Source of the DNA: Methylotenera sp.
GTDB lineage: Bacteria; Pseudomonadota; Gammaproteobacteria; Burkholderiales; Methylophilaceae
Length of the DNA: 64,000 bases
Direction: 5' to 3'
NCBI GenBank assembly: GCA_035393325.1
Contig: DAOOXC010000002.1
Span: 9,650 to 73,649 of the forward strand
Every line of letters begins with the position of its first letter. Positions within the stretch are counted from its first letter, which is position 1. The notes beneath the pieces were generated by a model. The model saw nothing but the letters and a program-made list of their open reading frames with translations. It ran no database searches and was not told the origin of the DNA. Positions 1-64,000 of this stretch are shown here, piece after piece. The translations under genes were made by a program, and so were the position numbers.

Positions 1-1
1 G

Positions 2-883
2 CAATCTAAAACCTCACGCGCATTGCTGGGCTTAGAGGATGACCACATGGTGCCAGTGATTCGCAACCCACAAAAAGTGAACGATGATTCCGAAGCGGTG
101 TTTTACTTCCCTGGTTGTGGCTCAGAGCGTTTATTCTCAAACGTGGGCTTAGCCACCCAAGCCATGCTGTATGAAGTGGGCGCCATTACGGTGTTGCCCC
201 CGGGTTATTTGTGTTGCGGCTACCCACAAACTGCCAGTGGCAATCACGATAAAGGTCAAGAGATTACCGCTGATAACCGCGTGCTGTTCCACCGCGTGGC
301 AAATACGCTAAACTACTTAGATATTAAAACCGTCATCGTCTCTTGCGGCACGTGTATGGATCAACTACAAAAATACGAATTTGAGAAGATTTTCCCCGGT
401 TGCAGATTATTGGATATTCACGAATATTTAATGGAAAAAGACATGCGCTTGCAAGGCGTCACCGGCACGCGTTATATGTACCATGACCCATGCCACACGC
501 CGATGAAAACCTATAAACCGTTAGAAGTCACTAATAAGTTAATGGGCACCGATGTGGCGCTGAATGACCGTTGCTGTGGTGAAAGCGGCACGTTTGCAGC
601 CGCCCGCCCAGATATTGCCACACAAGTGAAGTTCCGCAAGCAAGAAGAGCTTGAAAGCGGTATGGCAAAAATGGGCTTAACCGTAGGCGCACCAGAGCAG
701 AATGTGAAAATTCTCACTTCATGCCCAAGTTGTTTGCAAGGTTTATCACGTTATAAAGATGATACCGGCATTGAGGCCGATTACATTGTGGTGGAGATGG
801 CGAAGCATATTCTTGGTGAGAATTGGATGCAGGATTATGTGGCGAAGGCCAATAATGGTGGGATTGAGAAGGTGTTGTTGTAA
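2..883 (+). CDS. C-terminal part of a large FAD-binding/(Fe-S)-binding oxidoreductase (GlcF/HdrB-like CCG cysteine-rich domains); 5' end lies outside the window
   Basis: Reading frame is open to the window start. Two CCG-type motifs (YLCCGYP, DRCCGESG) plus cysteine clusters CGTCMDQ and SCPSCLQG, typical of GlcF/LutA/HdrD-type Fe-S subunits. Confidence 0.7.
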   Translation, partial: QSKTSRALLGLEDDHMVPVIRNPQKVNDDSEAVFYFPGCGSERLFSNVGLATQAMLYEVGAITVLPPGYLCCGYPQTASGNHDKGQEITADNRVLFHRVANTLNYLDIKTVIVSCGTCMDQLQKYEFEKIFPGCRLLDIHEYLMEKDMRLQGVTGTRYMYHDPCHTPMKTYKPLEVTNKLMGTDVALNDRCCGESGTFAAARPDIATQVKFRKQEELESGMAKMGLTVGAPEQNVKILTSCPSCLQGLSRYKDDTGIEADYIVVEMAKHILGENWMQDYVAKANNGGIEKVLL

Positions 884-1395
884 TGTTAAGCCGTTTCGGC
901 ACTTTTTTACTAGGTACGGTTTCACTGTTTATATTTCTAGCAATTTTAACTATAGGAGTAATTCACTTCTTCTTCAATTTTGAACATCATAGTAGGCGTG
1001 CTGTAGTTGGAAATTTAAAAGAAGCCAAACAGTATGTTATAGATTTTAATAAAAATCATGGGCGCTTACCAAAAACTGAAGAGTTTAATAATTGGGCAAA
1101 TAACAAATTCGGCGACCCTGTACCATACGAATATCATAAATCCAATTTTCCAAGTGATTTGATTCGATTAGCAGGTGAACCACCATCAGGAGCATTTTAC
1201 TTTGACGCTTGGAATGGAGAGATTTTTGCTTATTATGCTTCTTGGTATAAAGATGGTAGTGTAGGGCTAGTTCCAGATAGAGAGTATTATTTTGGAGGCT
1301 CAGCTTATATGCATTACCTGATTATATTTTTACCACTATTGATATTTTGGGCTATCGCTTTTTTCGCTCTTAGATATACCTTTGTACGTCGTTAA
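883..1395 (+). CDS. hypothetical membrane protein (N- and C-terminal TM helices), AT-rich gene
   Basis: 170-aa ORF whose ATG overlaps the upstream TAA (TAATG). Hydrophobic N-terminus (FLLGTVSLFIFLAILTIGVI) and C-terminus (LIIFLPLLIFWAIAFFAL). No family recognised. Confidence 0.5.
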   Translation: MLSRFGTFLLGTVSLFIFLAILTIGVIHFFFNFEHHSRRAVVGNLKEAKQYVIDFNKNHGRLPKTEEFNNWANNKFGDPVPYEYHKSNFPSDLIRLAGEPPSGAFYFDAWNGEIFAYYASWYKDGSVGLVPDREYYFGGSAYMHYLIIFLPLLIFWAIAFFALRYTFVRR

Positions 1396-1517
1396 ATTAA
1401 GAAACGTCTAATTTCGCCCCTTAGCGAGATACTTTTTCTTGCCTCGCCAAGTAAAAGTATCCAAAAAGAAGGCGACCCCGCTACCGCTTGTATCCTCGAT
1501 TTTTAATTTAGCTTAGG

Positions 1518-1588
1518 CGGCAGCCGAACTCACCCTAACAAGCCACACAAACCGTGGCTTGTTGCGGAGTTCAAACATGCGTCTGCCG
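1518..1588 (+). other. nested long hairpin in noncoding DNA (CGGCAG..GAACTC..CAAGCCAC-loop-GTGGCTTG..GAGTTC..CTGCCG)
   Basis: Three concentric complementary segments read directly from the sequence. It lies in the 462-bp gap between two AT-rich ORFs. Confidence 0.35.
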
Positions 1589-1694
1589 AAATCTCCCAAG
1601 CCAAATTAAAAACCCACGGCGCGTCAGAAGGGGGATTATTAAGCCCATAATGTTGAGTCAAAAATTTTCAATTTTTGACTCATTTTTTAGCAAA

Positions 1695-1760
1695 CATCAT
1701 TTAAACTCCTCTGTAAGCCTTATTCCATGCGGCTTGCAGGGCATCAAAAATCTCTCGGGG
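1695..1760 (+). repeat. REP-like hairpin repeat, copy 1 (forward orientation)
   Basis: CATCATTTAAACTCCTCTGTAAGCC-TTATTCCATGC-GGCTTGCAGGGCATCAAAAATCTCTCGGGG, followed by ATTTTTTT. Confidence 0.85.
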
Positions 1761-1857
1761 ATTTTTTTATTATTTTTAATCATTTTTTTTGTTTGACGCA
1801 GAGGGTTGCGTTGGTTAGTATTCTGAGCAAAATCACCACAAATTAAAGGGGTAAGTC

Positions 1858-2253
1858 ATGCTGATTATTTTCATTGTTATTAACATTATTTTGCTGGTGA
1901 TGATGTTTTTAGCACGCTCTGCGCTACAGTCTTTTTTGTCAAAGCATCAAGCGATGAACTCAGCCGAGGCGATGGCAGATTTTAAGCTAGTGGCGCGCAT
2001 GAATATGTATGGTGCGTTGGTGTATTTGGTGGGTGGTTTGGCGGTGCTGGCTATGGGGGTAATGTTGGTGATTAAAATGGGCATTATCGGGATGCTGGTG
2101 GCGATACTATTTAGTTTGCCTTCGTTGTTTTTAAGTTTAAATGTTAAAAAGTTAGAAGAGAATAGTAAAAGTTTGCCTTGGGAGCAATCGCTAAATGATG
2201 AATACGAACACGTAAAAGAAGTTTGGGTGAAAAAAGCGTTGCCAGATTTTTAG
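1858..2253 (+). CDS. hypothetical small membrane protein
   Basis: 131-aa ORF with an AAAGGGG RBS-like motif upstream and three hydrophobic segments. No family recognised. Confidence 0.5.
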   Translation: MLIIFIVINIILLVMMFLARSALQSFLSKHQAMNSAEAMADFKLVARMNMYGALVYLVGGLAVLAMGVMLVIKMGIIGMLVAILFSLPSLFLSLNVKKLEENSKSLPWEQSLNDEYEHVKEVWVKKALPDF

Positions 2254-2322
2254 GTGGTTTGGGGCTGGTTTAAGTTAAAATAGCGCTAATTTCATTGAAA
2301 TTTTACTGAGCGAGCATTGATT

Positions 2323-3417
2323 ATGTCGGGCAATACCATAGGCACACTTTTTACCTTCACTTCGTTTGGCGAGTCGCACGGCGCGGCTATTGGCGGCGTG
2401 GTGGATGGTTGCCCACCGGGTTTAGCGTTAAGTGCTGAAGATTTGCAAATTGATTTAGACCGCCGCAAACCGGGTACTTCACGCCACGTCACGCAGCGCA
2501 GCGAGGCCGACGCGGTGGAAATTTTATCTGGTGTGTTTGAAGGCAAAACTACAGGTGCGCCCATTGGTTTGCTCATTCGCAATACCGACCAACGCAGCCA
2601 AGATTACAGCAAAATCATGAATACCTTCCGCCCCGGCCATGCGGATTACACTTATACACAAAAATACGGCGTGCGCGACTATCGCGGTGGTGGACGTTCT
2701 AGCGCACGAGAAACAGCAGTGCGCGTAGCGGCGGGCGCAATTGCAAAAAAATGGCTAAAAGAAAAATTTGGTGTGCAAATTCGCGGGTTTTTAAGCCAAT
2801 TGGGCGAGATTGAAATTCCGTTTGTGAGTTGGGATGCGCTAAACGACCTTGAAAACAAATTGTTTTCCCCTAATTTAGAAATCATGCCAAAGCTTGAAGC
2901 GTATTTAGATAATATCCGCACTGAACGCGATTCTGTTGGCGCAAAACTCACCGTAGTGGCTGAAGGCGTGCCTGTAGGCTTAGGTGAGCCGATTTTTGAT
3001 AGGCTAGATGCGGAAATTGCCTATGCCATGATGAGCATTAACGCGGTGAAGGGCGTAGAAATAGGCGATGGTTTTGCCAGTGTGGCGCAACGCGGCAGTG
3101 TGCATTCCGATGAAATGACGCCAGAAGGCTTTGTGAGCAATCACGCAGGCGGCATTTTAGGTGGAATTTCAACAGGTCAAACCATTAGCGTCAATGTGGC
3201 GTTTAAGCCTACTTCCAGCATTCCGCAAGAGCGTCGCTCGATTGATAAAGATGGCAATGCGGTGATGATGCAAACTACTGGCCGCCACGACCCGTGCGTG
3301 GGCATACGCGCTACGCCAATTGTCGAGGCAATGCTAGCTTTGGTGCTGATGGATCACGCTTTGCGCCATCGCGCGCAAAATGCGGATGTGGCATGTAAAA
3401 CCCCAAAGTTGGCTTAA
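2323..3417 (+). CDS. aroC: chorismate synthase
   Basis: [20 protein letters not shown]...GRHDPCVG, full-length AroC signature. ATG at 2323 preferred over the TTG at 2317 used by the ORF track. Confidence 0.95.
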
Positions 3418-3529
3418 ACGTAGGAAGTTGATTTAGGTCATGGTTTCTGTTGTTTAAAAGTTTGATAATGGTGGTGTGATTCGTCGTATTCGTAGCACAC
3501 ATAAAACAAATTTTTAATTAGGAGAACCT

Positions 3530-3766
3530 ATGAGTATTGAGCATCATGATTTAGTCCACGAATTTCCAGAACATCGCGAGAAAATTCACAGTTTAAAAAC
3601 CAGCAGTGCGCATTTTGCCAAGTTGTTTGATGAATATAATGTAACAACTAAAGCAGTTGAACACCTAGAAAATACAGGCGTGCCGGTATCTGACGTGGAT
3701 TTTGAACAGCAAAAGAAAAAACGTGCGCAGTTAAAAGACCAACTGTATTCTATGTTGGTTTCGTAA
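3530..3766 (+). CDS. DUF465 / YdcH-family small protein
   Basis: 78 aa. EFPEHREKIHSLKTSSAHFAKLFDEYN...KKKRAQLKDQLYSML resembles E. coli YdcH. GGAG RBS upstream. Confidence 0.8.
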   Translation: MSIEHHDLVHEFPEHREKIHSLKTSSAHFAKLFDEYNVTTKAVEHLENTGVPVSDVDFEQQKKKRAQLKDQLYSMLVS

Positions 3767-3790
3767 TCGTTCGTCAGCGTAAATCGCGTT

Positions 3791-3820
3791 AAAAAAAGTC
3801 GGCGTAAGCCGACTTTTTTT
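3791..3820. terminator. bidirectional intrinsic terminator
   Basis: AAAAAAA-GTCGGC-gtaa-GCCGAC-TTTTTTT. Confidence 0.85.
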
Positions 3821-3872
3821 GTTATTGTGCTAGCAATCAATATTTTAGCTTTTCACCTAGTAGAAACCCATT

Positions 3873-5042
3873 TTGAGCCATAAACTGCACTTTAATCTAT
3901 CCCGTTTTTACTTTATATACTACTTTTTTGTCGGCGCTTTTGTGCCTTATTGGGGGCTGTATTTAAAGTCAGAGCAACTGACCGAAGCCGACATTGGCAT
4001 TTTAATGTCTTTGTTTCAAATCAGCCGCATTTTTGCGCCCAATTTTTGGGGCTGGTTGGCAGACCATACTGCTAAACGCGTGGTGTGGATTAAATTGACT
4101 GCTTTACTTGGCTTGCTCGGTTTTGTTTTGGTGTTTTGGGCGCACGGTTTTTGGGTATTGTTTTTGGTGATGGCAGCCTTGAGTCTATTTACCAGTTCTA
4201 CACTGCCGTTATCCGAATCGCTCACTTTGGCGCATTTAGCCACCACCAACGGCCATTACAGCCGCATTCGCATGTGGGGTTCGCTGGGTTTTATTGTGGC
4301 GGCCGTTATTTTGGGCTTTATGACCGATATTTTTGGCATCAAAAGCTTATTGTGGTTTTTGCTGGGCGTGCAAATCACGTTATTCGCGCTCACTTTTAAA
4401 TTACCTGAGGCTAATATAGCCCCGCATGCGCATGACCACTTTAATATTTGGCAAGTGGTCAAGCAGCCTAATGTGATTGCTTTGCTAATTGGCTGCGCGC
4501 TGATGGTCACCGCGCATGGTGTGCTATATAACTTTTATTCCATTTATTTAGAAAAACACGGCTATAGCAAAACCGCTATCGGTTTATTGTGGTCAGTAGG
4601 GGTTATCTGTGAAATTGGCATTTTTATGCTCATGCCAAAAATCATGGCACGGTTTAGCTTAAAAACAATTTTGCTAGTGAGTTTGGTTTTAGCGGTTATT
4701 CGCTTTAGCTTAATTGGTGCTGCGGTAGATAGTTTATTCCTGATTATTTTGGCACAGACATTGCATGCTGCTACCTTTGGCAGCTTTCATGCCGCTTCGG
4801 TGGAAGTGATTACGCAGTATTTTAACGGGCGACACCAAGCCAAAGGCCAAGCGATTTACAACAGCGTAGCCTATGGCGTGGGCGGCACGGTGGGCGGCTT
4901 AGCTGGCGGCTATGGCTTGCAATATCTAGGTGGGCAAGCTACTTTTGCCCTCGCTGCTGTTTTTCCGTTTATAGGGTTTTTGGTCATTTATCTGGGGTTA
5001 AAACTCACGTCAGATAGCCAAACTAAGGGAATGTTTAGATGA
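3873..5042 (+). CDS. MFS transporter (HcaT/PPP-like, MFS_1_like)
   Basis: 389 aa, about 12 hydrophobic helices. N-terminus LSRFYFIYYFFVGAFVPYWGLYLK is typical of this MFS subfamily. TTG start assumed. Confidence 0.8.
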   Translation: MSHKLHFNLSRFYFIYYFFVGAFVPYWGLYLKSEQLTEADIGILMSLFQISRIFAPNFWGWLADHTAKRVVWIKLTALLGLLGFVLVFWAHGFWVLFLVMAALSLFTSSTLPLSESLTLAHLATTNGHYSRIRMWGSLGFIVAAVILGFMTDIFGIKSLLWFLLGVQITLFALTFKLPEANIAPHAHDHFNIWQVVKQPNVIALLIGCALMVTAHGVLYNFYSIYLEKHGYSKTAIGLLWSVGVICEIGIFMLMPKIMARFSLKTILLVSLVLAVIRFSLIGAAVDSLFLIILAQTLHAATFGSFHAASVEVITQYFNGRHQAKGQAIYNSVAYGVGGTVGGLAGGYGLQYLGGQATFALAAVFPFIGFLVIYLGLKLTSDSQTKGMFR

Positions 5043-5698
5043 GTAATTACAAAATAATAAGAAATATTTTGGCACTAATCTGCCCATTTTTGGCAATGCA
5101 GGTGCATGCCGAAACACAAGTGAACGTGGTGGGATTGTTTAGTAATAAAGCGGTGGTTTCGATTAACGGTGGCAAGCCGAAAACATTGAGTGTTGGACAA
5201 ACGATGGATGGCGTAAAATTGCTGGCCGCCAACAGCCAAATAGCTACATTGCAGGTTGAAGGCAAAACGCAGCAGCTTGGTATGGGGCAAGCGGCATCGA
5301 TGGGAGGTGCAAATGCATCTAATGGTGTTGCTAGCGTCACACTTTATGCTGATCATCAAGGCCACTATATTTCTGATTGCACGATTAACGGTGCGAGTTT
5401 TAAATTTTTATTAGATACGGGTGCAACGATGGTAGCAATGAATAGTGGCGACGCTAAGTTTGCCAAAATTGACTACAAAAGCGGAACACCCATGCAAGCC
5501 AGCACCGCAAACGGCGTGGTGACAGGTTATAAAGTAACGCTTGCCAGCCTTAAAATTGGGGCGGTGACCTTAAACCAAGTTGAAGCGACTGTGCTGGAAG
5601 GCGGCTCACCACCGATTATTTTGCTTGGCATGAGTGCATTGAATAGATTGGATATGAAACGCCAAGATATTGCGCTGACGCTTACTAAGAAATATTAA
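5039..5698 (+). CDS. retropepsin-like clan AA aspartic protease (TIGR02281-like), exported
   Basis: Signal peptide, then FLLDTGATMVAMN (DTG catalytic motif) and ILLGMSALNRL. ATGA overlap with the upstream MFS gene. Confidence 0.8.
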   Translation: MSNYKIIRNILALICPFLAMQVHAETQVNVVGLFSNKAVVSINGGKPKTLSVGQTMDGVKLLAANSQIATLQVEGKTQQLGMGQAASMGGANASNGVASVTLYADHQGHYISDCTINGASFKFLLDTGATMVAMNSGDAKFAKIDYKSGTPMQASTANGVVTGYKVTLASLKIGAVTLNQVEATVLEGGSPPIILLGMSALNRLDMKRQDIALTLTKKY

Positions 5699-5709
5699 CC
5701 ACACAAACG

Positions 5710-6504
5710 CTAGTCAGTTTTATTATGAATACTGCGCTGTAAATCTAGCAGCGGTGTTTGGTCAACTTGAATCATGCCTTGTCGCGGGTGGTCAAGGTCA
5801 AGAATTGCATATACCAATAACGCTACCAAAAAAATCTTTAAATAAGTGATTTTTGAAACTCTAGGTTGCGCAATGCCTGCGTTAAAACCTATTACCCAAC
5901 TGGTCATGGTAAATACAATCGCCAGTAAGCCAAGCACCGCTTCTGGCACGTGGCGGCTAATCACTGCCGTGCGCCTGCCAAAAGAATCAATCATTTCGTT
6001 GAGAGACTGAATAAATAAGCCATAGGTGACGGGTGTGGCGTTTGCAGGCACAAGCTGCATGGTTTGCTGCCAAAGTTTATCTTGCGTCATGGTGGCTTGT
6101 TGCAACAATGGGTCGCGTTCTGTAGCGTTGTTGAGTGCAAGTTGGCTTGCACGCGCACGTAAATCCACATACTGGCGCATGGTTTGTTGTATTTCTGGTT
6201 GCGCTTGTTTGGGTAATAATTGGGTGCGCAAAAAAGCCGTACCAATCGCATTGGCTTCATCGACAACCGCATCGTTGCGGCTCTCAAAACGTTGCAGTGC
6301 TATAGAAAATGTAAACGCAATGAGTAGTGCCAAAATACCCAACAGTGAACTTTGTACAGAATCAATTTGCCCTTGATACGCCAAACCGACCTCTTTTTTA
6401 AGTCGCTTACCCAGCCAGTGGCCGATTTCACAAGCCACTATCATGCAAGCAAAAAGCTCTAGCGCAATGGTTAAACTGCTTAAGTTATAAATCATATTGT
6501 GCAA
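5710..6504 (-). CDS. DUF4239-like membrane protein
   Basis: 264 aa with N-terminal and C-terminal TM pairs flanking a soluble helical region, an architecture like DUF4239. The start may be ATG at 6495 instead of TTG at 6504. Confidence 0.55.
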   Translation of the reverse strand: MHNMIYNLSSLTIALELFACMIVACEIGHWLGKRLKKEVGLAYQGQIDSVQSSLLGILALLIAFTFSIALQRFESRNDAVVDEANAIGTAFLRTQLLPKQAQPEIQQTMRQYVDLRARASQLALNNATERDPLLQQATMTQDKLWQQTMQLVPANATPVTYGLFIQSLNEMIDSFGRRTAVISRHVPEAVLGLLAIVFTMTSWVIGFNAGIAQPRVSKITYLKIFLVALLVYAILDLDHPRQGMIQVDQTPLLDLQRSIHNKTD

Positions 6505-6636
6505 AGTGAAAAAAGATTGTGTTCTTAGGGTTTAGTGCGAAAAAAAGGGTCTGCCGATTCGACATTGCCAAGCTGAATTAAACGCTGGAATATGCAGTTT
6601 TGCAAGTACAAAAAATCAATTTTGGAGGCCAGTAAT

Positions 6637-7068
6637 TTACTTTTTAACTTGCGGCCAAGTGTTGATATGAATCGCCCCAAGTTCGTCTAAGTCTAATCTG
6701 GTAAAAGGCCGATGTTGCTGCAAGACGGTCTGCTCGTATTCAGCGCAAAACGGGTTGATGCTGACCATGTGACCAATGCGATTAGCGTATTCAATATTCT
6801 TTTTAGCGTCGGTCAGCCTGCCAAAACGCGAGGCCGACATCGCCGATAAAACAAATATACCGAATAAAATCCCCATTGTTGGCGGAACCAGCGTAAACGG
6901 CATTGCGCGATAGCCGATGATTACAGCAAGCGCGACTAAAAAAGAAGCCACGCAAATCAAAGCACTAGCGCCCCGCAGTTTGCTGGCTAATCGGCACAGT
7001 TGTGGCAAATCACCTGCGCCGAGCAACTCTTGGCGGCCACTCAATAAAATGCGCGCGATGTTTTTCAT
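6637..7068 (-). CDS. hypothetical membrane protein
   Basis: 143-aa ORF with two central hydrophobic helices. No family recognised. Confidence 0.45.
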   Translation of the reverse strand: MKNIARILLSGRQELLGAGDLPQLCRLASKLRGASALICVASFLVALAVIIGYRAMPFTLVPPTMGILFGIFVLSAMSASRFGRLTDAKKNIEYANRIGHMVSINPFCAEYEQTVLQQHRPFTRLDLDELGAIHINTWPQVKK

Positions 7069-7203
7069 GCTAAATATTCTAATCTAAAATCAATTTGCAA
7101 CGGCTATGTTTTGGTGCAACTTGCCAAGGTAACGCGTATTTTTGCCTACACTTCACCGGCACAATATTGAATATAATTAAAAGTGATATTGAGTAAAACT
7201 TGT

Positions 7204-7267
7204 CCGAGAGAAAATTATACGTCTGCAACCCGCATGCAGACTGGATTAGCGGGCAGGTGAAATGATT
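7204..7267 (-). repeat. REP-like hairpin repeat, copy 2 (reverse orientation)
   Basis: Reverse complement reads AAATCATTTCACCTGCCCGCTAATCC-AGTCTGCATGC-GGGTTGCAGACGTATAATTTTCTCTCGG. It lies 37 nt downstream of the stop of the minus-strand S4 gene. Confidence 0.8.
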
Positions 7268-7303
7268 TGTGTGAAAATTGGCTGAATTTATAATGAATTA
7301 TAG

Positions 7304-7525
7304 TTATTTTTGGGCAATGATTTTAATGGTACTTCCCATACATTCCACCACTTGCCCAGCGCGAATTTTGGCAGTTTTGCGTAGTTCAATTTCGCCATCT
7401 ACCGTCACCAAACCTTCGGCAACAAACGCTTTGCCTTGGCCGCCGCTGTCAGCAATACCTTCAATTTTGAGTAAATCGCATAGGGCGATAAATTCGTTTT
7501 TGAGTTCAAACGTGTTGATTTGCAT
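7304..7525 (-). CDS. S4-domain RNA-binding protein (YbcJ family)
   Basis: 73 aa. FIALCDLLKIEGIADSGGQGKAFVAEGLVTVDGEIELRKTAKIRAGQVV is the YbcJ-type S4 fold signature. Its start lies 2 nt after the cobU stop. Confidence 0.75.
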   Translation of the reverse strand: MQINTFELKNEFIALCDLLKIEGIADSGGQGKAFVAEGLVTVDGEIELRKTAKIRAGQVVECMGSTIKIIAQK

Positions 7526-7527
7526 GA

Positions 7528-8055
7528 TTATCCTTTCAGTTTAAGCGGCAGCCCAGCGGCAATAAAAGTTACTTGGTCTGCCAATTGCGCCACTGCTTGG
7601 TTGAGGCGGCCTTGTTCATCTTGAAATTGGCGGTTGATTTCACCTAGCGGCACAATGCCCATGCCCACTTCGTTACTCACAATAATGACCGTGCCTGCAA
7701 GCTTTGCTAGCGCGTCGAGCAGGGCTTGGCGTTCGGTTGGCCAATCGAATGTTGGTGGGCGCTCACAATCAGGGCAAATGCATTGTGCAAGCCAAAGTGT
7801 CAGGCAGTCTATAATAATGCATGGGTCTGGTTTGGCAGTGTTGAGTAAAGTGGCACCCAAGTTAAACGGTTGCTCAATTGTGCGCCAATCGCTGGGGCGA
7901 CGCGCTTTGTGGTGCGCCACGCGGTTGCCAAATTCGGCATCGTAAATTTGCGCGGTGGCAATATAAGTGACGGGTTGCGCAGTTGCGATGGCGAGTTTTT
8001 CAGCATAAGCGCTTTTGCCTGAGCGTGCGCCGCCAAGAATCAGATGAATCGGCAT
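7528..8055 (-). CDS. cobU: bifunctional adenosylcobinamide kinase / adenosylcobinamide-phosphate guanylyltransferase
   Basis: ILGGARSGKSAYAE P-loop at the N-terminus, 175 aa, CobU/CobP length and motifs. Confidence 0.9.
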   Translation of the reverse strand: MPIHLILGGARSGKSAYAEKLAIATAQPVTYIATAQIYDAEFGNRVAHHKARRPSDWRTIEQPFNLGATLLNTAKPDPCIIIDCLTLWLAQCICPDCERPPTFDWPTERQALLDALAKLAGTVIIVSNEVGMGIVPLGEINRQFQDEQGRLNQAVAQLADQVTFIAAGLPLKLKG

Positions 8056-8058
8056 GAC

Positions 8059-8661
8059 TTAATAATCAACGCCAGGCTGTGCTTTAACGCCTGCACGGTA
8101 GGCATGTTTGATGTCCATGACTTCGCTCACGGTATCAGCCAAATCAATCAACGTTTGCGGCGCGGCGCGGCCGGTGACCACCACATGCTGCATGGATGGT
8201 CGGGCAGCGATGTCGGCCAACACTTGAGCAGTGTCCAAATAACCGTAACTCAATGTGTAGGTGAGCTCGTCTAGCACTACAAGGCCAATTTCTGGGTTTT
8301 GCAACATTTGTTTGGCAATTTTCCAACCTGCTTGCGCGGTTTTGGTGTCGCGTTCACGATCTTGCGTATCCCATGTAAAGCCTTCGCCCAGCACGTGCCA
8401 TTGCACATTGGCTTGTTTGGAGAAAAAAGCCTCTTCTCCCGTATCGCTGCGGCCTTTGATAAATTGCGCCACGCCTGCCTTCATGCCGTAACCCAGCGCG
8501 CGCGCCACCATGCCAAAAGCAGAAGAGCTTTTGCCTTTACCATTGCCGGTGAGCACTAATAGCAAACCTTTTTCCTGGTCGGCTTGGGCTATCGTTTGGT
8601 CAATATGCGCTTTTTTGCGCTGCATACGTGCGGTATGTTTGGTGTTTTTGTCGTCTGTCAT
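8059..8661 (-). CDS. cobO: cob(I)yrinic acid a,c-diamide adenosyltransferase (BtuR/CobO)
   Basis: LVLTGNGKGKSSSAFGMVARALG...LVVLDELTY, CobO/BtuR signature, 200 aa. Confidence 0.9.
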   Translation of the reverse strand: MTDDKNTKHTARMQRKKAHIDQTIAQADQEKGLLLVLTGNGKGKSSSAFGMVARALGYGMKAGVAQFIKGRSDTGEEAFFSKQANVQWHVLGEGFTWDTQDRERDTKTAQAGWKIAKQMLQNPEIGLVVLDELTYTLSYGYLDTAQVLADIAARPSMQHVVVTGRAAPQTLIDLADTVSEVMDIKHAYRAGVKAQPGVDY

Positions 8662-8730
8662 CTTGGATATTCTAAATAAAAAAACCGCGCTAGTGACTCA
8701 CCAACGCGGCTTGATATTAGTTAATAAAAA

Positions 8731-9309
8731 TTAAGCTGCGGCAGCAGTGTTCACAATTATGCCAAGTTTTGGCAATGCTTTAGCGGCTGCCCAAAACGCG
8801 ACTAAATACATCGCGGTGTAACCCATGTGGCTTGGTAGGTAGTTCCAACCGTATTGTATGGTTTCTAAAATGCCAGTATTAGGGAAGCGGCCAGAAAACA
8901 AATAATACGTTTGGGTGGAAATGACAAACGCCAAAAAGGTGGAAATAACACTCGCCAAGGTGAACTTTAGCGCATCCAAACGGTTACTTTGGCGGCCAAG
9001 CCACATGCCCGCCAACCACATCACGGCGTAGGTTGGCAGCATGCCCCAATAACCAGCGGTTAAGCAAAAAGCAAAATAGCTATCTGCGCTGGCGGCCCCG
9101 AAATCAATGAGTGTAGCTAACACGGTAAAGAACACAAACCAGTTAATTTTGCGTAGCAACATGCCACCCACTAAAAAAAGCGCCAAACTCGCATCCGGCA
9201 AAGATACATGCGTGAGCACGTGGCTACCACGCGTGAGGAGCATGATAAACGCCACGACAGCGGCAATCATGAGTGGTTTTGCATAAGGTTGTTGTGCTGA
9301 TTGTTGCAT
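8731..9309 (-). CDS. six-TM membrane protein inside the B12 operon; candidate BtuM-like (ECF-S-like) cobalamin transporter
   Basis: 192 aa, about 6 hydrophobic helices, a single cysteine (Cys82 in YFAFCLTAGYWG). It sits between btuB and cobO under the cobalamin riboswitch. The family assignment is inference. Confidence 0.5.
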   Translation of the reverse strand: MQQSAQQPYAKPLMIAAVVAFIMLLTRGSHVLTHVSLPDASLALFLVGGMLLRKINWFVFFTVLATLIDFGAASADSYFAFCLTAGYWGMLPTYAVMWLAGMWLGRQSNRLDALKFTLASVISTFLAFVISTQTYYLFSGRFPNTGILETIQYGWNYLPSHMGYTAMYLVAFWAAAKALPKLGIIVNTAAAA

Positions 9310-9397
9310 GTTGTTCTCCGTAAAAGACTTATTCTAGCGCTTTTATTTAAAATGAAATAATACCATTTTTAGTCATCATTTAATGTCAAAAGCCAAA

Positions 9398-11224
9398 TTA
9401 CTCAGGTTGATAGCGAATGTTGATAAATAAATTAGCGCCTGAAGTGTTGTAAGGCTCACCACCAAAATCCAGTCCCAAAGCATATTCTTTATCGAGTATG
9501 TTGTTGGCGCGCGCCTGTACTGACCAATCTTTTGCAAACTGGTAATTTACCGTGGCATTGATTAGCGCGTAGCCACTTAATTTTGCAGTATTGCTCGCGT
9601 TGTTATAACGTACAGACGAGGCGGTAGCTTCAGCCCCAAACCGCCAATCTGCCATTTGGTAGTTAGCGTTTAAATTGGCATGCCGATTTGCACGGCGCAC
9701 CAATAGATTGCCAGATTTCTCATCTTCAGGCGATTGAATATCTACGCTGCCGCCCAGATGTAAATCACCCAATTGCTGACTTGCGCTTAAGCTCAGGCCG
9801 TTGATGCGCGCTTTGTTTACATTCATGACGTTAAAGGCATCGTCATAGCCAATTAGGTCGCGGATTTTATGGTGAAAAATTGTCGCTGATGCCGATGTGT
9901 TGTCTGCCTGATAACGCAAGCTGGCCTCTACATTGCGCGATTTTTCAGGTGATAAATTCGGGTTGCCAAAAAATGGATAGTATAAATCGTTAAAAGTTGG
10001 CGCTTTAAAAGCTGTGCCTATGCTGGCGGTGGCGCGCCAGCTTGGGTTAAATTTAAACCCGTAGCCTATGCTGCCAGTGTTGTGGCTGCCAAATTGCGAG
10101 TTGTTATCGTGGCGTGCGCTTAGTTGCAAGGAATGCGCATCGCCATTAAGCAAATAACTGGCCACAAAACCATCGTTTTCGCGTTCATTCTCGGTAAAGT
10201 TAACAGTTGATTTTACCTTTTGGTTTAAGTTGTCATAAAGCAAGGTGAGTGTGCCTACGGGTAGCTTAAAGTCGTTTTGCCAACTAAGTTGAAATTGTCT
10301 GGTTTTGAATAAATCGCCACCTTTTACGCTAAATTCATCATACGTGCGGCTTTCATCCGCACCTTCGCCAATACGCACTTTTGAAAGCCATAAGTCGGTA
10401 AATTGATTGTGGCTAAACACTGCAAAACTGTATTGTTTTGAGTCAGCTTTGCTATCAAAGTTAGAGCCATTAAAGGGGTTATCAAAATGTACGCGTCCGT
10501 CACTGTGTAAAAACTGTAAGCCGACTTCATGTCCGGCTTCAATTTGGTGAGACAAATTTCCAGAAAAAGCCAAATTACGATAAGCATCTTTATCGTTGTA
10601 GTCTTTATTTTTGGTATCAATGGCGGAAAAACTGTTCGTATCAAGACTGGATACATTCAGTGCGAAACGTGTATCGACGGCACTGCCGCGCACGCCTGCA
10701 TTGGCACGTTTGGTGTTGTAAGTGCCGTACCCTAAACTGGCATTTAATTTTGGTGCGCCGTCGCCTTTTTTGGTGAAAATTTGAATCACGCCGCCAATCG
10801 CATCTTGCCCGTAAAGCGTAGAGGCAGGTCCGCGTAAAATTTCAATTCTATCAATTTGACCAATTGGCAAGTTTTCAAAAGCGGTAGAACCTAGCGTGGC
10901 AGAATCCACGCGCATACCATCAATCAACACCACCACATGGCTGGCATTGGTGCCGCGTATGAAAATACCAGAAACCGTGCCTGCGCCACCGCTACTGCTC
11001 ATTTCGATACCCGCTTGGCGAGATAACACTTCAACTAAAGTAGATTGCCCGGCACGCTGAATTTCTTCGTTATCAATCACGGTCACATCAGCAATCGTAC
11101 TTTCGCGGGCTTGTGGTGTGCGAGAGGCGGTGACGACCATGTCTTTCAAATCTATCGTGTCAGCAGCGTAAACGGGAGAGCAAAGTACCAGCGCAATGAG
11201 GCTGGAAAGGGTGGTTTTTTTCAC
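9398..11224 (-). CDS. btuB: TonB-dependent vitamin B12 outer-membrane receptor
   Basis: Signal peptide (V)KKTTLSSLIALVLCSPVYA, TonB-box-like DTIDLKDMVVTA, plug motifs (IEILRGPASTLYG) and a beta-barrel. GTG at 11224 preferred over ATG at 11338, which would abut the riboswitch. A B12 riboswitch lies directly upstream. Confidence 0.85.
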   Translation of the reverse strand: MKKTTLSSLIALVLCSPVYAADTIDLKDMVVTASRTPQARESTIADVTVIDNEEIQRAGQSTLVEVLSRQAGIEMSSSGGAGTVSGIFIRGTNASHVVVLIDGMRVDSATLGSTAFENLPIGQIDRIEILRGPASTLYGQDAIGGVIQIFTKKGDGAPKLNASLGYGTYNTKRANAGVRGSAVDTRFALNVSSLDTNSFSAIDTKNKDYNDKDAYRNLAFSGNLSHQIEAGHEVGLQFLHSDGRVHFDNPFNGSNFDSKADSKQYSFAVFSHNQFTDLWLSKVRIGEGADESRTYDEFSVKGGDLFKTRQFQLSWQNDFKLPVGTLTLLYDNLNQKVKSTVNFTENERENDGFVASYLLNGDAHSLQLSARHDNNSQFGSHNTGSIGYGFKFNPSWRATASIGTAFKAPTFNDLYYPFFGNPNLSPEKSRNVEASLRYQADNTSASATIFHHKIRDLIGYDDAFNVMNVNKARINGLSLSASQQLGDLHLGGSVDIQSPEDEKSGNLLVRRANRHANLNANYQMADWRFGAEATASSVRYNNASNTAKLSGYALINATVNYQFAKDWSVQARANNILDKEYALGLDFGGEPYNTSGANLFINIRYQPE

Positions 11225-11344
11225 AAAATTTTCCTTGATGGCACACGCGACCCCGCATGTGAATTTATCAACAAAAATACTAGGGAGGAAAAATGAAAAA
11301 AACGCAGTAAAAATACCGAACGTTTTATACACCGTCACCCCGCG

Positions 11345-11690
11345 GTATTTTCAACTATTTAGTTGCGAGGCCGGTCTCCGGGCTTGTGAGTGATGAAGGT
11401 CTGCACAATCAAATCGCGGTGTTGCTGTAGTGCTCGCATGCTTGCCGTACTATGCGTACTGTCTTCGCATGCTGTGCGCTACGCGCCTTGCGTTTTGTTT
11501 GCTCGCCACTTCATCTTAACTTGCGCCTTCCCAAGAAGATTTAAAAAAATCTTATCTCAGTGGCTGTATTGCAAGTAAGCTCACTTACCGTTGCGGGGGC
11601 AGCATAGGCATTATTTTTTATCAGAGACAAAATGCACCTATTTCCCAGTTTCACCTCGTTTGTAAGAACACAAACAAGGCACCTAACAAC
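11345..11690 (-). promoter_or_regulatory. cobalamin (B12) riboswitch in the btuB leader
   Basis: Minus strand reads ...GGTGAAACTGGGAAATAGGTGC...GCTGCCCCCGCAACGGTAAG...AGCCACTGAGA...TGGGAAGGCGCA...[long variable arm]...AAGCCCGGAGACCGGCC. The last segment matches the B12 box AGYCMGGAGACCKGCC and lies at 11367-11384. Boundaries are approximate. Confidence 0.85.
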
Positions 11691-11711
11691 ATGTGCGCAT
11701 TATAGCTTTTA

Positions 11712-11740
11712 ATCTTAAAGAATGCGTGTGATTTTTGCAA
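11712..11740 (-). promoter_or_regulatory. candidate sigma70 promoter of the riboswitch-btuB operon
   Basis: Minus strand reads TTGCAA-17 nt-TAAGAT, placed about 20-30 nt upstream of the first conserved riboswitch nucleotides. Confidence 0.4.
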
Positions 11741-11760
11741 AAATAGTGGCTTTATTTTTG

Positions 11761-11827
11761 CCGAGAGATTTTTATGCCTCTGAAAGCCGCATAGAATAAG
11801 GCTTCCAGAGCAGGTGTTAGGAAGATG
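11761..11827 (-). repeat. REP-like hairpin repeat, copy 3 (reverse orientation)
   Basis: Reverse complement reads CATCTTCCTAACACCTGCTCTGGAAGCC-TTATTCTATGC-GGCTTTCAGAGGCATAAAAATCTCTCGG. It starts 9 nt downstream of the stop of the minus-strand channel gene. Confidence 0.85.
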
Positions 11828-11835
11828 CGTGAAAT

Positions 11836-12795
11836 TTAGCTTGAAAGTGCTTTTAAAACGAGCGCGAAATTGATGGTGATGTAGCCTACTAAAATTCCCC
11901 AAAAAGCGAGCTTATCTAAGCGTAGCGCTTTGACTTTGCGATTTTCAAAATATTGCCCAGAAATATAAATTACCATTACCACGATAAGCAAAATAGCACC
12001 AAAAGTGACATTATGGATGCTATCAATCATGGTGTTTTGGGTTGTGGTGGGGACAATGTTTTCAACAATATATTTGTTGCCCACTGCCGCAAATAAACCA
12101 CCCACTGCCAACTCTACGCGGCTGTCAGAATCGGCTGGTTTAATTCTAAATACCATTAAAGCAATCATAAAAGCGACATATAGCCCTGTGACCAACTTAA
12201 TAAATGTCGTCCACGAATAAGTTCTGGTTAGGCTGATGTCAGCTTGTATGCTTGGGTAGCTACTTGAGCCTTGTAACTCGGGGTCGCCATACGTGGTGTC
12301 GTAATTCGCATTTTTAGCACTGATGGTAAATGCATCCACTATCCAATTTTCCATCTTTAATTGATTGCTCACTTTGGAGTTTTGGATGTCCGCGATATAG
12401 TTTAGCGCATTTGAGTCCAGCATCGTTTCTTCAAGGTTGATGGTGAGTTGCTGCTTATCAAATGGAAAGTTACGCACGTCCCAATCTTGCAAAATAGTTG
12501 CGGTGCACTTTTTTTGCTCCCAATTTACGGTCAATTTTTTTTGTGTAGCAAAGTTTGAGCAAATGGTTTTTTTAGACTTAATGACTTCTTGGGAATCTTT
12601 AAAATTGAGGTTGTCGTTGCTATGTAAGCTCCAGGTCCAAAATTCAGCCACATAGCTACCATCGGCCAGATTAAAGTCGTAAAGGTTGGTGATGTAAATG
12701 CCTACTTTGACCTCTTCCTTTTGGGCTGCATCCGCTTGGGCTGCCGTAGCCTGAAAGCTAGCAATTAACATCAAAAGCGCACATATTTTATTCAA
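11836..12795 (-). CDS. prokaryotic pentameric ligand-gated ion channel (Cys-loop receptor/GLIC-ELIC family) homologue
   Basis: Signal peptide and a ~200-aa beta-rich extracellular domain containing WDVRNFPFDKQQLTINL (the FPFDxQ Cys-loop-equivalent motif). Four C-terminal TM segments follow (M1 FIKLVTGLYVAFMIALMVF, M2 VELAVGGLFAAVGNKYIV, then NIVPTTT..., M3, short loop, M4). Confidence 0.75.
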   Translation of the reverse strand: MNKICALLMLIASFQATAAQADAAQKEEVKVGIYITNLYDFNLADGSYVAEFWTWSLHSNDNLNFKDSQEVIKSKKTICSNFATQKKLTVNWEQKKCTATILQDWDVRNFPFDKQQLTINLEETMLDSNALNYIADIQNSKVSNQLKMENWIVDAFTISAKNANYDTTYGDPELQGSSSYPSIQADISLTRTYSWTTFIKLVTGLYVAFMIALMVFRIKPADSDSRVELAVGGLFAAVGNKYIVENIVPTTTQNTMIDSIHNVTFGAILLIVVMVIYISGQYFENRKVKALRLDKLAFWGILVGYITINFALVLKALSS

Positions 12796-12832
12796 AATTT
12801 TTTACGCTCCCTCTCTATTGCTTATTGTGAGA

Positions 12833-13867
12833 TTAAAAGCTACGACTCACAGAAAAATCAGTTAAGGTGATTAAAGCTGTTTTAAAGGTGGATTCGGGTA
12901 AGTGCGCAATCACAGTGCGGGCTGATGCGGCTTCTTGCTCGGCAATCGTGCGCACATGCTGCAATGCGCCGGTGCGTTGCACTGCGTTCAGAATCGTGGA
13001 GAAGTCATCTAAGCCGCCATGTTTAATGGCGTGCTTAATAGCTGCCGATTCTACGACATTGCCGTGCTGCATTGCATAAAGCAAAGGTAGCGTCGGCTTG
13101 CCTTCGTTAAGGTCATCACCCAAGTTTTTACCAATATCCAATACGTTGCCACTTAAATCTAGCACGTCATCAATCAACTGAAAGGCCGTGCCAATATGCA
13201 TGCCATATAAACTCAATGCTTTTTCATCTTCAGCGGAAGCGTTACCAATAATTGCGCCAAGCTTTGCGGCAGCTTCAAATAGCTTAGCGGTTTTATATTG
13301 AATAACTTGTAAATAATTTTCGTCTGTCATGTCCACATTGTGTACATTTAATAGTTGCAGAACTTCACCTTCGGCAATCACGTTGGTAGCGTTGCTGAGC
13401 ACTTCCATGACACGCATGTTTTGCACGCTGACCATCATCTGAAAAGCACGAGAATATACAAAATCACCTACCAGCACGCTGGCGGCATTGCCAAATAGTG
13501 CATTGGCGGTATTTTTGCCACGGCGTTTTGCAGATTCGTCCACTACATCATCATGCAACAAGGTGGCTGTGTGGATAAACTCAACCACGGCTGCCAGTTG
13601 GTGGTGCTCAGGTTTGATGGGGCCAAACAAGCCAGCGGAAAGTAATACCAGCATGGGGCGCAAGCGTTTGCCACCACTGTTAATAATATAGTTGGCAACT
13701 TGGTTCACTAGGGTTACTTCAGAGTGAAGTGATTTTGCAATCACGGCGTTTACCGCTAGCATGTCACCAGCAACGGGGGTTTGGATAAGATGAAGCTGAT
13801 TGCTACTCGAAGTCACGGGGCTATACCTGTACGATTTGACCGATAAAAATTGCAGGCATTTTAACAC
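12833..13867 (-). CDS. ispB: octaprenyl-diphosphate synthase
   Basis: GGKRLRP, LLHDDVVDES (first DDxxD) and FQLIDDVLD (second DDxxD). Divergent from rplU, as in many proteobacteria. The true start may be downstream of 13867. Confidence 0.9.
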   Translation of the reverse strand: MLKCLQFLSVKSYRYSPVTSSSNQLHLIQTPVAGDMLAVNAVIAKSLHSEVTLVNQVANYIINSGGKRLRPMLVLLSAGLFGPIKPEHHQLAAVVEFIHTATLLHDDVVDESAKRRGKNTANALFGNAASVLVGDFVYSRAFQMMVSVQNMRVMEVLSNATNVIAEGEVLQLLNVHNVDMTDENYLQVIQYKTAKLFEAAAKLGAIIGNASAEDEKALSLYGMHIGTAFQLIDDVLDLSGNVLDIGKNLGDDLNEGKPTLPLLYAMQHGNVVESAAIKHAIKHGGLDDFSTILNAVQRTGALQHVRTIAEQEAASARTVIAHLPESTFKTALITLTDFSVSRSF

Positions 13868-13935
13868 AGGCTTATACCGAGTATTTAGCCTTATGCGCTG
13901 GGTAGATAAATTTTGTGTAATGCATTGATTTATGA

Positions 13936-13963
13936 TTTGCTTTGTGCATGAATTTGCGTATAA
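13936..13963 (+). promoter_or_regulatory. candidate sigma70 promoter of rplU-rpmA
   Basis: TTGCTT-16 nt-TATAAT, about 40 nt upstream of the rplU ATG. Confidence 0.45.
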
Positions 13964-14003
13964 TGCCGAGTTCTTTAGAAAAGCGATACTTTAAGGCTCA
14001 ATC

Positions 14004-14621
14004 ATGTATGCAGTAATTAAAACAGGCGGCAAACAATACCGCGTAGTAGCAGGCGAAAGATTAAAAGTTGAAAAGCTAGAAGTTGAAGTCGGTGGCAAAG
14101 TTGCCCTAGACCAAGTTTTAGTGTTGTCAGATGGCGAAACCACAACGATTGGTGCTCCTATTATTAAAGGTGCAACAGTGAATGCAACTGTTGTTTCACA
14201 CGGTCGTGGCGACAAAGTGATGATTTTCAAATTCCGCCGTCGTAAACATTACCGTAAAACACAAGGTCATCGTCAAAGTTATACAGAGATTTTGATTAAT
14301 GATATTGGTGGTAAATCAGTTGCAGCGGCAAACCCAGCAACTGCTAAGCCTGCTGCAAAAGCAAAAAAAGATGATTTAACGATTGTTGAAGGCATTGGCC
14401 CAAAAATCGCTGAGCTGTTGATTGCTGACGGTATCGTGACATTTGCTGACTTGGCAAATGCTAAAGTAGAAGCGATTGCGGCTATTTTGGCAAAAGCGGG
14501 TTCACGCTACAGCACGCACAAACCAGACACATGGCCACAACAAGCGGCTTTAGCGCGTGATGGCAAAATGGATGAATTAAAAGCTTTGCAAGATGCGCTT
14601 GATGGCGGCAAAGTTAAATAA
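14004..14621 (+). CDS. rplU: ribosomal protein L21 fused to a ~100-aa C-terminal extension (AKP-rich linker plus helix-hairpin-helix-like domain)
   Basis: Residues 1-103 are canonical L21 ([14 protein letters not shown]...[22 protein letters not shown]). The ORF continues without a stop through [18 protein letters not shown] and [27 protein letters not shown]...[14 protein letters not shown]. Confidence 0.9.
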
Positions 14622-14654
14622 GTACTTATAAAAGTTAAGTAAAGGAAAAGCAAC

Positions 14655-14915
14655 ATGGCACACAAGAAAGCAGGCGGTAGTTCACGTAACGGTCGCGATT
14701 CACACTCACAACGTTTAGGCGTAAAAGCATTTGGCGAAACGGTAGTTTCAGCTGGTAGCATCATCGTTCGTCAACGCGGCACTAAAATGCACGCTGGTGA
14801 AAATGTCGGCATGGGTAAAGACCACACTTTATATGCAAAAGTAGATGGTAAAGTGGCTTTTGCGGTGAAAGGTGCGCTAAAGCGCCATACTGTTAGCATT
14901 ATTGCTACTGCTTAA
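14655..14915 (+). CDS. rpmA: ribosomal protein L27
   Basis: [24 protein letters not shown]...IIVRQRGTK, canonical L27. Confidence 0.95.
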
Positions 14916-14932
14916 GATAATTATAAAATATT

Positions 14933-14962
14933 AAAGCCTCATCGCTTGATGGGGCTTTTTTA
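14933..14962 (+). terminator. intrinsic terminator after rpmA
   Basis: AAGCCTCATC-gctt-GATGGGGCTT followed by TTTTT. Confidence 0.7.
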
Positions 14963-14977
14963 TTTGGTACACTTTAA

Positions 14978-17120
<2,143 letters not shown>

Positions 17121-17131
17121 GGGATTAAAAA

Positions 17132-17638
17132 ATGAGTCAAAAACCATTAGTCGCCATAATTATGGGCTCCGATAGCGATTGGCCAACTATGAAAAACGCC
17201 GCTCAAATGCTGGCTGATTTTGGTGTGCCTTATGATGCAAAAGTGGTTTCAGCCCACAGGACACCAGACTTGATGTTTCAGTTTGCCGAGCAAGCGGCCA
17301 AAAATGGTTACCAAGTGATTATCGCTGGCGCAGGCGGTGCTGCGCACTTACCCGGCATGGTGGCGGCTAAAACCACATTGCCAGTGTTGGGCGTGCCAGT
17401 GCCAAGCAAGCATCTACAGGGGCAAGATTCCTTACTTTCAATCGTGCAAATGCCAAAGGGAATCCCCGTAGCCACTTTTGCGATTGGTGATGCTGGTGCA
17501 ACGAATGCAGGTTTGTTTGCAGTGGCGATGTTGGCTAACCATGATGCCGATTTAGCTAAAAAATTAGCAGATTTTCGTCAAAAACAAACAGAAAAAGTTA
17601 ATGTAATGACCTTGACTGACCAGCCGTCAGTAAATTGA
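17132..17638 (+). CDS. purE: N5-carboxyaminoimidazole ribonucleotide mutase
   Basis: [14 protein letters not shown]...[13 protein letters not shown], PurE class I signature. Confidence 0.95.
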
Positions 17639-17651
17639 AGAGCATAAAACC

Positions 17652-18827
17652 ATGAGTGATAGCAAAGTAATTACACCACCTGCTATGTTGGGTATGTTGG
17701 GTGGCGGTCAGCTTGGCCGTTTTTTTGTCATTGCAGCCCATGAAATGGGCTATAAAGTGACCGTGCTGGACCCTGATAAAAATAGCCCAGCAGGTAAAAT
17801 TGCTGATGTCCATTTGTGTGCCAATTATGATGATGAAACCGCATTGGCAGAAATGGAAAAAACTTGCCAAGCGGTGACAACAGAGTTTGAAAATGTACCT
17901 GCAAGCACGCTTGAAAAGTTAGCGCTTACTACAACCGTTCGCCCCAGTGGTGCAAGCGTGGCGATTGCTCAGAATCGGGTATTAGAAAAAAGATTTATTA
18001 AAGAGGCTGGTTTGCCAGTAGCACCGTTTGCAGTGATAAATACCAATGCAGACTTACCTAGTGACGCTAGTCCACTCTACCCTGCCATTCTTAAAGTGGC
18101 GCGTTTTGGCTACGATGGCAAAGGTCAAGCGCGTGTGAAAAATCAAGCTGAAGCGCAAGCTGCGTTTAACACGTTCAAGCAAGAAATCTGTGTCTTAGAG
18201 CAAATGTTGCCGCTTGATTTAGAGGTTTCGGTGGTGCTTGCGCGTGACAGCAAGGGAAATATTGAGGCATTCACTACGGCTGAAAATAGTCACTTAAACG
18301 GTATTTTGGATATTAGTATTGCACCAGCACGTTGTTCAGAAGTGCTCAAGGCTAACGCTCGTGAGTTAGCAAAAAAACTAGCTGAAAAGCTCAATTATGT
18401 AGGTGTGTTGGGTGTTGAGTTTTTTGTAGTTGGCAATCAGTTGCTTGTCAATGAGATTGCACCACGTCCGCATAACTCCGGCCACTATACAATAGATGCT
18501 TGTATAACGAATCAGTTTGAGCAGCAAGTGCGCGTGCTCGCAGGTTTGCCTCTAGGTGATGCCAGTATGCACAGCAATGCGGTGATGGTGAACATCTTAG
18601 GTGACAGTTGGTTTTCTAATACGGAAAGCGCCCGAGAAAAAAATACCCCTCTGGAACCCGCATGGAATAAGGCTTGCAGCCATGCTAACTTGAAGTTACA
18701 TCTTTATGGTAAGGCGGAACCTAGAGTCGCACGCAAAATGGGTCACTTTACAGTGATAGGTCAAGATACTAAAAAAGTATTGAATGCAGCGTTAATTGCC
18801 CGAGGCGAATTGCATATTGGTGAATAG
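17652..18827 (+). CDS. purK: N5-carboxyaminoimidazole ribonucleotide synthase (ATP-grasp)
   Basis: LGMLGGGQLGRFF, YDGKGQ, NEIAPRPHNSGHYT; adjacent to purE. Confidence 0.9.
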   Translation: MSDSKVITPPAMLGMLGGGQLGRFFVIAAHEMGYKVTVLDPDKNSPAGKIADVHLCANYDDETALAEMEKTCQAVTTEFENVPASTLEKLALTTTVRPSGASVAIAQNRVLEKRFIKEAGLPVAPFAVINTNADLPSDASPLYPAILKVARFGYDGKGQARVKNQAEAQAAFNTFKQEICVLEQMLPLDLEVSVVLARDSKGNIEAFTTAENSHLNGILDISIAPARCSEVLKANARELAKKLAEKLNYVGVLGVEFFVVGNQLLVNEIAPRPHNSGHYTIDACITNQFEQQVRVLAGLPLGDASMHSNAVMVNILGDSWFSNTESAREKNTPLEPAWNKACSHANLKLHLYGKAEPRVARKMGHFTVIGQDTKKVLNAALIARGELHIGE

Positions 18828-18871
18828 TTAACTAGATAGTTGAAGTGTAAGATTTAACTGTTTACCAAAAC

Positions 18872-18908
18872 AAAAAGCCCCGCCTAAGTCATTTAGGCGG
18901 GGCTTTTT
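18872..18908. terminator. bidirectional intrinsic terminator between purK and rpsT
   Basis: AAAAA-AGCCCCGCCTAA-gtcat-TTAGGCGGGGCT-TTTT; 12-bp perfect stem. Confidence 0.9.
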
Positions 18909-18922
18909 AATTCAATGCTTAA

Positions 18923-19333
18923 TTACTCAGCTTTTGCTTTTTTTGGCGCAGCTGCCTTTTTAGGTGCGGCAGCCTTGGCTGGAGCTGCTTTTTTGGCAGT
19001 TTCAGCTTTTTCTTTTGGTGCCGCTTTAGCTTTAGGCGCAGCTTTTTTCTCTAATTTTACTGGGCCAGCAGATGTAAGCGCTTTAATTGCAGCAGTTAAG
19101 CGGCTTTTATGGCGCGCTGCTTTATTTTTGTGAATGATTTTTTTGTCCGCAATGCGGTCAATCACGCTCACATTTTCTTGATAAGCGGCCATTGCAACGG
19201 CTTTGTCACCAGTTTCAACAGCTTTGATTACTTTTTTAATTGCAGTTCGCAAAGTTGAGCGCAATGCTGCGTTGTGTGCGTTTACTTTAACAGACTGACG
19301 CGCGCGTTTGCGTGCTTGTGCGGTATTTGCCAT
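18923..19333 (-). CDS. rpsT: ribosomal protein S20 with a ~48-aa Ala/Lys/Pro-rich C-terminal tail
   Basis: N-terminal ~88 aa is canonical S20 ([16 protein letters not shown]...[18 protein letters not shown]). It continues as [42 protein letters not shown]. Confidence 0.9.
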
Positions 19334-19540
19334 GTGTTGTTTATCCTAATGCGAAACTTGTATAAATACGAAACCGTGCATATTAGTGTTTTTTAGGTCT
19401 TTTGGCAACTGTTAAATGACATTATTTGCTATTTTCTCATACTGGCATGTGGGTTGAATATTGACGCAAAATTAGCGTGGCGAGCGTGTTAAAATAATGC
19501 ACCCATTTTTACGTGTCGATTAAATCTACATAAGCCCCGC

Positions 19541-21082
19541 ATGAATCTACTTAAAGTCCTTGCCAAAGTTGGCAGTATGACCTTTATCTCGCGCATTTTA
19601 GGCTTTGTGCGAGATACGCTTATTGCTCGCGCTTTTGGTGCCAGTATGGTGAGCGATGCGTTTATTGTCGCGTTTAAAATCCCTAATTTATTACGTCGCA
19701 TTTCTGCAGAAGGTGCTTTTAGCCAAGCGTTTGTACCTATTTTAGGGGAGTATAAAAGCCAGCGTAGTTTTGATGAAACACATCAATTGGTCAGCCGCGT
19801 GGGTAGTTGGATGGGCTTAATTTTAGTTATTGTCACCATCCTCGGCATGTTGGCTGCGCCTTTTATTGTCATGCTTATTGCCCCAGGCTTTAAAGCGGAT
19901 GCTGGGAAAATGCAACTCACGGTGGAACTGTTACGCATTACTTTTCCTTATATTTTCTTTATTTCACTAGTGTCAATGGCCGGAGGCGTGCTAAACACCT
20001 ACAATAAATTCAGCATTCCAGCGTTTACCCCAGTGTGGCTCAATGTGGCGATGATAAGCGCGGTGCTATTTTTTGCGGATTATTTTGATGAGCCGATTAA
20101 AGTGCTGGCATGGGCGGTGTTTGCGGGTGGTGCTTTGCAACTGGCGTTTCAAATCCCCTTTTTAAAACAAATTGGTTTATTACCTAAGCTGGATTTTACT
20201 CAAGATGAAGGCGTTTGGCGGATTTTAAAACTGATGGGCCCTGCTGTATTGGGGGTTTCAATTGCACAAATATCCCTTATTTTAAATACTGTTTTTGCTT
20301 CATTTTTAACTTCAGGTAGTGTGAGTTGGCTATATTATGCAGACAGGTTAATGGAGTTTCCATCAGGTGTGCTTGGTGTGGCGCTGGGTACTATTTTACT
20401 GCCAAGTTTATCAAAAGCGTTTGCCAGTAAAGATGAGGCAGAATACAAGTTATTGATGGATTGGGGCTTGCGCTTGAGTTTTATGTTAGCTACGCCAGCC
20501 GCAGTGGCATTAGCTGTGCTTGCAACGCCGTTGGTGAGTGCCTTGTTTTATTATGGCAAGTTTACTGCGCACGATGTCGCCATGACAGAGCAGGCAGTCA
20601 TCGCTTATAGCGTAGGTTTGCTAGGTTTAATTTTGGTGAAAATATTGGCCCCAGGATTTTACGCGCGACAGGACATTAAAACACCCGTTAAAATTGGTGT
20701 GTTTATATTGGTGCTCACGCAGTTGATGAATTTACTGTTTGTATTTGTGCTTGATTTACGTCACGCAGGCTTAGCTTTAGCTATAGGCTTAGGTGCCTGC
20801 GCCAATGCTTCACTTTTATATTATTTTTTGCGTAAATCAAATGTCTATCAGCCGCAAGCAGGGTGGTTACTGTTTTTGCTGAAGTTAGCAGTTGCGCTAA
20901 CGGTAATGGGTGGCGTGTTATATTTTGCCATGGGAGATACCCAAGCATGGCTAAAATATCACGTCGTTGAGCGCATTGCTTATTTAGGTGGTTTAGTAGC
21001 TTTGGGCGCAATCACTTATTTTGCCACATTATTTTTGCTCGGGTTTCGACCAAAAGACTTTGTGCGCAGAGTGGTGCGCTAA
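19541..21082 (+). CDS. murJ: lipid II flippase MurJ (MviN)
   Basis: [34 protein letters not shown]...; 513 aa, polytopic. Confidence 0.9.
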
Positions 21083-21981
21083 TGCAGATTTTTAGGCATT
21101 TACCTGAACAAACTAAGCTTAAGCTTGCCATAGCGATTGGCAACTTTGACGGCTTGCATTTAGGCCATCAAGTTTTGCTGGCGCGATTGATTGAAGTGGC
21201 GAAAACCCAAAATTTAACACCCACTGTCATGACATTTGAACCGCATCCACGAGAATTTTTTACGCCACAAAATGCACCAGCACGGCTCTCAACTTTGCGT
21301 GAGAAGTTAGAGCATTTTAAGCAAGCTGGGGTTGCGCAAGTGTTTGTTTGCAGGTTTAACCAAGCGTTTGCGCAAATATCAGCACAAGCATTTATGAGCG
21401 ATATTTTGCGAAAAAAACTCAATGCCAGCACTGTTTTGGTGGGAGAAGATTTTAGGTTTGGAGCAAAAAGAGCTGGCTCTGTAACGGAATTGCGCGAAAA
21501 TGGTTTTGATTTAATTTCTCCGCCACAAGTGCAACAAAATAACGAACGTGTTTCAAGCACACGGGTGCGTAACGCTCTGGCGGCGGGTGATTTAACTCAG
21601 GCAGCTACATTGCTTGACCGACCATATAGTATTAGCGGTAAAGTGGTGCATGGTGCAAAGCGGGGTCGACAGTTGGGCTTTCCTACCGCAAACGTGCATA
21701 TGCGCCATGAGCGGCCACCAATGACGGGTGTTTATGCGGTAAAATTGGACGGTTTGAATGCTGTGGCTAATTTAGGGGTGCGCCCAACTATCGCGGGTGT
21801 GCCAAAAATGTCACTAGAAGTACATGTGCTTGATTACCAAGGGGATTTGTATAACAAACATGTACATGTAGAGTTTTTACATAAAATCCGTGATGAAATG
21901 AAATTTAACGGATTAGATGCGTTAACAGCGCAAATTACGGCTGATGTAAGCGTAGCAAGAGAATTTTTTAGCCGCACTTAA
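21082..21981 (+). CDS. ribF: bifunctional riboflavin kinase / FAD synthetase
   Basis: AIGNFDGLHLGHQ, GFPTAN. ATG overlaps the murJ stop (TAATG). Confidence 0.9.
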   Translation: MQIFRHLPEQTKLKLAIAIGNFDGLHLGHQVLLARLIEVAKTQNLTPTVMTFEPHPREFFTPQNAPARLSTLREKLEHFKQAGVAQVFVCRFNQAFAQISAQAFMSDILRKKLNASTVLVGEDFRFGAKRAGSVTELRENGFDLISPPQVQQNNERVSSTRVRNALAAGDLTQAATLLDRPYSISGKVVHGAKRGRQLGFPTANVHMRHERPPMTGVYAVKLDGLNAVANLGVRPTIAGVPKMSLEVHVLDYQGDLYNKHVHVEFLHKIRDEMKFNGLDALTAQITADVSVAREFFSRT

Positions 21982-22014
21982 CAAAACATGCGGATAAATA
22001 GCTTTTTGGAATAA

Positions 22015-24924
22015 ATGATGACTGAAGAAAATAAAGATTCAACTTACAAATTAAACCTCCCAGAAACCACGTTTCCAATGCGGGGCGATTTAGCCAAGCG
22101 TGAGCCTGCTTGGTTAAAAGCATGGAATGATAAAAAGCTCTATCAGCGAATTCGTAAAGCGAGAGCTGGCGCTAAAAAATTCATTCTGCATGATGGCCCA
22201 CCGTATGCCAATGGTGATATTCACATTGGCCATGCAGTGAATAAAATTTTAAAAGACATCATCATTAAAGCCAAAACCATGGATGGTTTTGATGCGCCCT
22301 ATGTGCCGGGCTGGGATTGCCACGGCTTGCCCATTGAATTGGTGGTGGAAAAAAATCATGGCAAAAATATAGACCCTGCCAAGTTTCGTGAACTTTGCCG
22401 TGCTTATGCGGCTGAACAAGTGGAAAAGCAAAAGAAAGATTTTATTCGCTTAGGCGTGCTGGGCGATTGGGATAACCCGTATTTAACGATGGACTTTAAT
22501 ACCGAAGCTGACATTATGCGGGCTTTGGGCGACATCTATAAAAATGGATACCTTTACCAAGGCAGTAAACCCGTGCATTGGTGCGTGGATTGCGGTAGTG
22601 CATTGGCTGAGGCCGAGGTGGAATATGAAGACGTCAACTCACCTGCGATTGATGTGGGCTTTAAAGTTTCAAATATGGCATTGCTTGAAACTTTGTTCCA
22701 ACTACCAATTCAATATTACTCAGACACTTACGCTGTCATTTGGACAACCACGCCTTGGACATTGCCTGCTAATCAGGCGGTTTCAGTTAATCCTAATTTG
22801 CAATACGATTTAATCAAGACAGAAAAAGGTAACCTCATTATTGCTCATGAGTTGGCTGATAGTGTTCTTTCTAGATACGGTATTAAAAGTCTAGGTTTAT
22901 TAGGCTCTTGCTTGGGAGGTAAATTAGCAGGCGCATTCTTAGTAGAAGGTAATTGGCATGTTGGGAAATCGGGTGACGAATCACATGGAAAGCTTGAAGG
23001 TGTAACATTTTCTGGGTTATTGCTTGAACATCCGTTTGATAATCGCCTAGTGCCAATTATTTTTGGCGACCACGTCACCACCGATGCTGGTACTGGCTTA
23101 GTGCATACTGCTGCTGCCCATGGTAACGATGACTGGTTAGTAATGCGTGCAAACTTTCCGAATGAAAAACCACGCATTTTAATGGGTGGCGATGGCAAGT
23201 TTTTCAATAGTGATATTGTAGAACTTAAGGAAATACGTGGACTTTCACGCCATGAAGCAAACAAAATTATATTCAATGTTATCCAAGAAAATGGCGCTTT
23301 GCTTGCTTCTGCGCGTTTAAACCATAGCTTTCCACATTGCTGGCGCCATAAAACACCATTGATGCAATTGGCTACGCACCAATGGTTTATTGGTATGCAG
23401 CAAGAAGATGCTGTGGGGATTAGCTTGCGTGAATACGCAAACAAAGCGGTGGATGCGACTGAGTTTTTCCCATCATGGGGGCGTGCGCGCCTAGAGGCGA
23501 TGATTAAAAATCGCCCAGATTGGTGCGTTTCTCGCCAGCGCAATTGGGGCGTGCCTATGCCGTTGTTTGTGCATAAAGAGCTTGGTTCAGTTCATCCAGA
23601 AAGTCACGTTTTGCTTGAGAAGGTTTGTGAGCTAGTTGAAAAACAAGGTGTCGAAGCGTGGTTTAGCTTAGATGGAGATAAGTTTCTCAAAGAACATTCA
23701 ACAATTGATAGTAAGTTATACAAAAAAGTCACGGACACTTTAGACGTATGGTTTGATTCTGGCACCACGCATGCGGCGGTGTTAAAACGCCGTGCGGAGT
23801 TGAATTTTCCAGCAGATTTATACTTAGAAGGTTCTGACCAACACCGTGGCTGGTTTCAATCAAGCTTATTAACGGGTTGCGCCATTGATGGCCGCGCGCC
23901 TTATGAAGCCTTGTTAACGCATGGTTTTGTGGTGGATGGTGCTGGCCATAAAATGAGTAAATCAAAAGGCAACGTGGTGGCGCCCCAAAAAGTGATGGAC
24001 ACTTATGGCGCGGATATTTTACGCCTTTGGGTGGCAAGCACCGATTATTCAGGTGAGTTGACCATTTCAGACGAAATTTTAAAACGTGTGGCCGATAGCT
24101 ACCGAAAATTGCGCAACACCATGAAGTTTTTATTAGCCAACTTGGCTGATTTTGATGCCAACAAAGACTTATTGCCAGTGGCTGAATGGCTAGAGATTGA
24201 CCGCTACGCACTGTATTTAACGCAAAAGCTACAAACAGAAGTGTTGGCTGATTATTCACGTTATGAGTTCCATTTGGCGGTGCAAAAACTGGTGGCTTTT
24301 TGCTCTGAAGATTTAGGCAGCTTTTATTTGGATATTTTAAAAGACAGGCTATATACCTCAGGCGCAACTTCGCCTGCGCGTCGCGCCGCACAAAGCGCTT
24401 TGCACCATATAACGCAAACCTTTATGCGCTTAATCGCACCGATTTTAAGCTTTACTGCAGATGAAATTTGGCACACCTTAAACTTGGGCGAAAACAAATC
24501 GGTTTTCGAAGAAATTTGGTACAGTTTGCCTGAGCATGGGATGAGTAATGACGAAATAAATAGCTGGGGAAATGTAATACAAGTTCGTGAGTTAGTAAAT
24601 AAAAAAATAGAAGAGAAGCGGGCGGTAGGGCTTGTTGGCTCTTCCCTCCAAGCTGAAATTGATATCTTTGCATTTGAACGGATGTACGAATCATTAGCTA
24701 ATCTTAAAGATGATTTACGATTCGTGTTTATCGTTTCTAAAGTAAATTTATATTATCGCGAAGGTGGAGGTTTACATGTTGAAGTTTCACCGAGCGCTCA
24801 CCAAAAATGTGACCGTTGCTGGCACTACCGCGCAGACGTTGGTGCAGATAAAGCGCATCCACACATTTGCGGACGTTGTGTGAGTAACTTGTTTGGCATA
24901 GGCGAGGCGCGCAAGTATGCTTAA
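22015..24924 (+). CDS. ileS: isoleucyl-tRNA synthetase
   Basis: [11 protein letters not shown] (HIGH), KMSKSKGN (KMSKS) and a C-terminal zinc cluster CDRCWHY...CGRC. Confidence 0.95.
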
Positions 24925-24943
24925 CATTCAAATATAGTGAGAT

Positions 24944-25828
24944 ATGGAAAATCAAGCTCAATTAGAGTGGAATCCATTTCACACCATACATTGGCCGCGT
25001 ATTGTCAGGCGCTCGTCTGAGTATGGAGGTGGCGAGCGCTTATCTTTTAGTTTTGATTTAGGTGCAGTGCTCGAAAGTGAGAAAAAGTTGGTGTTAAAGC
25101 AATGGTGCGCGATGCTCTCATCTGCACCGCAAACATTGCGATGGCTAAAAATCTGGTCACACACGACACAGCCTTTATTTGATGCCGCTTGTCAAAATGA
25201 ACATTTGGAATGTTTGATGATCAAGTGGGGAAATATCAAGCAGTTGGATGCGATTAAAAATCTTAAAAATTTGAAATATCTCTATATTGGCAGTTCAACC
25301 AAGATTGAGTCGATTGAGCCACTAATCTCGCTGACACAACTGAAATATTTACATATTGAAAATTTTAAGCTTATCAATGACTTTACACCTTTTTCTAAAA
25401 TGCACAGTTTAGAATCCCTTAGCATCACCGGAAGTATGTGGAGTTTTCAGAAAATAGATTCGCTTGAGTTTTTATCAAAAATGTCTTGGCTAAAATCGCT
25501 GTCAATAGATACTCATAATATTCAATCGCTAGCCCCACTTGCGAATCTTAAAAGTTTAAAAGATTTGCACATTGGCGGCAGGTTGCCGGTAGAGGAATAC
25601 GCGCGTCTATCTGCACGATTGCCAAATACCTATTGTCAATGGTTTGAGCCTTATTTAGACCTTGCAGATAGTGGCATAGGCTTATGCAAAAAGTGTAAAA
25701 AGCAAACCATGGTGATGCTTACCGGTGGAAAAGGTGCAAAAACAGTCTGCCGTGTATGTGATGCTGAAAAGTTGAAAAAACACGAAGCGATTTTTAATGC
25801 AATTAAGAACGAAGAATTGACAAGGTAA
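24944..25828 (+). CDS. cytoplasmic leucine-rich-repeat protein with C-terminal CxxC...CxxC zinc-ribbon
   Basis: Tandem ~22-aa LRRs (LKNLKYLYIGSS.., LTQLKYLHIENF.., MHSLESLSITGS.., MSWLKSLSIDTH.., LKSLKDLHIGG) and CKKCKK...CRVCD. No signal peptide. Visibly AT-richer than ileS and lspA. Confidence 0.7.
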   Translation: MENQAQLEWNPFHTIHWPRIVRRSSEYGGGERLSFSFDLGAVLESEKKLVLKQWCAMLSSAPQTLRWLKIWSHTTQPLFDAACQNEHLECLMIKWGNIKQLDAIKNLKNLKYLYIGSSTKIESIEPLISLTQLKYLHIENFKLINDFTPFSKMHSLESLSITGSMWSFQKIDSLEFLSKMSWLKSLSIDTHNIQSLAPLANLKSLKDLHIGGRLPVEEYARLSARLPNTYCQWFEPYLDLADSGIGLCKKCKKQTMVMLTGGKGAKTVCRVCDAEKLKKHEAIFNAIKNEELTR

Positions 25829-26301
25829 TGCAAAAAGAATTTTTTTTAATTAAATGGTTTGGTATTAGTTCAATCGTTGTTGCGCTGGATTTATATACCA
25901 AACATCTCATTCAGCAGGCTTTTCAGTTTGGTGAAAAACTCACCTTCACCAGCTTTTTTGACTTGGTGCACTATCATAATTTAGGCTCGGCTTTTGGTTT
26001 TTTAAATGATGCTGGCGGCTGGCAAAAATGGTTTTTTGCCGCGATTTCGATTGTAGCCGTTGTGGTAATGAGTTATTTAATTGTCAAACACAAAAACGAA
26101 AAACTTTTTTGCTGGGGGCTTGCCTTAGTGTTGGGCGGTGCGCTGGGCAATTTGTATGACCGCATCACGCTAGGCTATGTGGTGGATTTTTTAAATTTTC
26201 ATCTAGGTGATTATTATTGGCCGGCGTTTAACGTGGCGGATAGTGCGATTGTGGGTGGGGTTGGTTTGTTGCTGCTAGACAGTTTTAAAAGTAAATCATA
26301 A
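25828..26301 (+). CDS. lspA: lipoprotein signal peptidase II
   Basis: NLGSAFGF, GGALGNLYDR, FNVADSAI; 157 aa. Confidence 0.9.
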   Translation: MQKEFFLIKWFGISSIVVALDLYTKHLIQQAFQFGEKLTFTSFFDLVHYHNLGSAFGFLNDAGGWQKWFFAAISIVAVVVMSYLIVKHKNEKLFCWGLALVLGGALGNLYDRITLGYVVDFLNFHLGDYYWPAFNVADSAIVGGVGLLLLDSFKSKS

Positions 26302-26311
26302 GCAAAATGTG

Positions 26312-26584
26312 ATGCGTTATCAGGTCATTATCGAGGTGGATAATAACGCAGAGTGCGAAGCCTTTGAAGATTGGCTTAAAAAGTATCAAAATGAGATTGT
26401 TGGCATCAGCGAAAATAGCGGTTGCGGTTGTTGCGTTAATATTTTTACACTTGAACTTTTGGATAGCGCTAATCCGCTTGCGATGTTTAATCAGGTAGAA
26501 ACTGACCAAGCAGTAGAAATGCATTATGGATTAGAGAAAAACCATCTCATCAATGATTATTTAAACTATGGAAAAACGGAATAA
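26312..26584 (+). CDS. hypothetical small acidic protein with a GCGCC motif
   Basis: 90-aa ORF starting 8-10 nt after the lspA stop. No family recognised. Its last codons overlap the left arm of the 127-nt palindromic element. Confidence 0.4.
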   Translation: MRYQVIIEVDNNAECEAFEDWLKKYQNEIVGISENSGCGCCVNIFTLELLDSANPLAMFNQVETDQAVEMHYGLEKNHLINDYLNYGKTE

Positions 26585-26704
26585 GTGGCTACGCGGGTGA
26601 ATTGCATCGTTGCGCGGTACTCGCAACCTCGCTGTACACTTCGTACTATCTCGGTTTCTGCGTGCCGTGCGCCTTGCACTTCATCCCGCTCGCTCACTTA
26701 TTCC
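26578..26704 (+). repeat. 127-nt palindromic structured element with perfect 10-bp termini (GGAATAAGTG ... CACTTATTCC)
   Basis: Terminal inverted repeat read directly. The arms continue imperfectly (GCGGGTGAATTGCA vs TGCACTTCATCCCGC) and there is an internal hairpin GTTGCG-cggtact-CGCAAC. Confidence 0.6.
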
Positions 26705-26738
26705 GTATTTCCCAATCAGTAACATGAGGTAAACCGCG

Positions 26739-27380
26739 ATGCCAGATTGGAAAAAACTGATAGAAGGTAAAATTTCACTGGCCAAACGTGGCGCAAAGCC
26801 AAGCAAAGCCAGTGATAATGCGCGTATTCCTGCTGGGCAAAAGCAAGTCAATAATTTTCCTATTTTAGATTTGGGCATCAAGCCGGAAATTGCACTCAGC
26901 AGTTGGAGCTTGCGTGTGTATGGCTTGGTAGAAAATCCAGTCAAGCTTGATTGGGCCCAGTTTCAAGCCATGCCGCAACTCACCGATATTTCTGATTTTC
27001 ATTGCGTCACCCGTTGGAGCCAGCTCGATATGGATTGGCAAGGCGTGCGGGTGCGCGATGTGTTGGCGCTTGCGCAACCGCAAGCCCATGCGCATTTTGC
27101 CACCATGCACAGTTATGATGGTTACAGCACTAATTTGCCGATTGAAGCTTTGCTAGATGACGATGTATTGCTTGCGCATTCCGTTTTTGGCCAAGCTTTA
27201 CCGCGCGAGCACGGCGGCCCAGTGCGTATGATTGTGCCTAAACGCTACGCGTGGAAAGGCGCAAAATGGATAAAAGCGATTGAATTGCACGAGCATGATA
27301 AACGTGGGTTTTGGGAAGTGCGCGGGTATCATAACGATGCTGACCCGTGGCTCGAACAACGTTTTTCTGATGACGAGTAA
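26739..27380 (+). CDS. sulfite-oxidase-like molybdopterin-binding oxidoreductase (small, single-domain)
   Basis: WSLRVYGLVENPVKLDW..., DFHCVTRWS, GGPVRMIVPKRYAWKGAKWI; motifs of the Oxidored_molyb domain. Confidence 0.8.
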   Translation: MPDWKKLIEGKISLAKRGAKPSKASDNARIPAGQKQVNNFPILDLGIKPEIALSSWSLRVYGLVENPVKLDWAQFQAMPQLTDISDFHCVTRWSQLDMDWQGVRVRDVLALAQPQAHAHFATMHSYDGYSTNLPIEALLDDDVLLAHSVFGQALPREHGGPVRMIVPKRYAWKGAKWIKAIELHEHDKRGFWEVRGYHNDADPWLEQRFSDDE

Positions 27381-27500
27381 GCATGCATTTTCACTTTCGC
27401 AAACCATCGTTGTTTCTGGCTCGCCGTACAAAACGCACTGATCTTCGCATTTGCGCCTAGCCTGACACGTTTAAATTCAATCTAGGAGAATTTACGCTAA

Positions 27501-27818
27501 ATGGTTGACTTAAGTTTTGCATTTACAGGTGAATGCTGGCTTTGGACAGCAGAAAATCAAGTGTGCTGGCATTTTGTTACTTTGCCGCAAGATAAATCAG
27601 ACGAAATCAAATTTTTTAGTAAAAACTTGCGTGGACAACGCCGCGGTTGGGATATGGTGCGGGTCACTGTCACCATTGGTAAAACCAGTTGGGAAACTTC
27701 AATTTTTCCTTATGCAAAAACCAATGCCTATATTTTGCCGATTAAAGCAGAGGTGCGAAAAAAAGAAAAAATTTCCGCCGGCGATTCATTGCACATTTCA
27801 CTTAAAATTAACGTGTAA
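27501..27818 (+). CDS. DUF1905 domain protein
   Basis: 105 aa. WHFVTLPQD...VRVTVTIGKTSWETSIFP...YILPIKAEVRKK, typical of DUF1905. Confidence 0.7.
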   Translation: MVDLSFAFTGECWLWTAENQVCWHFVTLPQDKSDEIKFFSKNLRGQRRGWDMVRVTVTIGKTSWETSIFPYAKTNAYILPIKAEVRKKEKISAGDSLHISLKINV

Positions 27819-27845
27819 TGAAATTATTTTTTCAGCTAAAAAATC

Positions 27846-27911
27846 CCCCGAGAGATTTTTGATGCTCTGCAAGCCGCATGCAGACTGGCTTGCAGAGGAG
27901 GTGAAATGATG
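27846..27911 (-). repeat. REP-like hairpin repeat, copy 4 (reverse orientation)
   Basis: Reverse complement reads CATCATTTCACCTCCTCTGCAAGCC-AGTCTGCATGC-GGCTTGCAGAGCATCAAAAATCTCTCGGGG, an 11-bp perfect stem. It lies between convergent genes. Confidence 0.9.
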
Positions 27912-27954
27912 TTGTGCTAAATCAGCCTAAAATTAAGCAATTTTTTTTGTTATT

Positions 27955-28872
27955 TTAGTGCTGTTTTTTAGGTAGAAATTTGCTGATAATAGTAAAAATT
28001 ACCACACAAATTGCACCTACCAAAAGCCCAACTATGGCATCTAATAACATGGGCAATGCAAAAGAAATTTCTTTCAATGGTTCGGCCAGATGGTGCAGCG
28101 CAGGAATGCCATGCCCAATAATGCTGCCTCCCACTAAAAACATCGCCGCCGTGCCAGCAATGCTCAAAAAACGCATTAAATAAGGAGTGGCGTTAAGTAA
28201 CCAGCTACCCACTTTGCGAATGATTTGTTTGAATGTGCTTTTCCCTTTGCGCAACATCATGTAAAGCCCTAAATCGTCGAGCTTAACAATGCCAGCCACT
28301 AGGCCGTAAACGCCAATGGTCATCACTAAAGCGATGAGCGAAACCACGGTCACTTGTTTGCTAAAACTTGCAGTTGCTACTGTGCCGAGCGCAATCACAA
28401 TAATTTCGGCTGATAAAATAAAGTCGGTGCGAATCGCACCTTTGATTTTGTCTTTTTCTAGCGCCACTAAATCAACATTAGGGTCGGCCACGGCTTGTGC
28501 TAGTTCTTTTTCGTGTGCGGCATCTTCATGTTTGCTATGTAAAAATTTATGAGCTAGCTTTTCTGCCCCTTCAAAACATAAATACGCTCCGCCCACCATT
28601 AACAACGGGGTGATGAGCCAAGGGATAAAGTAACTAATCGCCAGCGCGGCAGGCACCAAAATGAGTTTGTTGATAAATGAGCCTTTAGCCACTGCCCACA
28701 CCACGGGCAATTCGCGCTCGGCATTCACGCCTGAAACTTGCTGCGCATTGAGCGCTAAATCATCGCCCAGCACGCCGGCAGTTTTTTTGGCGGCAACTTT
28801 GGTCATCACCGATACGTCATCTAAAATAGTGGCGATGTCGTCTAAAAGAGCAAGTAAACTGCCTGCAGCCAT
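27955..28872 (-). CDS. DUF808 (YedI-family) inner-membrane protein
   Basis: [46 protein letters not shown] is the characteristic DUF808 N-terminus. 305 aa. Confidence 0.85.
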
Positions 28873-28985
28873 GTGGTAATCCTTAAAATTTGCTATGTGT
28901 GTAAAGCGCGTATTTTAACTTAAATGCGCGTAGTTGGCAGGGCGAAATCAATCACAGCATTGTATAAAACTTAAGGGGATAAAAT

Positions 28986-29534
28986 TTAAGGATTGATCGG
29001 GTTTTTGCCTAATTTGCGCTGCAAAGTGCGCCGGTGCATATTGAGGCTACGCGCGGTAGCTGAAATATTGCCATCGTTTTCTGCTAGCACACGCTGTAAA
29101 TGTTCCCACTCTAAGCGGTCAATCGTTAAGGGATTGTTGGCTAATTCAACATGCGCGTCACCCGTTTGTTTGCCGAAAGCGGCCACAATTTCGTCTGCAT
29201 CTACCGGTTTTGCTAAATAGTGAGTTGCGCCAAGTTTAATGGCCTCAACCGCCGTGGCAATGCTGGCAAAGCCTGTGAGCACCACAATGCGCGTACCCGC
29301 TCCAAGGCTGGCTAGTTGGCGAACTAATACCAAGCCAGAATTGCCGCCCATTTTTAAATCGACCACAGCAAATTCTGGCGGGTCATTTTTTGCAAGTTCA
29401 AAGCCGCTTTCGGCGCTTAGCGCAGTGGTGACGCTAAAGCCGCGCTTTTTCATGGCGGGGGCGAGCACGCTTAAAAAAGCTTCATCGTCATCGACTAATA
29501 AAAGACTGGGTTTTTCAATCGTAGTTGCGCACAT
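28986..29534 (-). CDS. regA: redox response regulator, RegA/PrrA/ActR family
   Basis: Receiver domain (LLVDDDEAF...VVDLKM) plus a short Fis-type HTH, GNISATARSLNMHRRTLQRKL. Its start lies immediately after the regB stop. Confidence 0.85.
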   Translation of the reverse strand: MCATTIEKPSLLLVDDDEAFLSVLAPAMKKRGFSVTTALSAESGFELAKNDPPEFAVVDLKMGGNSGLVLVRQLASLGAGTRIVVLTGFASIATAVEAIKLGATHYLAKPVDADEIVAAFGKQTGDAHVELANNPLTIDRLEWEHLQRVLAENDGNISATARSLNMHRRTLQRKLGKNPINP

Positions 29535-30812
29535 TTAGGTGACTTTCAGTTGATGAAGCGGCAAGAGCACGGTTGTGATAACGCCACCATCGGCATGGTT
29601 TGTCAAGTTAAGCGTGCCATCATAACGTGCGAGAATACTTTGTGTTAAAAAAACGCCCAAGCCCAGCCCTTGTTTTTCATCCGCCAGTTTTGAGCTAAAA
29701 AACGGCTTACCAAGCTGCTGTTTAACTTCTTGGCTGAGGCCTTTGCCAAAATCGCGAATTTGAAGTGAGAGTTTTTTTTCATCCCAATGCGCGTCAAAAA
29801 TGATGCGTTCAGGAGATTCATCAGCGGCATTATCCAGCAAATTGAGTAAGGCTTGGGTGAGCGTCACGTCAGAAAAGATGGCTGGGTTATATGCATTTTC
29901 TGCCATGTTTACCACTAACTCTGTGGCAGGACGAGTATCGCGCCAGCGCTGTATGGCGCTATTTAAAAATGCACGCAACAGTTGACCTTGTCCAGCATCA
30001 GCGCGGGTTTTGCCAGCATTTTCAGTGATAGAAGATAGTATTTCTTTGCAGCGCGTAATTTGTGTACGCATAATGTTGAGCTGCGCGAGTGCTTCAGGTT
30101 GCTGCGCCAACTCTTGCGAGAGTTCTTTGTTAATGACCGCCATGGTGGCAAGCGGTGTGCCTAACTCATGAGCAGCGCTGGCAGCTAGGGTGCCAAGTGC
30201 TAACATGCGTTCACTTTCAAGCGCTTTTTCACGGACTTGCGCCATTTTTTGGTCGTAATCACGCAAATTTTGACCAATGCGCGCAATAATGACTGCCACA
30301 ATGATGGCACTAATCACAAAGCCCAACCACATGCCCACGAGGTGAATATCAAGCCTTGTTTCGTTGTTCATGTGCATGTGTAGGTGTGAAAGAGGCTTAT
30401 GAAAAAATATAAGCAAGGTATAACTGGCGATGCTAAGGGCTGCCACCAACCACGTATAAGTCGCACGCAACGCTACAGCAGCCACGGTAATGGGCAACAG
30501 AAACATCCAAATAAAAGGGTTGCTGTAACCGCCACTAAAATAAAAAATCAAGGCAAAAACGCCAATGTCTGCGACTAACTGCAAAAGTATTTCAAGCTGT
30601 GATGGCTGATTAGTGCCGTACAAACGCCACCATGCCACCATGCTAAATAAGCCTAATAACACAATGCTCAGCGACAGTGGAAATAAATTCAGCGGAATAT
30701 TTGCAACGCTCAGGCCGAACATGACTAATATCAGACAAAGCATCACCACGCCACGCAGCATGATTAAACGCTGCATGTTTTGGCGATTTGCACTTGATAG
30801 TTGATTTGACAT
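29535..30812 (-). CDS. regB: redox sensor histidine kinase, RegB/PrrB/ActS family
   Basis: Six TM helices containing GGYSNPF (the RegB GGxxNPF quinone-site motif), H-box AAHELGTPL and a conserved Cys in QITRCKEIL. ATG at 30812 preferred over TTG at 30821. Confidence 0.8.
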   Translation of the reverse strand: MSNQLSSANRQNMQRLIMLRGVVMLCLILVMFGLSVANIPLNLFPLSLSIVLLGLFSMVAWWRLYGTNQPSQLEILLQLVADIGVFALIFYFSGGYSNPFIWMFLLPITVAAVALRATYTWLVAALSIASYTLLIFFHKPLSHLHMHMNNETRLDIHLVGMWLGFVISAIIVAVIIARIGQNLRDYDQKMAQVREKALESERMLALGTLAASAAHELGTPLATMAVINKELSQELAQQPEALAQLNIMRTQITRCKEILSSITENAGKTRADAGQGQLLRAFLNSAIQRWRDTRPATELVVNMAENAYNPAIFSDVTLTQALLNLLDNAADESPERIIFDAHWDEKKLSLQIRDFGKGLSQEVKQQLGKPFFSSKLADEKQGLGLGVFLTQSILARYDGTLNLTNHADGGVITTVLLPLHQLKVT

Positions 30813-30884
30813 GGTTAGCAAAATAATTTTTTAACGAAAAACAACCCAAGCATCATTATAAGGCTTTACTAAAAATATTGCCCT

Positions 30885-30914
30885 GCGACAAATTGTCGCG
30901 CGACAACGTGTCAC
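30885..30914. promoter_or_regulatory. two adjacent RegA/RegR-box-like palindromes in the regB / receptor divergent region
   Basis: GCGACAA-A-TTGTCGC (perfect 7-1-7 palindrome, 30885-30899), followed directly by GCGACAACGTGTCAC (30900-30914, imperfect). Confidence 0.4.
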
Positions 30915-30980
30915 ATTCCGTTCAAATCTTTTTATCACTACAATCATGCCATTAAAAAAATAAGCACTCAAATAATAGGG

Positions 30981-33428
30981 ATGAAGAATATGAAAAAAAT
31001 AGCATTCGCAGTCTATTTAGTTTGTCATAGTGGCATGTTAATGGCGGAGGAGACTGTACAAGAATATGCGCCTGAACAAGTGGAAGCTCGTGTAGAAGAA
31101 CCCACTGAAACCGAGTTAAAACCTGTGCAAATCCGCGCAAAATCGGTTGAGTTGCCTGCAGTGCCAGCCCACACGCCAACCACGACCGAGGGCATCACTG
31201 CAAAAAAAATCGCTGAAAGTGTTAATTCGGTTTCATCTGCAAGTGCATTGTTGTATTTGCCGAGCGTGCATGTACGTGAGCGCTTTATTGGTGACGTGAA
31301 TGGTGGTTTAGCGATTCGTAGCTACGGTGTTAATTCTAGTGCAGACACCATTGTTTATGCCGATGGCCTTTTACTCTCAAGTTTACTCAATAACAGTTGT
31401 TGCCCAGGTCCGCGTTGGGGCATGGTTTCGCAAAGTGCTATTGACCGTGTTGATGTGTTGTATGGCCCTTTTTCTGCACTCTATCCAGGCAACTCAATTG
31501 GCGGCGTGGTGTTGATGACAACGCACATGCCTGATCAATTTATGGCGCGGGCAAAATTAAATGCTTTTACGCAAAATTACGAGCTATATGGCACGGATAA
31601 AAATTATACGGGTGTGCACGGTGCTGGAGAGATTGGCAACAAAGTAGGTGATTTTTCATTTTGGTTAAGTGCAGATCACCTAGATAACCATGCCCACCCA
31701 ACAGATTACACCCCAGCAAGTGCTAAAACCGGTGCGGCTGCGGCGGCTGGGCAGTTTACGATAGTGACGGGTGCGCACTATGATAGAGGCATAGACGGAA
31801 AACAAAGAGTGACTACCGCAGAAATTAGTGCCGACCACACGGTAAAAGATGACGTAACCCTTAAGCTAGGATATGATTTTACTCCCACATTACATGGCAC
31901 CTATACTTTTAATATTTGGCAAAACGACTCTGACAAAAAAAGTGACACTTACTTAAAAGATGCCGCTGGCAACAAAATTTACGGCACTAGTACAACCGCA
32001 GGCCCATATAGATATGTACGTATTGATGGTAAAGATTACTCGGTCACTGCTCCCTATGTTAGTCATGGTGAAAGCCTGTATCACATGCACGGCTTATCTT
32101 TAAAAACGGATACAGGTAAAACTTGGGATTGGTCGTTGAATGCTAGCTACTTTAACCAAAATAAAGATGTTGTGAGGCAGTCATCTGGTAATTTTGGTAC
32201 AACTGCTGGTGGCGCTGCTACAGCAGGCACGATTACCTATGGCGATGATACTGGCTGGCATAATCTTGATTTGAGGGGTGAGTTTCGCCTAGGCGGAGAT
32301 TTAAAAAGTGCGCATCAATTGAGTTTTGGGTTTCACTCAGATACATATAAGCTAAAATCTGATCAATACAAATTAGGTGCTGGAAACTGGAAAGATAGTG
32401 ATGCTGGCGTGTTAAATACCCGTTCAAGAGGTGAGACATCAACAGATGCTATTTATGTTCAAGATGCTTGGCAACTAACCCCTGAGTTGAAATTGGTGCT
32501 GGGTGGTCGTGAAGAGCGTTGGGAAGCGACCAACGGCAGTAACTACGCAAATGGTAAAAATGTAAGCTATCAAGACAAAACGCTATATAAATTTTCGCCT
32601 AAAGCTTCCATTTCATTTCAAGCTACAGATGAATGGATGCTAAAAGGCTCTTACGGTCGCGGTGTACGCTTTCCAACAGTAGGGGAGTTATTTAAAAATG
32701 TAGGTATTACTAAAGTTGGTGGTGGCACGCCAACAGCGGCTGAAATTGCAGCATTTCCTGCGCCGTACAATGTGGCACTGACCAATAACCCAAACCTTAA
32801 ACCTGAAATTGGCGATGCTTGGGAGTTCGTGGTAGAGCGTTTGTTGCAAAATGGCACGTGGCGCACTTCATTGTTTGGTGAAGAAAAAAGAGATGCGCTT
32901 GTTTCGCAAAGCGATATTACAACATTACCAGGCTACAGCATCAGTAGTGTTCAGAATATCGATAAAGTCCGTACCTATGGATTAGAAACAGCATTGCAGT
33001 CAAATGATATGTTCATTAACGGTTTAGATATTTCTGGTAGCGTGGCTTATATTCATACGCGTATAGTCAAGGATGATGCAGACCCAAGGCTAGAAGGTTC
33101 GCAGTTGCCGCTTATTCCTATCTGGCGCGCAACGTTGTTGGGCACTTACCATGCGACAGACAAGCTTTCTTATAGCTTAGGTTGGCGTTATAGTGGTAGG
33201 CAACATAGTGGTTTGATTAACCCAGCAACACAACAATACCCTGACTCGCACCCGAATACTTACGGTGGACGCAGTAGTTTCAGCGTATTTGATGCAAAAA
33301 TGCGGTATCAATTTGCCGACCGCTGGTCAGCTTCTTTGGGTATTGATAATATTACCAATGAAAAATATTATACTTTGTACCCCTACTCACAACGCACATT
33401 CTTTGCAGGTGCTAGCTTCGATTACTAG
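30981..33428 (+). CDS. TonB-dependent outer-membrane receptor
   Basis: Signal peptide, plug motifs (VDVLYGPFSALYPGNSIGGVV), a long barrel and the terminal aromatic motif ...FFAGASFDY. Confidence 0.85.
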   Translation: MKNMKKIAFAVYLVCHSGMLMAEETVQEYAPEQVEARVEEPTETELKPVQIRAKSVELPAVPAHTPTTTEGITAKKIAESVNSVSSASALLYLPSVHVRERFIGDVNGGLAIRSYGVNSSADTIVYADGLLLSSLLNNSCCPGPRWGMVSQSAIDRVDVLYGPFSALYPGNSIGGVVLMTTHMPDQFMARAKLNAFTQNYELYGTDKNYTGVHGAGEIGNKVGDFSFWLSADHLDNHAHPTDYTPASAKTGAAAAAGQFTIVTGAHYDRGIDGKQRVTTAEISADHTVKDDVTLKLGYDFTPTLHGTYTFNIWQNDSDKKSDTYLKDAAGNKIYGTSTTAGPYRYVRIDGKDYSVTAPYVSHGESLYHMHGLSLKTDTGKTWDWSLNASYFNQNKDVVRQSSGNFGTTAGGAATAGTITYGDDTGWHNLDLRGEFRLGGDLKSAHQLSFGFHSDTYKLKSDQYKLGAGNWKDSDAGVLNTRSRGETSTDAIYVQDAWQLTPELKLVLGGREERWEATNGSNYANGKNVSYQDKTLYKFSPKASISFQATDEWMLKGSYGRGVRFPTVGELFKNVGITKVGGGTPTAAEIAAFPAPYNVALTNNPNLKPEIGDAWEFVVERLLQNGTWRTSLFGEEKRDALVSQSDITTLPGYSISSVQNIDKVRTYGLETALQSNDMFINGLDISGSVAYIHTRIVKDDADPRLEGSQLPLIPIWRATLLGTYHATDKLSYSLGWRYSGRQHSGLINPATQQYPDSHPNTYGGRSSFSVFDAKMRYQFADRWSASLGIDNITNEKYYTLYPYSQRTFFAGASFDY

Positions 33429-33467
33429 ATTGATTATCAGTAGCACATTTTTTAGAAATTTTACTTA

Positions 33468-34829
33468 ATGGCATTAGAAAAACAAACGCCCCATCGCCAA
33501 TGGCCTGCTTACAACACCATTTGGCGTTGGCATTTTTATGCAGGTTTATTTTGCATCCCGTTTGTATTGGTGCTTGCCATTACGGGCGGCGTATATCTAT
33601 TTAAACCGCAAGTCACAGCAGCATTAGATGCGCCTTACACACAATTAACTTTTACAGGTGCGCCGCAAACTGCCCTTGCTCAAGTGAATGCGGCTTTGGC
33701 AGCCATGCCAACTGCTGAGTTTAGTGCGTATCAATTGCCTGAGACGCCGCATTCAGCAGTGCAAATATTGGTCGGTAAAAAAGAAAATTTAACACGTGTA
33801 TATGTACATCCGCAAACTTTGCAAATTTTAAATATTGCGCGTGAGGATGACAGGCTAATGCAAGTCATGCACGAGTTTCATGGCAATTTACTAATCGGCA
33901 ATTGGGGTTCTTACCTTGTTGAGTTGGCGGCCTCATGGGCAATAGTAATGTTACTTACAGGCGTGTATTTATGGTGGCCAAATAATGGCAAAAGTATGGC
34001 AGGCATTGTTTATCCTCGCTTAAGAAGTGGAAGCCAGCGGGTATTTTGGCGTGATTGTCATGCGGTAACTGGTTTTTGGATTGCATTTTTCACTTTATTT
34101 TTACTTTTATCTGGCTTGCCGTGGGCAAAATCTTGGGGTGGTTTGCTTAAAGAAGTGCGTAGTTTAAGTGCAGGTAAAGAAGTACAGCAAGACTGGGCGG
34201 TTGGACGCCCGCAAAGAAAAACAGCCGCAGATGACGAACATGCACATCACAATCACCATCATCACGAGGATATTATGATGTTTGATTATAGTGCTATTGA
34301 CCGTTTAGTAGGTACTGTTCAGCCTTTAAATTTAGCTTATCCTGTCCTTATTTACCCACCTTCAAAAAAAATGCCTGATTGGACAGCCAAATCTAAAGCG
34401 CAAAATCGCCCCTTGCGGGTTGATATGGTACTTGATGCCAGCACAGGTAATATAAAATCAAGAAAAAACTTTGCGGATAGACCGCTATTAGACCGTATTA
34501 TTGGCTATGGCATAGCCATACATGAAGGGCAATTATTCGGCTGGTTTAACCAATTATTAGGACTACTCACCGCGTTAGGCTTGGTACTAATCTCTGTGAG
34601 TGGTGTGATTTTATGGTGGCGTAGACGAACCCCTAGCACGCTAGGTGCACCTGCTAGCCGAAAACAATTGGGTGAACCAACCCGATATTCGCAAGTCTTA
34701 ATTTCACTCATTTTATTGCTTGGAATTTTGTTGCCGTTTTTGGGTATTTCACTGATAGCGGTGTTGCTTATGGAGCGCTATGTGTTGCGCCATATTCGTT
34801 CTGCTAGAAGTTTTCTAGGGTTAAGTTAG
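33468..34829 (+). CDS. PepSY-associated TM-helix protein (PiuB-like iron-regulated membrane protein) with a His-rich loop
   Basis: WRWHFYAGLFCIPFVLVLAITG, HEGQLFGW and four TM helices. The loop reads DDEHAHHNHHHHED. Confidence 0.8.
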   Translation: MALEKQTPHRQWPAYNTIWRWHFYAGLFCIPFVLVLAITGGVYLFKPQVTAALDAPYTQLTFTGAPQTALAQVNAALAAMPTAEFSAYQLPETPHSAVQILVGKKENLTRVYVHPQTLQILNIAREDDRLMQVMHEFHGNLLIGNWGSYLVELAASWAIVMLLTGVYLWWPNNGKSMAGIVYPRLRSGSQRVFWRDCHAVTGFWIAFFTLFLLLSGLPWAKSWGGLLKEVRSLSAGKEVQQDWAVGRPQRKTAADDEHAHHNHHHHEDIMMFDYSAIDRLVGTVQPLNLAYPVLIYPPSKKMPDWTAKSKAQNRPLRVDMVLDASTGNIKSRKNFADRPLLDRIIGYGIAIHEGQLFGWFNQLLGLLTALGLVLISVSGVILWWRRRTPSTLGAPASRKQLGEPTRYSQVLISLILLLGILLPFLGISLIAVLLMERYVLRHIRSARSFLGLS

Positions 34830-34848
34830 GTGGCAGTGTTTGAAAAAA

Positions 34849-36957
34849 ATGTGGTTGAAACAATATTTGGAACTGTTACCCATTTGGCTCATTATGTTTT
34901 CCGCCAATGCCGCTCAAGCTGAAGAAGCCATTGAGTTGGAAACAATCAAAATCACAGGTCAACAAGATGATGTTTCAGCGCGTAGTGATGCTGCCACGCA
35001 GAAGGTCATTGTTGACAGAAAAGAGATTGAAAGTTTAGGCGTGCAAACTGTTGGTGAAGTGTTAGGTAAATTGCCCGGCGTGGAAGTAAAAGGCGGTGGG
35101 CATCGTGCGCGTGGGATGTCGCGCGATTCAGTACAAATTTTAATTGATGGTGAACGACAAGTAGGTGGTGCAGGGGGTGCATTGTTTCGTTTGCCCGCTG
35201 AGCAGTTAGAGCGCGTGGAGATTTTGCGAGGTGCATCTGCTGAATATGGTGGTGCATCTGTGTTAACAGTTAATTTAGTGCTTAAAAAAGCACTATCTAA
35301 GCGATCTACAGACTTTAAATTAGGCTTAGGCGTGCGTGATGACGAGCCGAATGCACAGTTTTCTTGGACAGAAAATGGTGGCTCAAACAATTTTTCATGG
35401 AGTTTACCAATTTCGTTCAATTTGCATCATTCACCTGTAGATTCAAATATGGAGCGGCGTTACAGTACAAGTGGGGTGAATACTTTTTGGCAAAACGAGC
35501 AAACCAGCGGTACTTCTAAAATGGGTCATTACGCTTTCTCACCGCGCTTTACTTGGAGAAGTGAGCGTGACAGCTTAACAGTTTCGCCAATGTATTTTTA
35601 TGGCCCCAGCAATAATAAAAGCCGAACTAACATTACAGAATACACTAACCCAGCAGCTGGTTTAGGGTTAACTGATATTGGTGAACGAGATTCGCGTGAA
35701 TCTAGCACGCATCGCATGTGGCGTTTGCGGATAGAAGGTGAAAAGCATGTCAATAATGCCAAGTTATCTGGGCGCCTAGCGTTTAATGATGGTCGTAATC
35801 AGTCTGATGTCACGCGTGATGTTTACGATGCGGCCAACGTGCTGACCTCTTTTAAAGAAAGTACGCGCACGACCAATAAAGAGTTCAACACCGCAGCGCG
35901 AGTTGATAAAACATTTGGCAATCATTTACTTTCTACGGGTGCGGAATTTGTAAAAAATCGGCGTGAAGATAGCCAATTATTTGGCGGTGGTTTTGCTGCC
36001 ACAGGCAGTCACCGTGCGTCATCGCGCGATGGAATTTTATGGGTGCAAGATGACTGGACGCCGATAGACACCTTTACCCTTACCACTGGCTTACGTTTAG
36101 AAAATATGACGATAGCGGCTGAGGATGTTTCGCAACAACGGGTTGGTTTATTGCCCTCAATTGCCGCGCGCTGGCAACCAAATGATCAGTGGGTGCTACG
36201 AAGCTCATTAGGGGCGGGCATGAAAATGCCAAAATTGGATGAAATTAGTAACGCCACCACGCGTAGCGTGGCTGAAAACAACCCCGCCGAGGCCGATAAG
36301 CGCGGTAATGCTAATTTGCGTCCTGAACGCAATGTGAATTTTGAAGCGGCGCTAGAGCATTATCTGCCGCAAAAAGCAGGTGTGCTGGGGGTCAATGTTT
36401 ATGCGCGTGCTACCAGTGATTTTATTGAGCGACGTGTGCAACAAGAAGGTGTGCGCTGGGTCGACAGGCCTTATAACGAAGGCGATGCATTGCATTATGG
36501 CTTGGAGCTCGATGCTAAAGTGCGCATGGACAATTTTGGTTGGCAGGGGGCGACGTTAAAGTCACACCTCACTTTGCCATATGGGCGTGTGGATGATGAG
36601 CGTTTAGGTATAAAGCGCATGGCACGCGATACGCCGCGCTATGTACTGAGCATGGGGCTAGACCAAAGTTTACCTAAGTTAAATGCCAGTTACGGTATTT
36701 CGGCACAAATTTCGGGGCGCAGTGAAACGGATATTCCAAACGAGCAAAGTAGCTTTAGTGAATCCATCACCACGCTAGATGCTTATTGGCTGTATAAATT
36801 ATCGCCTACTTATAATCTGCGTTTGTCTGGGCGTAATTTATTGGCGGCAGACATACACAAACAAAACACGTTTACCCAAGGTTTAAATGACTGGCAATTA
36901 GTTTCCGACGATGACGGAAAACGTAGTTTGATGGTGACCTTAGAAGGACGTTGGTAG
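34849..36957 (+). CDS. TonB-dependent outer-membrane receptor
   Basis: Signal peptide ending ANAAQA, TonB-box-like ELETIKITG, plug (VEILRGASAEYGG) and barrel ending ...MVTLEGRW. A TTG at 34840 is an alternative start. Confidence 0.85.
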   Translation: MWLKQYLELLPIWLIMFSANAAQAEEAIELETIKITGQQDDVSARSDAATQKVIVDRKEIESLGVQTVGEVLGKLPGVEVKGGGHRARGMSRDSVQILIDGERQVGGAGGALFRLPAEQLERVEILRGASAEYGGASVLTVNLVLKKALSKRSTDFKLGLGVRDDEPNAQFSWTENGGSNNFSWSLPISFNLHHSPVDSNMERRYSTSGVNTFWQNEQTSGTSKMGHYAFSPRFTWRSERDSLTVSPMYFYGPSNNKSRTNITEYTNPAAGLGLTDIGERDSRESSTHRMWRLRIEGEKHVNNAKLSGRLAFNDGRNQSDVTRDVYDAANVLTSFKESTRTTNKEFNTAARVDKTFGNHLLSTGAEFVKNRREDSQLFGGGFAATGSHRASSRDGILWVQDDWTPIDTFTLTTGLRLENMTIAAEDVSQQRVGLLPSIAARWQPNDQWVLRSSLGAGMKMPKLDEISNATTRSVAENNPAEADKRGNANLRPERNVNFEAALEHYLPQKAGVLGVNVYARATSDFIERRVQQEGVRWVDRPYNEGDALHYGLELDAKVRMDNFGWQGATLKSHLTLPYGRVDDERLGIKRMARDTPRYVLSMGLDQSLPKLNASYGISAQISGRSETDIPNEQSSFSESITTLDAYWLYKLSPTYNLRLSGRNLLAADIHKQNTFTQGLNDWQLVSDDDGKRSLMVTLEGRW

Positions 36958-37007
36958 CAGAATTTGAGGCGCTGAAATTGAGTGTTTTTAGCCTGATTCT
37001 AGTTGAA

Positions 37008-37073
37008 CATCATTATCGATGCTCTGCAAGCCAGTATCCTTGCGGCTTCCAGAGCATCGAAAAATCCTCGCAG
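37008..37073 (+). repeat. REP-like hairpin repeat, copy 5 (forward orientation)
   Basis: CATCATTATCGATGCTCTGCAAGCC-AGTATCCTTGC-GGCTTCCAGAGCATCGAAAAATCCTCGCAG. 17-bp stem with one mismatch. It lies 51 nt after the receptor stop. Confidence 0.85.
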
Positions 37074-37142
37074 TAAATTAAGTGATTTATTTTAACAAAT
37101 ACGGTAACGAAAAATTAGACTGACAATTGGCTGGATTTGTGA

Positions 37143-37161
37143 GATAATGAGAACCATTATC
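37143..37161. promoter_or_regulatory. Fur box upstream of tonB-exbB-exbD
   Basis: GATAATGAGAACCATTATC matches the consensus GATAATGATAATCATTATC at 17 of 19 positions. Confidence 0.6.
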
Positions 37162-37324
37162 ATTATTGGCTGGTGAAGCTGACAGCCAAAATAATGCAAA
37201 TTTAAAGCGTCAGATTGCTTACAATCACAGGTAACAAAAGGTTATATGGTATATTTGCCAGTTTTGAATGGTGGCGATTAGCTTAAATGTGCCAACGCAA
37301 TATTTTAGTTGAAAGTTTTAGGTG

Positions 37325-38017
37325 ATGAACGAGAACGTAATAGAAAATCGTGCTGGTAAAGTCGTAGGCTTGCTATTCGTTTTAGCCATTCATCTTGGTT
37401 TGCTTTACTTGGCGATGAGCTATAAACTCATTCCGCCACCACAAGAAGCGTTGGTGATGATGGTGGATTTGATTAACCCGCCTAAAAAAGAAGAGCCACC
37501 ACCACCGCCAGAGCCACCCAAGCCTGAGCCACCTAAAGAAGTGAAATTGGTAAAAGAAAAACCGATTAAGCCAAAACCAGAGCCAAAACCTATTTTGGCG
37601 GTAGAAGCGCCAGCTGAAACGCCGACAGAGTTTGTGGTGGAAAAGCAGCCTGAACCTGAGCCTATTAAAGAAGAGCCACCTGCGCCCGAGCCTGAGCCGC
37701 CAGCTGCACCAGAGCCAGTTAAACCTGCCGCACCTGTGCAAATGTCTGAGTTGTCAGTTGCTTGTTCAAGCCGGCCAGAACCCAATTACCCTCCTGCTTC
37801 GCGCCGTATGGGCGAGCAAGGACAAGTAAAGTTACGCGTGGAATTGGATGAGTCAGGTAAAATTACGTCTGTTAAAGTGGTTGAAAGTTCTGGGTTTTCA
37901 CGCTTGGATAATGCTGGTGTAGCAACCGTTAAAAACTGGCGCTGTGAAGCAGCAACACGCGATGGTCAACCCGCGCGTGCAATAGCAACGCAAGTGTTTG
38001 ATTTTAAATTAGAATAA
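37325..38017 (+). CDS. tonB: energy transducer TonB
   Basis: N-terminal TM anchor, a Pro/Glu/Lys-rich spacer (EEPPPPPEPPKPEPPKE...) and a C-terminal TonB domain (YPPASRRMGEQGQVKLRVELDESGKITSVKVVESSG). Confidence 0.85.
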   Translation: MNENVIENRAGKVVGLLFVLAIHLGLLYLAMSYKLIPPPQEALVMMVDLINPPKKEEPPPPPEPPKPEPPKEVKLVKEKPIKPKPEPKPILAVEAPAETPTEFVVEKQPEPEPIKEEPPAPEPEPPAAPEPVKPAAPVQMSELSVACSSRPEPNYPPASRRMGEQGQVKLRVELDESGKITSVKVVESSGFSRLDNAGVATVKNWRCEAATRDGQPARAIATQVFDFKLE

Positions 38018-38037
38018 TTTATAGAGGAAAAATTGAT

Positions 38038-38769
38038 ATGGCAACAGCAGCAGTCGCATCACAACAATTAGGCTTTGCAAATTTTATTGCAAATGTGGAC
38101 ACCGTAGGCAAAGTGGTTTTATTTTTCTTGCTAGTGCTTTCAATTGCGAGTTGGTATTTAATTTTTACCAAAGCGTTTGCCAATTGGCTAGAAGCCAAAA
38201 GGGCTAAAGCTTTTTTGGCTCAGTTTAGAAACTTCGACTCACTCGCTCAGCTCAACAGCCTATTAAATCAAAGTAAACCCAATAACGCCTTTTCAAATTT
38301 AGCCGCTGAAGGTCTAGATGCACTCAGAAATGCTGGCAGTTTTGGCGCACAAAAAATTGCGGTCGCTGGCGGCATATCAGAATTTATGACGCGTGCGATT
38401 CGCAACGGCATCGACCAAGAATCTGCCCGCAGTGAAAACGGCCTAACAGTATTAGCCTCTGCGGGTTCAGCTTCGCCTTATATTGGTTTATTTGGTACCG
38501 TATGGGCTATTTATCACGCACTGGTGAATATTGGTTTAAGTGGTCAAGGCACGCTAGATAAAGTGGCCGGCCCAGTGGGCGAAGCCCTCATTATGACCGC
38601 CATTGGCCTAGCAGTGGCGATTCCAGCAGTGTTTGCTTATAACGCATTTAACCGCCGCAACCGTATGTGGTTAGCCAAGTTAGATGCTTTTGCGCATGAT
38701 TTATTTGTGATGCTCACGGTGAGCAATAGCGAAAACAACCCAACAAAACCAACAGGAAACGCATCATGA
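38038..38769 (+). CDS. exbB: MotA/TolQ/ExbB proton-channel protein
   Basis: ASASPYIGLFGTVWAIYHAL...GPVGEALIMTAIGLAVAIPAVFAYN. Confidence 0.9.
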   Translation: MATAAVASQQLGFANFIANVDTVGKVVLFFLLVLSIASWYLIFTKAFANWLEAKRAKAFLAQFRNFDSLAQLNSLLNQSKPNNAFSNLAAEGLDALRNAGSFGAQKIAVAGGISEFMTRAIRNGIDQESARSENGLTVLASAGSASPYIGLFGTVWAIYHALVNIGLSGQGTLDKVAGPVGEALIMTAIGLAVAIPAVFAYNAFNRRNRMWLAKLDAFAHDLFVMLTVSNSENNPTKPTGNAS

Positions 38770-39185
38770 GTTTCGGCAGCTTTAATGCAAACCAACCGCA
38801 AGCCAAGGCAGAAATCAATGTCGTTCCCTTAGTGGACGTGATGCTGGTGCTATTGGTGATTTTTATTATCACAGCACCGTTGCTTACACACTCGGTTAAA
38901 ATTGATTTACCTAAAGAATCTAACACGCCCAATATTACCAAACCTGACCACGTTGAACTGGCGATACGGGAAGACGGAACACTGTTTTGGAATGGTGAAC
39001 TGGTGCCAAAAGAGTCACTGGCTGCGCGCTTTGAATTAGAAGCAAAAAAAGACCCACAACCGGAACTACATATTAAAGCAGATGGGACATCGCAATATAA
39101 AAACGTGGCGCATGTGATGTCCGTTGCGCAAAATGCTAAGTTGACTAAGATTGGCTTTGTGACAGACCCTACCGCAACCCAATAA
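38766..39185 (+). CDS. exbD: biopolymer transport protein ExbD/TolR
   Basis: EINVVPLVDVMLVLLVIFIITAP. ATGA overlap with exbB. Confidence 0.9.
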   Translation: MSFGSFNANQPQAKAEINVVPLVDVMLVLLVIFIITAPLLTHSVKIDLPKESNTPNITKPDHVELAIREDGTLFWNGELVPKESLAARFELEAKKDPQPELHIKADGTSQYKNVAHVMSVAQNAKLTKIGFVTDPTATQ

Positions 39186-39196
39186 CAGAGTTTTAG

Positions 39197-40474
39197 CTAT
39201 TCAGACTTATCGTCTTGTATTTTTGATAAATCGGTATCTAAGAAATAGTTAACTCTTTTGTGAGGATTTAAATATTTAAGTGCATCTAAAGGTAACTTGT
39301 TTGGGCGCAGGCAGGCGCTAATGCTGATGCCTTGCTCTTCACTTAAATTTAAAATGTGTGGGGTATCTCGCTGCATGAGTGGGTCATGCAATAACACATA
39401 GGGGCGAAGTGGCTGATTGGGGTTGACTGAAACCACAATACCATACACCCCTGATGATAATTGTACGATGCTACCTGGCGGGTAAATGCCGAGTGATTTA
39501 ATTAACCTTTTCACTAACATTTCATCAAATTTAGCACGATGATGCGCGTACATTTGCGCTAATGCTTCGTATGGCGTTTTTGCCAGCGTAACATCTGAGG
39601 GATTGCATAAATTATCATACCAATTGACCAGTGCGATAATGCGTGCAATTGGGTCAATTTTGTCAGCAGTAATGCGTTTAGGGTAGCCAGTGCCGTCTTC
39701 ATGCACATGATGCTGCAAAATAACTTTGCCAATACGTGCTGGCAAGCCCACCTCTCTGGCCATGCGAGCCCCAATTTCAGAGTGTTGCTCAAAATGTAAT
39801 TGCTCTTGCTTGGTCAGGGGTTCTTTTTTAAGTAAAATTTTGCTAGAAATTTCAATTTTACCAATATCGTGAAACACTGCCGCCATTCCTAAAAGACGCG
39901 TATCTTCTGCTGAAAGCTCAAGGGATTTAGCAAGCATCATCGCAAGCACGGTCACATTTAACGGGTGAACGTAATTATCATCCCCTGAGTTATTGCCATT
40001 CAACGCATGAATAGCAATATCACCCTCGGTTAAGGTGGTTTCAACTAATACATCTATCAAATTAGCAGTTTTTTCAATGCAAACTTTAGGGTCTATCAAA
40101 ATGTTCTTTGTCGCTTCACGCACAGTGTTGCCAGCAGCAATAAACTTCAATTCTGCTTCATTGATAGCAGCATTTAATTGACCTAATCGCTCTTCTTTTG
40201 ATACTTCATTGTTTGCGGCTTCCTTCACGTTGTTAGCTGCCGTTTGAGTATTATTCGGTTCAGCAACTTGTGCCTCAGGTAAAGGTTCGCAGTCACTGCG
40301 GTTGGGGTCGTAGCGCAATTTTTTGAGACCAGTTTTTTGGATGCCACTAATTTGCGTTTCATCTTTGATTTTAAAGTTACTTAAAGTAAAAGGGTGATTC
40401 ATCCAACCCAAATCTAAATGGACATAAAGTCCTACTCGGAGTTGGGAAACATCAATAAAATGGTGATTGTGCAT
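39197..40474 (-). CDS. HD-GYP domain c-di-GMP phosphodiesterase with N-terminal DUF3391
   Basis: FIDVSQLRVGLYVHLDLGWMNHPF (DUF3391), HDIGK and HHVHEDGTGYPKR (HD-GYP). ATG at 40474 preferred; the longer ORF-track start would overlap the upstream gene. Confidence 0.85.
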   Translation of the reverse strand: MHNHHFIDVSQLRVGLYVHLDLGWMNHPFTLSNFKIKDETQISGIQKTGLKKLRYDPNRSDCEPLPEAQVAEPNNTQTAANNVKEAANNEVSKEERLGQLNAAINEAELKFIAAGNTVREATKNILIDPKVCIEKTANLIDVLVETTLTEGDIAIHALNGNNSGDDNYVHPLNVTVLAMMLAKSLELSAEDTRLLGMAAVFHDIGKIEISSKILLKKEPLTKQEQLHFEQHSEIGARMAREVGLPARIGKVILQHHVHEDGTGYPKRITADKIDPIARIIALVNWYDNLCNPSDVTLAKTPYEALAQMYAHHRAKFDEMLVKRLIKSLGIYPPGSIVQLSSGVYGIVVSVNPNQPLRPYVLLHDPLMQRDTPHILNLSEEQGISISACLRPNKLPLDALKYLNPHKRVNYFLDTDLSKIQDDKSE

Positions 40475-40475
40475 T

Positions 40476-42356
40476 TTAGTTACCTGCAATTTGATACTTT
40501 TGCGTTCTTGTTTCAAGCATTTTGGTAAACTCAGCAGCATCAATCGGCTTACCATATAAGTAACCTTGGGCTTCTTCGCAGCCCATATTTTTCAGAAACT
40601 CAGCCTGCGCATTTGTTTCTACACCTTCGGCAATAACGGAGAATCCTAAATTTCGTGCCATGGCATTTATCGTGTTGGTAATCGCCGCATCGTTTAAATC
40701 ATCAGGCAGGCCACGCACAAAGGATTGGTCAATTTTAATTTTACTAAGAGGCAAACGTTTGAGGTTGGAAAGAGATGAATAACCTGTACCAAAGTCATCA
40801 ATCGCTACGCGTACGCCGAGTTGTTTAATGTTGTTAAACGTATCAATTACAAATTCGGTGTTTTGCATCACCGTGCTTTCGGTGATTTCTAACTCAAGAA
40901 TTTGTGGCTTACAATCTGTTTCTACCAATATGCCATATACTGTGTCGTAAAAATTGCTCCGCATGATTTGCACGCCAGAAACGTTGACTGAAATCCATTG
41001 CATAGTGTAGCCATCGCTAATCCACGCCATCGCTTGCTTGGCAGCTTGTCTGAGCACCCATTCGCCAATTTGCACAATTAAGCCTGTTTCTTCTGCAATA
41101 GGGATAAATCTAGCGGGTGATACCAAGCCTAGCGTAGGGTGACGCCAACGAATCAGAGCTTCCGCACCTATAATGTCACCTGTAAGTAATGATATTTGAG
41201 GCTGATAATGCACTTCAAACTGTTTGCGTGCTAAAGCGTGGCGGAGTTCACTTTCTAAAGTAAAGCGCTCAACAGCATTTTTACTAAGCTCTTCCGAATA
41301 AAAACAAAAGTTGTTTTTACCGCGATTTTTAATTTGGTACATGGCAATATCAGCAGCTTTAATTAGCCCTTCTACATCATTGCCATCTTTTGGGAAAATC
41401 GAAATACCGACACTTGCACCAATAAAAATTTCCTTACTATCAATATGAAATTCAATTTGCAAAGCATAGATAATTTTTTGCGCTACTGACGCCGCATCTT
41501 CTATCGATTTAATATTATCCATCATCACCAAGAATTCATCGCCGCCTAAACGGGCAACGACATCGCTATCTCTAACGGTATGATGAATTCTTTTAGATAC
41601 CTCATACAATAATTTATCACCCACTTGGTGACCAAGGCTGTCGTTAATGGATTTAAATCTATCTAAATCAACAAACAATAATGCAATTTCGTGATGCTCT
41701 CGCTCAGCACGTTTAATGGCATGCTCGAGTAACTCGGTAAATAATCTGCGATTTGGCAATCCAGTGAGAGGATCGTGATTTACCAGCTCTTGTAATCTGT
41801 TTTGTGAATGTTTTGCTTCAGTAATATCTGAAAAAACACCCACATAATGGGTAACTTGATGCAGATGGTTTCGCACAGCACTCAGCGTAATGCGCTCTTG
41901 ATAGGCCTCACCACTTTTGCGGTAATTAAGTTTTTCGCCTGACCATTTATCGTTGAGTTGCAAAGTGCGCCAGACATCACAATCTTTATCACGCATGGCT
42001 TTGTGCGTTAAACCTAAGGCATCAATTTCTCGGAAGCCAGTGATTGTTGTATAAGCTTTATTGATGCTTAAAATGCAGCCTTTTTCATCCATCACCATCA
42101 TACCTTCGCCGGCACTCATAAAAGCAATATCAGCTAGATGTGGTAAATCAGTAACGGCCTCTGTGTGGTTTTGAATGGCTTCAGAAGAGTCCACCCAATG
42201 CCAGTTTTTATCTAAGGCACTTTGTATGGCCGCAGATAAATGCCAAGCAGCCTTGAATCTACTTTTGATAGTTAGACTCAATTCAGCCATTTGCTCATCT
42301 TGCTCAGCCAAATGATTAGGTGTTGGTTGGTTGGTGTTCTTCAATTTTCTTTTCAA
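40476..42356 (-). CDS. PAS-GGDEF-EAL signalling protein
   Basis: PAS (MVMDEKGCILSINKAYTTITGF), RLGGDEFLV (GGDEF), EALIRW and ELEITES (EAL). TTG start at 42356 is uncertain; an ATG lies at 42290. Confidence 0.85.
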   Translation of the reverse strand: MKRKLKNTNQPTPNHLAEQDEQMAELSLTIKSRFKAAWHLSAAIQSALDKNWHWVDSSEAIQNHTEAVTDLPHLADIAFMSAGEGMMVMDEKGCILSINKAYTTITGFREIDALGLTHKAMRDKDCDVWRTLQLNDKWSGEKLNYRKSGEAYQERITLSAVRNHLHQVTHYVGVFSDITEAKHSQNRLQELVNHDPLTGLPNRRLFTELLEHAIKRAEREHHEIALLFVDLDRFKSINDSLGHQVGDKLLYEVSKRIHHTVRDSDVVARLGGDEFLVMMDNIKSIEDAASVAQKIIYALQIEFHIDSKEIFIGASVGISIFPKDGNDVEGLIKAADIAMYQIKNRGKNNFCFYSEELSKNAVERFTLESELRHALARKQFEVHYQPQISLLTGDIIGAEALIRWRHPTLGLVSPARFIPIAEETGLIVQIGEWVLRQAAKQAMAWISDGYTMQWISVNVSGVQIMRSNFYDTVYGILVETDCKPQILELEITESTVMQNTEFVIDTFNNIKQLGVRVAIDDFGTGYSSLSNLKRLPLSKIKIDQSFVRGLPDDLNDAAITNTINAMARNLGFSVIAEGVETNAQAEFLKNMGCEEAQGYLYGKPIDAAEFTKMLETRTQKYQIAGN

Positions 42357-42540
42357 TTCAAATTTAATATCACCCCCAAAGGGCGGTTTAATCCATATAA
42401 ATTAAACTATTCATAACTATTTATCGGACTAAATAATTGAAACTTAAATAAAATTAAATGAATTTTTTGTGCGGGATATAATCCCTTACACAATGGTCTA
42501 TTTGAGAGAATCTGTTTGTTAAAATTAGGTGAGATTTACG

Positions 42541-43107
42541 ATGCAATTTATAGGTGCAACGCGAGTGACTAGCAAAAACATAATCATTTTGGGAATGGTT
42601 TTTAGTGGCTTATTTTTCAGTTATGCAGGACATGCACAACCCAATATGCTGCCAACAATGCCAAAATCACTCTGTAGCATTGCAACAACGATAGACAGCC
42701 GTCAACAGCCAGTTTATTTCACGCAACAAACTTTTGAAGACAATGTGCAAGAGTTAGCCATTATTGCCTTGGATGAGCAAAAGACGCCTGTAATTAAACG
42801 AATTACCTACCATCAAAAACAATCAGATGAATGTCATTTCTTATCAATAGCGATTGCTCGCGCTGGCGATTGGGGTTGGTTTTTGGCTTGGACACACGCA
42901 GATAAGGCCTATTATGCGCGTATGGATGGTGAAGCTTTGGTTTTTCCTCCCCCCAAACTATTGCCAGTATCAAAGGTGACAAACATTGAGTTTTTAATGA
43001 GCGCACCTCAACCGTCTATGCGATTACAAACTGCGGATGGTAAAACAGTATTGCTCATTAGCGAAGATGAAGGGCGACATTGGCAAGTAGCCCCAGCCAA
43101 AAATTAG
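42541..43107 (+). CDS. hypothetical exported protein with one Asp-box (BNR-like) motif
   Basis: Signal peptide (ILGMVFSGLFFSYAGHA) and SEDEGRHW near the C-terminus, resembling SxDxGxTW. Confidence 0.5.
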   Translation: MQFIGATRVTSKNIIILGMVFSGLFFSYAGHAQPNMLPTMPKSLCSIATTIDSRQQPVYFTQQTFEDNVQELAIIALDEQKTPVIKRITYHQKQSDECHFLSIAIARAGDWGWFLAWTHADKAYYARMDGEALVFPPPKLLPVSKVTNIEFLMSAPQPSMRLQTADGKTVLLISEDEGRHWQVAPAKN

Positions 43108-43189
43108 CGTTCCTCATAAGGGTATTCACCTATTGAAAAGTGATTTTGCTCCCCCATGTAAGCGGTAACTAAACATTCAGGAGCGAATA

Positions 43190-45775
43190 ATGCGTTTCGA
43201 CAAACTCACCACTAAATTTCAACAAGCCATTGCCGATGCACAAAGTATTGCGTTGGGCGCAGATAACACCGCCATTGAGGCTCAACACTTACTACAAGCG
43301 TTGCTCAACCAAGAAGATGGTGGAACGGCTTCATTGCTGGCGCGTGCAGGTGTGCAGCTTAACCAGCTAAAAAACAGTTTAACCGCAGCGATTAACAATT
43401 TACCAAAATCCACCGATGCGAGTGGAGATGTGGCGATTTCGCGCGATTTAAATAACTTGCTAAACGTGACCGATAAATTGGCGCAAAAGCGTAACGATGC
43501 TTACATTGCCAGCGAAATGTTTTTACTGGCATTGGCTGACGATAAAGGTGATACAAGCAAACTACTCAAAAGCAATGGCTTAACAAAATCAGCTTTAGAA
43601 TCTGCGATTACTGCCGTGCGTGGTAGCGATGGTGTGAATAGCCAAGAGGCTGAAGGCCAACGTGAAGCGCTTAAAAAATATACGCTTGATTTAACCGAGC
43701 GCGCCCGTGCTGGCAAGCTTGACCCCGTGATTGGGCGTGATGACGAGATTCGCCGTGCCATTCAGGTGTTGCAACGCCGCACCAAAAACAACCCAGTATT
43801 GATTGGTGAACCAGGCGTCGGTAAAACCGCGATTGTGGAAGGCTTGGCACAACGCATTGTGAATGGCGAAGTGCCAGACTCACTCAAAAACAAAAAGGTG
43901 TTGTCGCTCGATATGGCGGCTTTACTGGCGGGCGCTAAGTACCGCGGTGAGTTTGAAGAGCGCTTAAAATCGGTGCTAAAAGAATTAGCGCAAGACGAAG
44001 GCCAAACCATCGTGTTTATTGATGAAATTCATACCATGGTGGGTGCGGGTAAATCTGAAGGGGCGATGGACGCAGGCAATATGTTGAAGCCTGCCTTGGC
44101 ACGCGGCGAACTACATTGTGTGGGCGCGACCACTTTAGATGAATACCGCAAATACATTGAAAAAGATGCCGCCTTAGAGCGCCGCTTTCAAAAAGTGTTG
44201 GTGGATGAACCTAGCGTAGAGGCCACGATTGCGATTTTGCGAGGGCTGCAAGAAAAATACGAGTTACATCATGGTGTTGAAATTACTGACCCTGCGATTG
44301 TGGCTGCAGCCGAGCTTTCACATCGTTACATTACCGACCGCTTTTTACCCGATAAAGCGATTGATTTAATTGATGAAGCTGCAAGCCGCATCAAAATGGA
44401 AATTGACTCTAAACCAGAAGTGATGGACAAGCTCGATAGGCGCTTGATTCAATTGAAAATTGAGCGTGAGGCGGTGCGCCGTGAGAAAGACGAAGGCAGT
44501 AAAAAACGCTTTGACTTGATTGAAGAAGAAATTGCCAAGCTAGAAAAAGAATACGCCGATTTAGAAGAGATTTGGAAGGCTGAAAAAGCCCAAGTACAGG
44601 GCTCTGCGCATATTAAAGAAGCTATCGAAAAAGTAAAATTTGAGATGGAAGAAGCAACGCGTAAAGGCGAATGGCAAAAAGTCTCTGAGTTGCAATACGG
44701 CAAATTGCCTCAACTGGAAGCACAGCTAAAACAAGCGGCGAGTTCTGAAGCTGCGGGTGATACAACTAAAAATAAAATGCTACGCACCGAAGTGGGCGCA
44801 GATGAAATTGCCGAGGTGGTGAGCCGTGCAACAGGCATACCTGTCAGCAAAATGATGACGGGTGAGCGTGAAAAACTGCTCACGATGGAAGCCAAGTTGC
44901 ACGAGCGAGTCGTGGGGCAAGATGAAGCGGTGCGTTTGGTGTCTGATGCCATTCGCCGTTCACGTTCTGGGTTGAGCGATCCGAATCGCCCTTATGGCAG
45001 CTTCTTGTTTTTAGGACCAACAGGTGTGGGTAAAACCGAACTTTGTAAGTCACTCGCCAACTTTTTGTTTGATTCGGAAGAGCATTTAATCCGTATCGAC
45101 ATGAGTGAGTTTATGGAAAAACATAGTGTCGCACGTATGATTGGTGCGCCACCGGGCTATGTGGGCTATGAAGAGGGCGGCACGCTAACAGAAGCGGTGC
45201 GCCGTAAGCCTTATAGCGTGGTGTTGCTGGATGAAGTGGAAAAAGCGCACCCCGATGTGTTTAACGTGTTGTTGCAAGTGTTGGATGATGGACGCTTAAC
45301 CGATGGCCAAGGCCGCACGGTGGATTTTAAAAACACGGTGATTATCATGACATCAAACTTGGGCTCGCAAATGATACAAAGCATGGCCGACCAAGATTAC
45401 CAAGTGGTGAAATTAGCGGTGATGGGCGAGGTAAAAACGCATTTTAGGCCAGAGTTTGTCAACCGCATTGATGAAGTGGTCGTTTTTCATAGTTTGGGTG
45501 AAGATAATATTAAGTCTATCGCAAATATTCAATTGCAATATTTGGCTAAACGCTTGGCGGCGATGGATATGACGTTGAATGTGACGGATGCCGCCTTGGC
45601 AGAAATCGCCAGTGCAGGGTTTGATCCAGTGTACGGTGCGCGTCCATTAAAACGGGCTATTCAATCTGAGATTGAAAACCCACTGGCGCGAGAAATTTTG
45701 GCAGGCAACTTTGTGGCAAAAGACACTGTCCAAGTGGATTACAAGGCAGGAAAAATGCAGTTTAGTAAGTTGTAA
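43190..45775 (+). CDS. clpB: ATP-dependent chaperone ClpB
   Basis: Two AAA+ modules ([18 protein letters not shown]), a middle coiled-coil domain; 861 aa. Confidence 0.97.
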
Positions 45776-45792
45776 CTTTTAGGAGTGAGGCG

Positions 45793-46317
45793 ATGAAAAA
45801 GCAAGGTTTAGTTTTTGGTGCGGTGTTGCTTGCAACATTGCTGGCAGGGTGCGCAAGCAATTCCCCGCGCGAAAATCAAGTACAGCGCCTCACCCCTGAA
45901 GAAGTGGCAAAACTCACCCCCGCTGCTGTGCCCACTTTGAGCTTGGATGAGATTATCGTGCTTTCCAAGCAGGGCACATCGGCAGATGACATCATCGCAA
46001 AAATTAAAAGTAGTAACTCGCAATATGACCTCACCGCCAGCCAAATGGTGGATTTAAGCAAGCAAGGTGTGGATGCCAAAGTGCTGGATTTTATGCAAGC
46101 TGAACGCGAAAAAATGCGCTTGAACAGTATGGCGGAAGAAATTAACAAGCGTGAGAAAGCCAATAGAGAAGCGCAAGAGAAACTAAAAAATCAATCGTTA
46201 CGTTACCGTTACGACCCATTTTATGACCCTTTTTACCACCCGTTTTATGGCTACGGTTTTAGCCCATATTGGGGTAACCATTTTTACTTCAATAATATTC
46301 ACAGGCGCAGAAGATGA
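45793..46317 (+). CDS. hypothetical lipoprotein
   Basis: Lipobox LLAGC at residues 17-21. Aromatic-rich C-terminal tail YDPFYDPFYHPFYGYGFSPYW. Confidence 0.6.
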   Translation: MKKQGLVFGAVLLATLLAGCASNSPRENQVQRLTPEEVAKLTPAAVPTLSLDEIIVLSKQGTSADDIIAKIKSSNSQYDLTASQMVDLSKQGVDAKVLDFMQAEREKMRLNSMAEEINKREKANREAQEKLKNQSLRYRYDPFYDPFYHPFYGYGFSPYWGNHFYFNNIHRRRR

Positions 46318-46381
46318 GCTTGCCTTTTGCAATGAAAATACATTGCTTAAAAAGGCATATTTTAAGCGTTTTTTAAACTAA

Positions 46382-46448
46382 CATCATTTCACCCCCTCTG
46401 TAAGCCACTCTGTATGCGGCTTCCAGAGGCATGAAAATTTCTCGAGGG
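46382..46448 (+). repeat. REP-like hairpin repeat, copy 6 (forward orientation)
   Basis: CATCATTTCACCCCCTCTGTAAGCC-ACTCTGTATGC-GGCTTCCAGAGGCATGAAAATTTCTCGAGGG, followed by TTTTT. Confidence 0.9.
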
Positions 46449-46511
46449 TTTTTGTTGGGTGATTTTAAGTCGCGTTATAATGTTGCTTTATGTTCATTCA
46501 TTCACCAAAAA

Positions 46512-46931
46512 ATGCGCCAAATCAACCACCAAATTAGCCTATCAACAAAAGGCAGAAAACTCTATGACATCACCCCAGAAGTGCTGCATTGGGTAAAAAA
46601 TTGCGGCATCACAACAGGCTTGCTCACGCTGTACATTCAGCACACTTCAGCCAGTTTGTTGATTAACGAAAATTATGATTCTGACGTGTTGGTGGATATG
46701 GAAGCGTTTTTTAATCGTCTTGTGCCAGATGGCGACAAATTGTTTATTCACACTGTTGAAGGCCCCGACGATATGCCTGCGCATGTGCGTAGCGCCTTGA
46801 CGCAAACGAGTTTGTCGATGCCTGTATTGCAGGGCAAACCAACGCTTGGTCAATGGCAAGGTATTTTTTTGTACGAGCATCGGCATATTGCCGCTAACCG
46901 CCGTGTAATTTTGCATGTCATAGGCGAATAA
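46512..46931 (+). CDS. YjbQ-family (UPF0047) secondary thiamine-phosphate synthase-like protein
   Basis: LYDITPEV...LLTLYIQHTSASLLINENYDSDV...DDMPAHVRSAL...GQWQGIFLYEHR. ATG at 46512 preferred because the longer ORF runs through repeat copy 6. Confidence 0.8.
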   Translation: MRQINHQISLSTKGRKLYDITPEVLHWVKNCGITTGLLTLYIQHTSASLLINENYDSDVLVDMEAFFNRLVPDGDKLFIHTVEGPDDMPAHVRSALTQTSLSMPVLQGKPTLGQWQGIFLYEHRHIAANRRVILHVIGE

Positions 46932-46934
46932 AAC

Positions 46935-47324
46935 TTGCCAGCAAAAACCAGAAAGCTGAGCAGTAGTGAAATGGCGATTTATGCGCCATTTTTTACGCAT
47001 GAAGTGTTGCAAAAAGCCCGCATTGTAGATGGGCAAACGCCTTTTTGGTTGCGCCCTAGCATGTACGCGGTGGTGCTGAATCACACGATATACTTTCGTA
47101 CGGGTTATTATCAGCCAAACACTTTGCGTGGTGTGGAGTTGCTTGGGCATGAGCTCACGCATGTAGAGCAATATTTGCAAGGCATGACCATTTGGCATTA
47201 TGTGTGGGAGAGCCGTCGCGGTTATGTAAAAAATCGTTACGAGGTGGCTGCCTACGCAAAAGGTGCTATGATTAGAAACGCGGTTGCTGGGCAACCATCA
47301 TTCAACAAAAATTTTCAAATTTGA
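46935..47324 (+). CDS. DUF4157-like small protein with HExxH motif
   Basis: HELTHVEQY preceded by NHTIYFRTGYY, the pattern of DUF4157 (eCIS core) domains. TTG start; an alternative ATG lies at 46971. Confidence 0.55.
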   Translation: MPAKTRKLSSSEMAIYAPFFTHEVLQKARIVDGQTPFWLRPSMYAVVLNHTIYFRTGYYQPNTLRGVELLGHELTHVEQYLQGMTIWHYVWESRRGYVKNRYEVAAYAKGAMIRNAVAGQPSFNKNFQI

Positions 47325-47334
47325 GGAGATAAAA

Positions 47335-47841
47335 ATGGGTTTGTTTTCATTTTTTAGAGAAGCAGGCGAAAAACTTTTTGGTACTGGCGAGGCAAAAGCA
47401 GCTGAAGAGGTGGCAAAAAAAGACCCAACACCAGTGAACTTAGATGCGGCTAACAAGGCTGCGGCAAAGGCCATTGCAGACTACGTGGCTAAAATGGGAT
47501 TGACTGCAGAAGGCTTAACTATTGGTTTTGATGCAGCATCAAGCACGGTGATTGTACAAGGCATGGCAGAAAGTAAGGAAATTAAAGAGAAAATTTTGCT
47601 GTGTTGCGGCAATGTTAAAGGGGTTGAAACGGTGCAAGACCAGCTAGGCGTGATTGCTGCCCCAGAAACTGAGCCTGATCCAGTATTTTATACCGTAGTA
47701 AGTGGCGATACCTTATCAAAAATAGCTAAAGAGCAATATGGTAATGCCAATGCTTATATGAAGATTTTTGAAGCGAATAAACCCATGTTAAGTCACCCAG
47801 ATAAAATTTATCCGGGTCAATCTTTACGTATTCCTGCCTAA
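47335..47841 (+). CDS. BON-LysM protein (YgaU/Kbp-like)
   Basis: MGLFSFFREAGEKLFG N-terminus, a central BON-like segment and a C-terminal LysM (YTVVSGDTLSKIAKEQYGNANAYMKIFEANKPML...IYPGQSLRIP). Confidence 0.8.
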   Translation: MGLFSFFREAGEKLFGTGEAKAAEEVAKKDPTPVNLDAANKAAAKAIADYVAKMGLTAEGLTIGFDAASSTVIVQGMAESKEIKEKILLCCGNVKGVETVQDQLGVIAAPETEPDPVFYTVVSGDTLSKIAKEQYGNANAYMKIFEANKPMLSHPDKIYPGQSLRIPA

Positions 47842-47969
47842 ATTACATGGCAATTTTTATTACAATTCATTAACAATTTTTAATGGTATATTTTACAATT
47901 TATTAACTAAGTATTTAATTATTAAGACTTAAATTTAAGCTAAAATTCTTCTCATGAAAATTAGCTTCA

Positions 47970-48009
47970 AAAATCCTTGAAACATAATTTGCTTCGAGGA
48001 TTTTTTTTA
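47970..48009 (+). terminator. intrinsic terminator about 130 nt downstream of the BON-LysM gene
   Basis: ATCCTTGAA-loop-TTCGAGGAT (one G-U pair) followed by T8. Confidence 0.6.
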
Positions 48010-48044
48010 TTTTTTGTTTTTAATTTAAGTCGAAAGGGTTGGAA

Positions 48045-48377
48045 ATGTCAGCATTATTACGCACACTTTTAGCATTAAGTGTTACCAGTTTAGTATTAGT
48101 CGGTTGTGGCGATAAAGAGGCCGCACCTGAAGCGACACCTGAAGTTACGGTAGCCCCAGCAGAAACTGCACCAGTGGCAGCGTCACCAACAGCAGCAGTA
48201 GAAGCTGCACCAGCTACAGAGCCAGGTGGTTATGTTCCTACCCCAGAAGAGCGCGTGCCTGGTATTACGGTAGATATGTCAGCACAACCAGTGACAGAAT
48301 CAATGCCAGCAGAAGCTGCAGCGCCAGCAACAGAGGCTGCACCAGCTGCTTCTGAAACAGCTCCAGCCGCACAATAA
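48045..48377 (+). CDS. hypothetical Ala/Pro/Glu-rich lipoprotein
   Basis: Lipobox LVGC, then a low-complexity tract AAPEATPEVTVAPAETAPVAASP... AAAGGG RBS upstream of the ATG at 48045. Confidence 0.55.
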   Translation: MSALLRTLLALSVTSLVLVGCGDKEAAPEATPEVTVAPAETAPVAASPTAAVEAAPATEPGGYVPTPEERVPGITVDMSAQPVTESMPAEAAAPATEAAPAASETAPAAQ

Positions 48378-48403
48378 TAATTCGCACTGTTCGAGATGTT
48401 CTT

Positions 48404-48432
48404 AAAAGCACGCATATAAGCGTGCTTTTTTT
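48404..48432 (+). terminator. intrinsic terminator
   Basis: AAAA-GCACGC-atataa-GCGTGC-TTTTTTT. Confidence 0.8.
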
Positions 48433-48550
48433 ACTGCATTTTATATACCTATCCCCCTAAAGGGTGATAGAGCAGCCTATAATTAAACGATACGATAATA
48501 TAAAATTACAATTCTTAACAAAACAATAATTATCAATTCAGGGACAGGAC

Positions 48551-49324
48551 ATGCAGTTAAAGCAAGAATATGATTCAAAAGGATATGTCTTAATTCGTAA
48601 CTTTTTTAGTCCAGAAGAAATTCAAGAGTTAATTCAAGAAATTAAAAAAACCTCCAGTGAAAATGTTTCAACAGATCAGTTAAATCTAGGAAATCTTAAA
48701 TTTAACAGCTTAATTATGCATAAAAGCCAAAAATTGCGTGAATTCATATCACAAGAAAAAGTGGTGAATTTAATTAGTCAGTTTATTGGCCCTAATTTTT
48801 GGGTGCGGTGGGATCAAGCAGTAGAAAAAGGGCCTGGCGCTGGCACGTTTCCTTGGCATACGGATAACTCTTATAGCCGCTTAAAAGATCCGCATTGCCA
48901 ATTTTGGATTTCATTAACCAAAATGACAAAAGAAAACGGTGGTATTTGGATGATACCAGGCAGCCACAAAAAGAAATATGAGCATAAACATGACGGTTGT
49001 CACATGTCAGCTACCTGTGATGAGCAAAATGCCGAATTTATTTCAGCTGAAATCGGCGATATTGTGGTTTTTAATTCTTTTACTCTACACTCAACTACGC
49101 CTAATGTTACCCAAGAAAGTCGTTGGGCTTATGTGCTTGAGTACATGAATATTAAACATATTGATCCATATATTTCAAAACCCCATTTAATCATTGCTAA
49201 AGATGGTAAGCCTCAGCTTGAATATGTGGACAAACTTGAAGGGGAGGATAGTTTGTATAATACATTTAAATATTTACGCCCAAGAGAGCGGTGGCGTAAA
49301 TTTAAGCATGGTGTACTGAGTTAG
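48551..49324 (+). CDS. phytanoyl-CoA dioxygenase (PhyH) family Fe(II)/2-oxoglutarate oxygenase
   Basis: YDSKGYVLIRNFFS, FPWHTDNSY (HxD), IWMIPGSHK, LHSTTPN (distal His). AT-rich gene bracketed by terminators. Confidence 0.75.
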   Translation: MQLKQEYDSKGYVLIRNFFSPEEIQELIQEIKKTSSENVSTDQLNLGNLKFNSLIMHKSQKLREFISQEKVVNLISQFIGPNFWVRWDQAVEKGPGAGTFPWHTDNSYSRLKDPHCQFWISLTKMTKENGGIWMIPGSHKKKYEHKHDGCHMSATCDEQNAEFISAEIGDIVVFNSFTLHSTTPNVTQESRWAYVLEYMNIKHIDPYISKPHLIIAKDGKPQLEYVDKLEGEDSLYNTFKYLRPRERWRKFKHGVLS

Positions 49325-49349
49325 TACGATTATTTGCCGCGCAACATCT

Positions 49350-49378
49350 AAACAGGGTCATAAATGACCCTGTTTTTT
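49350..49378 (+). terminator. intrinsic terminator
   Basis: ACAGGGTCA-taaa-TGACCCTGT followed by TTTTT. Confidence 0.85.
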
Positions 49379-49593
49379 ATTCTAAACTCATGAGTAAAAG
49401 TCTTTGCCAGCGCTAAGTCCTGCAAGCGATGAGGTAGCGTCTTGTGTTGCGTAAAAACTACATGAATTATTCTAATTTAAATCTAAAGCCTTTTTATTCA
49501 TGAAGTTAAGTTAGAATTGTAATCATCAATATCAATTATCTTATTGTTATCTATGAATAATTCTATATCTGAACCCATCAAATTAAGTTAGCA

Positions 49594-52500
49594 ATGATGA
49601 ATTTAACGGCCATTTACACCAAAACTGCTGAAGGATTACGAGTACGTAAAGCCCTCTTTGGCGGGTTGTCTGCGCCGCTTAAACGGGTCATAGACCTAGT
49701 TGATGGGCATGAGAGCGTTCAAGCGATTGCTAAGCAGTTAAGTGATATGCCAGAGTCAAAAGTGATTGCGGCAGTCACGCAGCTTGAAAAAGACGGCTAT
49801 ATTAAATACTTATCAGAGGCAACTACTGAAGATGATTGGGAGTTTGGAACCGTTTTTTCACCCATGGTGGTAGAAGAAATTGAAGTAGAAGATCAATTGG
49901 ACTTCCCAGCGGATTTGGCACCATCGCAATTAGCGGAAATTGTAGAAGCTAACCGCCTAGAAGATGAACGCAAAGCGCGAGAAATTAAAGCGCAAATTCG
50001 TTTAAAAGAAAAAGCAAAAGCAGAGATTGAAGAGAATGCACGTATAGAGGCACAACGTATTGCACAAGAGGCGATTGAAAAAGAAAAAACCGAAAATCAA
50101 GCCCGAGCAAAAGCTGCTTTAGAGGCGAAGTTAAAGGCTGAGGCGGAGGAGCTGGCGCGCCAGCTTGCAGAACAAAAAGCCCGAGAAGAAGCAGAGAAAA
50201 TCCAGCAGGAAAAAGATCGTTTAGAACGTGAGGCGCAAGCACTTGCAGAGGCTAGCGCTGCTGCTGAAGCTCAAGCCAAATTAGAAGCGGAAGCGAAGAA
50301 ACAAGCTGAAGAAAATGAAAAAGCCCGCTTGGAGGCCGAGAGAATTGCCAGTGAGGCCGCAGAGGTGCAACGTCAAGCTGATTTGCGTGCCGCAAAAATA
50401 ATAGCTGAAGAAGAGGCCAAAGCTGCGGAAGAAGCCTTACGCATTGCACAATTGCAAGCAATACGTGAAGCAGAAGAACGTGCTAACGCTGAAGCAGAAC
50501 AGATTGCCGTTGAGTTGAGGCTGAAGCAAGAGGCTGAGGATAAAATTCGTATTGAAGCAGAGCGCGCCGCACGCGAAGCTGAAGAAAAGCAAAGAAATGC
50601 AGAAGAAACGCTACATAAAGCTGAGCTAGAGGCGCAAGCACTGGTTGAGCGAATTCGCGCGAAAGAAAAAGCGCGGCGTGAGCAGGTGCGAAAAACCCGA
50701 GAAGAAGAAGCGGCTAAACAAAAAGCCGATGAAGAAGCCAAAGCGGCTGAAGACGCACGCTTGGCACAAGAGCAACAAGCAAGACAGGAAGCAGAAGCGC
50801 AAGAAAGGGCACTTGCCGAAGCACGCGCAATTGAAGAGGCAAAACAAAAAGCGCGGCTAGAAGCAGAGCGCATTTTGCGTGAAGAAGAAAATGCCCGACG
50901 TGAGGCTGAAGAAGCAGCACGCTTGGAAGCCGAACGTATTGCGCAAGAGGAAGAAGCTACTCGACGCAAAGCGGAGGAAGCGGAACTGCAAAAGGCACAG
51001 GAAGAAGCGGAAGAAATCTCCCGCCTAGCGGCTGAGAAACAAGCGCGTTTAGAGGCAGAAACAATCGCACTTGCGCAAGAAGAGGCGCGCGCCGAAAAAG
51101 AACGCGTAGCACAAGAAAAAGCGCGGGCTGCGCAAGAAAAAGCAGAAGAGAAAGCCCGAGTCAAAGCCGAAGAAAAGGCACAAAAAGAAGCAGAAAAACG
51201 CGCCAAGCAAGAACAAAAAGCAGCGCGCGCCGCTGAAAAAGCAGCTCAAAAGCTGGCCAAAATGCAAACGATTGCGCCGATGGGGGCGCATGACAGCAGG
51301 CTTGGTGCTGATGATGGTGACCGAGAGATTTTGAGCTGGGAGGTCATGCAGGCGCAAATTAAACACCAATCTTCACGCAAGAAGTTGCGTTTGCCAAAAG
51401 TGCTTTCAGCCTCCAATTTAAAAATATGGTTTAAGCGGTTTATTCGGTTTTTAGTCATTTATGTGCCGATTTTGGCTCTTGTTTTGTTAGGCTTCATGCA
51501 CTTTGCGCCCTTAACTATGCTGGTTGAGCCAGTGGAAAAAATTGCATCAGACAGTCTTGGCACTCCGGTTAAGGTGGGCGAGGTGCGTGCATCACTTTGG
51601 CCGCAGCCACATTTTGTATTACAACAAGTTACATTAGGTGAAAAAAAATCGATATTGAATGTCGGAGTTGCGCATATTGAACCTGAAATTTCAACATTAT
51701 TTGATAAAACTAAAGTCATGCATTCGATCACAGTGGATGGTTTAAATATAGCGCAAGAAGACTACGCCATACCGCTGCAATCAGTTAATAAGCTTATCGC
51801 TTCTGACCAACTAGATGTTAGGGCAATCCAGTTTAAAAATGTGAAATTAAATATTAACGAATTTGTGTTTGGCACTTTTGACGGTTGGGTTGATTTTGAT
51901 AAAACTCGTGGCTTAAGTGGGTTAGAAATGAAAAGTGTTGAACAGGCATTAACGCTACATATCAGACCAGTAAATGGCACATATCAAGTGATGATGAAAG
52001 CGCAGCAATATAAATTACCATTTGGAGAAAAGGTGGTGTTTGATGAAATTACTGCACATGGACTTTATCAGCAAAACCAAGTTAACTTTGACCAAATTGA
52101 CGGTGAAATTTACGGGGGTGATTTTAATGCTAATGCACTACTCAATTGGCAAAACGCATGGCAAATAACGGGTGACTTTAAGCTCAACAAAGTTAATACG
52201 CAGCAGGTTTTAAAAGCATTTTCTAGTGCAGGTTCGGTAGATGGTAAGCTGACTTTATCGGGTAATTTTAATGCGCATTCAACCAGTGCGGCAACTTTGA
52301 TGGATGCGGCTGAAGTAAATGCAAGTTTTGAGGTTCCAAACAGCAAAATCAGCGGTATTGATATACCGCGCAATATTGTTACGCCGACAGACCAATCGCT
52401 AGAAGGTTACGCTACCTATTTTGATAAACTTTCTGGAAATCTTAAAGTGGCGAATGGGCGTTATCAATATCGAAATTTAGTTTTAAAATCAGCCAAGTTA

Positions 52501-52638
52501 CAGGTGCAAGGTCAAGTAGATATTGATGACAAGCAAAATATTTCAGGTAAGTTGAGCGCTAATTTATATACCCCCACCCGAAACTTTCAAACGCAATATG
52601 ACCTAACGGGCAAAATTGACAATGTAAAACGAAAGTGA
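49594..52638 (+). CDS. 1014-aa protein: small N-terminal globular domain, ~440-aa E/A/K/R/Q-rich helical tract, one TM helix, ~390-aa AsmA-like C-terminal domain
   Basis: Long uninterrupted ORF. The charged tract runs from about residue 118 to 555, with recurring ARLEAERIAxEAEE-like units. A basic stretch (SSRKKLRLPK..KRFIRF) precedes the TM helix LVIYVPILALVLLGFMHFAPL. The C-terminal region (GTPVKVGEVRASLWPQPHFVLQQVTLG...) resembles the AsmA-family N-terminal motif. Confidence 0.8.
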   Translation: MMNLTAIYTKTAEGLRVRKALFGGLSAPLKRVIDLVDGHESVQAIAKQLSDMPESKVIAAVTQLEKDGYIKYLSEATTEDDWEFGTVFSPMVVEEIEVEDQLDFPADLAPSQLAEIVEANRLEDERKAREIKAQIRLKEKAKAEIEENARIEAQRIAQEAIEKEKTENQARAKAALEAKLKAEAEELARQLAEQKAREEAEKIQQEKDRLEREAQALAEASAAAEAQAKLEAEAKKQAEENEKARLEAERIASEAAEVQRQADLRAAKIIAEEEAKAAEEALRIAQLQAIREAEERANAEAEQIAVELRLKQEAEDKIRIEAERAAREAEEKQRNAEETLHKAELEAQALVERIRAKEKARREQVRKTREEEAAKQKADEEAKAAEDARLAQEQQARQEAEAQERALAEARAIEEAKQKARLEAERILREEENARREAEEAARLEAERIAQEEEATRRKAEEAELQKAQEEAEEISRLAAEKQARLEAETIALAQEEARAEKERVAQEKARAAQEKAEEKARVKAEEKAQKEAEKRAKQEQKAARAAEKAAQKLAKMQTIAPMGAHDSRLGADDGDREILSWEVMQAQIKHQSSRKKLRLPKVLSASNLKIWFKRFIRFLVIYVPILALVLLGFMHFAPLTMLVEPVEKIASDSLGTPVKVGEVRASLWPQPHFVLQQVTLGEKKSILNVGVAHIEPEISTLFDKTKVMHSITVDGLNIAQEDYAIPLQSVNKLIASDQLDVRAIQFKNVKLNINEFVFGTFDGWVDFDKTRGLSGLEMKSVEQALTLHIRPVNGTYQVMMKAQQYKLPFGEKVVFDEITAHGLYQQNQVNFDQIDGEIYGGDFNANALLNWQNAWQITGDFKLNKVNTQQVLKAFSSAGSVDGKLTLSGNFNAHSTSAATLMDAAEVNASFEVPNSKISGIDIPRNIVTPTDQSLEGYATYFDKLSGNLKVANGRYQYRNLVLKSAKLQVQGQVDIDDKQNISGKLSANLYTPTRNFQTQYDLTGKIDNVKRK

Positions 52639-52745
52639 CTTAACAAATTGACATGGCAAAGTGACTTGGCAAGCATTTTCACCTTAACTATGCGCGGCAT
52701 AATGCGTTAAAATGTGGCCATGTTAACTCTTGAAAGTTGTTTGTT

Positions 52746-53972
52746 ATGCCAGTCAAACTCAGCGCCCCGCTAGCCGCATCATTATTACCTGTAAGGGGTG
52801 TTCAATTAGGCTTTGCCCAAGCGCACGTGCGCAAACCAAACCGTAAAGATGTGCTAGTAATTAAACTTGCTGAGCAAAGCAGAGTCGCGGGTGTTTTTAC
52901 TAATAACCGCTTTTGTGCTGCGCCGGTGATTTTGTGTAAAGAATTTTTAGCGCAAAAAGCCGGCATTCGTGCGCTGTTGGTTAATACTGGCTGCGCTAAT
53001 GCGGGGACTGGTGAAGATGGCTTGAATCGTGCCAAACAAAGTTGTGAAGTGCTCGGCGGTTTGCTTGGGTTGAACGCGAACCAAGTGTTGCCATTTTCTA
53101 CCGGGGTGATTTTAGAGCCATTGCCTGTGGATAAAGTGATTGCCGGCTTGCCTGCCGCGATTGAAAACCTCAAAGAAGATAACTGGCTGAACGCGGCTGA
53201 GGCGATTATGACCACCGATATTGTCGCCAAAGGAACTTCTAGGTCGCTGATGTTGGACGGAAAGCAGGTCACCATCACCGGCATCAGCAAAGGCAGCGGC
53301 ATGATACACCCTAACATGGCAACCATGCTGGGCTACATTGCCACGGATGCTGCCGTGAGCCAATGCACGCTAGAAAACATCATTCAATACGCGGTGAATA
53401 AATCGTTTAACTGCATTACGGTAGATGGCGATACCAGCACCAACGATAGCCTGATTTTGATGGCGACCAATTTGGCTGGCAATACGGAAATTACCGAACA
53501 AAGCGCAGATTTTGTAACCTTGCGCGATGCGATGACTGCGGTGGCGATTGAGCTTGCACAAGCCATTGTGCGCGATGGTGAAGGTGCGACCAAGTTTATG
53601 ACCATTCAAGTGCAGGCTGGAAAAGACGAAGCCGAATGCCGCAAAGTGGCGTATGCCATTGCGCACTCACCGCTCATCAAAACCGCATTTTTTGCGTCAG
53701 ACCCAAACTTGGGGCGTATTTTAGCGGCCATTGGCTATGCGGGTGTGGATGACCTAGATGTCAATAATATGGAACTCTATTTGGGTGATGTGCTAGTGGC
53801 AGAAAAAGGTGGGCGCGCAGTAAGCTATCAAGAAGAGCAGGGCGCGGCGATTATGAAAGAAAGCGATATTCTGGTGCGCGTGGTGTTAAATCGCGGAAGC
53901 GCGACAAGCACGGTCTGGACGTGTGACTTCTCTTACGACTACGTGAAAATTAACGCGGATTACAGAAGTTAA
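52746..53972 (+). CDS. argJ: bifunctional glutamate N-acetyltransferase / amino-acid acetyltransferase
   Basis: [31 protein letters not shown] (autocleavage ATML), [15 protein letters not shown]-terminus. Confidence 0.95.
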
Positions 53973-53995
53973 TATCAGCAGACGAGGAGGCTACA

Positions 53996-54343
53996 ATGAT
54001 TTATAAAGGTGGATGCCACTGTGGCAAAATTGCGTTTGAGGTGGAGGGCGATCTTCAACATGTGACGCAATGTAATTGTTCAATCTGTACCAAGCGCGGT
54101 TCATTGCTTTGGTTTGTTCCTCGCACAAATTTGCACCTTAAAACGCCCGAAGCTGACATCTCAACATACACTTTTAACAGCCATAAAATCAAACATCGAT
54201 TTTGTAATGTTTGTGGCTGTGCACCATTTGGTGAGGCGATGAATCCAAAAGGGGAAGCAATGGCGGCCATCAATGTACGTTGCTTAGATGATGTTGAGTC
54301 ATCAGCATTAAAAGTAAATCATTATGATGGACGTAGCCTTTAG
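53996..54343 (+). CDS. GFA-family (glutathione-dependent formaldehyde-activating / CENP-V-like) zinc protein
   Basis: GGCHCGKIAFEV, CNCSIC, FCNVCG cysteine pattern. Confidence 0.8.
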   Translation: MIYKGGCHCGKIAFEVEGDLQHVTQCNCSICTKRGSLLWFVPRTNLHLKTPEADISTYTFNSHKIKHRFCNVCGCAPFGEAMNPKGEAMAAINVRCLDDVESSALKVNHYDGRSL

Positions 54344-54352
54344 TAGATTTAG

Positions 54353-55222
54353 ATGTCAAAAGATTTAGATAACCTAGTTGGGCGCGCCGAGCATTTATTA
54401 GCACGTCTGGAAGCCTTATTCCATGCGCCTTCCAGCCCGGTGGATTGGAATAGCACCGCTTGGCGATGGGTAAAAGCAGGCAATAAAGGCTATCTACAGA
54501 CTATCGCTCACCCACACCAAATCGCGCTGGATAACATTCAGTTTGTGGATTCGCAAAAAGCTAAAATTGTGCGCAACACCCAGCAATTTTTAAAAGGCTT
54601 GCCTGCCAATAACGTACTGCTCACGGGTACGCGCGGGACTGGAAAATCCAGCTTAATCAAAGCATTACTCACGGCCTATGCACAAGAGGGTTTGCGCTTA
54701 ATTGAGGTTGAGAAGCACGACTTAATCCACTTGCCTGAAATTGTGGAGCTGATTCGCAATCGCCCAGAAAAATTCATTATTTTTTGTGATGACCTGACGT
54801 TTGAAGCCAATGATGAAAGTTACAAAGCCCTGAAAGTGGTGCTGGATGGCTCGGTGGCAAGCACTTCGGAAAATATGCTGGTGTATGCCACATCTAACCG
54901 TAAAAACTTGATGCCCGAGTTTATGGCAGATAATTTAGCCACCAAACATTGGGATGGCGAAATTAGGCCCAGCGACACCATAGAGGAAAAAACTGCCTTG
55001 GCAGAGCGTTTCGGCCTGTGGCTGGCGTTTTACGCGTTTGACCAAGACGAATATTTGGCCATTGCAGAAAACTGGTTGAAGACATTCAATATCCCTTGGG
55101 ATGAAACTGCCCACAAAGCAGCATTAGAATTTACCCATACGCGCGGTGCCCGCAGTGGCCGCGTGGCGTATCAATTTGCGCGTGATTACGCGGGCAAGTT
55201 GCAATTGAATAGTAAGCCGTAA
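54353..55222 (+). CDS. DUF815 AAA-type ATP-binding protein
   Basis: NNVLLTGTRGTGKSSLIKA Walker A, IIFCDDLTFE Walker B-like; 289 aa. Confidence 0.8.
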   Translation: MSKDLDNLVGRAEHLLARLEALFHAPSSPVDWNSTAWRWVKAGNKGYLQTIAHPHQIALDNIQFVDSQKAKIVRNTQQFLKGLPANNVLLTGTRGTGKSSLIKALLTAYAQEGLRLIEVEKHDLIHLPEIVELIRNRPEKFIIFCDDLTFEANDESYKALKVVLDGSVASTSENMLVYATSNRKNLMPEFMADNLATKHWDGEIRPSDTIEEKTALAERFGLWLAFYAFDQDEYLAIAENWLKTFNIPWDETAHKAALEFTHTRGARSGRVAYQFARDYAGKLQLNSKP

Positions 55223-56160
55223 TGCTAGGTCAGCAAGTCACCCACGCTGCCGTTGGCGTGATTCAGCGTGAAGATGGTTGGGTGCTGTTAGGCCAACGCC
55301 CTGCAGGCAAACCTTGGGCGGGCTGGTGGGAATTTCCCGGCGGTAAAATTGAAAACGGTGAAAGTGCAGAAAATGCCTTAAAGCGTGAACTGCACGAAGA
55401 ACTTGGCATTACCGTTACGCAGCTTTATCCGTGGCTCACGCGCACGTTTGATTACCCCGAAAAAACCGTCAAACTCCATTTTTTTCGCGTGGCATGCTGG
55501 CAAGGCGAGCCGCACGGGGCAGAAGGCCAACACTTAAGCTGGCAAAATCCGATGGATTTACAGGTTTCGCCCATGTTGCCTGCCAACGCGCCCATTATCC
55601 AAGCTTTGCATTTACCCAGTGTGTATGCCATTACCAATTTGGCGGAGTTAGGCGAAGTGGCATTTTTTACCAAGCTAAAAACGGCACTTGAAAATGGCCT
55701 GCGGCTGATTCAAATACGTGAAAAGCAGCTATCGCCAGATGCCCTCAAAGCCTTTACGCAACAAGTGATGACGCTGGCTGACCCTTACTGCGCCAGCGTG
55801 TTGGTGAATGCTGATATTGCGTTAGCGCAATCGGTGGGTGCCAGCGGCGTGCACTTTACCTCTAAGCAATTGATGCAATTAGACAAAAAACCGGAAAACT
55901 TACGCTGTGCGGCCTCCTGCCATAACGCGCAAGAACTTGCCAAAGCCGCACAACTGGGTTTGGATTTTGTCGTAATTTCCCCTGTTTTACCGACTCAAAG
56001 TCACGCCGATGCGCAGCCTTTAGGCTGGCAAAATTTTAGAAATTTAGTGCGAGATTTTCCAGTGCCGGTGTACGCATTGGGCGGCATGCAAACGCAAGAT
56101 TTAACTGCTGCTTGGCAACATGGCGCACACGGCATTGCCATGCAGCGTGGGGTTTGGTAA
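55222..56160 (+). CDS. mutT: Nudix hydrolase (MutT-like) fused to a ThiE-like (thiamine-phosphate synthase fold) domain
   Basis: Nudix box GGKIENGESAENALKRELHEELGI. The C-terminal half has LIQIREK...GVHF...ISPVLPTQSH...YALGG. This fusion is common in betaproteobacteria. Confidence 0.85.
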   Translation: MLGQQVTHAAVGVIQREDGWVLLGQRPAGKPWAGWWEFPGGKIENGESAENALKRELHEELGITVTQLYPWLTRTFDYPEKTVKLHFFRVACWQGEPHGAEGQHLSWQNPMDLQVSPMLPANAPIIQALHLPSVYAITNLAELGEVAFFTKLKTALENGLRLIQIREKQLSPDALKAFTQQVMTLADPYCASVLVNADIALAQSVGASGVHFTSKQLMQLDKKPENLRCAASCHNAQELAKAAQLGLDFVVISPVLPTQSHADAQPLGWQNFRNLVRDFPVPVYALGGMQTQDLTAAWQHGAHGIAMQRGVW

Positions 56161-56210
56161 GGGTAATTTTTGCGCTATAAAATGCTTAATTTTTAAGCAG
56201 ATTTAACAAC

Positions 56211-56276
56211 AAATCATTTCACCACCTCTGTAAGCCAGTATCCATGCGGCTTCCAGAGGCGTAAAAATCTCTCGGG
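56211..56276 (+). repeat. REP-like hairpin repeat, copy 7 (forward orientation)
   Basis: AATCATTTCACCACCTCTGTAAGCC-AGTATCCATGC-GGCTTCCAGAGGCGTAAAAATCTCTCGGGG. It lies between convergent genes. Confidence 0.9.
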
Positions 56277-56304
56277 GAAATTTGTGCTGAAATTAAAACG
56301 GTTT

Positions 56305-56754
56305 TTATCTTACAAATTCTTTAATCGGCAGGGTCATGGTTTGGTGCGTTTCCTCACCATTTTTGGATTTAAAACATAAGGTCAACTCAACTTGGTCGCC
56401 TGCTTTGAGCGGTTTTTGAAGCCCAAATAACATTAAGTGCAAGCCGTTAGGCGCTAGTTTGGTGGGTTTGCCCGCTTGAATTGGCAGGCTTTCAATACTG
56501 CGCATTTTCATCACGCCATTTTTCATTTCCATGCTGTGAATTTCTACCGATTCTGCTACATCAGCATCGGCAGCCACGAGCGTGATATTTTCATCATAAG
56601 AGAGCGTCATGTAAGCCGCGCCGACTTTTTGCCGCGGTGCGGTGGCGCGTACCCAAGCGTCTTGTACGTTGACAGGTTTGGCCTCGCCAGCAAAACTGGT
56701 GGCGCTGAAAACAGCAATAAATAAGGCTAAAATGCATTTAACTAAATGGCGCAT
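56305..56754 (-). CDS. periplasmic copper chaperone PCu(A)C (DUF461)
   Basis: Signal peptide and the H(M)x10Mx21HxM-type motif region VEIHSMEMKNGVMKMR...GLHLML. Confidence 0.8.
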   Translation of the reverse strand: MRHLVKCILALFIAVFSATSFAGEAKPVNVQDAWVRATAPRQKVGAAYMTLSYDENITLVAADADVAESVEIHSMEMKNGVMKMRSIESLPIQAGKPTKLAPNGLHLMLFGLQKPLKAGDQVELTLCFKSKNGEETHQTMTLPIKEFVR

Positions 56755-56759
56755 GAGAT

Positions 56760-56969
56760 TTAGTGTCCTAATAGTTGGTTGGTGAGTTCGTCAGTTAAAT
56801 CGTCAGGTTTAATCGGTGTGGGGATGGCGTAACCTTCGGTTGCCCAAACGCCTAAATCGATGAGTTTGCAGCGCTCACTACAAAATGGGCGAAACGGGTT
56901 TTCGGCGGAGTATTCGCTAGACTGTTTGCATTGCGGGCAGGCAACCAGACGTTTTTTTGTTGAGGTCAT
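56760..56969 (-). CDS. yacG: DNA gyrase inhibitor YacG (zinc finger)
   Basis: CPQCKQ...[25 protein letters not shown]. Confidence 0.85.
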
Positions 56970-56979
56970 ATCGCGGAGA

Positions 56980-57738
56980 CTACAGGTTGCAAAGGGTCAG
57001 TGAAAACTTCACGTCGTTTTCATATTTTTGCGTTTTTTGTGCATTATCCAAGGTAAGAAAACGAATATTAATCGCGTATTTGTTAGCACTTACTTCTGGA
57101 AAGCACTGGGTAATATCAGCCATATCTACCCGCAACATCTGGGCAGGCTTCGCACCCGCAAGCATTTCTTGATACACCCCATTGGGCGCAACTTTTTTTA
57201 GCGTGGCGCCGCTGCCGCGCAATATTTTTAAAATCACCAATATCGCTTGATACATGGGCATTAACGGTTGAATCCATGACAATAAATCTTGCTTACGTCT
57301 TTCTTCGCCTAAATTGAGCCAAAAATGGTAAGACGGCACGTCAAATTCGCATACGCCGCCAGGAATGCCCGTACGTTGCTTAATCGCCATCAGCCATTCA
57401 TTGGTGCGTAGCGTTTGTCCAAGTTTGGTATTTTCTTCACGCAGGCTCGCTTCGGCGGTGCTGAGATCACTTATCAAACTATCGAGTTTTTTTGGGGCAA
57501 TGGCTGGGTTGCCACGCAACGTTTCCATCACCAATTTTTGGCGGGCTAATTCTTGCAATAAGTCAGAGCGCAAATCAGCGCGGTCAACAATATCAGAAAT
57601 TTGTAGCAACGTGAGCAACGCGGAATGGTGATGATTTTCATCACTAGAGGCAAGGTTGTGCAAGACTTTAGAAAATAAATCTTCAACACGCAATAAGGTG
57701 CGAATGCGCTCATTGAATGGGTAATCGTAACTAGGCAT
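56980..57738 (-). CDS. zapD: cell division protein ZapD
   Basis: [20 protein letters not shown]-terminus; 252 aa; coaE-zapD-yacG synteny. Confidence 0.85.
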
Positions 57739-57822
57739 ACGTTATTACAACATGAGTTGACATTTTTTGCCCAAAAAAAATACATGACCCTTTAATTTTA
57801 AGGGAGGCTTCAGCTTTCATTA

Positions 57823-58458
57823 TCAAAGTAATTGGTTGATTATGCAAGTTTGCACCGCCATTTTAGTCAGTTTTTTGTGCATTTTGGCTACATTTTCAAT
57901 TAATTCAGCTAATGAGCCATTATTCTCTATCACTTCATCGGCCAGTTTTAAGCGCGTGGCGCGGCTCACTTGTGCCGCCATAATCGCTTTTACTTGTGCC
58001 TCGTCAAGCTGGCTTCGCGCCATGGCGCGCTGGATTTGCAAATCTTCTGCGCAATCAACCAATAAGGTTTTGTGGACTAAGCCTGCATATTGATTACTTT
58101 CAAACAATAATGGAATCACCAGTATTTGATAGCTGGGGTGAAACTGATGTTCATTTTCAGCCAATTTTTTAAGCGCATTAGCGCGAATCAACGGGTGTAA
58201 TAATGCTTCAAGCTTTTGGCGCTCAGATGGGCTGTTAAAAACGTGTGCACGTAATTTTGCGCGGTCTAAACTGCCATCTTTTGCCAAAAAATCAGCATTA
58301 AATAGTTGGTTGATTTGTGCTAAAACAGGTGAGCCAGTCGCGGTGAGTTCATGCGCAATTTCGTCGGTATCAACTATCGGCACGCCAAGTTTGGCAAACT
58401 GTCGCGAAACTTCGCTTTTACCTGAACCTATGCCACCAGTAAGCGCAATAATGGTCAT
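57823..58458 (-). CDS. coaE: dephospho-CoA kinase
   Basis: IALTGGIGSGKS P-loop; pilD-coaE synteny. Confidence 0.9.
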   Translation of the reverse strand: MTIIALTGGIGSGKSEVSRQFAKLGVPIVDTDEIAHELTATGSPVLAQINQLFNADFLAKDGSLDRAKLRAHVFNSPSERQKLEALLHPLIRANALKKLAENEHQFHPSYQILVIPLLFESNQYAGLVHKTLLVDCAEDLQIQRAMARSQLDEAQVKAIMAAQVSRATRLKLADEVIENNGSLAELIENVAKMHKKLTKMAVQTCIINQLL

Positions 58459-58477
58459 CTATAGTATTTGTTGTAAA

Positions 58478-59347
58478 TTATTTGATGTAATAACTGGCCA
58501 ACTGCTGGCCAAAAAACAGCGCTGCTATGCCGCCTAAGGCTAAAAATGGTCCAAAAGGCATGGGCACTTCGCGTCCGCGCTTGGCTAAAACAATGAGGCC
58601 AACGCCAATAATGGTGCCCATTACTGATGACAGCAAAATGACCGCAGGTAATATTTTCCAACCAAACCAAGCGCCTATCGCGGCTAAAAGTTTAAAGTCG
58701 CCATAACCCATGCCTTCTTTACCGGTGACTAGCTTAAACAACCAATAAATTGACCATAAAATTAAATAGCCAGCCATCGCGCCAATCACAGCAGATTTTA
58801 AATCTGTCAGGCCGCCGTTCAGGTTAAATAGTATCCCTAACCATAATAGAGGTAAGGTAATATCGTCAGGCAATAGCTGTGTATCAAAGTCAATAAATGT
58901 CAGCGCAATCAGCGCGAATACAAAAATCCACGCAAAAAACGTAGTGGCAGAATAACCATACTTGTAAGCCACCAAGCCAATTAGCGCGCCAGTTAAGGCT
59001 TCAACCAAAGGGTAGCGCGCGCTTATCGGCGTTTTGCAGCCACTACATTTGCCGTGCAAAATTAGCCAGCTTAAAATAGGGATATTTTCAAGCGCTGTGA
59101 TCTTGTGGCCACAATTAGGGCAAGCTGAGCGCGGCTTTGAAATGGTAAATTGTTCTTGCTCCGGAATTTCTTGGCCTTGTAACTCAAGGCAGTTGTTCTG
59201 CCATTCGCGCTCCATAATTTTAGGCAGGCGATAAATCACCACATTTAAAAAGCTCCCTACCAATAAGCCAAACACCACAGATAGGGCGATAAAAACCGTG
59301 CTATTTTGTTGTAATAAACTTGAAATTTCAGAAAAATTTTCTAGCAT
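58478..59347 (-). CDS. pilD: prepilin peptidase / N-methyltransferase (A24 family)
   Basis: CPNCGHKI...CSGCKTPIS zinc cluster, GYGDFKLLAAIGAWFG catalytic Asp motif. Confidence 0.9.
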   Translation of the reverse strand: MLENFSEISSLLQQNSTVFIALSVVFGLLVGSFLNVVIYRLPKIMEREWQNNCLELQGQEIPEQEQFTISKPRSACPNCGHKITALENIPILSWLILHGKCSGCKTPISARYPLVEALTGALIGLVAYKYGYSATTFFAWIFVFALIALTFIDFDTQLLPDDITLPLLWLGILFNLNGGLTDLKSAVIGAMAGYLILWSIYWLFKLVTGKEGMGYGDFKLLAAIGAWFGWKILPAVILLSSVMGTIIGVGLIVLAKRGREVPMPFGPFLALGGIAALFFGQQLASYYIK

Positions 59348-59520
59348 CTGGACCTCTTTTTTACTTATTTTTAATAAGCCTCATGTAAACTTAGCGCATC
59401 ATCGCACCGTTATAGAATTGTGGCAATAAGATAAGGCTTGAAAAATAGCTTTTAGCCACCACTTAAAACAGTAAGATGGTTGTTTGGGCATGTACGATAT
59501 GCCGCAGTAAAGGAAATAAA

Positions 59521-59910
59521 ATGACAGAAAATAATCAACATAACGCTATAGACGCTGGTAATACTGAGCTCCACCACCCAGAGTGGGATGAGCCTATTGT
59601 GTGCCGTGTGGAAGTGGATTTGCCCAAATGGTTGCGCCAGTTAACTGGTAGCGATTGGGAAGTATATTCAGAAGAAGAAGCAGAAAACTGCATTAGTTTT
59701 GCCATGCGTAAAAATGGCGCGCATACACAAAAAATGCCACTCAACCTTACGCCAAGCTTGGCTGAAGTGACCTTGTACCACAATGGCTATGCGGTGGTGG
59801 ATGTGGACGGGAAATCTTTGTTTGACGGTTCGCTCACTTCTGGTGGCAGTGATTTTGCCCATTTAACCTATTACCATGCGGATAGTGGTGAAAAAATCAC
59901 GCTGAATTAA
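59521..59910 (+). CDS. hypothetical soluble protein
   Basis: 129-aa ORF with an AAGGAAA RBS 5-11 nt upstream of the ATG at 59521. No family recognised. Confidence 0.45.
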   Translation: MTENNQHNAIDAGNTELHHPEWDEPIVCRVEVDLPKWLRQLTGSDWEVYSEEEAENCISFAMRKNGAHTQKMPLNLTPSLAEVTLYHNGYAVVDVDGKSLFDGSLTSGGSDFAHLTYYHADSGEKITLN

Positions 59911-59960
59911 GACTAATTTTAAAGTTTTATTTTAGCTAAAAATACCCACTCTTCCTATTT

Positions 59961-60001
59961 GATGCCCTGCAAGCCAATATCCATGCGGCTCGCAGGGCAT
60001 C
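59961..60001 (+). repeat. REP-like hairpin repeat, copy 8 (core hairpin only), acting as a terminator-like structure
   Basis: GATGCCCTGCAAGCC-AATATCCATGC-GGCTCGCAGGGCATC followed by ATTTTTT. The loop is near-identical to copies 5 and 7, but the flanking CATCATTTCACC and CTCTCGGGG modules are absent. Confidence 0.7.
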
Positions 60002-60085
60002 ATTTTTTGCACGGCGTGTTATTAAGCCATATTTTGGCAAATTTTTACTGCTTAGTTTTAGCTTGCTCAATCTAAGTAACACGAT

Positions 60086-60115
60086 AAAATTGTTGGTTCA
60101 AAAATTGTTGGTTCA
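60086..60115 (+). repeat. perfect tandem duplication of a 15-mer (AAAATTGTTGGTTCA x2)
   Basis: Read directly; it ends 23 nt upstream of the ATG at 60139. Confidence 0.9.
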
Positions 60116-60138
60116 ATCAATGCTTAAAACAGCGAACG

Positions 60139-60762
60139 ATGCGCGCAGTGCTTAAAATTTTACAACTTGCTTTTACTTTATTTTTGCTGACGGTGGGCAC
60201 TACCAATGCTGCTGGCAACTTGCTACAAGATGGCGATGTGATTTTTCATACCTCAAAATCGTCACAATCCATCGCCGTGCAACGCGCCACAGGTTCAAAA
60301 TATAGTCACATGGGCATGATTGTTTATCGCAAACAAAAGCCTTTTGTGTTTGAAGCCGCTGGCACTGTGCGCTTAACGCCTTTAGATAAATGGATAGCAC
60401 GCGGCACGGGCCAGCATTTTGTTGTAAAGCGCCTTGCCAATGCCGAGTCTGTGCTAACTGCTAGCGCGCGAGAAAAATTATTAAAAACTGCTAGTCAATT
60501 TGCTGGGCGGCCTTATGATATTACTTTTGGTTGGCAAGATGACCAAATGTATTGCTCTGAGCTGGTGTGGAAAACATATGACCGTGCGCTGGGAATTCAA
60601 ATTGGCACATTGCAAAAAGTGCGCGAATTTAATTTAACAGACAACGCCGTGCGTAAAAAAATGCGCGAGCGATATGGCGACAATATTCCGTTAAATGAAC
60701 CCGTGATTTCACCCGTGGCGATGTTTAAATCGCCATTATTAACAACGGTGCTAGAAAAATGA
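60139..60762 (+). CDS. YiiX-family permuted papain-like (NlpC/P60-superfamily) enzyme, exported
   Basis: Signal peptide, SHMGMIV, MYCSELVWKTY (catalytic Cys context). Confidence 0.75.
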   Translation: MRAVLKILQLAFTLFLLTVGTTNAAGNLLQDGDVIFHTSKSSQSIAVQRATGSKYSHMGMIVYRKQKPFVFEAAGTVRLTPLDKWIARGTGQHFVVKRLANAESVLTASAREKLLKTASQFAGRPYDITFGWQDDQMYCSELVWKTYDRALGIQIGTLQKVREFNLTDNAVRKKMRERYGDNIPLNEPVISPVAMFKSPLLTTVLEK

Positions 60763-60796
60763 GCCCATTTATAAACAACAGAAAAAGTTAACAACA

Positions 60797-62197
60797 ATGC
60801 AAGCATTGCCCATTTTTTTGAATATCGCGCATCGGCCTTGTGTCGTCATCGGTGGTGGTGAGGTGGCGTTGCGCAAAGTGTCGTCACTGCTTAAGGCAGA
60901 TGCGGCAGTCAAACTTTATGCGCCTGAAATTTGTCCGCAATTACAAGTGCTGGTAGATGAAGGAAAAATTCAATTTAAAGCGTTGGCGTTTGAAGAAAAT
61001 CAGCTTGAAAAGGCTTGTTTGGTGATAGCGGCGACAGATGATGAAACCGTGAATGTTGCAGTTTCTCAAGCAGCCAAAGCACGCAATATCCCCGTGAATG
61101 TGGTGGACTCTCCAGCGCTTTGCACCTTTACTTTTGCCTCTATCGTTGATAGGTCGCCGATTATCGTAGCTGTTTCTAGTGAAGGTAACGCGCCGGTGCT
61201 GGCACGCTACACCCGCACAAAAATAGAAACCATGCTACCCGCCAACTATGGGCGCATTGCGGCGATTGCGGGTGAGTTTAGAGAAGAAGTCAAAACGCAA
61301 TTTGCCACCACGCAAGCGCGACGCATTTTTTGGGAAGAAGTCTTGCAAAGCCCGATTGTTGAGCAAATTTTAGCTGGGCATGAAGATGCCGCTCGGCAAA
61401 TGCTGGCACAGCGTTTGGCCGACCAAGCACACAACAAACAGCATCATGGCGAGGTTTATTTGGTGGGCGGTGGCCCAGGCGACCCTGATTTGCTCACCTT
61501 TCGCGCTTTGCGCTTGATGCAGCAGTGCGATGTGTGCGTGTATGATAAACTGGTGAGCCCTGAAGTAATGGCGCTAGTGCGCCGAGATGCCGAGCTCATT
61601 TATGTAGGCAAATCGCGCGACCAGCACACCTTGCCACAAGAAGAAATTAACCAATTATTGGCAAGACTTGCGCTGGAAGGTAAACGCGTACTGCGCTTAA
61701 AAGGCGGTGACCCATTTATTTTTGGGCGCGGCGGTGAAGAGATTGAAACACTTATGCAGCAAAATGTGCCGTTTCAAGTGGTGCCGGGCATCACGGCGGC
61801 TAATGGGGTTTCTAGCTACGCGGGTATTCCGCTCACGCATCGTGATTATGCGCAGGCTTGCCTGTTTATTACGGGGCATTTAAAAGATGGAAGTTTAGAT
61901 TTAGATTGGGTGGCGATGTCGCGCCCAAACCAAACCGTGGTCATTTATATGGGCTTGGTGGGGCTGGCGCAAATTTGCGAGCAACTGATTGCGCATGGCG
62001 TCTCGCCCGATATGCCAGCAGCAGTGGTGCAGCAAGGCACCACGCAACGCCAAAAAGTGGTGAGCGCAACCCTGCAAGATTTGGCGCAAAAAGTGGCCGA
62101 TGCGCAAATTAAAGCGCCATGCTTAACCATTATTGGTGAAGTGGTGAAACTGCGCGAAAAACTTAATTGGTTTACGCCAAGCGAACCAATTGAGTAA
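60797..62197 (+). CDS. cysG: siroheme synthase (uroporphyrinogen-III C-methyltransferase / precorrin-2 dehydrogenase / sirohydrochlorin ferrochelatase)
   Basis: N-terminal Rossmann VVIGGGEVALRK. C-terminal methylase VYLVGGGPGDPDLLT, RLKGGDPFIFGRGGEE. Confidence 0.95.
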   Translation: MQALPIFLNIAHRPCVVIGGGEVALRKVSSLLKADAAVKLYAPEICPQLQVLVDEGKIQFKALAFEENQLEKACLVIAATDDETVNVAVSQAAKARNIPVNVVDSPALCTFTFASIVDRSPIIVAVSSEGNAPVLARYTRTKIETMLPANYGRIAAIAGEFREEVKTQFATTQARRIFWEEVLQSPIVEQILAGHEDAARQMLAQRLADQAHNKQHHGEVYLVGGGPGDPDLLTFRALRLMQQCDVCVYDKLVSPEVMALVRRDAELIYVGKSRDQHTLPQEEINQLLARLALEGKRVLRLKGGDPFIFGRGGEEIETLMQQNVPFQVVPGITAANGVSSYAGIPLTHRDYAQACLFITGHLKDGSLDLDWVAMSRPNQTVVIYMGLVGLAQICEQLIAHGVSPDMPAAVVQQGTTQRQKVVSATLQDLAQKVADAQIKAPCLTIIGEVVKLREKLNWFTPSEPIE

Positions 62198-62210
62198 AGA
62201 TGTGGCATAA

Positions 62211-63587
62211 ATGACTGAAAACACAATTACATCGTCTGCTAAAAAAGGCCGCATTTATGCCCCTTGGGAGCACACTTTTAACCGTGTGCTTAGCCCCTTT
62301 GAGGCGTTTATACAACGCCAAACGACCAGTGGCTTGCTATTGATGGGCACAGCGATTGTTGCGCTCATATTAGCCAATAGTTCTTTAGCAGATGCCTACC
62401 AGCACCTTATTCACACGCCTGTAACACTTGCCATAGGCGGGTGGGGCATAGATATGAGCCTGCACCATTGGGTAAATGATGGCTTGATGGCTTTGTTTTT
62501 CTTTGTGGTGGGCTTAGAACTTAAGCGTGAAATGATGGTGGGCGAGCTTTCTAACATCCGCCACGCAGCCCTGCCTGTGGTGGCGGCGATAGGCGGTATG
62601 GTCATGCCAGCGCTGATTTATTTGGCTTTTAATCATCAGGGTGATGCCATGCGTGGCTGGGGTGTGCCAATGGCAACTGATATTGCTTTTGCAGTGGGTG
62701 CGTTAGTGCTATTGGCCAGCCGCGTACCCAAAGCATTGATTACTTTTTTAGTGGCGTTGGCGATTGCTGATGATTTAGGTGCGGTGCTGGTGATTGCGCT
62801 GTTTTACACGCAAGCGCTATCACTACACTGGTTGGGTGCGGCGTTGGCCATGTTGGCGCTGCTGTTTACGCTAAATTTTGCGGGCATTCGCAAAGTGATG
62901 CCGTACATTATTTTAGCGGTGCTGCTGTGGTATGCCTTACTGCAATCTGGCGTACATGCAACGCTGGCAGGCGTGCTGGGCGCATTTGCAGTGCCAGCGA
63001 GGTCAAAATATGACCCCAATTTATTTGCGGCACGTATTAATGAACAAATTGACCACTTTTTGGCCAACCACCAGCAAGATGACACCGTATTAACCAATGA
63101 AAATTTGCATAGCGTGGTGCAAAACCTTGAAGAAAGCGTTAAAGGCGTGCAAACGCCGCTACAGCGCTTAGAAAGCATTTGGCATCTCCCCGTCGCTTTT
63201 TTGGTGATACCCATTTTTGCGCTATTTAACGCAGGTATTCCATTGCAATTCAATGCGTTGGGCGCAACGCTCACGCACCCTGTGATGTTGGGTGTGGCAT
63301 CTGGTTTGCTTTTTGGCAAATTTATTGGCATCACGGGTGCTTGCTGGCTTGCCCTTAAATTGGGCATTGGGCAATTGCCAAGTGGCACGCGATTTAGTCA
63401 AATTATGGCGGTTTCGGTACTTGGCGGTATTGGTTTTACCATGTCGATTTTTATTTCAGAATTAGCATTTGCAAATCAACCAGAATATTTGCTTATGGCT
63501 AAAACGGGCGTGTTGTTGGCTTCACTTTTGGCAGGCTTCATTGGCTTTGTTTGGTTGTGGTTTTTGGGCAGAAAAACCGCATCTTAA
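62211..63587 (+). CDS. nhaA: Na+/H+ antiporter NhaA
   Basis: WVNDGLMALFFFVVGLELKRE, ALAIADDLGAV. Confidence 0.95.
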   Translation: MTENTITSSAKKGRIYAPWEHTFNRVLSPFEAFIQRQTTSGLLLMGTAIVALILANSSLADAYQHLIHTPVTLAIGGWGIDMSLHHWVNDGLMALFFFVVGLELKREMMVGELSNIRHAALPVVAAIGGMVMPALIYLAFNHQGDAMRGWGVPMATDIAFAVGALVLLASRVPKALITFLVALAIADDLGAVLVIALFYTQALSLHWLGAALAMLALLFTLNFAGIRKVMPYIILAVLLWYALLQSGVHATLAGVLGAFAVPARSKYDPNLFAARINEQIDHFLANHQQDDTVLTNENLHSVVQNLEESVKGVQTPLQRLESIWHLPVAFLVIPIFALFNAGIPLQFNALGATLTHPVMLGVASGLLFGKFIGITGACWLALKLGIGQLPSGTRFSQIMAVSVLGGIGFTMSIFISELAFANQPEYLLMAKTGVLLASLLAGFIGFVWLWFLGRKTAS

Positions 63588-63613
63588 GCCCAAATAAAAT
63601 CGCATGAAAATCG

Positions 63614-63678
63614 CCCGAGAGAAAATCATGCCTCTGGAAGCCGCATCCAGACTGGCTTAGCGGGCAGGCTAAATGAAG
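63614..63678 (-). repeat. REP-like hairpin repeat, copy 9 (reverse orientation)
   Basis: Reverse complement reads CTTCATTTAGCCTGCCCGCTAAGCC-AGTCTGGATGC-GGCTTCCAGAGGCATGATTTTCTCTCGGG. It lies between convergent genes. Confidence 0.85.
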
Positions 63679-63711
63679 ATAGAGTAAAAATCGCTTTAAA
63701 AAGTGCTTTTT

Positions 63712-64000
63712 TTAAGCCGATTTTAGATGAATAAAACCCGCTAAATACCACGCATAAAGTTGCATTAGCAAACGGTCGTCTTGCAGATTATTTGGCATAC
63801 ATTCGCGTTTATCAGCCAGCGTTTTAAGCAGGTTTGCCGATGCATTTGCGCAAGTAAATGACTCGCCATTCAAATAAAAAGTCGCATTCACAAATAGCAT
63901 TTGGCTTTTAAAATCGAGAGCCAGCCCTTGTAACTGTATTTTTTCAGCAAACTGCGCTAAGGATATTTTTTTGTTTTTCTCAAACACCACATGGCTTTTT
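63712..64000 (-). CDS. 3' part of a gene whose 5' end lies outside the window; possibly the C-terminal domain of a cupin/JmjC (RoxA/YcfD-like) protein
   Basis: The frame stays open to the window edge upstream of the GTG used by the ORF track. The family guess rests only on the general look of the C-terminal ~95 aa. Confidence 0.3.
   Translation of the reverse strand, partial: KSHVVFEKNKKISLAQFAEKIQLQGLALDFKSQMLFVNATFYLNGESFTCANASANLLKTLADKRECMPNNLQDDRLLMQLYAWYLAGFIHLKSA

Follow-up and report, generated by a model that had tools for sequence, protein, structure and literature searches.

The window, the whole 64-kb stretch of DNA analysed here, comes from a metagenome contig of a Methylotenera-like Methylophilaceae bacterium, a family of abundant methylotrophs of lakes and wastewater. 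It contains eleven copies of a hairpin repeat, one of them the hairpin core alone. Nine full-length copies are recovered (57-96 bits; E from 1e-14 to 7e-27) by a covariance model trained on 59 copies, all from contigs other than the window; an earlier sequence-only reading had placed these nine correctly to within a few nucleotides and had described the architecture that they share. The first (1685..1770, +; 84.7 bits, E 3.4e-23) is a full element with loop TTATTCCATGC that lies 289 nt past the stop of the gene at 883-1395 and 87 nt before the gene at 1858-2253, with a separate canonical terminator hairpin folding directly before it (1652-1690). The second (7192..7277, -; 57.2 bits, E 1.2e-14) belongs to the CCCGCTAA subfamily, follows the stop of the S4_2 gene (7304-7525, -) by 26 nt and has an ortholog in locus L132 (373-459). 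The full element at 11749..11834 (-; 76.4 bits) begins 1 nt past the stop of the gene at 11836-12795 (-) and stands 47 nt upstream of a cobalamin riboswitch (11352-11701, -); its ortholog in L132 has the same orientation, and in L130 the whole element is inverted. The fourth, at 27836..27921 (-; 93.1 bits), occupies a convergent gap between a DUF1905 gene (27501-27818, +) and a DUF808 gene (27955-28872, -), 33 and 17 nt from the stops; orthologous copies are found in L132 and L130, and L135 has a terminator version without arms.

The remaining intergenic copies are all on the + strand except the last. At 36998..37083 (68.2 bits) the stem of a full element is extended to 16 bp in the fold; Pfam domains identify its neighbours as a TonB-dependent receptor gene (34840-36957), whose stop lies 40 nt upstream, and a tonB-like gene (37322-38017), which begins 238 nt downstream. 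The full element at 46372..46457 (86.9 bits) lies 54 nt past the stop of the gene at 45793-46317, and its apparent overlap with the ORF at 46431-46931 arises from a start codon judged to be over-extended because the UPF0047 domain begins only at residue 46. The best match to the consensus (56202..56287; 96.5 bits, E 7e-27; core 56225-56259) lies in the convergent gap between a NUDIX/TMP-TENI gene (55222-56160, +) and an LpqE-like gene (56305-56754, -). A diverged element at 59941..60026 (60.9 bits), 30 nt past the stop of the gene at 59476-59910, is full-length and not the bare core (59961-60001) that had been reported. The last copy, again of the CCCGCTAA subfamily (63603..63688, -; 71.5 bits), fills the convergent gap between nhaA (62211-63587, +; Pfam) and a gene running from 63712 to the end (-), 15 and 23 nt from the stops. 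The interval of 10-110 nt previously given between stop codon and element thus needs amending, as the first copy lies at 289 nt (stop at 1395) and the other eight at 1-54 nt.

Two further copies, which bring the earlier count of nine to eleven, are found inside genes. A full-length element-like segment in purK (17652-18827, +) spans 18620..18705 on the - strand and is matched by the same outside-window model (40.5 bits, E 2e-9). In the N-terminus of a DUF815 ATPase gene (54353-55222, +) there is a weak hairpin core at 54407..54435 (+), detected both by the covariance model (18.6 bits, E 0.013) and by nhmmer (E 7e-5). Pattern counts in the window are also far above chance, with two matches to a strict hairpin pattern (0.00 expected) and four to the 3' arm motif (0.08 expected), and a repeat-finding run on the window recovers the repeat families as well.

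A metagenome scan matched at least 116 stretches, and the matches listed, from ~1 Mb of sequence, yield 140 full-length copies once redundancy is removed, four of them genic. The carrier loci were selected for holding at least one copy, the ~1 Mb represents a fraction of several genomes, and genes in these loci were called with a crude in-house caller. The repeat has no named counterpart in Rfam, in annotated plasmid and phage collections or in the literature, in line with the sequence-only reading, which could match it to no named REP, BIME, Correia or ERIC family. A search of the whole window against Rfam 15 at the gathering threshold returns the cobalamin riboswitch alone, and a search around one copy at E<=10 gives nothing credible, with best scores of at most 20 bits against gathering cut-offs of at least 47. 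The repeat is a lineage-specific, new REP-like family of the terminator zone in Methylotenera-like Methylophilaceae.

The core is a 35-nt imperfect palindrome in which CTCTG-N-AAGCC and GGCTT-N-CAGAG enclose an 11-nt loop ending in ATGC; its stem counts 11 paired positions, with 5 bp first, a site where a mismatch is usual next and 5-6 bp last, and is often lengthened by covarying pairs. Counting both conserved arms, the element measures ~85 nt in the window's lineage, where ~66 nt had been proposed. Neither arm, 5' (ACAACATCATTTCACC) or 3' (CATAAAAATCTCTCGGGG), is the reverse complement of the other. The stem is flanked in the alignment by ...CACC(T/A)C and GCAT(A/N)AAA, and in the CCCGCTAA subfamily the 5' arm breaks the lower stem. 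Among 170 copies, the top 5 bp are 94-99% Watson-Crick and the next 5 bp after the mismatch 75-98%, 67% carry a mismatch at position 6, and covariation is seen at position 12 (C-G in 72, G-C in 46). Overall, 95.2% of alignment cells are paired, compared with 27-54% when the partner is slid, and none of 500 shuffles reaches the observed covariation score.

The stem is conserved in sequence as well as in pairing. Such conservation over hundreds of copies goes beyond the requirements of a plain terminator, a hint that the stem has a sequence-specific partner. The repeat might accordingly be a DNA-level binding site for a nucleoid protein, a topoisomerase or a regulator, and a site of this kind would work in either orientation; yet the loops, ATGC included, drift between orthologous copies, evidence against a strongly constrained loop. 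A related possibility is an inverted pair of uptake signals. In Neisseria and Pasteurellaceae, paired uptake sequences form terminators, and most uptake sequences are single copies that also occur inside genes. Arm ATGCCTCTGCAA resembles the Neisseria uptake sequence ATGCCGTCTGAA, and both systems place one stem sequence in many terminators at positions conserved between species. However, the Methylotenera arm motif is never single: all 281 occurrences of the 11-mer GGCTTNCAGAG fall within hairpin elements and none stands alone in a gene, unlike DUS or USS. Binding site and uptake signal together are given very little probability.

Convergent gaps are enriched for copies (46 of 132 occupied), tandem gaps hold them more rarely (76 of 696) and divergent gaps almost never (5 of 126), at a median distance of ~33 nt from the adjacent stop codon that is the same in both orientations. 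These counts, with the covariance model, bear out the view of a high-copy dispersed hairpin concentrated just past stop codons. Orientation is a different matter. The sequence-only reading had the element follow the direction of the upstream gene and function in 3' UTR RNA, not as a randomly inserted DNA repeat. Spelled out, this would make it an orientation-dependent cis-acting RNA element, a terminator or stabiliser under selection at the RNA level. In the window this orientation rule holds, all six copies in tandem-gene gaps being co-oriented with the upstream gene, but across the wider set of 76 tandem-gap copies the excess is mild, with 46 co-oriented and 30 anti-oriented (binomial p=0.085, not significant), and the orientation bias is only weak. 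The folding energy of the hairpin is about -17 to -18 kcal/mol for both strands, with no G-U versus A-C strand asymmetry, so that forward and reverse folds are equally good whichever strand is transcribed. Moreover, the hairpin is flipped relative to its arms in 32 of 140 copies (23%), the entire element is inverted at one orthologous site (in L130), copies stand behind native terminators, in-frame genic copies are in some cases antisense, and Rfam has no match. A small hairpin that the forward-strand 3' arm can form before a T-run would favour selection on the RNA, and it is the second terminator hairpin suggested earlier; its fold is weak (-5.6 kcal/mol forward, -2.1 kcal/mol reverse) and this downstream arm is not conserved. 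An orientation-dependent RNA element is thus improbable.

Some members of the family are nevertheless terminators in form. The copy at 59941..60026, whose 16-bp stem runs directly into TTTTTT (fold -30.1 kcal/mol, z = -5.2), is a canonical intrinsic terminator on the + strand. In arm-less copies the stems are lengthened to 15-25 bp by paired A- and T-tracts, and canonical A-tract/hairpin/T-tract examples are seen in L034 and in L135 (12346-12418, the site orthologous to window position 27836). The hairpin, there followed by TGTTTTC, also stands near the left end of an ISL3-family IS, and it occurs in phage contigs. The T-runs described earlier are present, after CTCTCGGGG in the first, fourth and sixth copies (those at 1685, 27836 and 46372) and directly after the hairpin in the eighth (59941). 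Among full-length copies generally, a T-rich tail occurs in 28 of 130, and in most of them no U-tract follows the main hairpin directly; whether the 3' arm is of the A-rich or the T-rich variant bears no relation to orientation. On the flank that adjoins a gene end, whichever that is, extra hairpin structure separates stop codon and element, and at the sites orthologous to 56202..56287 in L142, L134 and L136 the element is absent and a native bidirectional terminator hairpin stands alone. Many copies therefore sit behind the gene's own terminator, and those behind separate terminator-like hairpins may see little transcription. A review describes a dispersed repeat of another phylum whose core resembles an intrinsic terminator, a likeness shared by the arm-less Methylotenera copies, but the sequences are unrelated and most full-length Methylotenera copies have no U-tract. 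Correia (CREE) and ERIC repeats are also abundant and intergenic, and are co-transcribed with genes, altering termination or mRNA decay; they differ in their terminal inverted repeats and, for Correia, in target duplications and promoters, none of which is found for the Methylotenera repeat.

The copies have been in place for long: species whose flanks are 73-90% identical carry them at the same sites. Among 105 orthologous pairings there is no clean presence/absence polymorphism. One rival reading makes the repeat a MITE that arose by deletion from a DDE transposon, for instance an ISL3-family IS, and is mobilised in trans by the transposase of that transposon. The size and AT-rich arms are MITE-like, and an ISL3-family IS carried on three contigs of another betaproteobacterial MAG contains the same hairpin 44 nt in from its left end, the loop being 1 nt longer (CAGTATCCATGC). 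The arms, however, are unlike the ISL3 end GGCTCTTC and are not inverted copies of each other, so that there are no terminal inverted repeats. When the 8-mers flanking 106 copies on the left and on the right are compared at 400 combinations of offsets, no copy-specific target duplication emerges (best z-score 2.45, no better than so many tests would give). In addition, tblastn detects no ISL3 transposase in the ~1 Mb of carrier sequence, and the orthologous pairings show no clean polymorphism. A MITE is therefore as doubtful as the binding site. The window itself has no transposase gene, as had been noted before.

Among the closest known systems are the REP and BIME elements of enterobacteria and pseudomonads. 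Like them, the Methylotenera repeat is a short imperfect palindrome with a mid-stem mismatch, reaches high copy number in both orientations and lies past stops in convergent or co-directional gaps, rarely in divergent ones; roles in termination and in protection of mRNA 3' ends are likewise proposed for REP elements, and the REP literature also notes positions near stop codons. The family could consist of true REP elements, mobilised as single strands by a REP-associated tyrosine transposase (RAYT) whose single gene lies elsewhere in the genome, with the placement behind genes reflecting tolerated insertion sites. Its extragenic abundance, mismatch, rarity in divergent gaps and size (a 35-nt core, within the 20-40 nt of REP palindromes) are all REP-like, the lack of both terminal inverted repeats and target duplications fits HUH-type single-strand transposition, and super-families and intragenic members of REP are described. 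REP elements carry a conserved unpaired GTAG (or CGTC) tetranucleotide at one stem end, whereas the alignment has neither tag beside the stem. The 11-nt loop is far longer than the 4-5 nt loops of CGTC REP families, the hairpin flips relative to two conserved non-palindromic arms, and the copies are singletons: neighbouring copies are at least ~450 nt apart with genes between them, in contrast to the inverted pairs or clusters of REPINs and BIMEs. Replication-strand bias is absent, because the window copies split 5-6 per strand under a GC skew that is positive throughout. Finally, a crude regular-expression search for a RAYT-like ORF (HUH and Y..NP motifs) finds none in the ~1 Mb of carrier loci, which is part of several genomes. 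True REP elements are accordingly unlikely, though the likeliest of the rival readings considered here.

Contrary to the earlier claim, the element is not confined to intergenic DNA, since hairpin sequence is read in frame in purK, the DUF815 gene, ileS and bioB, in some cases antisense to the gene. The purK segment (18620..18705) is antisense, is read as ...SAREKNTPLEPAWNKACSH... and, over 73 nt, shares ~79% identity with the reversed consensus. Its conservation extends to 120 orthologs, among which NK and IL alternate; the alternation corresponds to hairpin loop variants, and the tree requires at least nine switches for it. These variants match the loop variant dominant in L135 and L136 and another that circulates in the window's genome. 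Part of this patchiness could be produced by allelic recombination between strains. In the DUF815 gene the core encodes LEALFHAPS within a 30-nt patch; an ortholog that is 83% identical has a stretch of the same length there but shares just ~13 of the 30 bases. The purK and DUF815 genes match hairpin-free homologues in length, and ileS has gained only 4 residues. Rickettsia palindromic elements (RPEs) similarly lie in frame in housekeeping genes, where they are tolerated as extra or altered peptide segments, but RPEs are ~150-bp insertions that add residues. The genic Methylotenera hairpins look like patch replacement, not insertion, and the same-length patches in purK and DUF815 suggest exchange of sequence from copy to copy.

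The reading that we prefer, and to which we give about an even chance, is a REP-like family whose hairpin would act symmetrically as a transcription-end structure at old positions, with its copies kept alike and spread by short-patch exchange. The hairpin alone, with A- and T-tracts, would form a canonical bidirectional intrinsic terminator, and the armed element would serve as a back-up stop and impede 3'-to-5' exonucleases in the manner known from REP elements. Copies occupy the post-stop zone beside the gene's own AT-rich terminator hairpin, or in place of it, in either orientation. Exchange at the hairpin, by gene conversion or template switching and not by cut-and-paste transposition, is presumed to be the main route because loop variants are common to several copies within one genome, hairpins flip, and the patches in purK and DUF815 keep their length; judged from these sequence comparisons, gene conversion between copies is the inferred process. 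A bolder version, offered tentatively and with clearly less confidence, is that the hairpins constitute a pool whose patch exchange is so frequent that it flips loops, keeps hundreds of old, fixed copies alike and overwrites 30-70 nt of the unrelated housekeeping genes purK, DUF815, ileS and bioB in frame without changing their length. If so, a bacterial repeat family would be a template from which tolerant segments of proteins are rewritten time and again, a mode of spread separate both from transposition and from RPE-type insertion.

If a RAYT elsewhere in the genome explains the repeat, it would be an ordinary new REP family. The covariance model and consensus provide an annotation and strain-typing marker for Methylophilaceae, because no description of a repeat family in this group was found in the literature. 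The combination of long-fixed positions, likeness within a genome and in-frame hairpin patches in essential genes is rare. If the likeness and the genic patches reflect templated exchange, the family would be a tractable system for the persistence of REP-like repeats without an obvious transposase, and could reveal the way in which terminators and protein loops are remodelled by such repeats.

The repeat is an element of about 85 nt, formed by a hairpin core of about 35 nt and two flanking arms. The nine copies reported in the sequence-only reading are real, all being recovered by a covariance model (CM) independent of the window, trained on 59 copies from other contigs only and searched with all filters off. 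Its ten full-length matches (40-96 bits, E 2e-9 to 7e-27) lie at 1685-1770 (+), 7192-7277 (-), 11749-11834 (-, near the btuB riboswitch), 18620-18705 (-, inside purK), 27836-27921 (-, in the DUF1905/DUF808 convergent gap), 36998-37083 (+), 46372-46457 (+), 56202-56287 (+), 59941-60026 (+) and 63603-63688 (-). Together with a weak hairpin core inside the DUF815 ATPase gene (54407-54435, +; E = 0.013), this makes 11 copies in 64 kb. The earlier count of nine, all intergenic, thus missed two copies, both genic (purK and the DUF815 ATPase gene), and the copy described as core only at 59961 is actually diverged but full-length. The strict hairpin pattern matches the window twice (0.00 expected) and the 3' arm motif four times (0.08 expected), and a repeat finder recovers element families on both strands. 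Copy 46372 overlaps an ORF in appearance only, because the start codon of that ORF is set too far upstream; its UPF0047 domain starts at residue 46. Copy 1, assigned a spacing of 10-110 nt, lies 289 nt past the nearest supported stop codon and has a separate canonical terminator directly in front. The window stretch 1396-1690, about 290 nt without a called gene, has a strong canonical terminator at its end (TTGAGTCAAAAATTTTCAATTTTTGACTCATTTTTT, 1652-1690). Rfam gave nothing for this stretch at E<=1, and it could represent either a small RNA or a small ORF that escaped annotation. A cobalamin riboswitch (11352-11701, -; 77.8 bits) precedes a TonB-dependent receptor gene (9398-11338, -), with an element copy 47 nt upstream of it, between riboswitch and preceding gene. 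Elsewhere, 49594-52638 (+) encodes a 1014-aa protein with a long Glu/Ala/Lys/Arg-rich low-complexity stretch that coincides with the strongest AT skew of the window (0.195 at 48-52 kb).

The invariant module is CTCTG-N-AAGCC, an 11-nt loop and GGCTT-N-CAGAG. Among 170 distinct copies, Watson-Crick pairing reaches 94-99% in the top five stem pairs and 75-98% in the five past the sixth position, which itself is a mismatch in 67% (C.C 55, T.C 26, C.A 15); the twelfth position covaries (C-G 72, G-C 46). In an alignment of the copies, pairing holds in 95.2% of cells and falls to 27-54% with the partner slid by 1-3 columns, and the observed covariation score was reached by none of 500 shuffles; since most stem pairs never vary, this test mainly shows a conserved palindrome. 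The loops fall into a few discrete variants (AGTATCC, AATATCC, AGTCTGG, AGTCTGC and TTATTCT/C), each followed by ATGC. In the window's lineage the arms (5' ...ACAACATCATTTCACC, 3' CATAAAAATCTCTCGGGG) are conserved, mutually non-complementary and devoid of terminal inverted repeats. When arms and loop are scored separately, 32 of 140 non-redundant full-length copies turn out to have a hairpin flipped with respect to their arms, and many apparent 'core only' copies belong to this flipped class. Either strand of the main hairpin has a folding energy of -17 to -18 kcal/mol. The second hairpin with U-tract that had been proposed is weak (-5.6 kcal/mol forward, -2.1 reverse), and the sequence past TCTCGG is not conserved. 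A subfamily carries CCCGCTAAGCC in place of CTCTGNAAGCC as the hairpin 5' arm, with a broken lower stem; its members include window copies 7192-7277 and 63603-63688, as well as L102 71-156 and L105 2519-2603 (L-numbers denote other contig loci compared with the window). As this variant recurs in many copies, it has been propagated and does not reflect random decay. A reverse-strand small ORF (MPLEAAWILACRGGEMMLC) was discarded, as its frame is shifted by the 1 nt in which the subfamilies differ in length (CAGAGG-CAT versus CAGAG-CATC). Alignments inspected by eye conserve too little for an outward promoter, an IHF site, arm-to-arm pairing or an anti-Shine-Dalgarno-like CACCTCC.

The element family is lineage-restricted. 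The window PurK and DUF815 have their nearest relatives among proteins named Methylotenera sp. or Methylophilaceae bacterium, and a pattern scan of a metagenome collection found at least 116 stretches carrying the hairpin, many on contigs of 100-520 kb and from several samples. In more distant relatives, a syntenic 21-kb region of L142 (whose DUF815 protein is named Methylotenera sp. in NCBI records) has no match, and that of L134 holds only a decayed purK relic. Profile searches of the window and about 1 Mb of carrier loci gave about 200 non-overlapping matches, from which no unbiased density is obtainable, as these loci were picked for holding a copy; hundreds of copies per genome are plausible from the 11 in the 64-kb window. 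The loci L014-L129 contain about 20 occurrences of a second repeat, GCATTCCGATGGTGGGGTATCGGAAC, which the window lacks even with three mismatches allowed.

Placement was assessed for 140 full-length copies with a simple purpose-made codon-usage gene caller. Convergent gaps hold 46 copies (132 such gaps in the same sequences), tandem gaps 76 (696 gaps) and divergent gaps five (126 gaps), four copies lie inside genes, and nine are too near a contig end to classify. In tandem gaps, copies of either orientation lie at a median of about 33 nt from the stop codon of the gene upstream and some 90 nt away from the following start. The sequence-only reading took the element for an RNA-level, orientation-dependent one. 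Orientation does match the upstream gene for all six tandem-gap copies of the window, but this is the favourable end of a weak tendency, the wider set comprising 46 co-oriented and 30 anti-oriented copies (p = 0.085). Folding energy, examined as a test for RNA-level selection, shows no strand asymmetry, both strands being equal in every context, and the A-rich or T-rich variant of the 3' arm is unrelated to orientation (Fisher p = 0.76); together these results speak against the RNA-level role. Beyond the element, within 45 nt, extra secondary structure occurs on the side facing the stop codon, whichever that is (p = 0.008, p = 0.025). At the empty orthologous sites of L142 and L134 there is an A-tract/hairpin/T-tract terminator, which is kept in the window as TGCTTAATTTTTAAGCA, just 5' of copy 56202. 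Many copies therefore sit beside the gene's own terminator and do not replace it.

Hairpins of the same kind also occur without arms, and paired A- and T-tracts often extend their stems to 15-25 bp, as in L135, where AAAATAGGTGCTCTGCAAGCCAATATCCATGCGCCTTGCAGAGCACCTATTTTATTTTTTTT stands at the orthologue of the window 27836 site. In window copy 59941, TTTTTT follows a stem of 16 bp; a U-tract or T-rich tail is present in 28 of 130 full-length copies and lacking in most. Outside the lineage, an ISL3-family IS on three contigs of a higher-GC betaproteobacterial MAG (L007 6225-6254, also L001 and L005) carries the hairpin 44 nt inside its left end (GGCTCTTCAGG...), with a loop 1 nt longer (CAGTATCCATGC) and TGTTTTC next in the direction of the transposase gene. 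A terminator against read-through is commonly placed just inside an IS left end. Besides this hairpin, a pattern scan of the genome collection returned unrelated terminators, and a viral contig scan found the hairpin once each in a few phage contigs. We infer a transcription-end function for the hairpin core, mainly because of the terminator-like arm-less copies and the ISL3 and phage occurrences. Three related IMG/VR phage contigs carry their single hairpins in AT-rich spacers (L138 4329-4357, L139 3760-3788 and L141 10433-10461), with loops ACTATCCATGC or AGTATTCATGC; in the viral contigs L137 and L140 a similar stem forms a plain A-tract/T-tract terminator.

In three other genomes (PurK 82-87% identical), the element occupies the same sites in syntenic regions: 3' of the S4_2 gene, between the upstream gene and the btuB riboswitch, inside purK, and in the DUF1905/DUF808 convergent gap. 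Where flanks are 73-96% identical, both genomes carry a copy in most orthologous pairings; the paired copies are 43-96% identical, and loops drift between orthologues (TTATTCTATGC, TTATAAATAAA, ATATAAAATGC). At the btuB riboswitch spacer, the whole element, arms included, is inverted in L130 (4297-4382) relative to window 11749-11834; the element must either have reached this site independently or have been inverted. Orthologous comparisons yielded no clean presence/absence polymorphism, those with empty sites defined no insertion boundaries, the flanking spacers being too diverged, and a scan for target-site duplications gave no signal. No RAYT-like ORF came out of a motif search through 1,074 called ORFs and an inspection of those between neighbouring copies, and tblastn of the ISL3 transposase against the carrier loci gave no match for an ISL3 parent. 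A single-motif DNA-uptake signal is ruled out, as the arm 11-mer never stands singly (281 of 281 occurrences within hairpins).

In purK, 73 nt that match the reversed element with about 79% identity encode, in frame, ...SAREKNTPLEPAWNKACSH, and LEPAW(NK or IL)A(C/L)SHANLKLHLYGK is kept in all 120 closest orthologues. NK and IL correspond to reverse-strand coding of the loop variants TTATTCC and AATATCC/AGTATCC, and this state switches at least nine times on a tree built without the hairpin segment; L135 and L136 purK carry GCATGGATATT, the variant dominant among the other copies of those genomes. Burkholderia PurK structures have a 22-residue segment of nearly the same length at the same place, so the purK hairpin is not a simple insertion. 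In DUF815, LEALFHAP is found in the window's clade and scattered others, and LExLLPAQ in most orthologues; the DNA differs from that of an 83%-identical orthologue at about 17 positions of a same-length 30-nt patch. In ileS, L135 (10608-10648) and L136 (15971-16012) carry FLQANTSAASKAVNN, coded by CTGCAAGCCAATACCAGTGCGGCTTCCAAGG, where the window has an 11-residue segment; this hairpin is lineage-specific and missing from window ileS (22015-24924). A hairpin-like N-terminal segment is present in bioB of three other genomes (L073 ~3419-3478, L040 and L099), and L136 13493-13521 is an in-frame hairpin in ribF. The genic patches, the flips of the loop and the likeness among old copies would be best explained by short-patch exchange between copies; inter-strain recombination could add to the patchy distribution of genic hairpins.

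The element matches no named family: Rfam, collections of annotated plasmids and phages, and the Methylophilaceae literature open to searching all gave nothing. It resembles REPs in size, mismatch, placement and bidirectionality, but differs in tag and pairing and in that no RAYT was found in the searched ORFs. It is terminator-like, as SPRITE repeats are, and shares with RPEs its in-frame occurrence in genes, but without added length in two cases; MITEs differ from it by their terminal repeats and target duplication. On these comparisons the element is filed as a new family within the REP-like class of dispersed hairpin repeats, and our best explanation, held with middling confidence, is that it is a hairpin of the terminator zone, spread and homogenised by patch exchange.

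What the first reader, a model, noticed from the sequence alone, without database searches (positions are those of the whole stretch)
49594..52638. Giant protein: predicted cytoplasmic ~440-residue E/A/K/R helical tract, one TM helix, then an AsmA-like domain
Residues ~118-555 (nt ~49945-51260) consist almost only of E, A, K, R and Q, with recurring units such as ARLEAERIAQEEE, IRIEAERAAREAEE and ARLEAERILREEE. This composition is typical of ER/K single alpha-helices or long coiled coils. If fully helical it would span tens of nanometres. It is preceded by a ~115-aa globular N-terminal domain. A basic stretch and one TM helix follow, and positive-inside logic puts the helical tract in the cytoplasm. 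The remaining ~390 aa begin like AsmA-family proteins (GTPVKVGEVRASLWPQPHFVLQQVTLG). Known AsmA-like proteins (AsmA, TamB, YhdP) start with the TM anchor, so a 600-aa cytoplasmic extension is not something I recognise. The layout also differs from TolA, where the TM helix comes first and the helical domain is periplasmic. The gene stands alone between strong terminators and an AT-rich upstream region.
Basis: partly seen in the sequence, partly recalled or inferred. Interest (0 to 1): 0.65.

Follow-up and report, generated by a model that had tools for sequence, protein, structure and literature searches.

The report
AsmA-like protein with long cytoplasmic helix
This gene encodes a real, conserved but unstudied inner-membrane protein that joins a short AsmA-type lipid-groove domain in the periplasm to a roughly 65-nm charged single helix and a small winged-helix head in the cytoplasm, a layout not described for this protein family.

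Summary
ORF 49594..52638 (+) encodes 1014 aa. It has a folded N-terminal domain (res 1-78) and an acidic linker. A 438-residue tract (res 118-555) is 83% A/E/R/K/Q with no Pro or Gly. One TM helix (~619-641) follows a basic segment, and the C-terminal ~373 aa match AsmA (Pfam above cutoff; hhalign 95% to E. coli AsmA).

The tract behaves like a single alpha-helix. Opposite-charge i/i+4 pairs number 103 against 51±6 in shuffles, and there is no heptad signal.

It is not an assembly artefact. Three independent metagenomes assemble the gene with 0-1 differences.

The architecture defines an unnamed family. The N-domain profile finds 653 protein clusters, and 48 of 56 uncut genes found with an N-domain pattern carry the same C-domain. 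In 24 aligned members (23 GTDB loci, Methylophilaceae/Sulfuricellaceae/Gallionellaceae) the end domains keep their length while the tract varies from 278 to 582 aa.

The N-domain is an orphan winged helix. It also occurs fused to receiver domains. Some members carry a class III cyclase in the cytoplasmic part, which supports a cytoplasmic location.

No conserved operon partner was found. The function is inferred: a membrane-anchored long-reach spacer that couples a cytoplasmic binding head to a periplasmic lipid-groove module. This is a new variant of a known kind.

The parts
49350..49375 (+). Terminator-like hairpin of the upstream PhyH gene. It separates that gene from this one.
   Evidence: 11-bp stem with 5 GC pairs, followed by a T-run.
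49376..49593 (+). AT-rich upstream intergenic region, the presumed promoter region.
   Evidence: GC 0.32-0.35. Sequence read. No consensus sigma-70 site was called here.
49594..52638 (+). Complete gene, 1014 aa plus stop codon.
   Evidence: A single contig spans it with 0-1 differences in three independent metagenome runs.
49594..49827 (+). N-terminal orphan winged-helix domain (res 1-78) with the signature (I/V)(Y/F)(T/S)-K-T-x-K-G at res 7-14.
   Evidence: In the AF2 model, 10-residue block means of pLDDT are 72-91 across residues 1-80 (whole 117-residue model mean 72.7), with order beta-alpha-alpha-alpha-alpha-beta. Foldseek finds winged-helix domains of NPRL2/3, RPC39 and RPA32C. There are sub-threshold wHTH Pfam and PDB profile hits. 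A 45-sequence alignment shows K10 invariant and T11, G14, L25, D37 and L64 at 90% or more.
49828..49944 (+). Acidic, probably disordered linker (res 79-117). It carries two conserved short motifs: PMVVEEI (res 90-96, nt 49861-49881) and LDF (res 102-104, nt 49897-49905).
   Evidence: pLDDT is below 50 over residues 81-90, 94-97 and 99-101, with block means of 45-52 from residue 81 on. One or both motifs are present in 110 of 144 family members.
49945..51258 (+). A/E/R/K/Q tract (res 118-555), a predicted single alpha-helix about 66 nm long if straight.
   Evidence: Composition and absence of Pro/Gly. i/i+4 salt-bridge enrichment z = 9.7, same-charge pairs depleted, no heptad periodicity. The same signature occurs in 23 of the 24 aligned family members (z 4.8-14.4; L013 is the exception at 1.6). 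DNA repeats are only degenerate, at most 86% identity over about 22 nt.
51259..51375 (+). Non-repetitive hinge (res 556-594) between the tract and the juxtamembrane segment. It contains Pro and Gly.
   Evidence: Sequence read.
51376..51447 (+). Basic juxtamembrane segment (res 595-618, RKKLRLPK...KIWFKRFIR).
   Evidence: 8 K/R and 0 D/E in the 25 residues before the TM helix. The same bias is seen across the family.
51448..51516 (+). Single transmembrane helix (res ~619-641).
   Evidence: The only Kyte-Doolittle peak above 1.5 in the protein. Helical in the AF2 model.
51517..52635 (+). Periplasmic AsmA-like domain (res 642-1014, 373 aa), a 'mini-AsmA'. It has an AsmA/DUF748-like start directly after the TM helix and an AsmA C-terminal-like end (Pfam match res 812-958, nt 52027-52467).
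   Evidence: Pfam AsmA at 45.9 bits against a cutoff of 29.8, and DUF748 N-terminal positions 11-118. NCBIfam AsmA E = 1.8e-14, GspN_Lepto 4.9e-9, TamB 1e-6, all partial and below their cutoffs. hhalign to E. coli AsmA residues 355-524 gives 95.3% probability, E = 2.4e-8. The only family-relevant PDB profile hit is TamB, E = 0.017. The AF2 model has pLDDT 79 and consists of long antiparallel strands. Domain length is 365-393 aa in all 24 aligned members.

Best explanation
The gene encodes a bitopic inner-membrane protein of a conserved, unnamed family.

Shown:
- From N to C, the protein has a cytoplasmic orphan winged-helix domain, an acidic linker with conserved short motifs, and a 438-residue charged tract with the sequence statistics of a stable single alpha-helix.
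- These are followed by a basic juxtamembrane segment, one TM helix and a periplasmic AsmA-homologous domain of fixed size, about 373 aa.
- That domain combines the start and the C-terminal end of AsmA.

Inferred:
- The periplasmic part is a short hydrophobic beta-groove anchored in the inner membrane. It would handle lipids or lipidated cargo as AsmA-like proteins and GspN do.
- The cytoplasmic helix would act as a long semi-rigid spacer or leash. Its length, 278-582 aa in 24 aligned relatives (23 GTDB loci plus the window), is free to vary while its composition and charge pattern are kept.
- The helix would hold the winged-helix head, a binding module, tens of nanometres from the membrane.
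- In this way a cytoplasmic partner or signal would be physically coupled to, or would localise, an envelope lipid-handling site.

The ligand of the winged-helix head and the cargo of the groove are both unknown.
For: Architecture and composition.

AsmA homology.

Single-helix signature. The signature is conserved in 23 of the 24 aligned family members (z 4.8-14.4; L013 is the exception at 1.6), and the positive-inside bias is seen across the family.

Family conservation:
- 29 loci were found in GTDB genomes (Methylotenera/Methylophilaceae, Sulfuricella, Gallionellaceae), and 23 of them yielded a complete ORF with the N-terminal motif.
- In those 23 loci plus the window, the N-domain is about 90-110 aa, the tract 278-582 aa, and the C-domain 365-393 aa.
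- The N-domain profile finds 653 clusters at 50% identity with E <= 1e-3.
- 75 of the best 150 are full-length with the same C-domain, and most of the rest are fragments.
- Among the 80 metagenome loci kept from an N-domain pattern scan, 48 of the 56 genes not cut by a contig end carry the C-domain.

Indels concentrate in the tract. Against relatives there are 60-228 gap positions in the tract and 0-9 in the end domains. A related strain has a 24-nt in-frame deletion in the tract.

Cytoplasmic, signalling-type context of the N-terminal part: two members have a class III cyclase domain embedded there, and the N-domain also occurs fused to receiver domains.

Physical reality of the gene: three independent assemblies are identical to the window, and two 100%-identical metatranscriptome contigs lie inside the tract.

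Literature: AsmA-like proteins are normally anchored by an N-terminal helix (PMC10345924). The short AsmA-like protein GspN acts at the inner membrane on lipoproteins (PMC12802150).
Against: - No experiment bears on this protein, and no conserved operon partner was found to suggest a pathway.
- The tract is unusually Ala-rich (27%) for a classical ER/K helix, and its helicity and monomeric state were not modelled.
- Class III cyclase domains work as dimers (established knowledge). The cyclase-bearing relatives therefore imply that at least some family members dimerise.
- Foldseek against the PDB did not recover TamB or any beta-taco structure for the C-domain model. The groove fold therefore rests on sequence homology and secondary structure only.
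- The winged-helix head gives only generic, sub-threshold matches, so 'binding module' is a class-level inference.
Confidence: 0.6

Rival explanations
1. The tract is not a single helix. It pairs with a second chain as a parallel dimer, or folds back on itself as an antiparallel Ala-rich coiled coil. The reach would then be halved and the protein would be an obligate oligomer.
For: Ala makes up 27% of the tract, and Ala-rich helices can pack closely. Relatives with an embedded class III cyclase domain imply dimerisation, because such domains act as dimers (established knowledge). When Ala is counted as hydrophobic, a/d occupancy reaches 0.9 in some windows.
Against: L/I/V/M/F show no 3.5-residue periodicity (power 0.33, at noise level). 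No 35-residue window reaches a/d occupancy of 0.6, and the values equal those of shuffles. The i/i+4 opposite-charge pairs are doubled and same-charge pairs are cut to a third, which marks intrahelical salt-bridge networks. The pattern is conserved across the family.
Confidence: 0.2
2. It is a membrane-tethered DNA-binding protein, analogous to ToxR/CadC or to a nucleoid-membrane tether. The winged helix would bind chromosomal DNA, and the long helix would let it reach the nucleoid while the periplasmic domain senses the state of the envelope.
For: The N-domain gives weak matches to DNA-binding wHTH families such as HTH_24, MarR_2, TrmB, HxlR and IclR. Its mean net charge is slightly positive, at +2. 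CAF-1 is a precedent that combines a single alpha-helix with a winged-helix domain in DNA binding (PMC10335832).
Against: Positions of the putative recognition helix (res 54-63) are variable and often acidic. The conserved surface residues lie instead in the beta1-alpha1 turn (K10, T11, K13, G14) and the D37-G38 turn. The model shows no beta-hairpin wing. The best structural matches are protein-binding winged helices: NPRL2/3 and RPA32C. The tract has a net charge of -20, unlike the DNA-binding KER helix. There is no match to the OmpR/ToxR-type Trans_reg_C domain.
Confidence: 0.12
3. The tract is a flexible polyampholyte (an entropic bristle or brush) with no defined length. It would act by excluded volume, for example keeping the nucleoid or ribosomes away, or sorting the protein to nucleoid-free zones.
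For: Tract length and sequence drift freely while composition is kept. It is a low-complexity region.
Against: Composition alone would not produce the strict i/i+4 charge register (z 4.8-14.4 in 23 of the 24 aligned members) or the complete avoidance of Pro and Gly over 438 residues. Both point to selection for helix stability.
Confidence: 0.07
4. It is a TolA-like protein. The helical tract would be periplasmic and would span the envelope.
For: The A/E/K-rich helical composition resembles TolA domain II (established knowledge).
Against: The domain order is reversed, with the tract before the TM helix. There is no signal peptide. The positive-inside bias places the tract in the cytoplasm. Cyclase and receiver fusions mark the N-terminal part as cytoplasmic. 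There are no TolA family hits, and the C-terminal domain is AsmA-like, a family that is periplasmic (PMC10345924).
Confidence: 0.01
5. It is an assembly artefact or a spurious ORF across a repetitive region.
For: The DNA is low-complexity and purine-rich (AT skew up to 0.75).
Against: Three runs from different samples and studies each give one contig across the whole gene with 0-1 differences. There are no long near-identical DNA repeats. Hundreds of homologues share the same architecture.
Confidence: 0.005

Closest known systems
AsmA (E. coli b2064) and the AsmA-like / repeating beta-groove family (TamB, YhdP, YdbH, YhjG, YicH)
   Same: The protein has one inner-membrane anchor helix followed directly by a periplasmic beta-rich domain. 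Its sequence matches the AsmA model above Pfam's cutoff, and E. coli AsmA residues 355-524 at 95% hhalign probability. There is a weak profile hit to TamB.
   Different: The anchor helix lies about 615 residues from the N-terminus rather than at it. The periplasmic part is only about 373 aa, against 617 aa for the whole of AsmA, and lacks the middle of AsmA. A winged helix plus a long charged helix sits on the cytoplasmic side. A review describes the family as anchored by an N-terminal helix (PMC10345924).
GspN (type II secretion protein N), a short AsmA-like protein
   Same: It is a short, single-pass, inner-membrane-anchored AsmA-like beta-groove protein that cannot bridge the periplasm alone. 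There is a partial match to the Leptospira-type GspN model (E = 4.9e-9). GspN handles lipoproteins (PMC12802150).
   Different: The score is below the GspN cutoff (36 against 50 bits). No gsp genes are nearby. GspN has no cytoplasmic extension.
ER/K-type single alpha-helix (SAH) domains (myosin VI/X, caldesmon, INCENP, CAF-1 KER)
   Same: The tract is rich in E, K and R, has no hydrophobic seam, and shows a strong i/i+4 opposite-charge register. Known SAH domains act as spacers, leashes or rulers (established knowledge; CAF-1: PMC10335832).
   Different: The tract is much longer than typical SAH domains: 438 residues here and up to 582 in the 24 aligned relatives. To my recollection, typical SAH domains are tens to about 200 residues. 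It is Ala-rich (27%), net negative, bacterial, and attached to a membrane anchor.
TolA
   Same: It is a single-pass inner-membrane protein with a long A/E/K-rich helical domain.
   Different: TolA runs TM, then periplasmic helix, then domain III. Here the helix precedes the TM helix and is cytoplasmic. There is no TolA family match.
RodZ and ToxR-type bitopic proteins (cytoplasmic HTH - TM - periplasmic domain)
   Same: An N-terminal cytoplasmic helix-turn-helix-type domain is followed by a basic juxtamembrane segment, one TM helix and a periplasmic domain.
   Different: The domain families differ: there is no Xre-type or OmpR-type HTH match. A spacer of about 440 residues is inserted between the HTH-type domain and the membrane, and the periplasmic domain is AsmA-like.

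Membership tests
AsmA-like family (Pfam AsmA PF05170 and relatives) | Sequence match to the family model above the curated threshold | tested here: met
   PF05170 scores 45.9 bits against a cutoff of 29.8, E = 4.9e-12, covering residues 812-958 and profile positions 453-603 of 607.
AsmA-like family (Pfam AsmA PF05170 and relatives) | Homology to a founding member (E. coli AsmA) | tested here: met
   hhalign of the family alignment A2 against E. coli AsmA gives 95.3% probability and E = 2.4e-8 over 158 columns, AsmA residues 355-524. The NCBIfam AsmA model gives E = 1.8e-14 but is a partial match far below its equivalog cutoff.
AsmA-like family (Pfam AsmA PF05170 and relatives) | Inner-membrane anchor helix at the extreme N-terminus, followed at once by the periplasmic domain | tested here: not met
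   The anchor helix is followed at once by an AsmA/DUF748-like start. However, it lies at residues ~619-641, behind a 615-residue cytoplasmic region. The review PMC10345924 describes an N-terminal anchor helix.
AsmA-like family (Pfam AsmA PF05170 and relatives) | Beta-taco / repeating beta-groove fold with a hydrophobic groove | tested here: inconclusive
   The AF2 model has mean pLDDT 79 and consists of long antiparallel strands with few helices. Foldseek against the PDB returned no meaningful match, and no TamB. Groove hydrophobicity was not examined.
AsmA-like family (Pfam AsmA PF05170 and relatives) | [quoted passage not shown] | not testable with these tools
   This needs genetics and biochemistry.
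ER/K single alpha-helix (SAH) | Enrichment of oppositely charged residues at i/i+4, and depletion of like charges | tested here: met
   There are 103 favourable pairs against 51±6 in shuffles, and 18 same-charge pairs against 51±6. Across the family z is 4.8-14.4 in 23 of the 24 aligned members, with L013 the exception at 1.6.
ER/K single alpha-helix (SAH) | No heptad hydrophobic seam (that is, not a coiled coil) | tested here: met
   Power at period 3.5 for L/I/V/M/F is 0.33. The highest a/d occupancy is 0.5, equal to shuffles.
ER/K single alpha-helix (SAH) | Composition dominated by E, K and R | tested here: inconclusive
   E+K+R make up 47% and Ala 27%. This is more Ala-rich than classical ER/K helices.
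ER/K single alpha-helix (SAH) | Stable, monomeric, extended helix in solution | not testable with these tools
   This needs CD, SAXS or AUC.
TolA | N-terminal TM helix, then a periplasmic helical domain II, then the TolA C-terminal domain III | tested here: not met
   The order is reversed. There are no TolA family hits in Pfam or NCBIfam.
GspN (T2SS protein N) | Match to a GspN model above its cutoff, and location in a gsp operon | tested here: not met
   TIGR04411 scores 36.1 bits against a cutoff of 50. The neighbours are an eCIS_core-domain protein, a LysM protein, a lipoprotein, PhyH and ArgJ.
ToxR/CadC-type membrane-bound transcription factors | OmpR-type winged-helix DNA-binding domain (Trans_reg_C) at the cytoplasmic N-terminus | tested here: not met
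   There is no Trans_reg_C hit. The N-domain gives only scattered sub-threshold hits to other wHTH families.
Winged-helix superfamily (N-domain) | Three-helix bundle with a helix-turn-helix packed against a small beta-sheet | tested here: met
   The AF2 model shows E6-10, H12-19, H27-35, H42-48, H54-66 and E70-75. Foldseek top hits are winged-helix domains with rmsd about 2.1-2.4 Å over 74-77 columns, but E >= 5e-3. PDB profile hits to MarR/HxlR-type proteins and RPA32C have E of about 1e-3. No single Pfam family is reached above its cutoff.

The most novel reading that the evidence does not exclude
The family may be a previously unrecognised class of trans-membrane 'long-reach' couplers. In this reading a bacterial single alpha-helix of 40-90 nm, among the longest natural ones, acts as a molecular ruler. 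It would hold a dedicated winged-helix receptor deep in the cytoplasm and link whatever that receptor binds to a periplasmic lipid-groove module. Candidate ligands are a cytoskeletal or nucleoid-associated partner, or a nucleotide signal, as the cyclase-bearing and receiver-fused relatives hint. Envelope lipid handling would then be positioned or regulated from the cell interior.
Probability: 0.3. Interest if true: 0.8.

Novelty: new variant of a known kind. Interest (0 to 1): 0.6.

Why it matters
AsmA-like proteins are the bacterial relatives of eukaryotic bridge-like lipid transporters. They are central to the open question of how phospholipids reach the outer membrane. All described members are purely periplasmic machines with a bare N-terminal anchor.

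This family has a conserved cytoplasmic head and a very long, length-variable single helix. That would be the first indication that an AsmA-type module can be wired to the cytoplasm, whether for localisation, regulation or signalling.

It also supplies a natural series of bacterial single-alpha-helix spacers. They range from about 280 to 580 residues in 24 aligned members, on otherwise fixed end domains. Such a series is useful for testing ruler and leash ideas, and as protein-engineering parts.

The orphan winged-helix domain (653 clusters, no Pfam or NCBIfam family) deserves a family definition of its own.

Tried and rejected
- A word-indexed homologue search with the N-domain alone found nothing. 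The same search with a 45-sequence profile found only small fragments.
- The first genome scan, with the single protein, found no relatives. The alignment-based scan worked.
- Genomic context was searched in five sets of loci for a conserved partner. Only lineage-specific synteny was found:
  - argJ downstream in the window's clade;
  - a sigma-54 response regulator upstream in Sulfuricella-type loci;
  - 5-oxoprolinase-like and PurL-like genes flanking the gene in a high-GC clade;
  - Npun_R2479-like and M48 peptidase genes in a few loci.
  None of these is general, so no pathway was inferred.
- PADLOC gave only generic wHTH (CasR) similarity, with no defence-system membership.
- A DUF742 link for the N-domain is weak: 2 of 45 members, best E = 1.5e-4 and below cutoff. 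It was not adopted.
- Literature searches for AsmA-like proteins with cytoplasmic, coiled-coil, SAH or winged-helix extensions found no description.
- Uncut genes with the N-domain but no C-domain in metagenomes gave no informative Pfam hits when four of the eight (L062, L079, L083, L095) were scanned. They may be frameshifted.


Full report
**What is there**

The + strand ORF 49594..52638 encodes 1014 aa. Reading the translation gives five parts.
- Residues 1-117 have ordinary composition.
- Residues 118-555 are A 27%, E 25%, R 11%, K 11% and Q 9%, with no Pro or Gly in 438 residues.
- Residues 556-594 form a short mixed hinge.
- Residues 595-618 form a basic segment, which precedes the only hydrophobic stretch of the protein (~619-641).
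- The remaining 373 residues have ordinary, beta-rich composition.

The coding strand of the tract is strongly purine-rich, with AT skew up to 0.75. A terminator-like hairpin (49350-49375) ends the upstream PhyH gene, and the 218 nt before the start codon are AT-rich. I found no terminator between the stop codon and argJ, which starts near 52737.

**Not an artefact**

At DNA level the tract holds only short, degenerate repeats, at most 86% identical over about 22 nt. The 'units' are 60-75% alike. Logan contigs of three activated-sludge metagenome runs, from different samples and studies, each cover 49300-52800 in one piece with 0-1 differences. A related strain in a fourth run differs by many substitutions and by one in-frame 24-nt deletion at 51154, inside the tract. 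A metatranscriptome run contains two contigs identical to 50316-50519 and 50888-51054. This is weak evidence of transcription.

**The C-terminal domain is AsmA-like**

- Pfam AsmA (PF05170) matches residues 812-958 at 45.9 bits against a cutoff of 29.8, aligned to the C-terminal end of the model.
- The first ~100 residues after the TM helix give a weak match to the start of DUF748.
- NCBIfam gives partial, sub-cutoff matches to AsmA (E = 1.8e-14), Leptospira-type GspN (4.9e-9) and TamB (1e-6).
- A profile of five family members gives TamB as its only family-relevant hit in the PDB, at E = 0.017.
- The same profile aligns to E. coli K-12 AsmA residues 355-524 with 95.3% hhalign probability, E = 2.4e-8.
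- The AF2 model of residues 596-1014 has mean pLDDT 79. It shows the TM helix followed by long antiparallel strands.
- Foldseek against the PDB found nothing meaningful, so the beta-groove fold itself is inferred rather than shown.

The domain looks like the start plus the end of AsmA without the middle. It is 373 aa against 617 aa for E. coli AsmA.

**The tract behaves as a single alpha-helix**

- Opposite-charge pairs at i/i+4 number 103, against 50-51 (sd 5.5-5.7) in shuffles (z = 9.7).
- Same-charge i/i+4 pairs number 18, against 51±6.
- Opposite-charge i/i+7 pairs are depleted (z = -4.1).
- L/I/V/M/F show no 3.5-residue periodicity (normalised power 0.33).
- No 35-residue window reaches a/d occupancy of 0.6, exactly as in shuffles.

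This is the signature of intrahelical salt-bridge networks (ER/K or SAH type) and not of a heptad coiled coil. A straight helix of 438 residues would measure about 66 nm.

Some caveats apply. Ala at 27% is high for a classical ER/K helix. I could not model the tract, because both prediction jobs went to the end domains. Ala-based packing or dimerisation is therefore not excluded.

**Topology**

- The N-terminus has no signal peptide. It starts with the conserved motif of the folded domain.
- The 25 residues before the TM helix hold 8 K/R and 0 D/E. The 25 residues after it hold 2 K/R and 3 D/E.
- The same bias holds across the 24 aligned members, at 3-11 K/R before against 1-4 after.
- Relatives P0128 and P0141 carry a class III nucleotide cyclase domain (Pfam Guanylate_cyc) inside the pre-TM region.
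- The N-domain also occurs fused to receiver domains, in P0117 and P0121.
- Cyclase and receiver domains are both cytoplasmic.
- AsmA-like domains are periplasmic (PMC10345924).

The N-in, C-out topology is therefore well supported by sequence, though not experimentally.

**The N-terminal domain**

AF2 folds residues 1-78 as strand, four helices, strand. Ten-residue block means of pLDDT are 72-91 across residues 1-80. From residue 81 the block means fall to 45-52.

Foldseek finds winged-helix domains of NPRL2/NPRL3 in GATOR1, RPC39 and RPA32C, with rmsd about 2.1-2.4 Å over 74-77 columns and E >= 5e-3. Individual family members give scattered sub-threshold Pfam hits to many wHTH families, namely HTH_47, TrmB, RPA_C, HTH_24, MarR_2, HxlR and DUF742. 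The profile finds MarR/HxlR-type proteins and RPA32C in the PDB at E of about 1e-3. It is therefore a winged helix without a named family.

In a 45-sequence alignment K10 is invariant, and T11, G14, L25, D37 and L64 are at least 90% conserved. The signature is (I/V)(Y/F)(T/S)-K-T-x-K-G. The window's clade has E at the second K position. The positions of the would-be recognition helix vary and are often acidic, and mean net charge is +2. This favours a protein- or ligand-binding role over canonical DNA recognition, but does not prove it.

The linker carries two conserved short motifs, PMVVEE(I/F) and (D/E)LDF(T/S). Of 144 members, 110 have at least one. The window has both.

**A conserved family**

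A word-indexed search found only six relatives of the C-domain. Two of them (P0004 from Sulfuricella, and P0005) were full-length with the same N-domain.

A pattern scan of GTDB species genomes found 29 loci in Methylotenera/Methylophilaceae, Sulfuricella/Sulfuricellaceae, Gallionellaceae and a few loosely labelled MAGs. Of these, 23 yielded a complete ORF with the N-terminal motif. In those 23 plus the window, the tract is 278-582 aa and the C-domain 365-393 aa.

An exhaustive HMMER search with a 3-sequence N-domain profile found 653 clusters at E <= 1e-3, and 96 at E <= 1e-10. The domain is at or within about 60 residues of the N-terminus in all 150 best hits. Of these, 75 are complete proteins of 643-1364 aa with the same C-domain, and most of the rest are contig-truncated fragments.

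A metagenome scan found 191 further relatives. Of the 56 genes not cut by a contig end among the 80 loci kept, 48 have the C-domain.

Against relatives, the N-domain and the TM-plus-C part align with 0-9 gap positions. The tract needs 60-228.

Source databases call these proteins 'hypothetical protein', or once 'uncharacterized protein involved in outer membrane biogenesis'. I found no paper describing the architecture.

**Context**

The window's neighbours are an eCIS_core-domain protein, a LysM protein, an Ala/Pro-rich lipoprotein, PhyH, [this gene], ArgJ, a GFA-family protein, a DUF815 ATPase and a NUDIX-ThiE fusion. Across clades only lineage synteny is seen. The gene appears to be monocistronic, and context gives no pathway.

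**How it most likely works**

Shown: the domain order, the AsmA homology, the single-helix sequence signature, the conserved architecture, and the length-variable tract between fixed ends.

Inferred: a short lipid-binding groove sits at the periplasmic face of the inner membrane. [quoted passage not shown] The cytoplasmic helix serves as a spacer or leash. It sets how far into the cytoplasm, tens of nm, the winged-helix head and its docking motifs can reach.

The cyclase-bearing and receiver-fused relatives suggest a regulatory or signalling use of the cytoplasmic module.

My confidence levels:
- About 0.9 for the structural description.
- About 0.45 for the spacer/coupler mechanism.
- About 0.6 for the combined statement.

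**Comparison and novelty**

By sequence the protein belongs with the AsmA-like proteins, but it fails one descriptive feature of that family, the N-terminal anchor. It is not TolA, GspN or a ToxR-type regulator by the tests listed. It works like a fusion of a short AsmA/GspN-type module with a eukaryote-style SAH spacer and a RodZ-like cytoplasmic HTH-type head. I rate it a new variant of a known kind, in an unnamed but widespread environmental family.

Noticed in passing
window 48551-49324: The PhyH-family dioxygenase gene directly upstream lies in a low-GC stretch (0.30-0.39, against about 0.45 around it). It is absent from the otherwise syntenic contig of the closest relative (L030: eCIS_core, LysM, small protein, then the gene). 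It looks like a recent insertion.
   Followed up: partly
window 52632-52672: A 13-nt unit (consensus AAAGTGACATGGC, 3.2 copies, 78% matches) overlaps the stop codon and fills the start of the 98-nt spacer before argJ. No terminator was detected there. It may be a regulator-binding array for argJ.
   Followed up: no
window 49985-51369, minus strand: Several long antisense ORFs lie inside the tract, for example 50373-51206 (277 aa, Ser/Ala/Cys-rich). They are mirror images of the GAA/GCA/AAA-rich coding strand, not genes.
   Followed up: partly
window 49861-49905 (res 90-104); family-wide: Two conserved short linear motifs, PMVVEE(I/F) and (D/E)LDF(T/S), sit in the disordered linker between the winged helix and the tract. 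Of 144 members, 110 have at least one. P0066 has three LDFT copies. They look like peptide docking sites. A resemblance of 'DLDFTxhh' to FtsZ C-terminal or clamp-binding peptides comes from my memory only and is untested.
   Followed up: partly
P0128, P0141 (locus L031 1345-5373): Two family members of 1342 and 1364 aa carry a class III adenylate/guanylate cyclase domain embedded in the cytoplasmic tract. By eye the metal-binding Asp residues and the Asn/Arg pair seem to be kept. This hints at cyclic-nucleotide signalling in part of the family.
   Followed up: partly
P0117 (L032 84-890), P0121, P0055: The N-domain also occurs outside this architecture. In P0117 and P0121 it is fused to a C-terminal receiver domain (255-268 aa). 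In P0055 it occurs as a tandem pair in front of DUF697. In P0040, P0042, P0043, P0059 and P0064 it carries only a Q/A/K/E-rich tract and no TM helix (327-418 aa).
   Followed up: partly
window 51154 (run X4): A related strain in a sludge metagenome has a 24-nt in-frame deletion inside the tract. Tract length is therefore polymorphic between close strains.
   Followed up: yes
L017, L022, L027, L016 (upstream of the homologue): In Sulfuricella-type and Gallionellaceae loci, a sigma-54-dependent response regulator (NtrC-like) lies directly upstream on the same strand. It is 430 aa in L017, L022 and L027 and 363 aa in L016. In L017, L022 and L027 two further conserved genes precede it. This is not seen in the other clades.
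   Followed up: partly
window 46935-47324: A 129-aa protein with an eCIS_core domain (PF13699, E = 1.8e-9) stands alone next to a LysM protein. No other contractile-injection-system genes are in the immediate neighbourhood.
   Followed up: no
L014 vs L028: A contig binned as 'Methylobacter sp.' (L014) encodes a homologue with the same length (875 aa) and the same tract and charge statistics as one binned as Methylophilaceae (L028); sequence identity was not checked directly. This suggests a mis-binned contig in one of the two MAGs.
   Followed up: no
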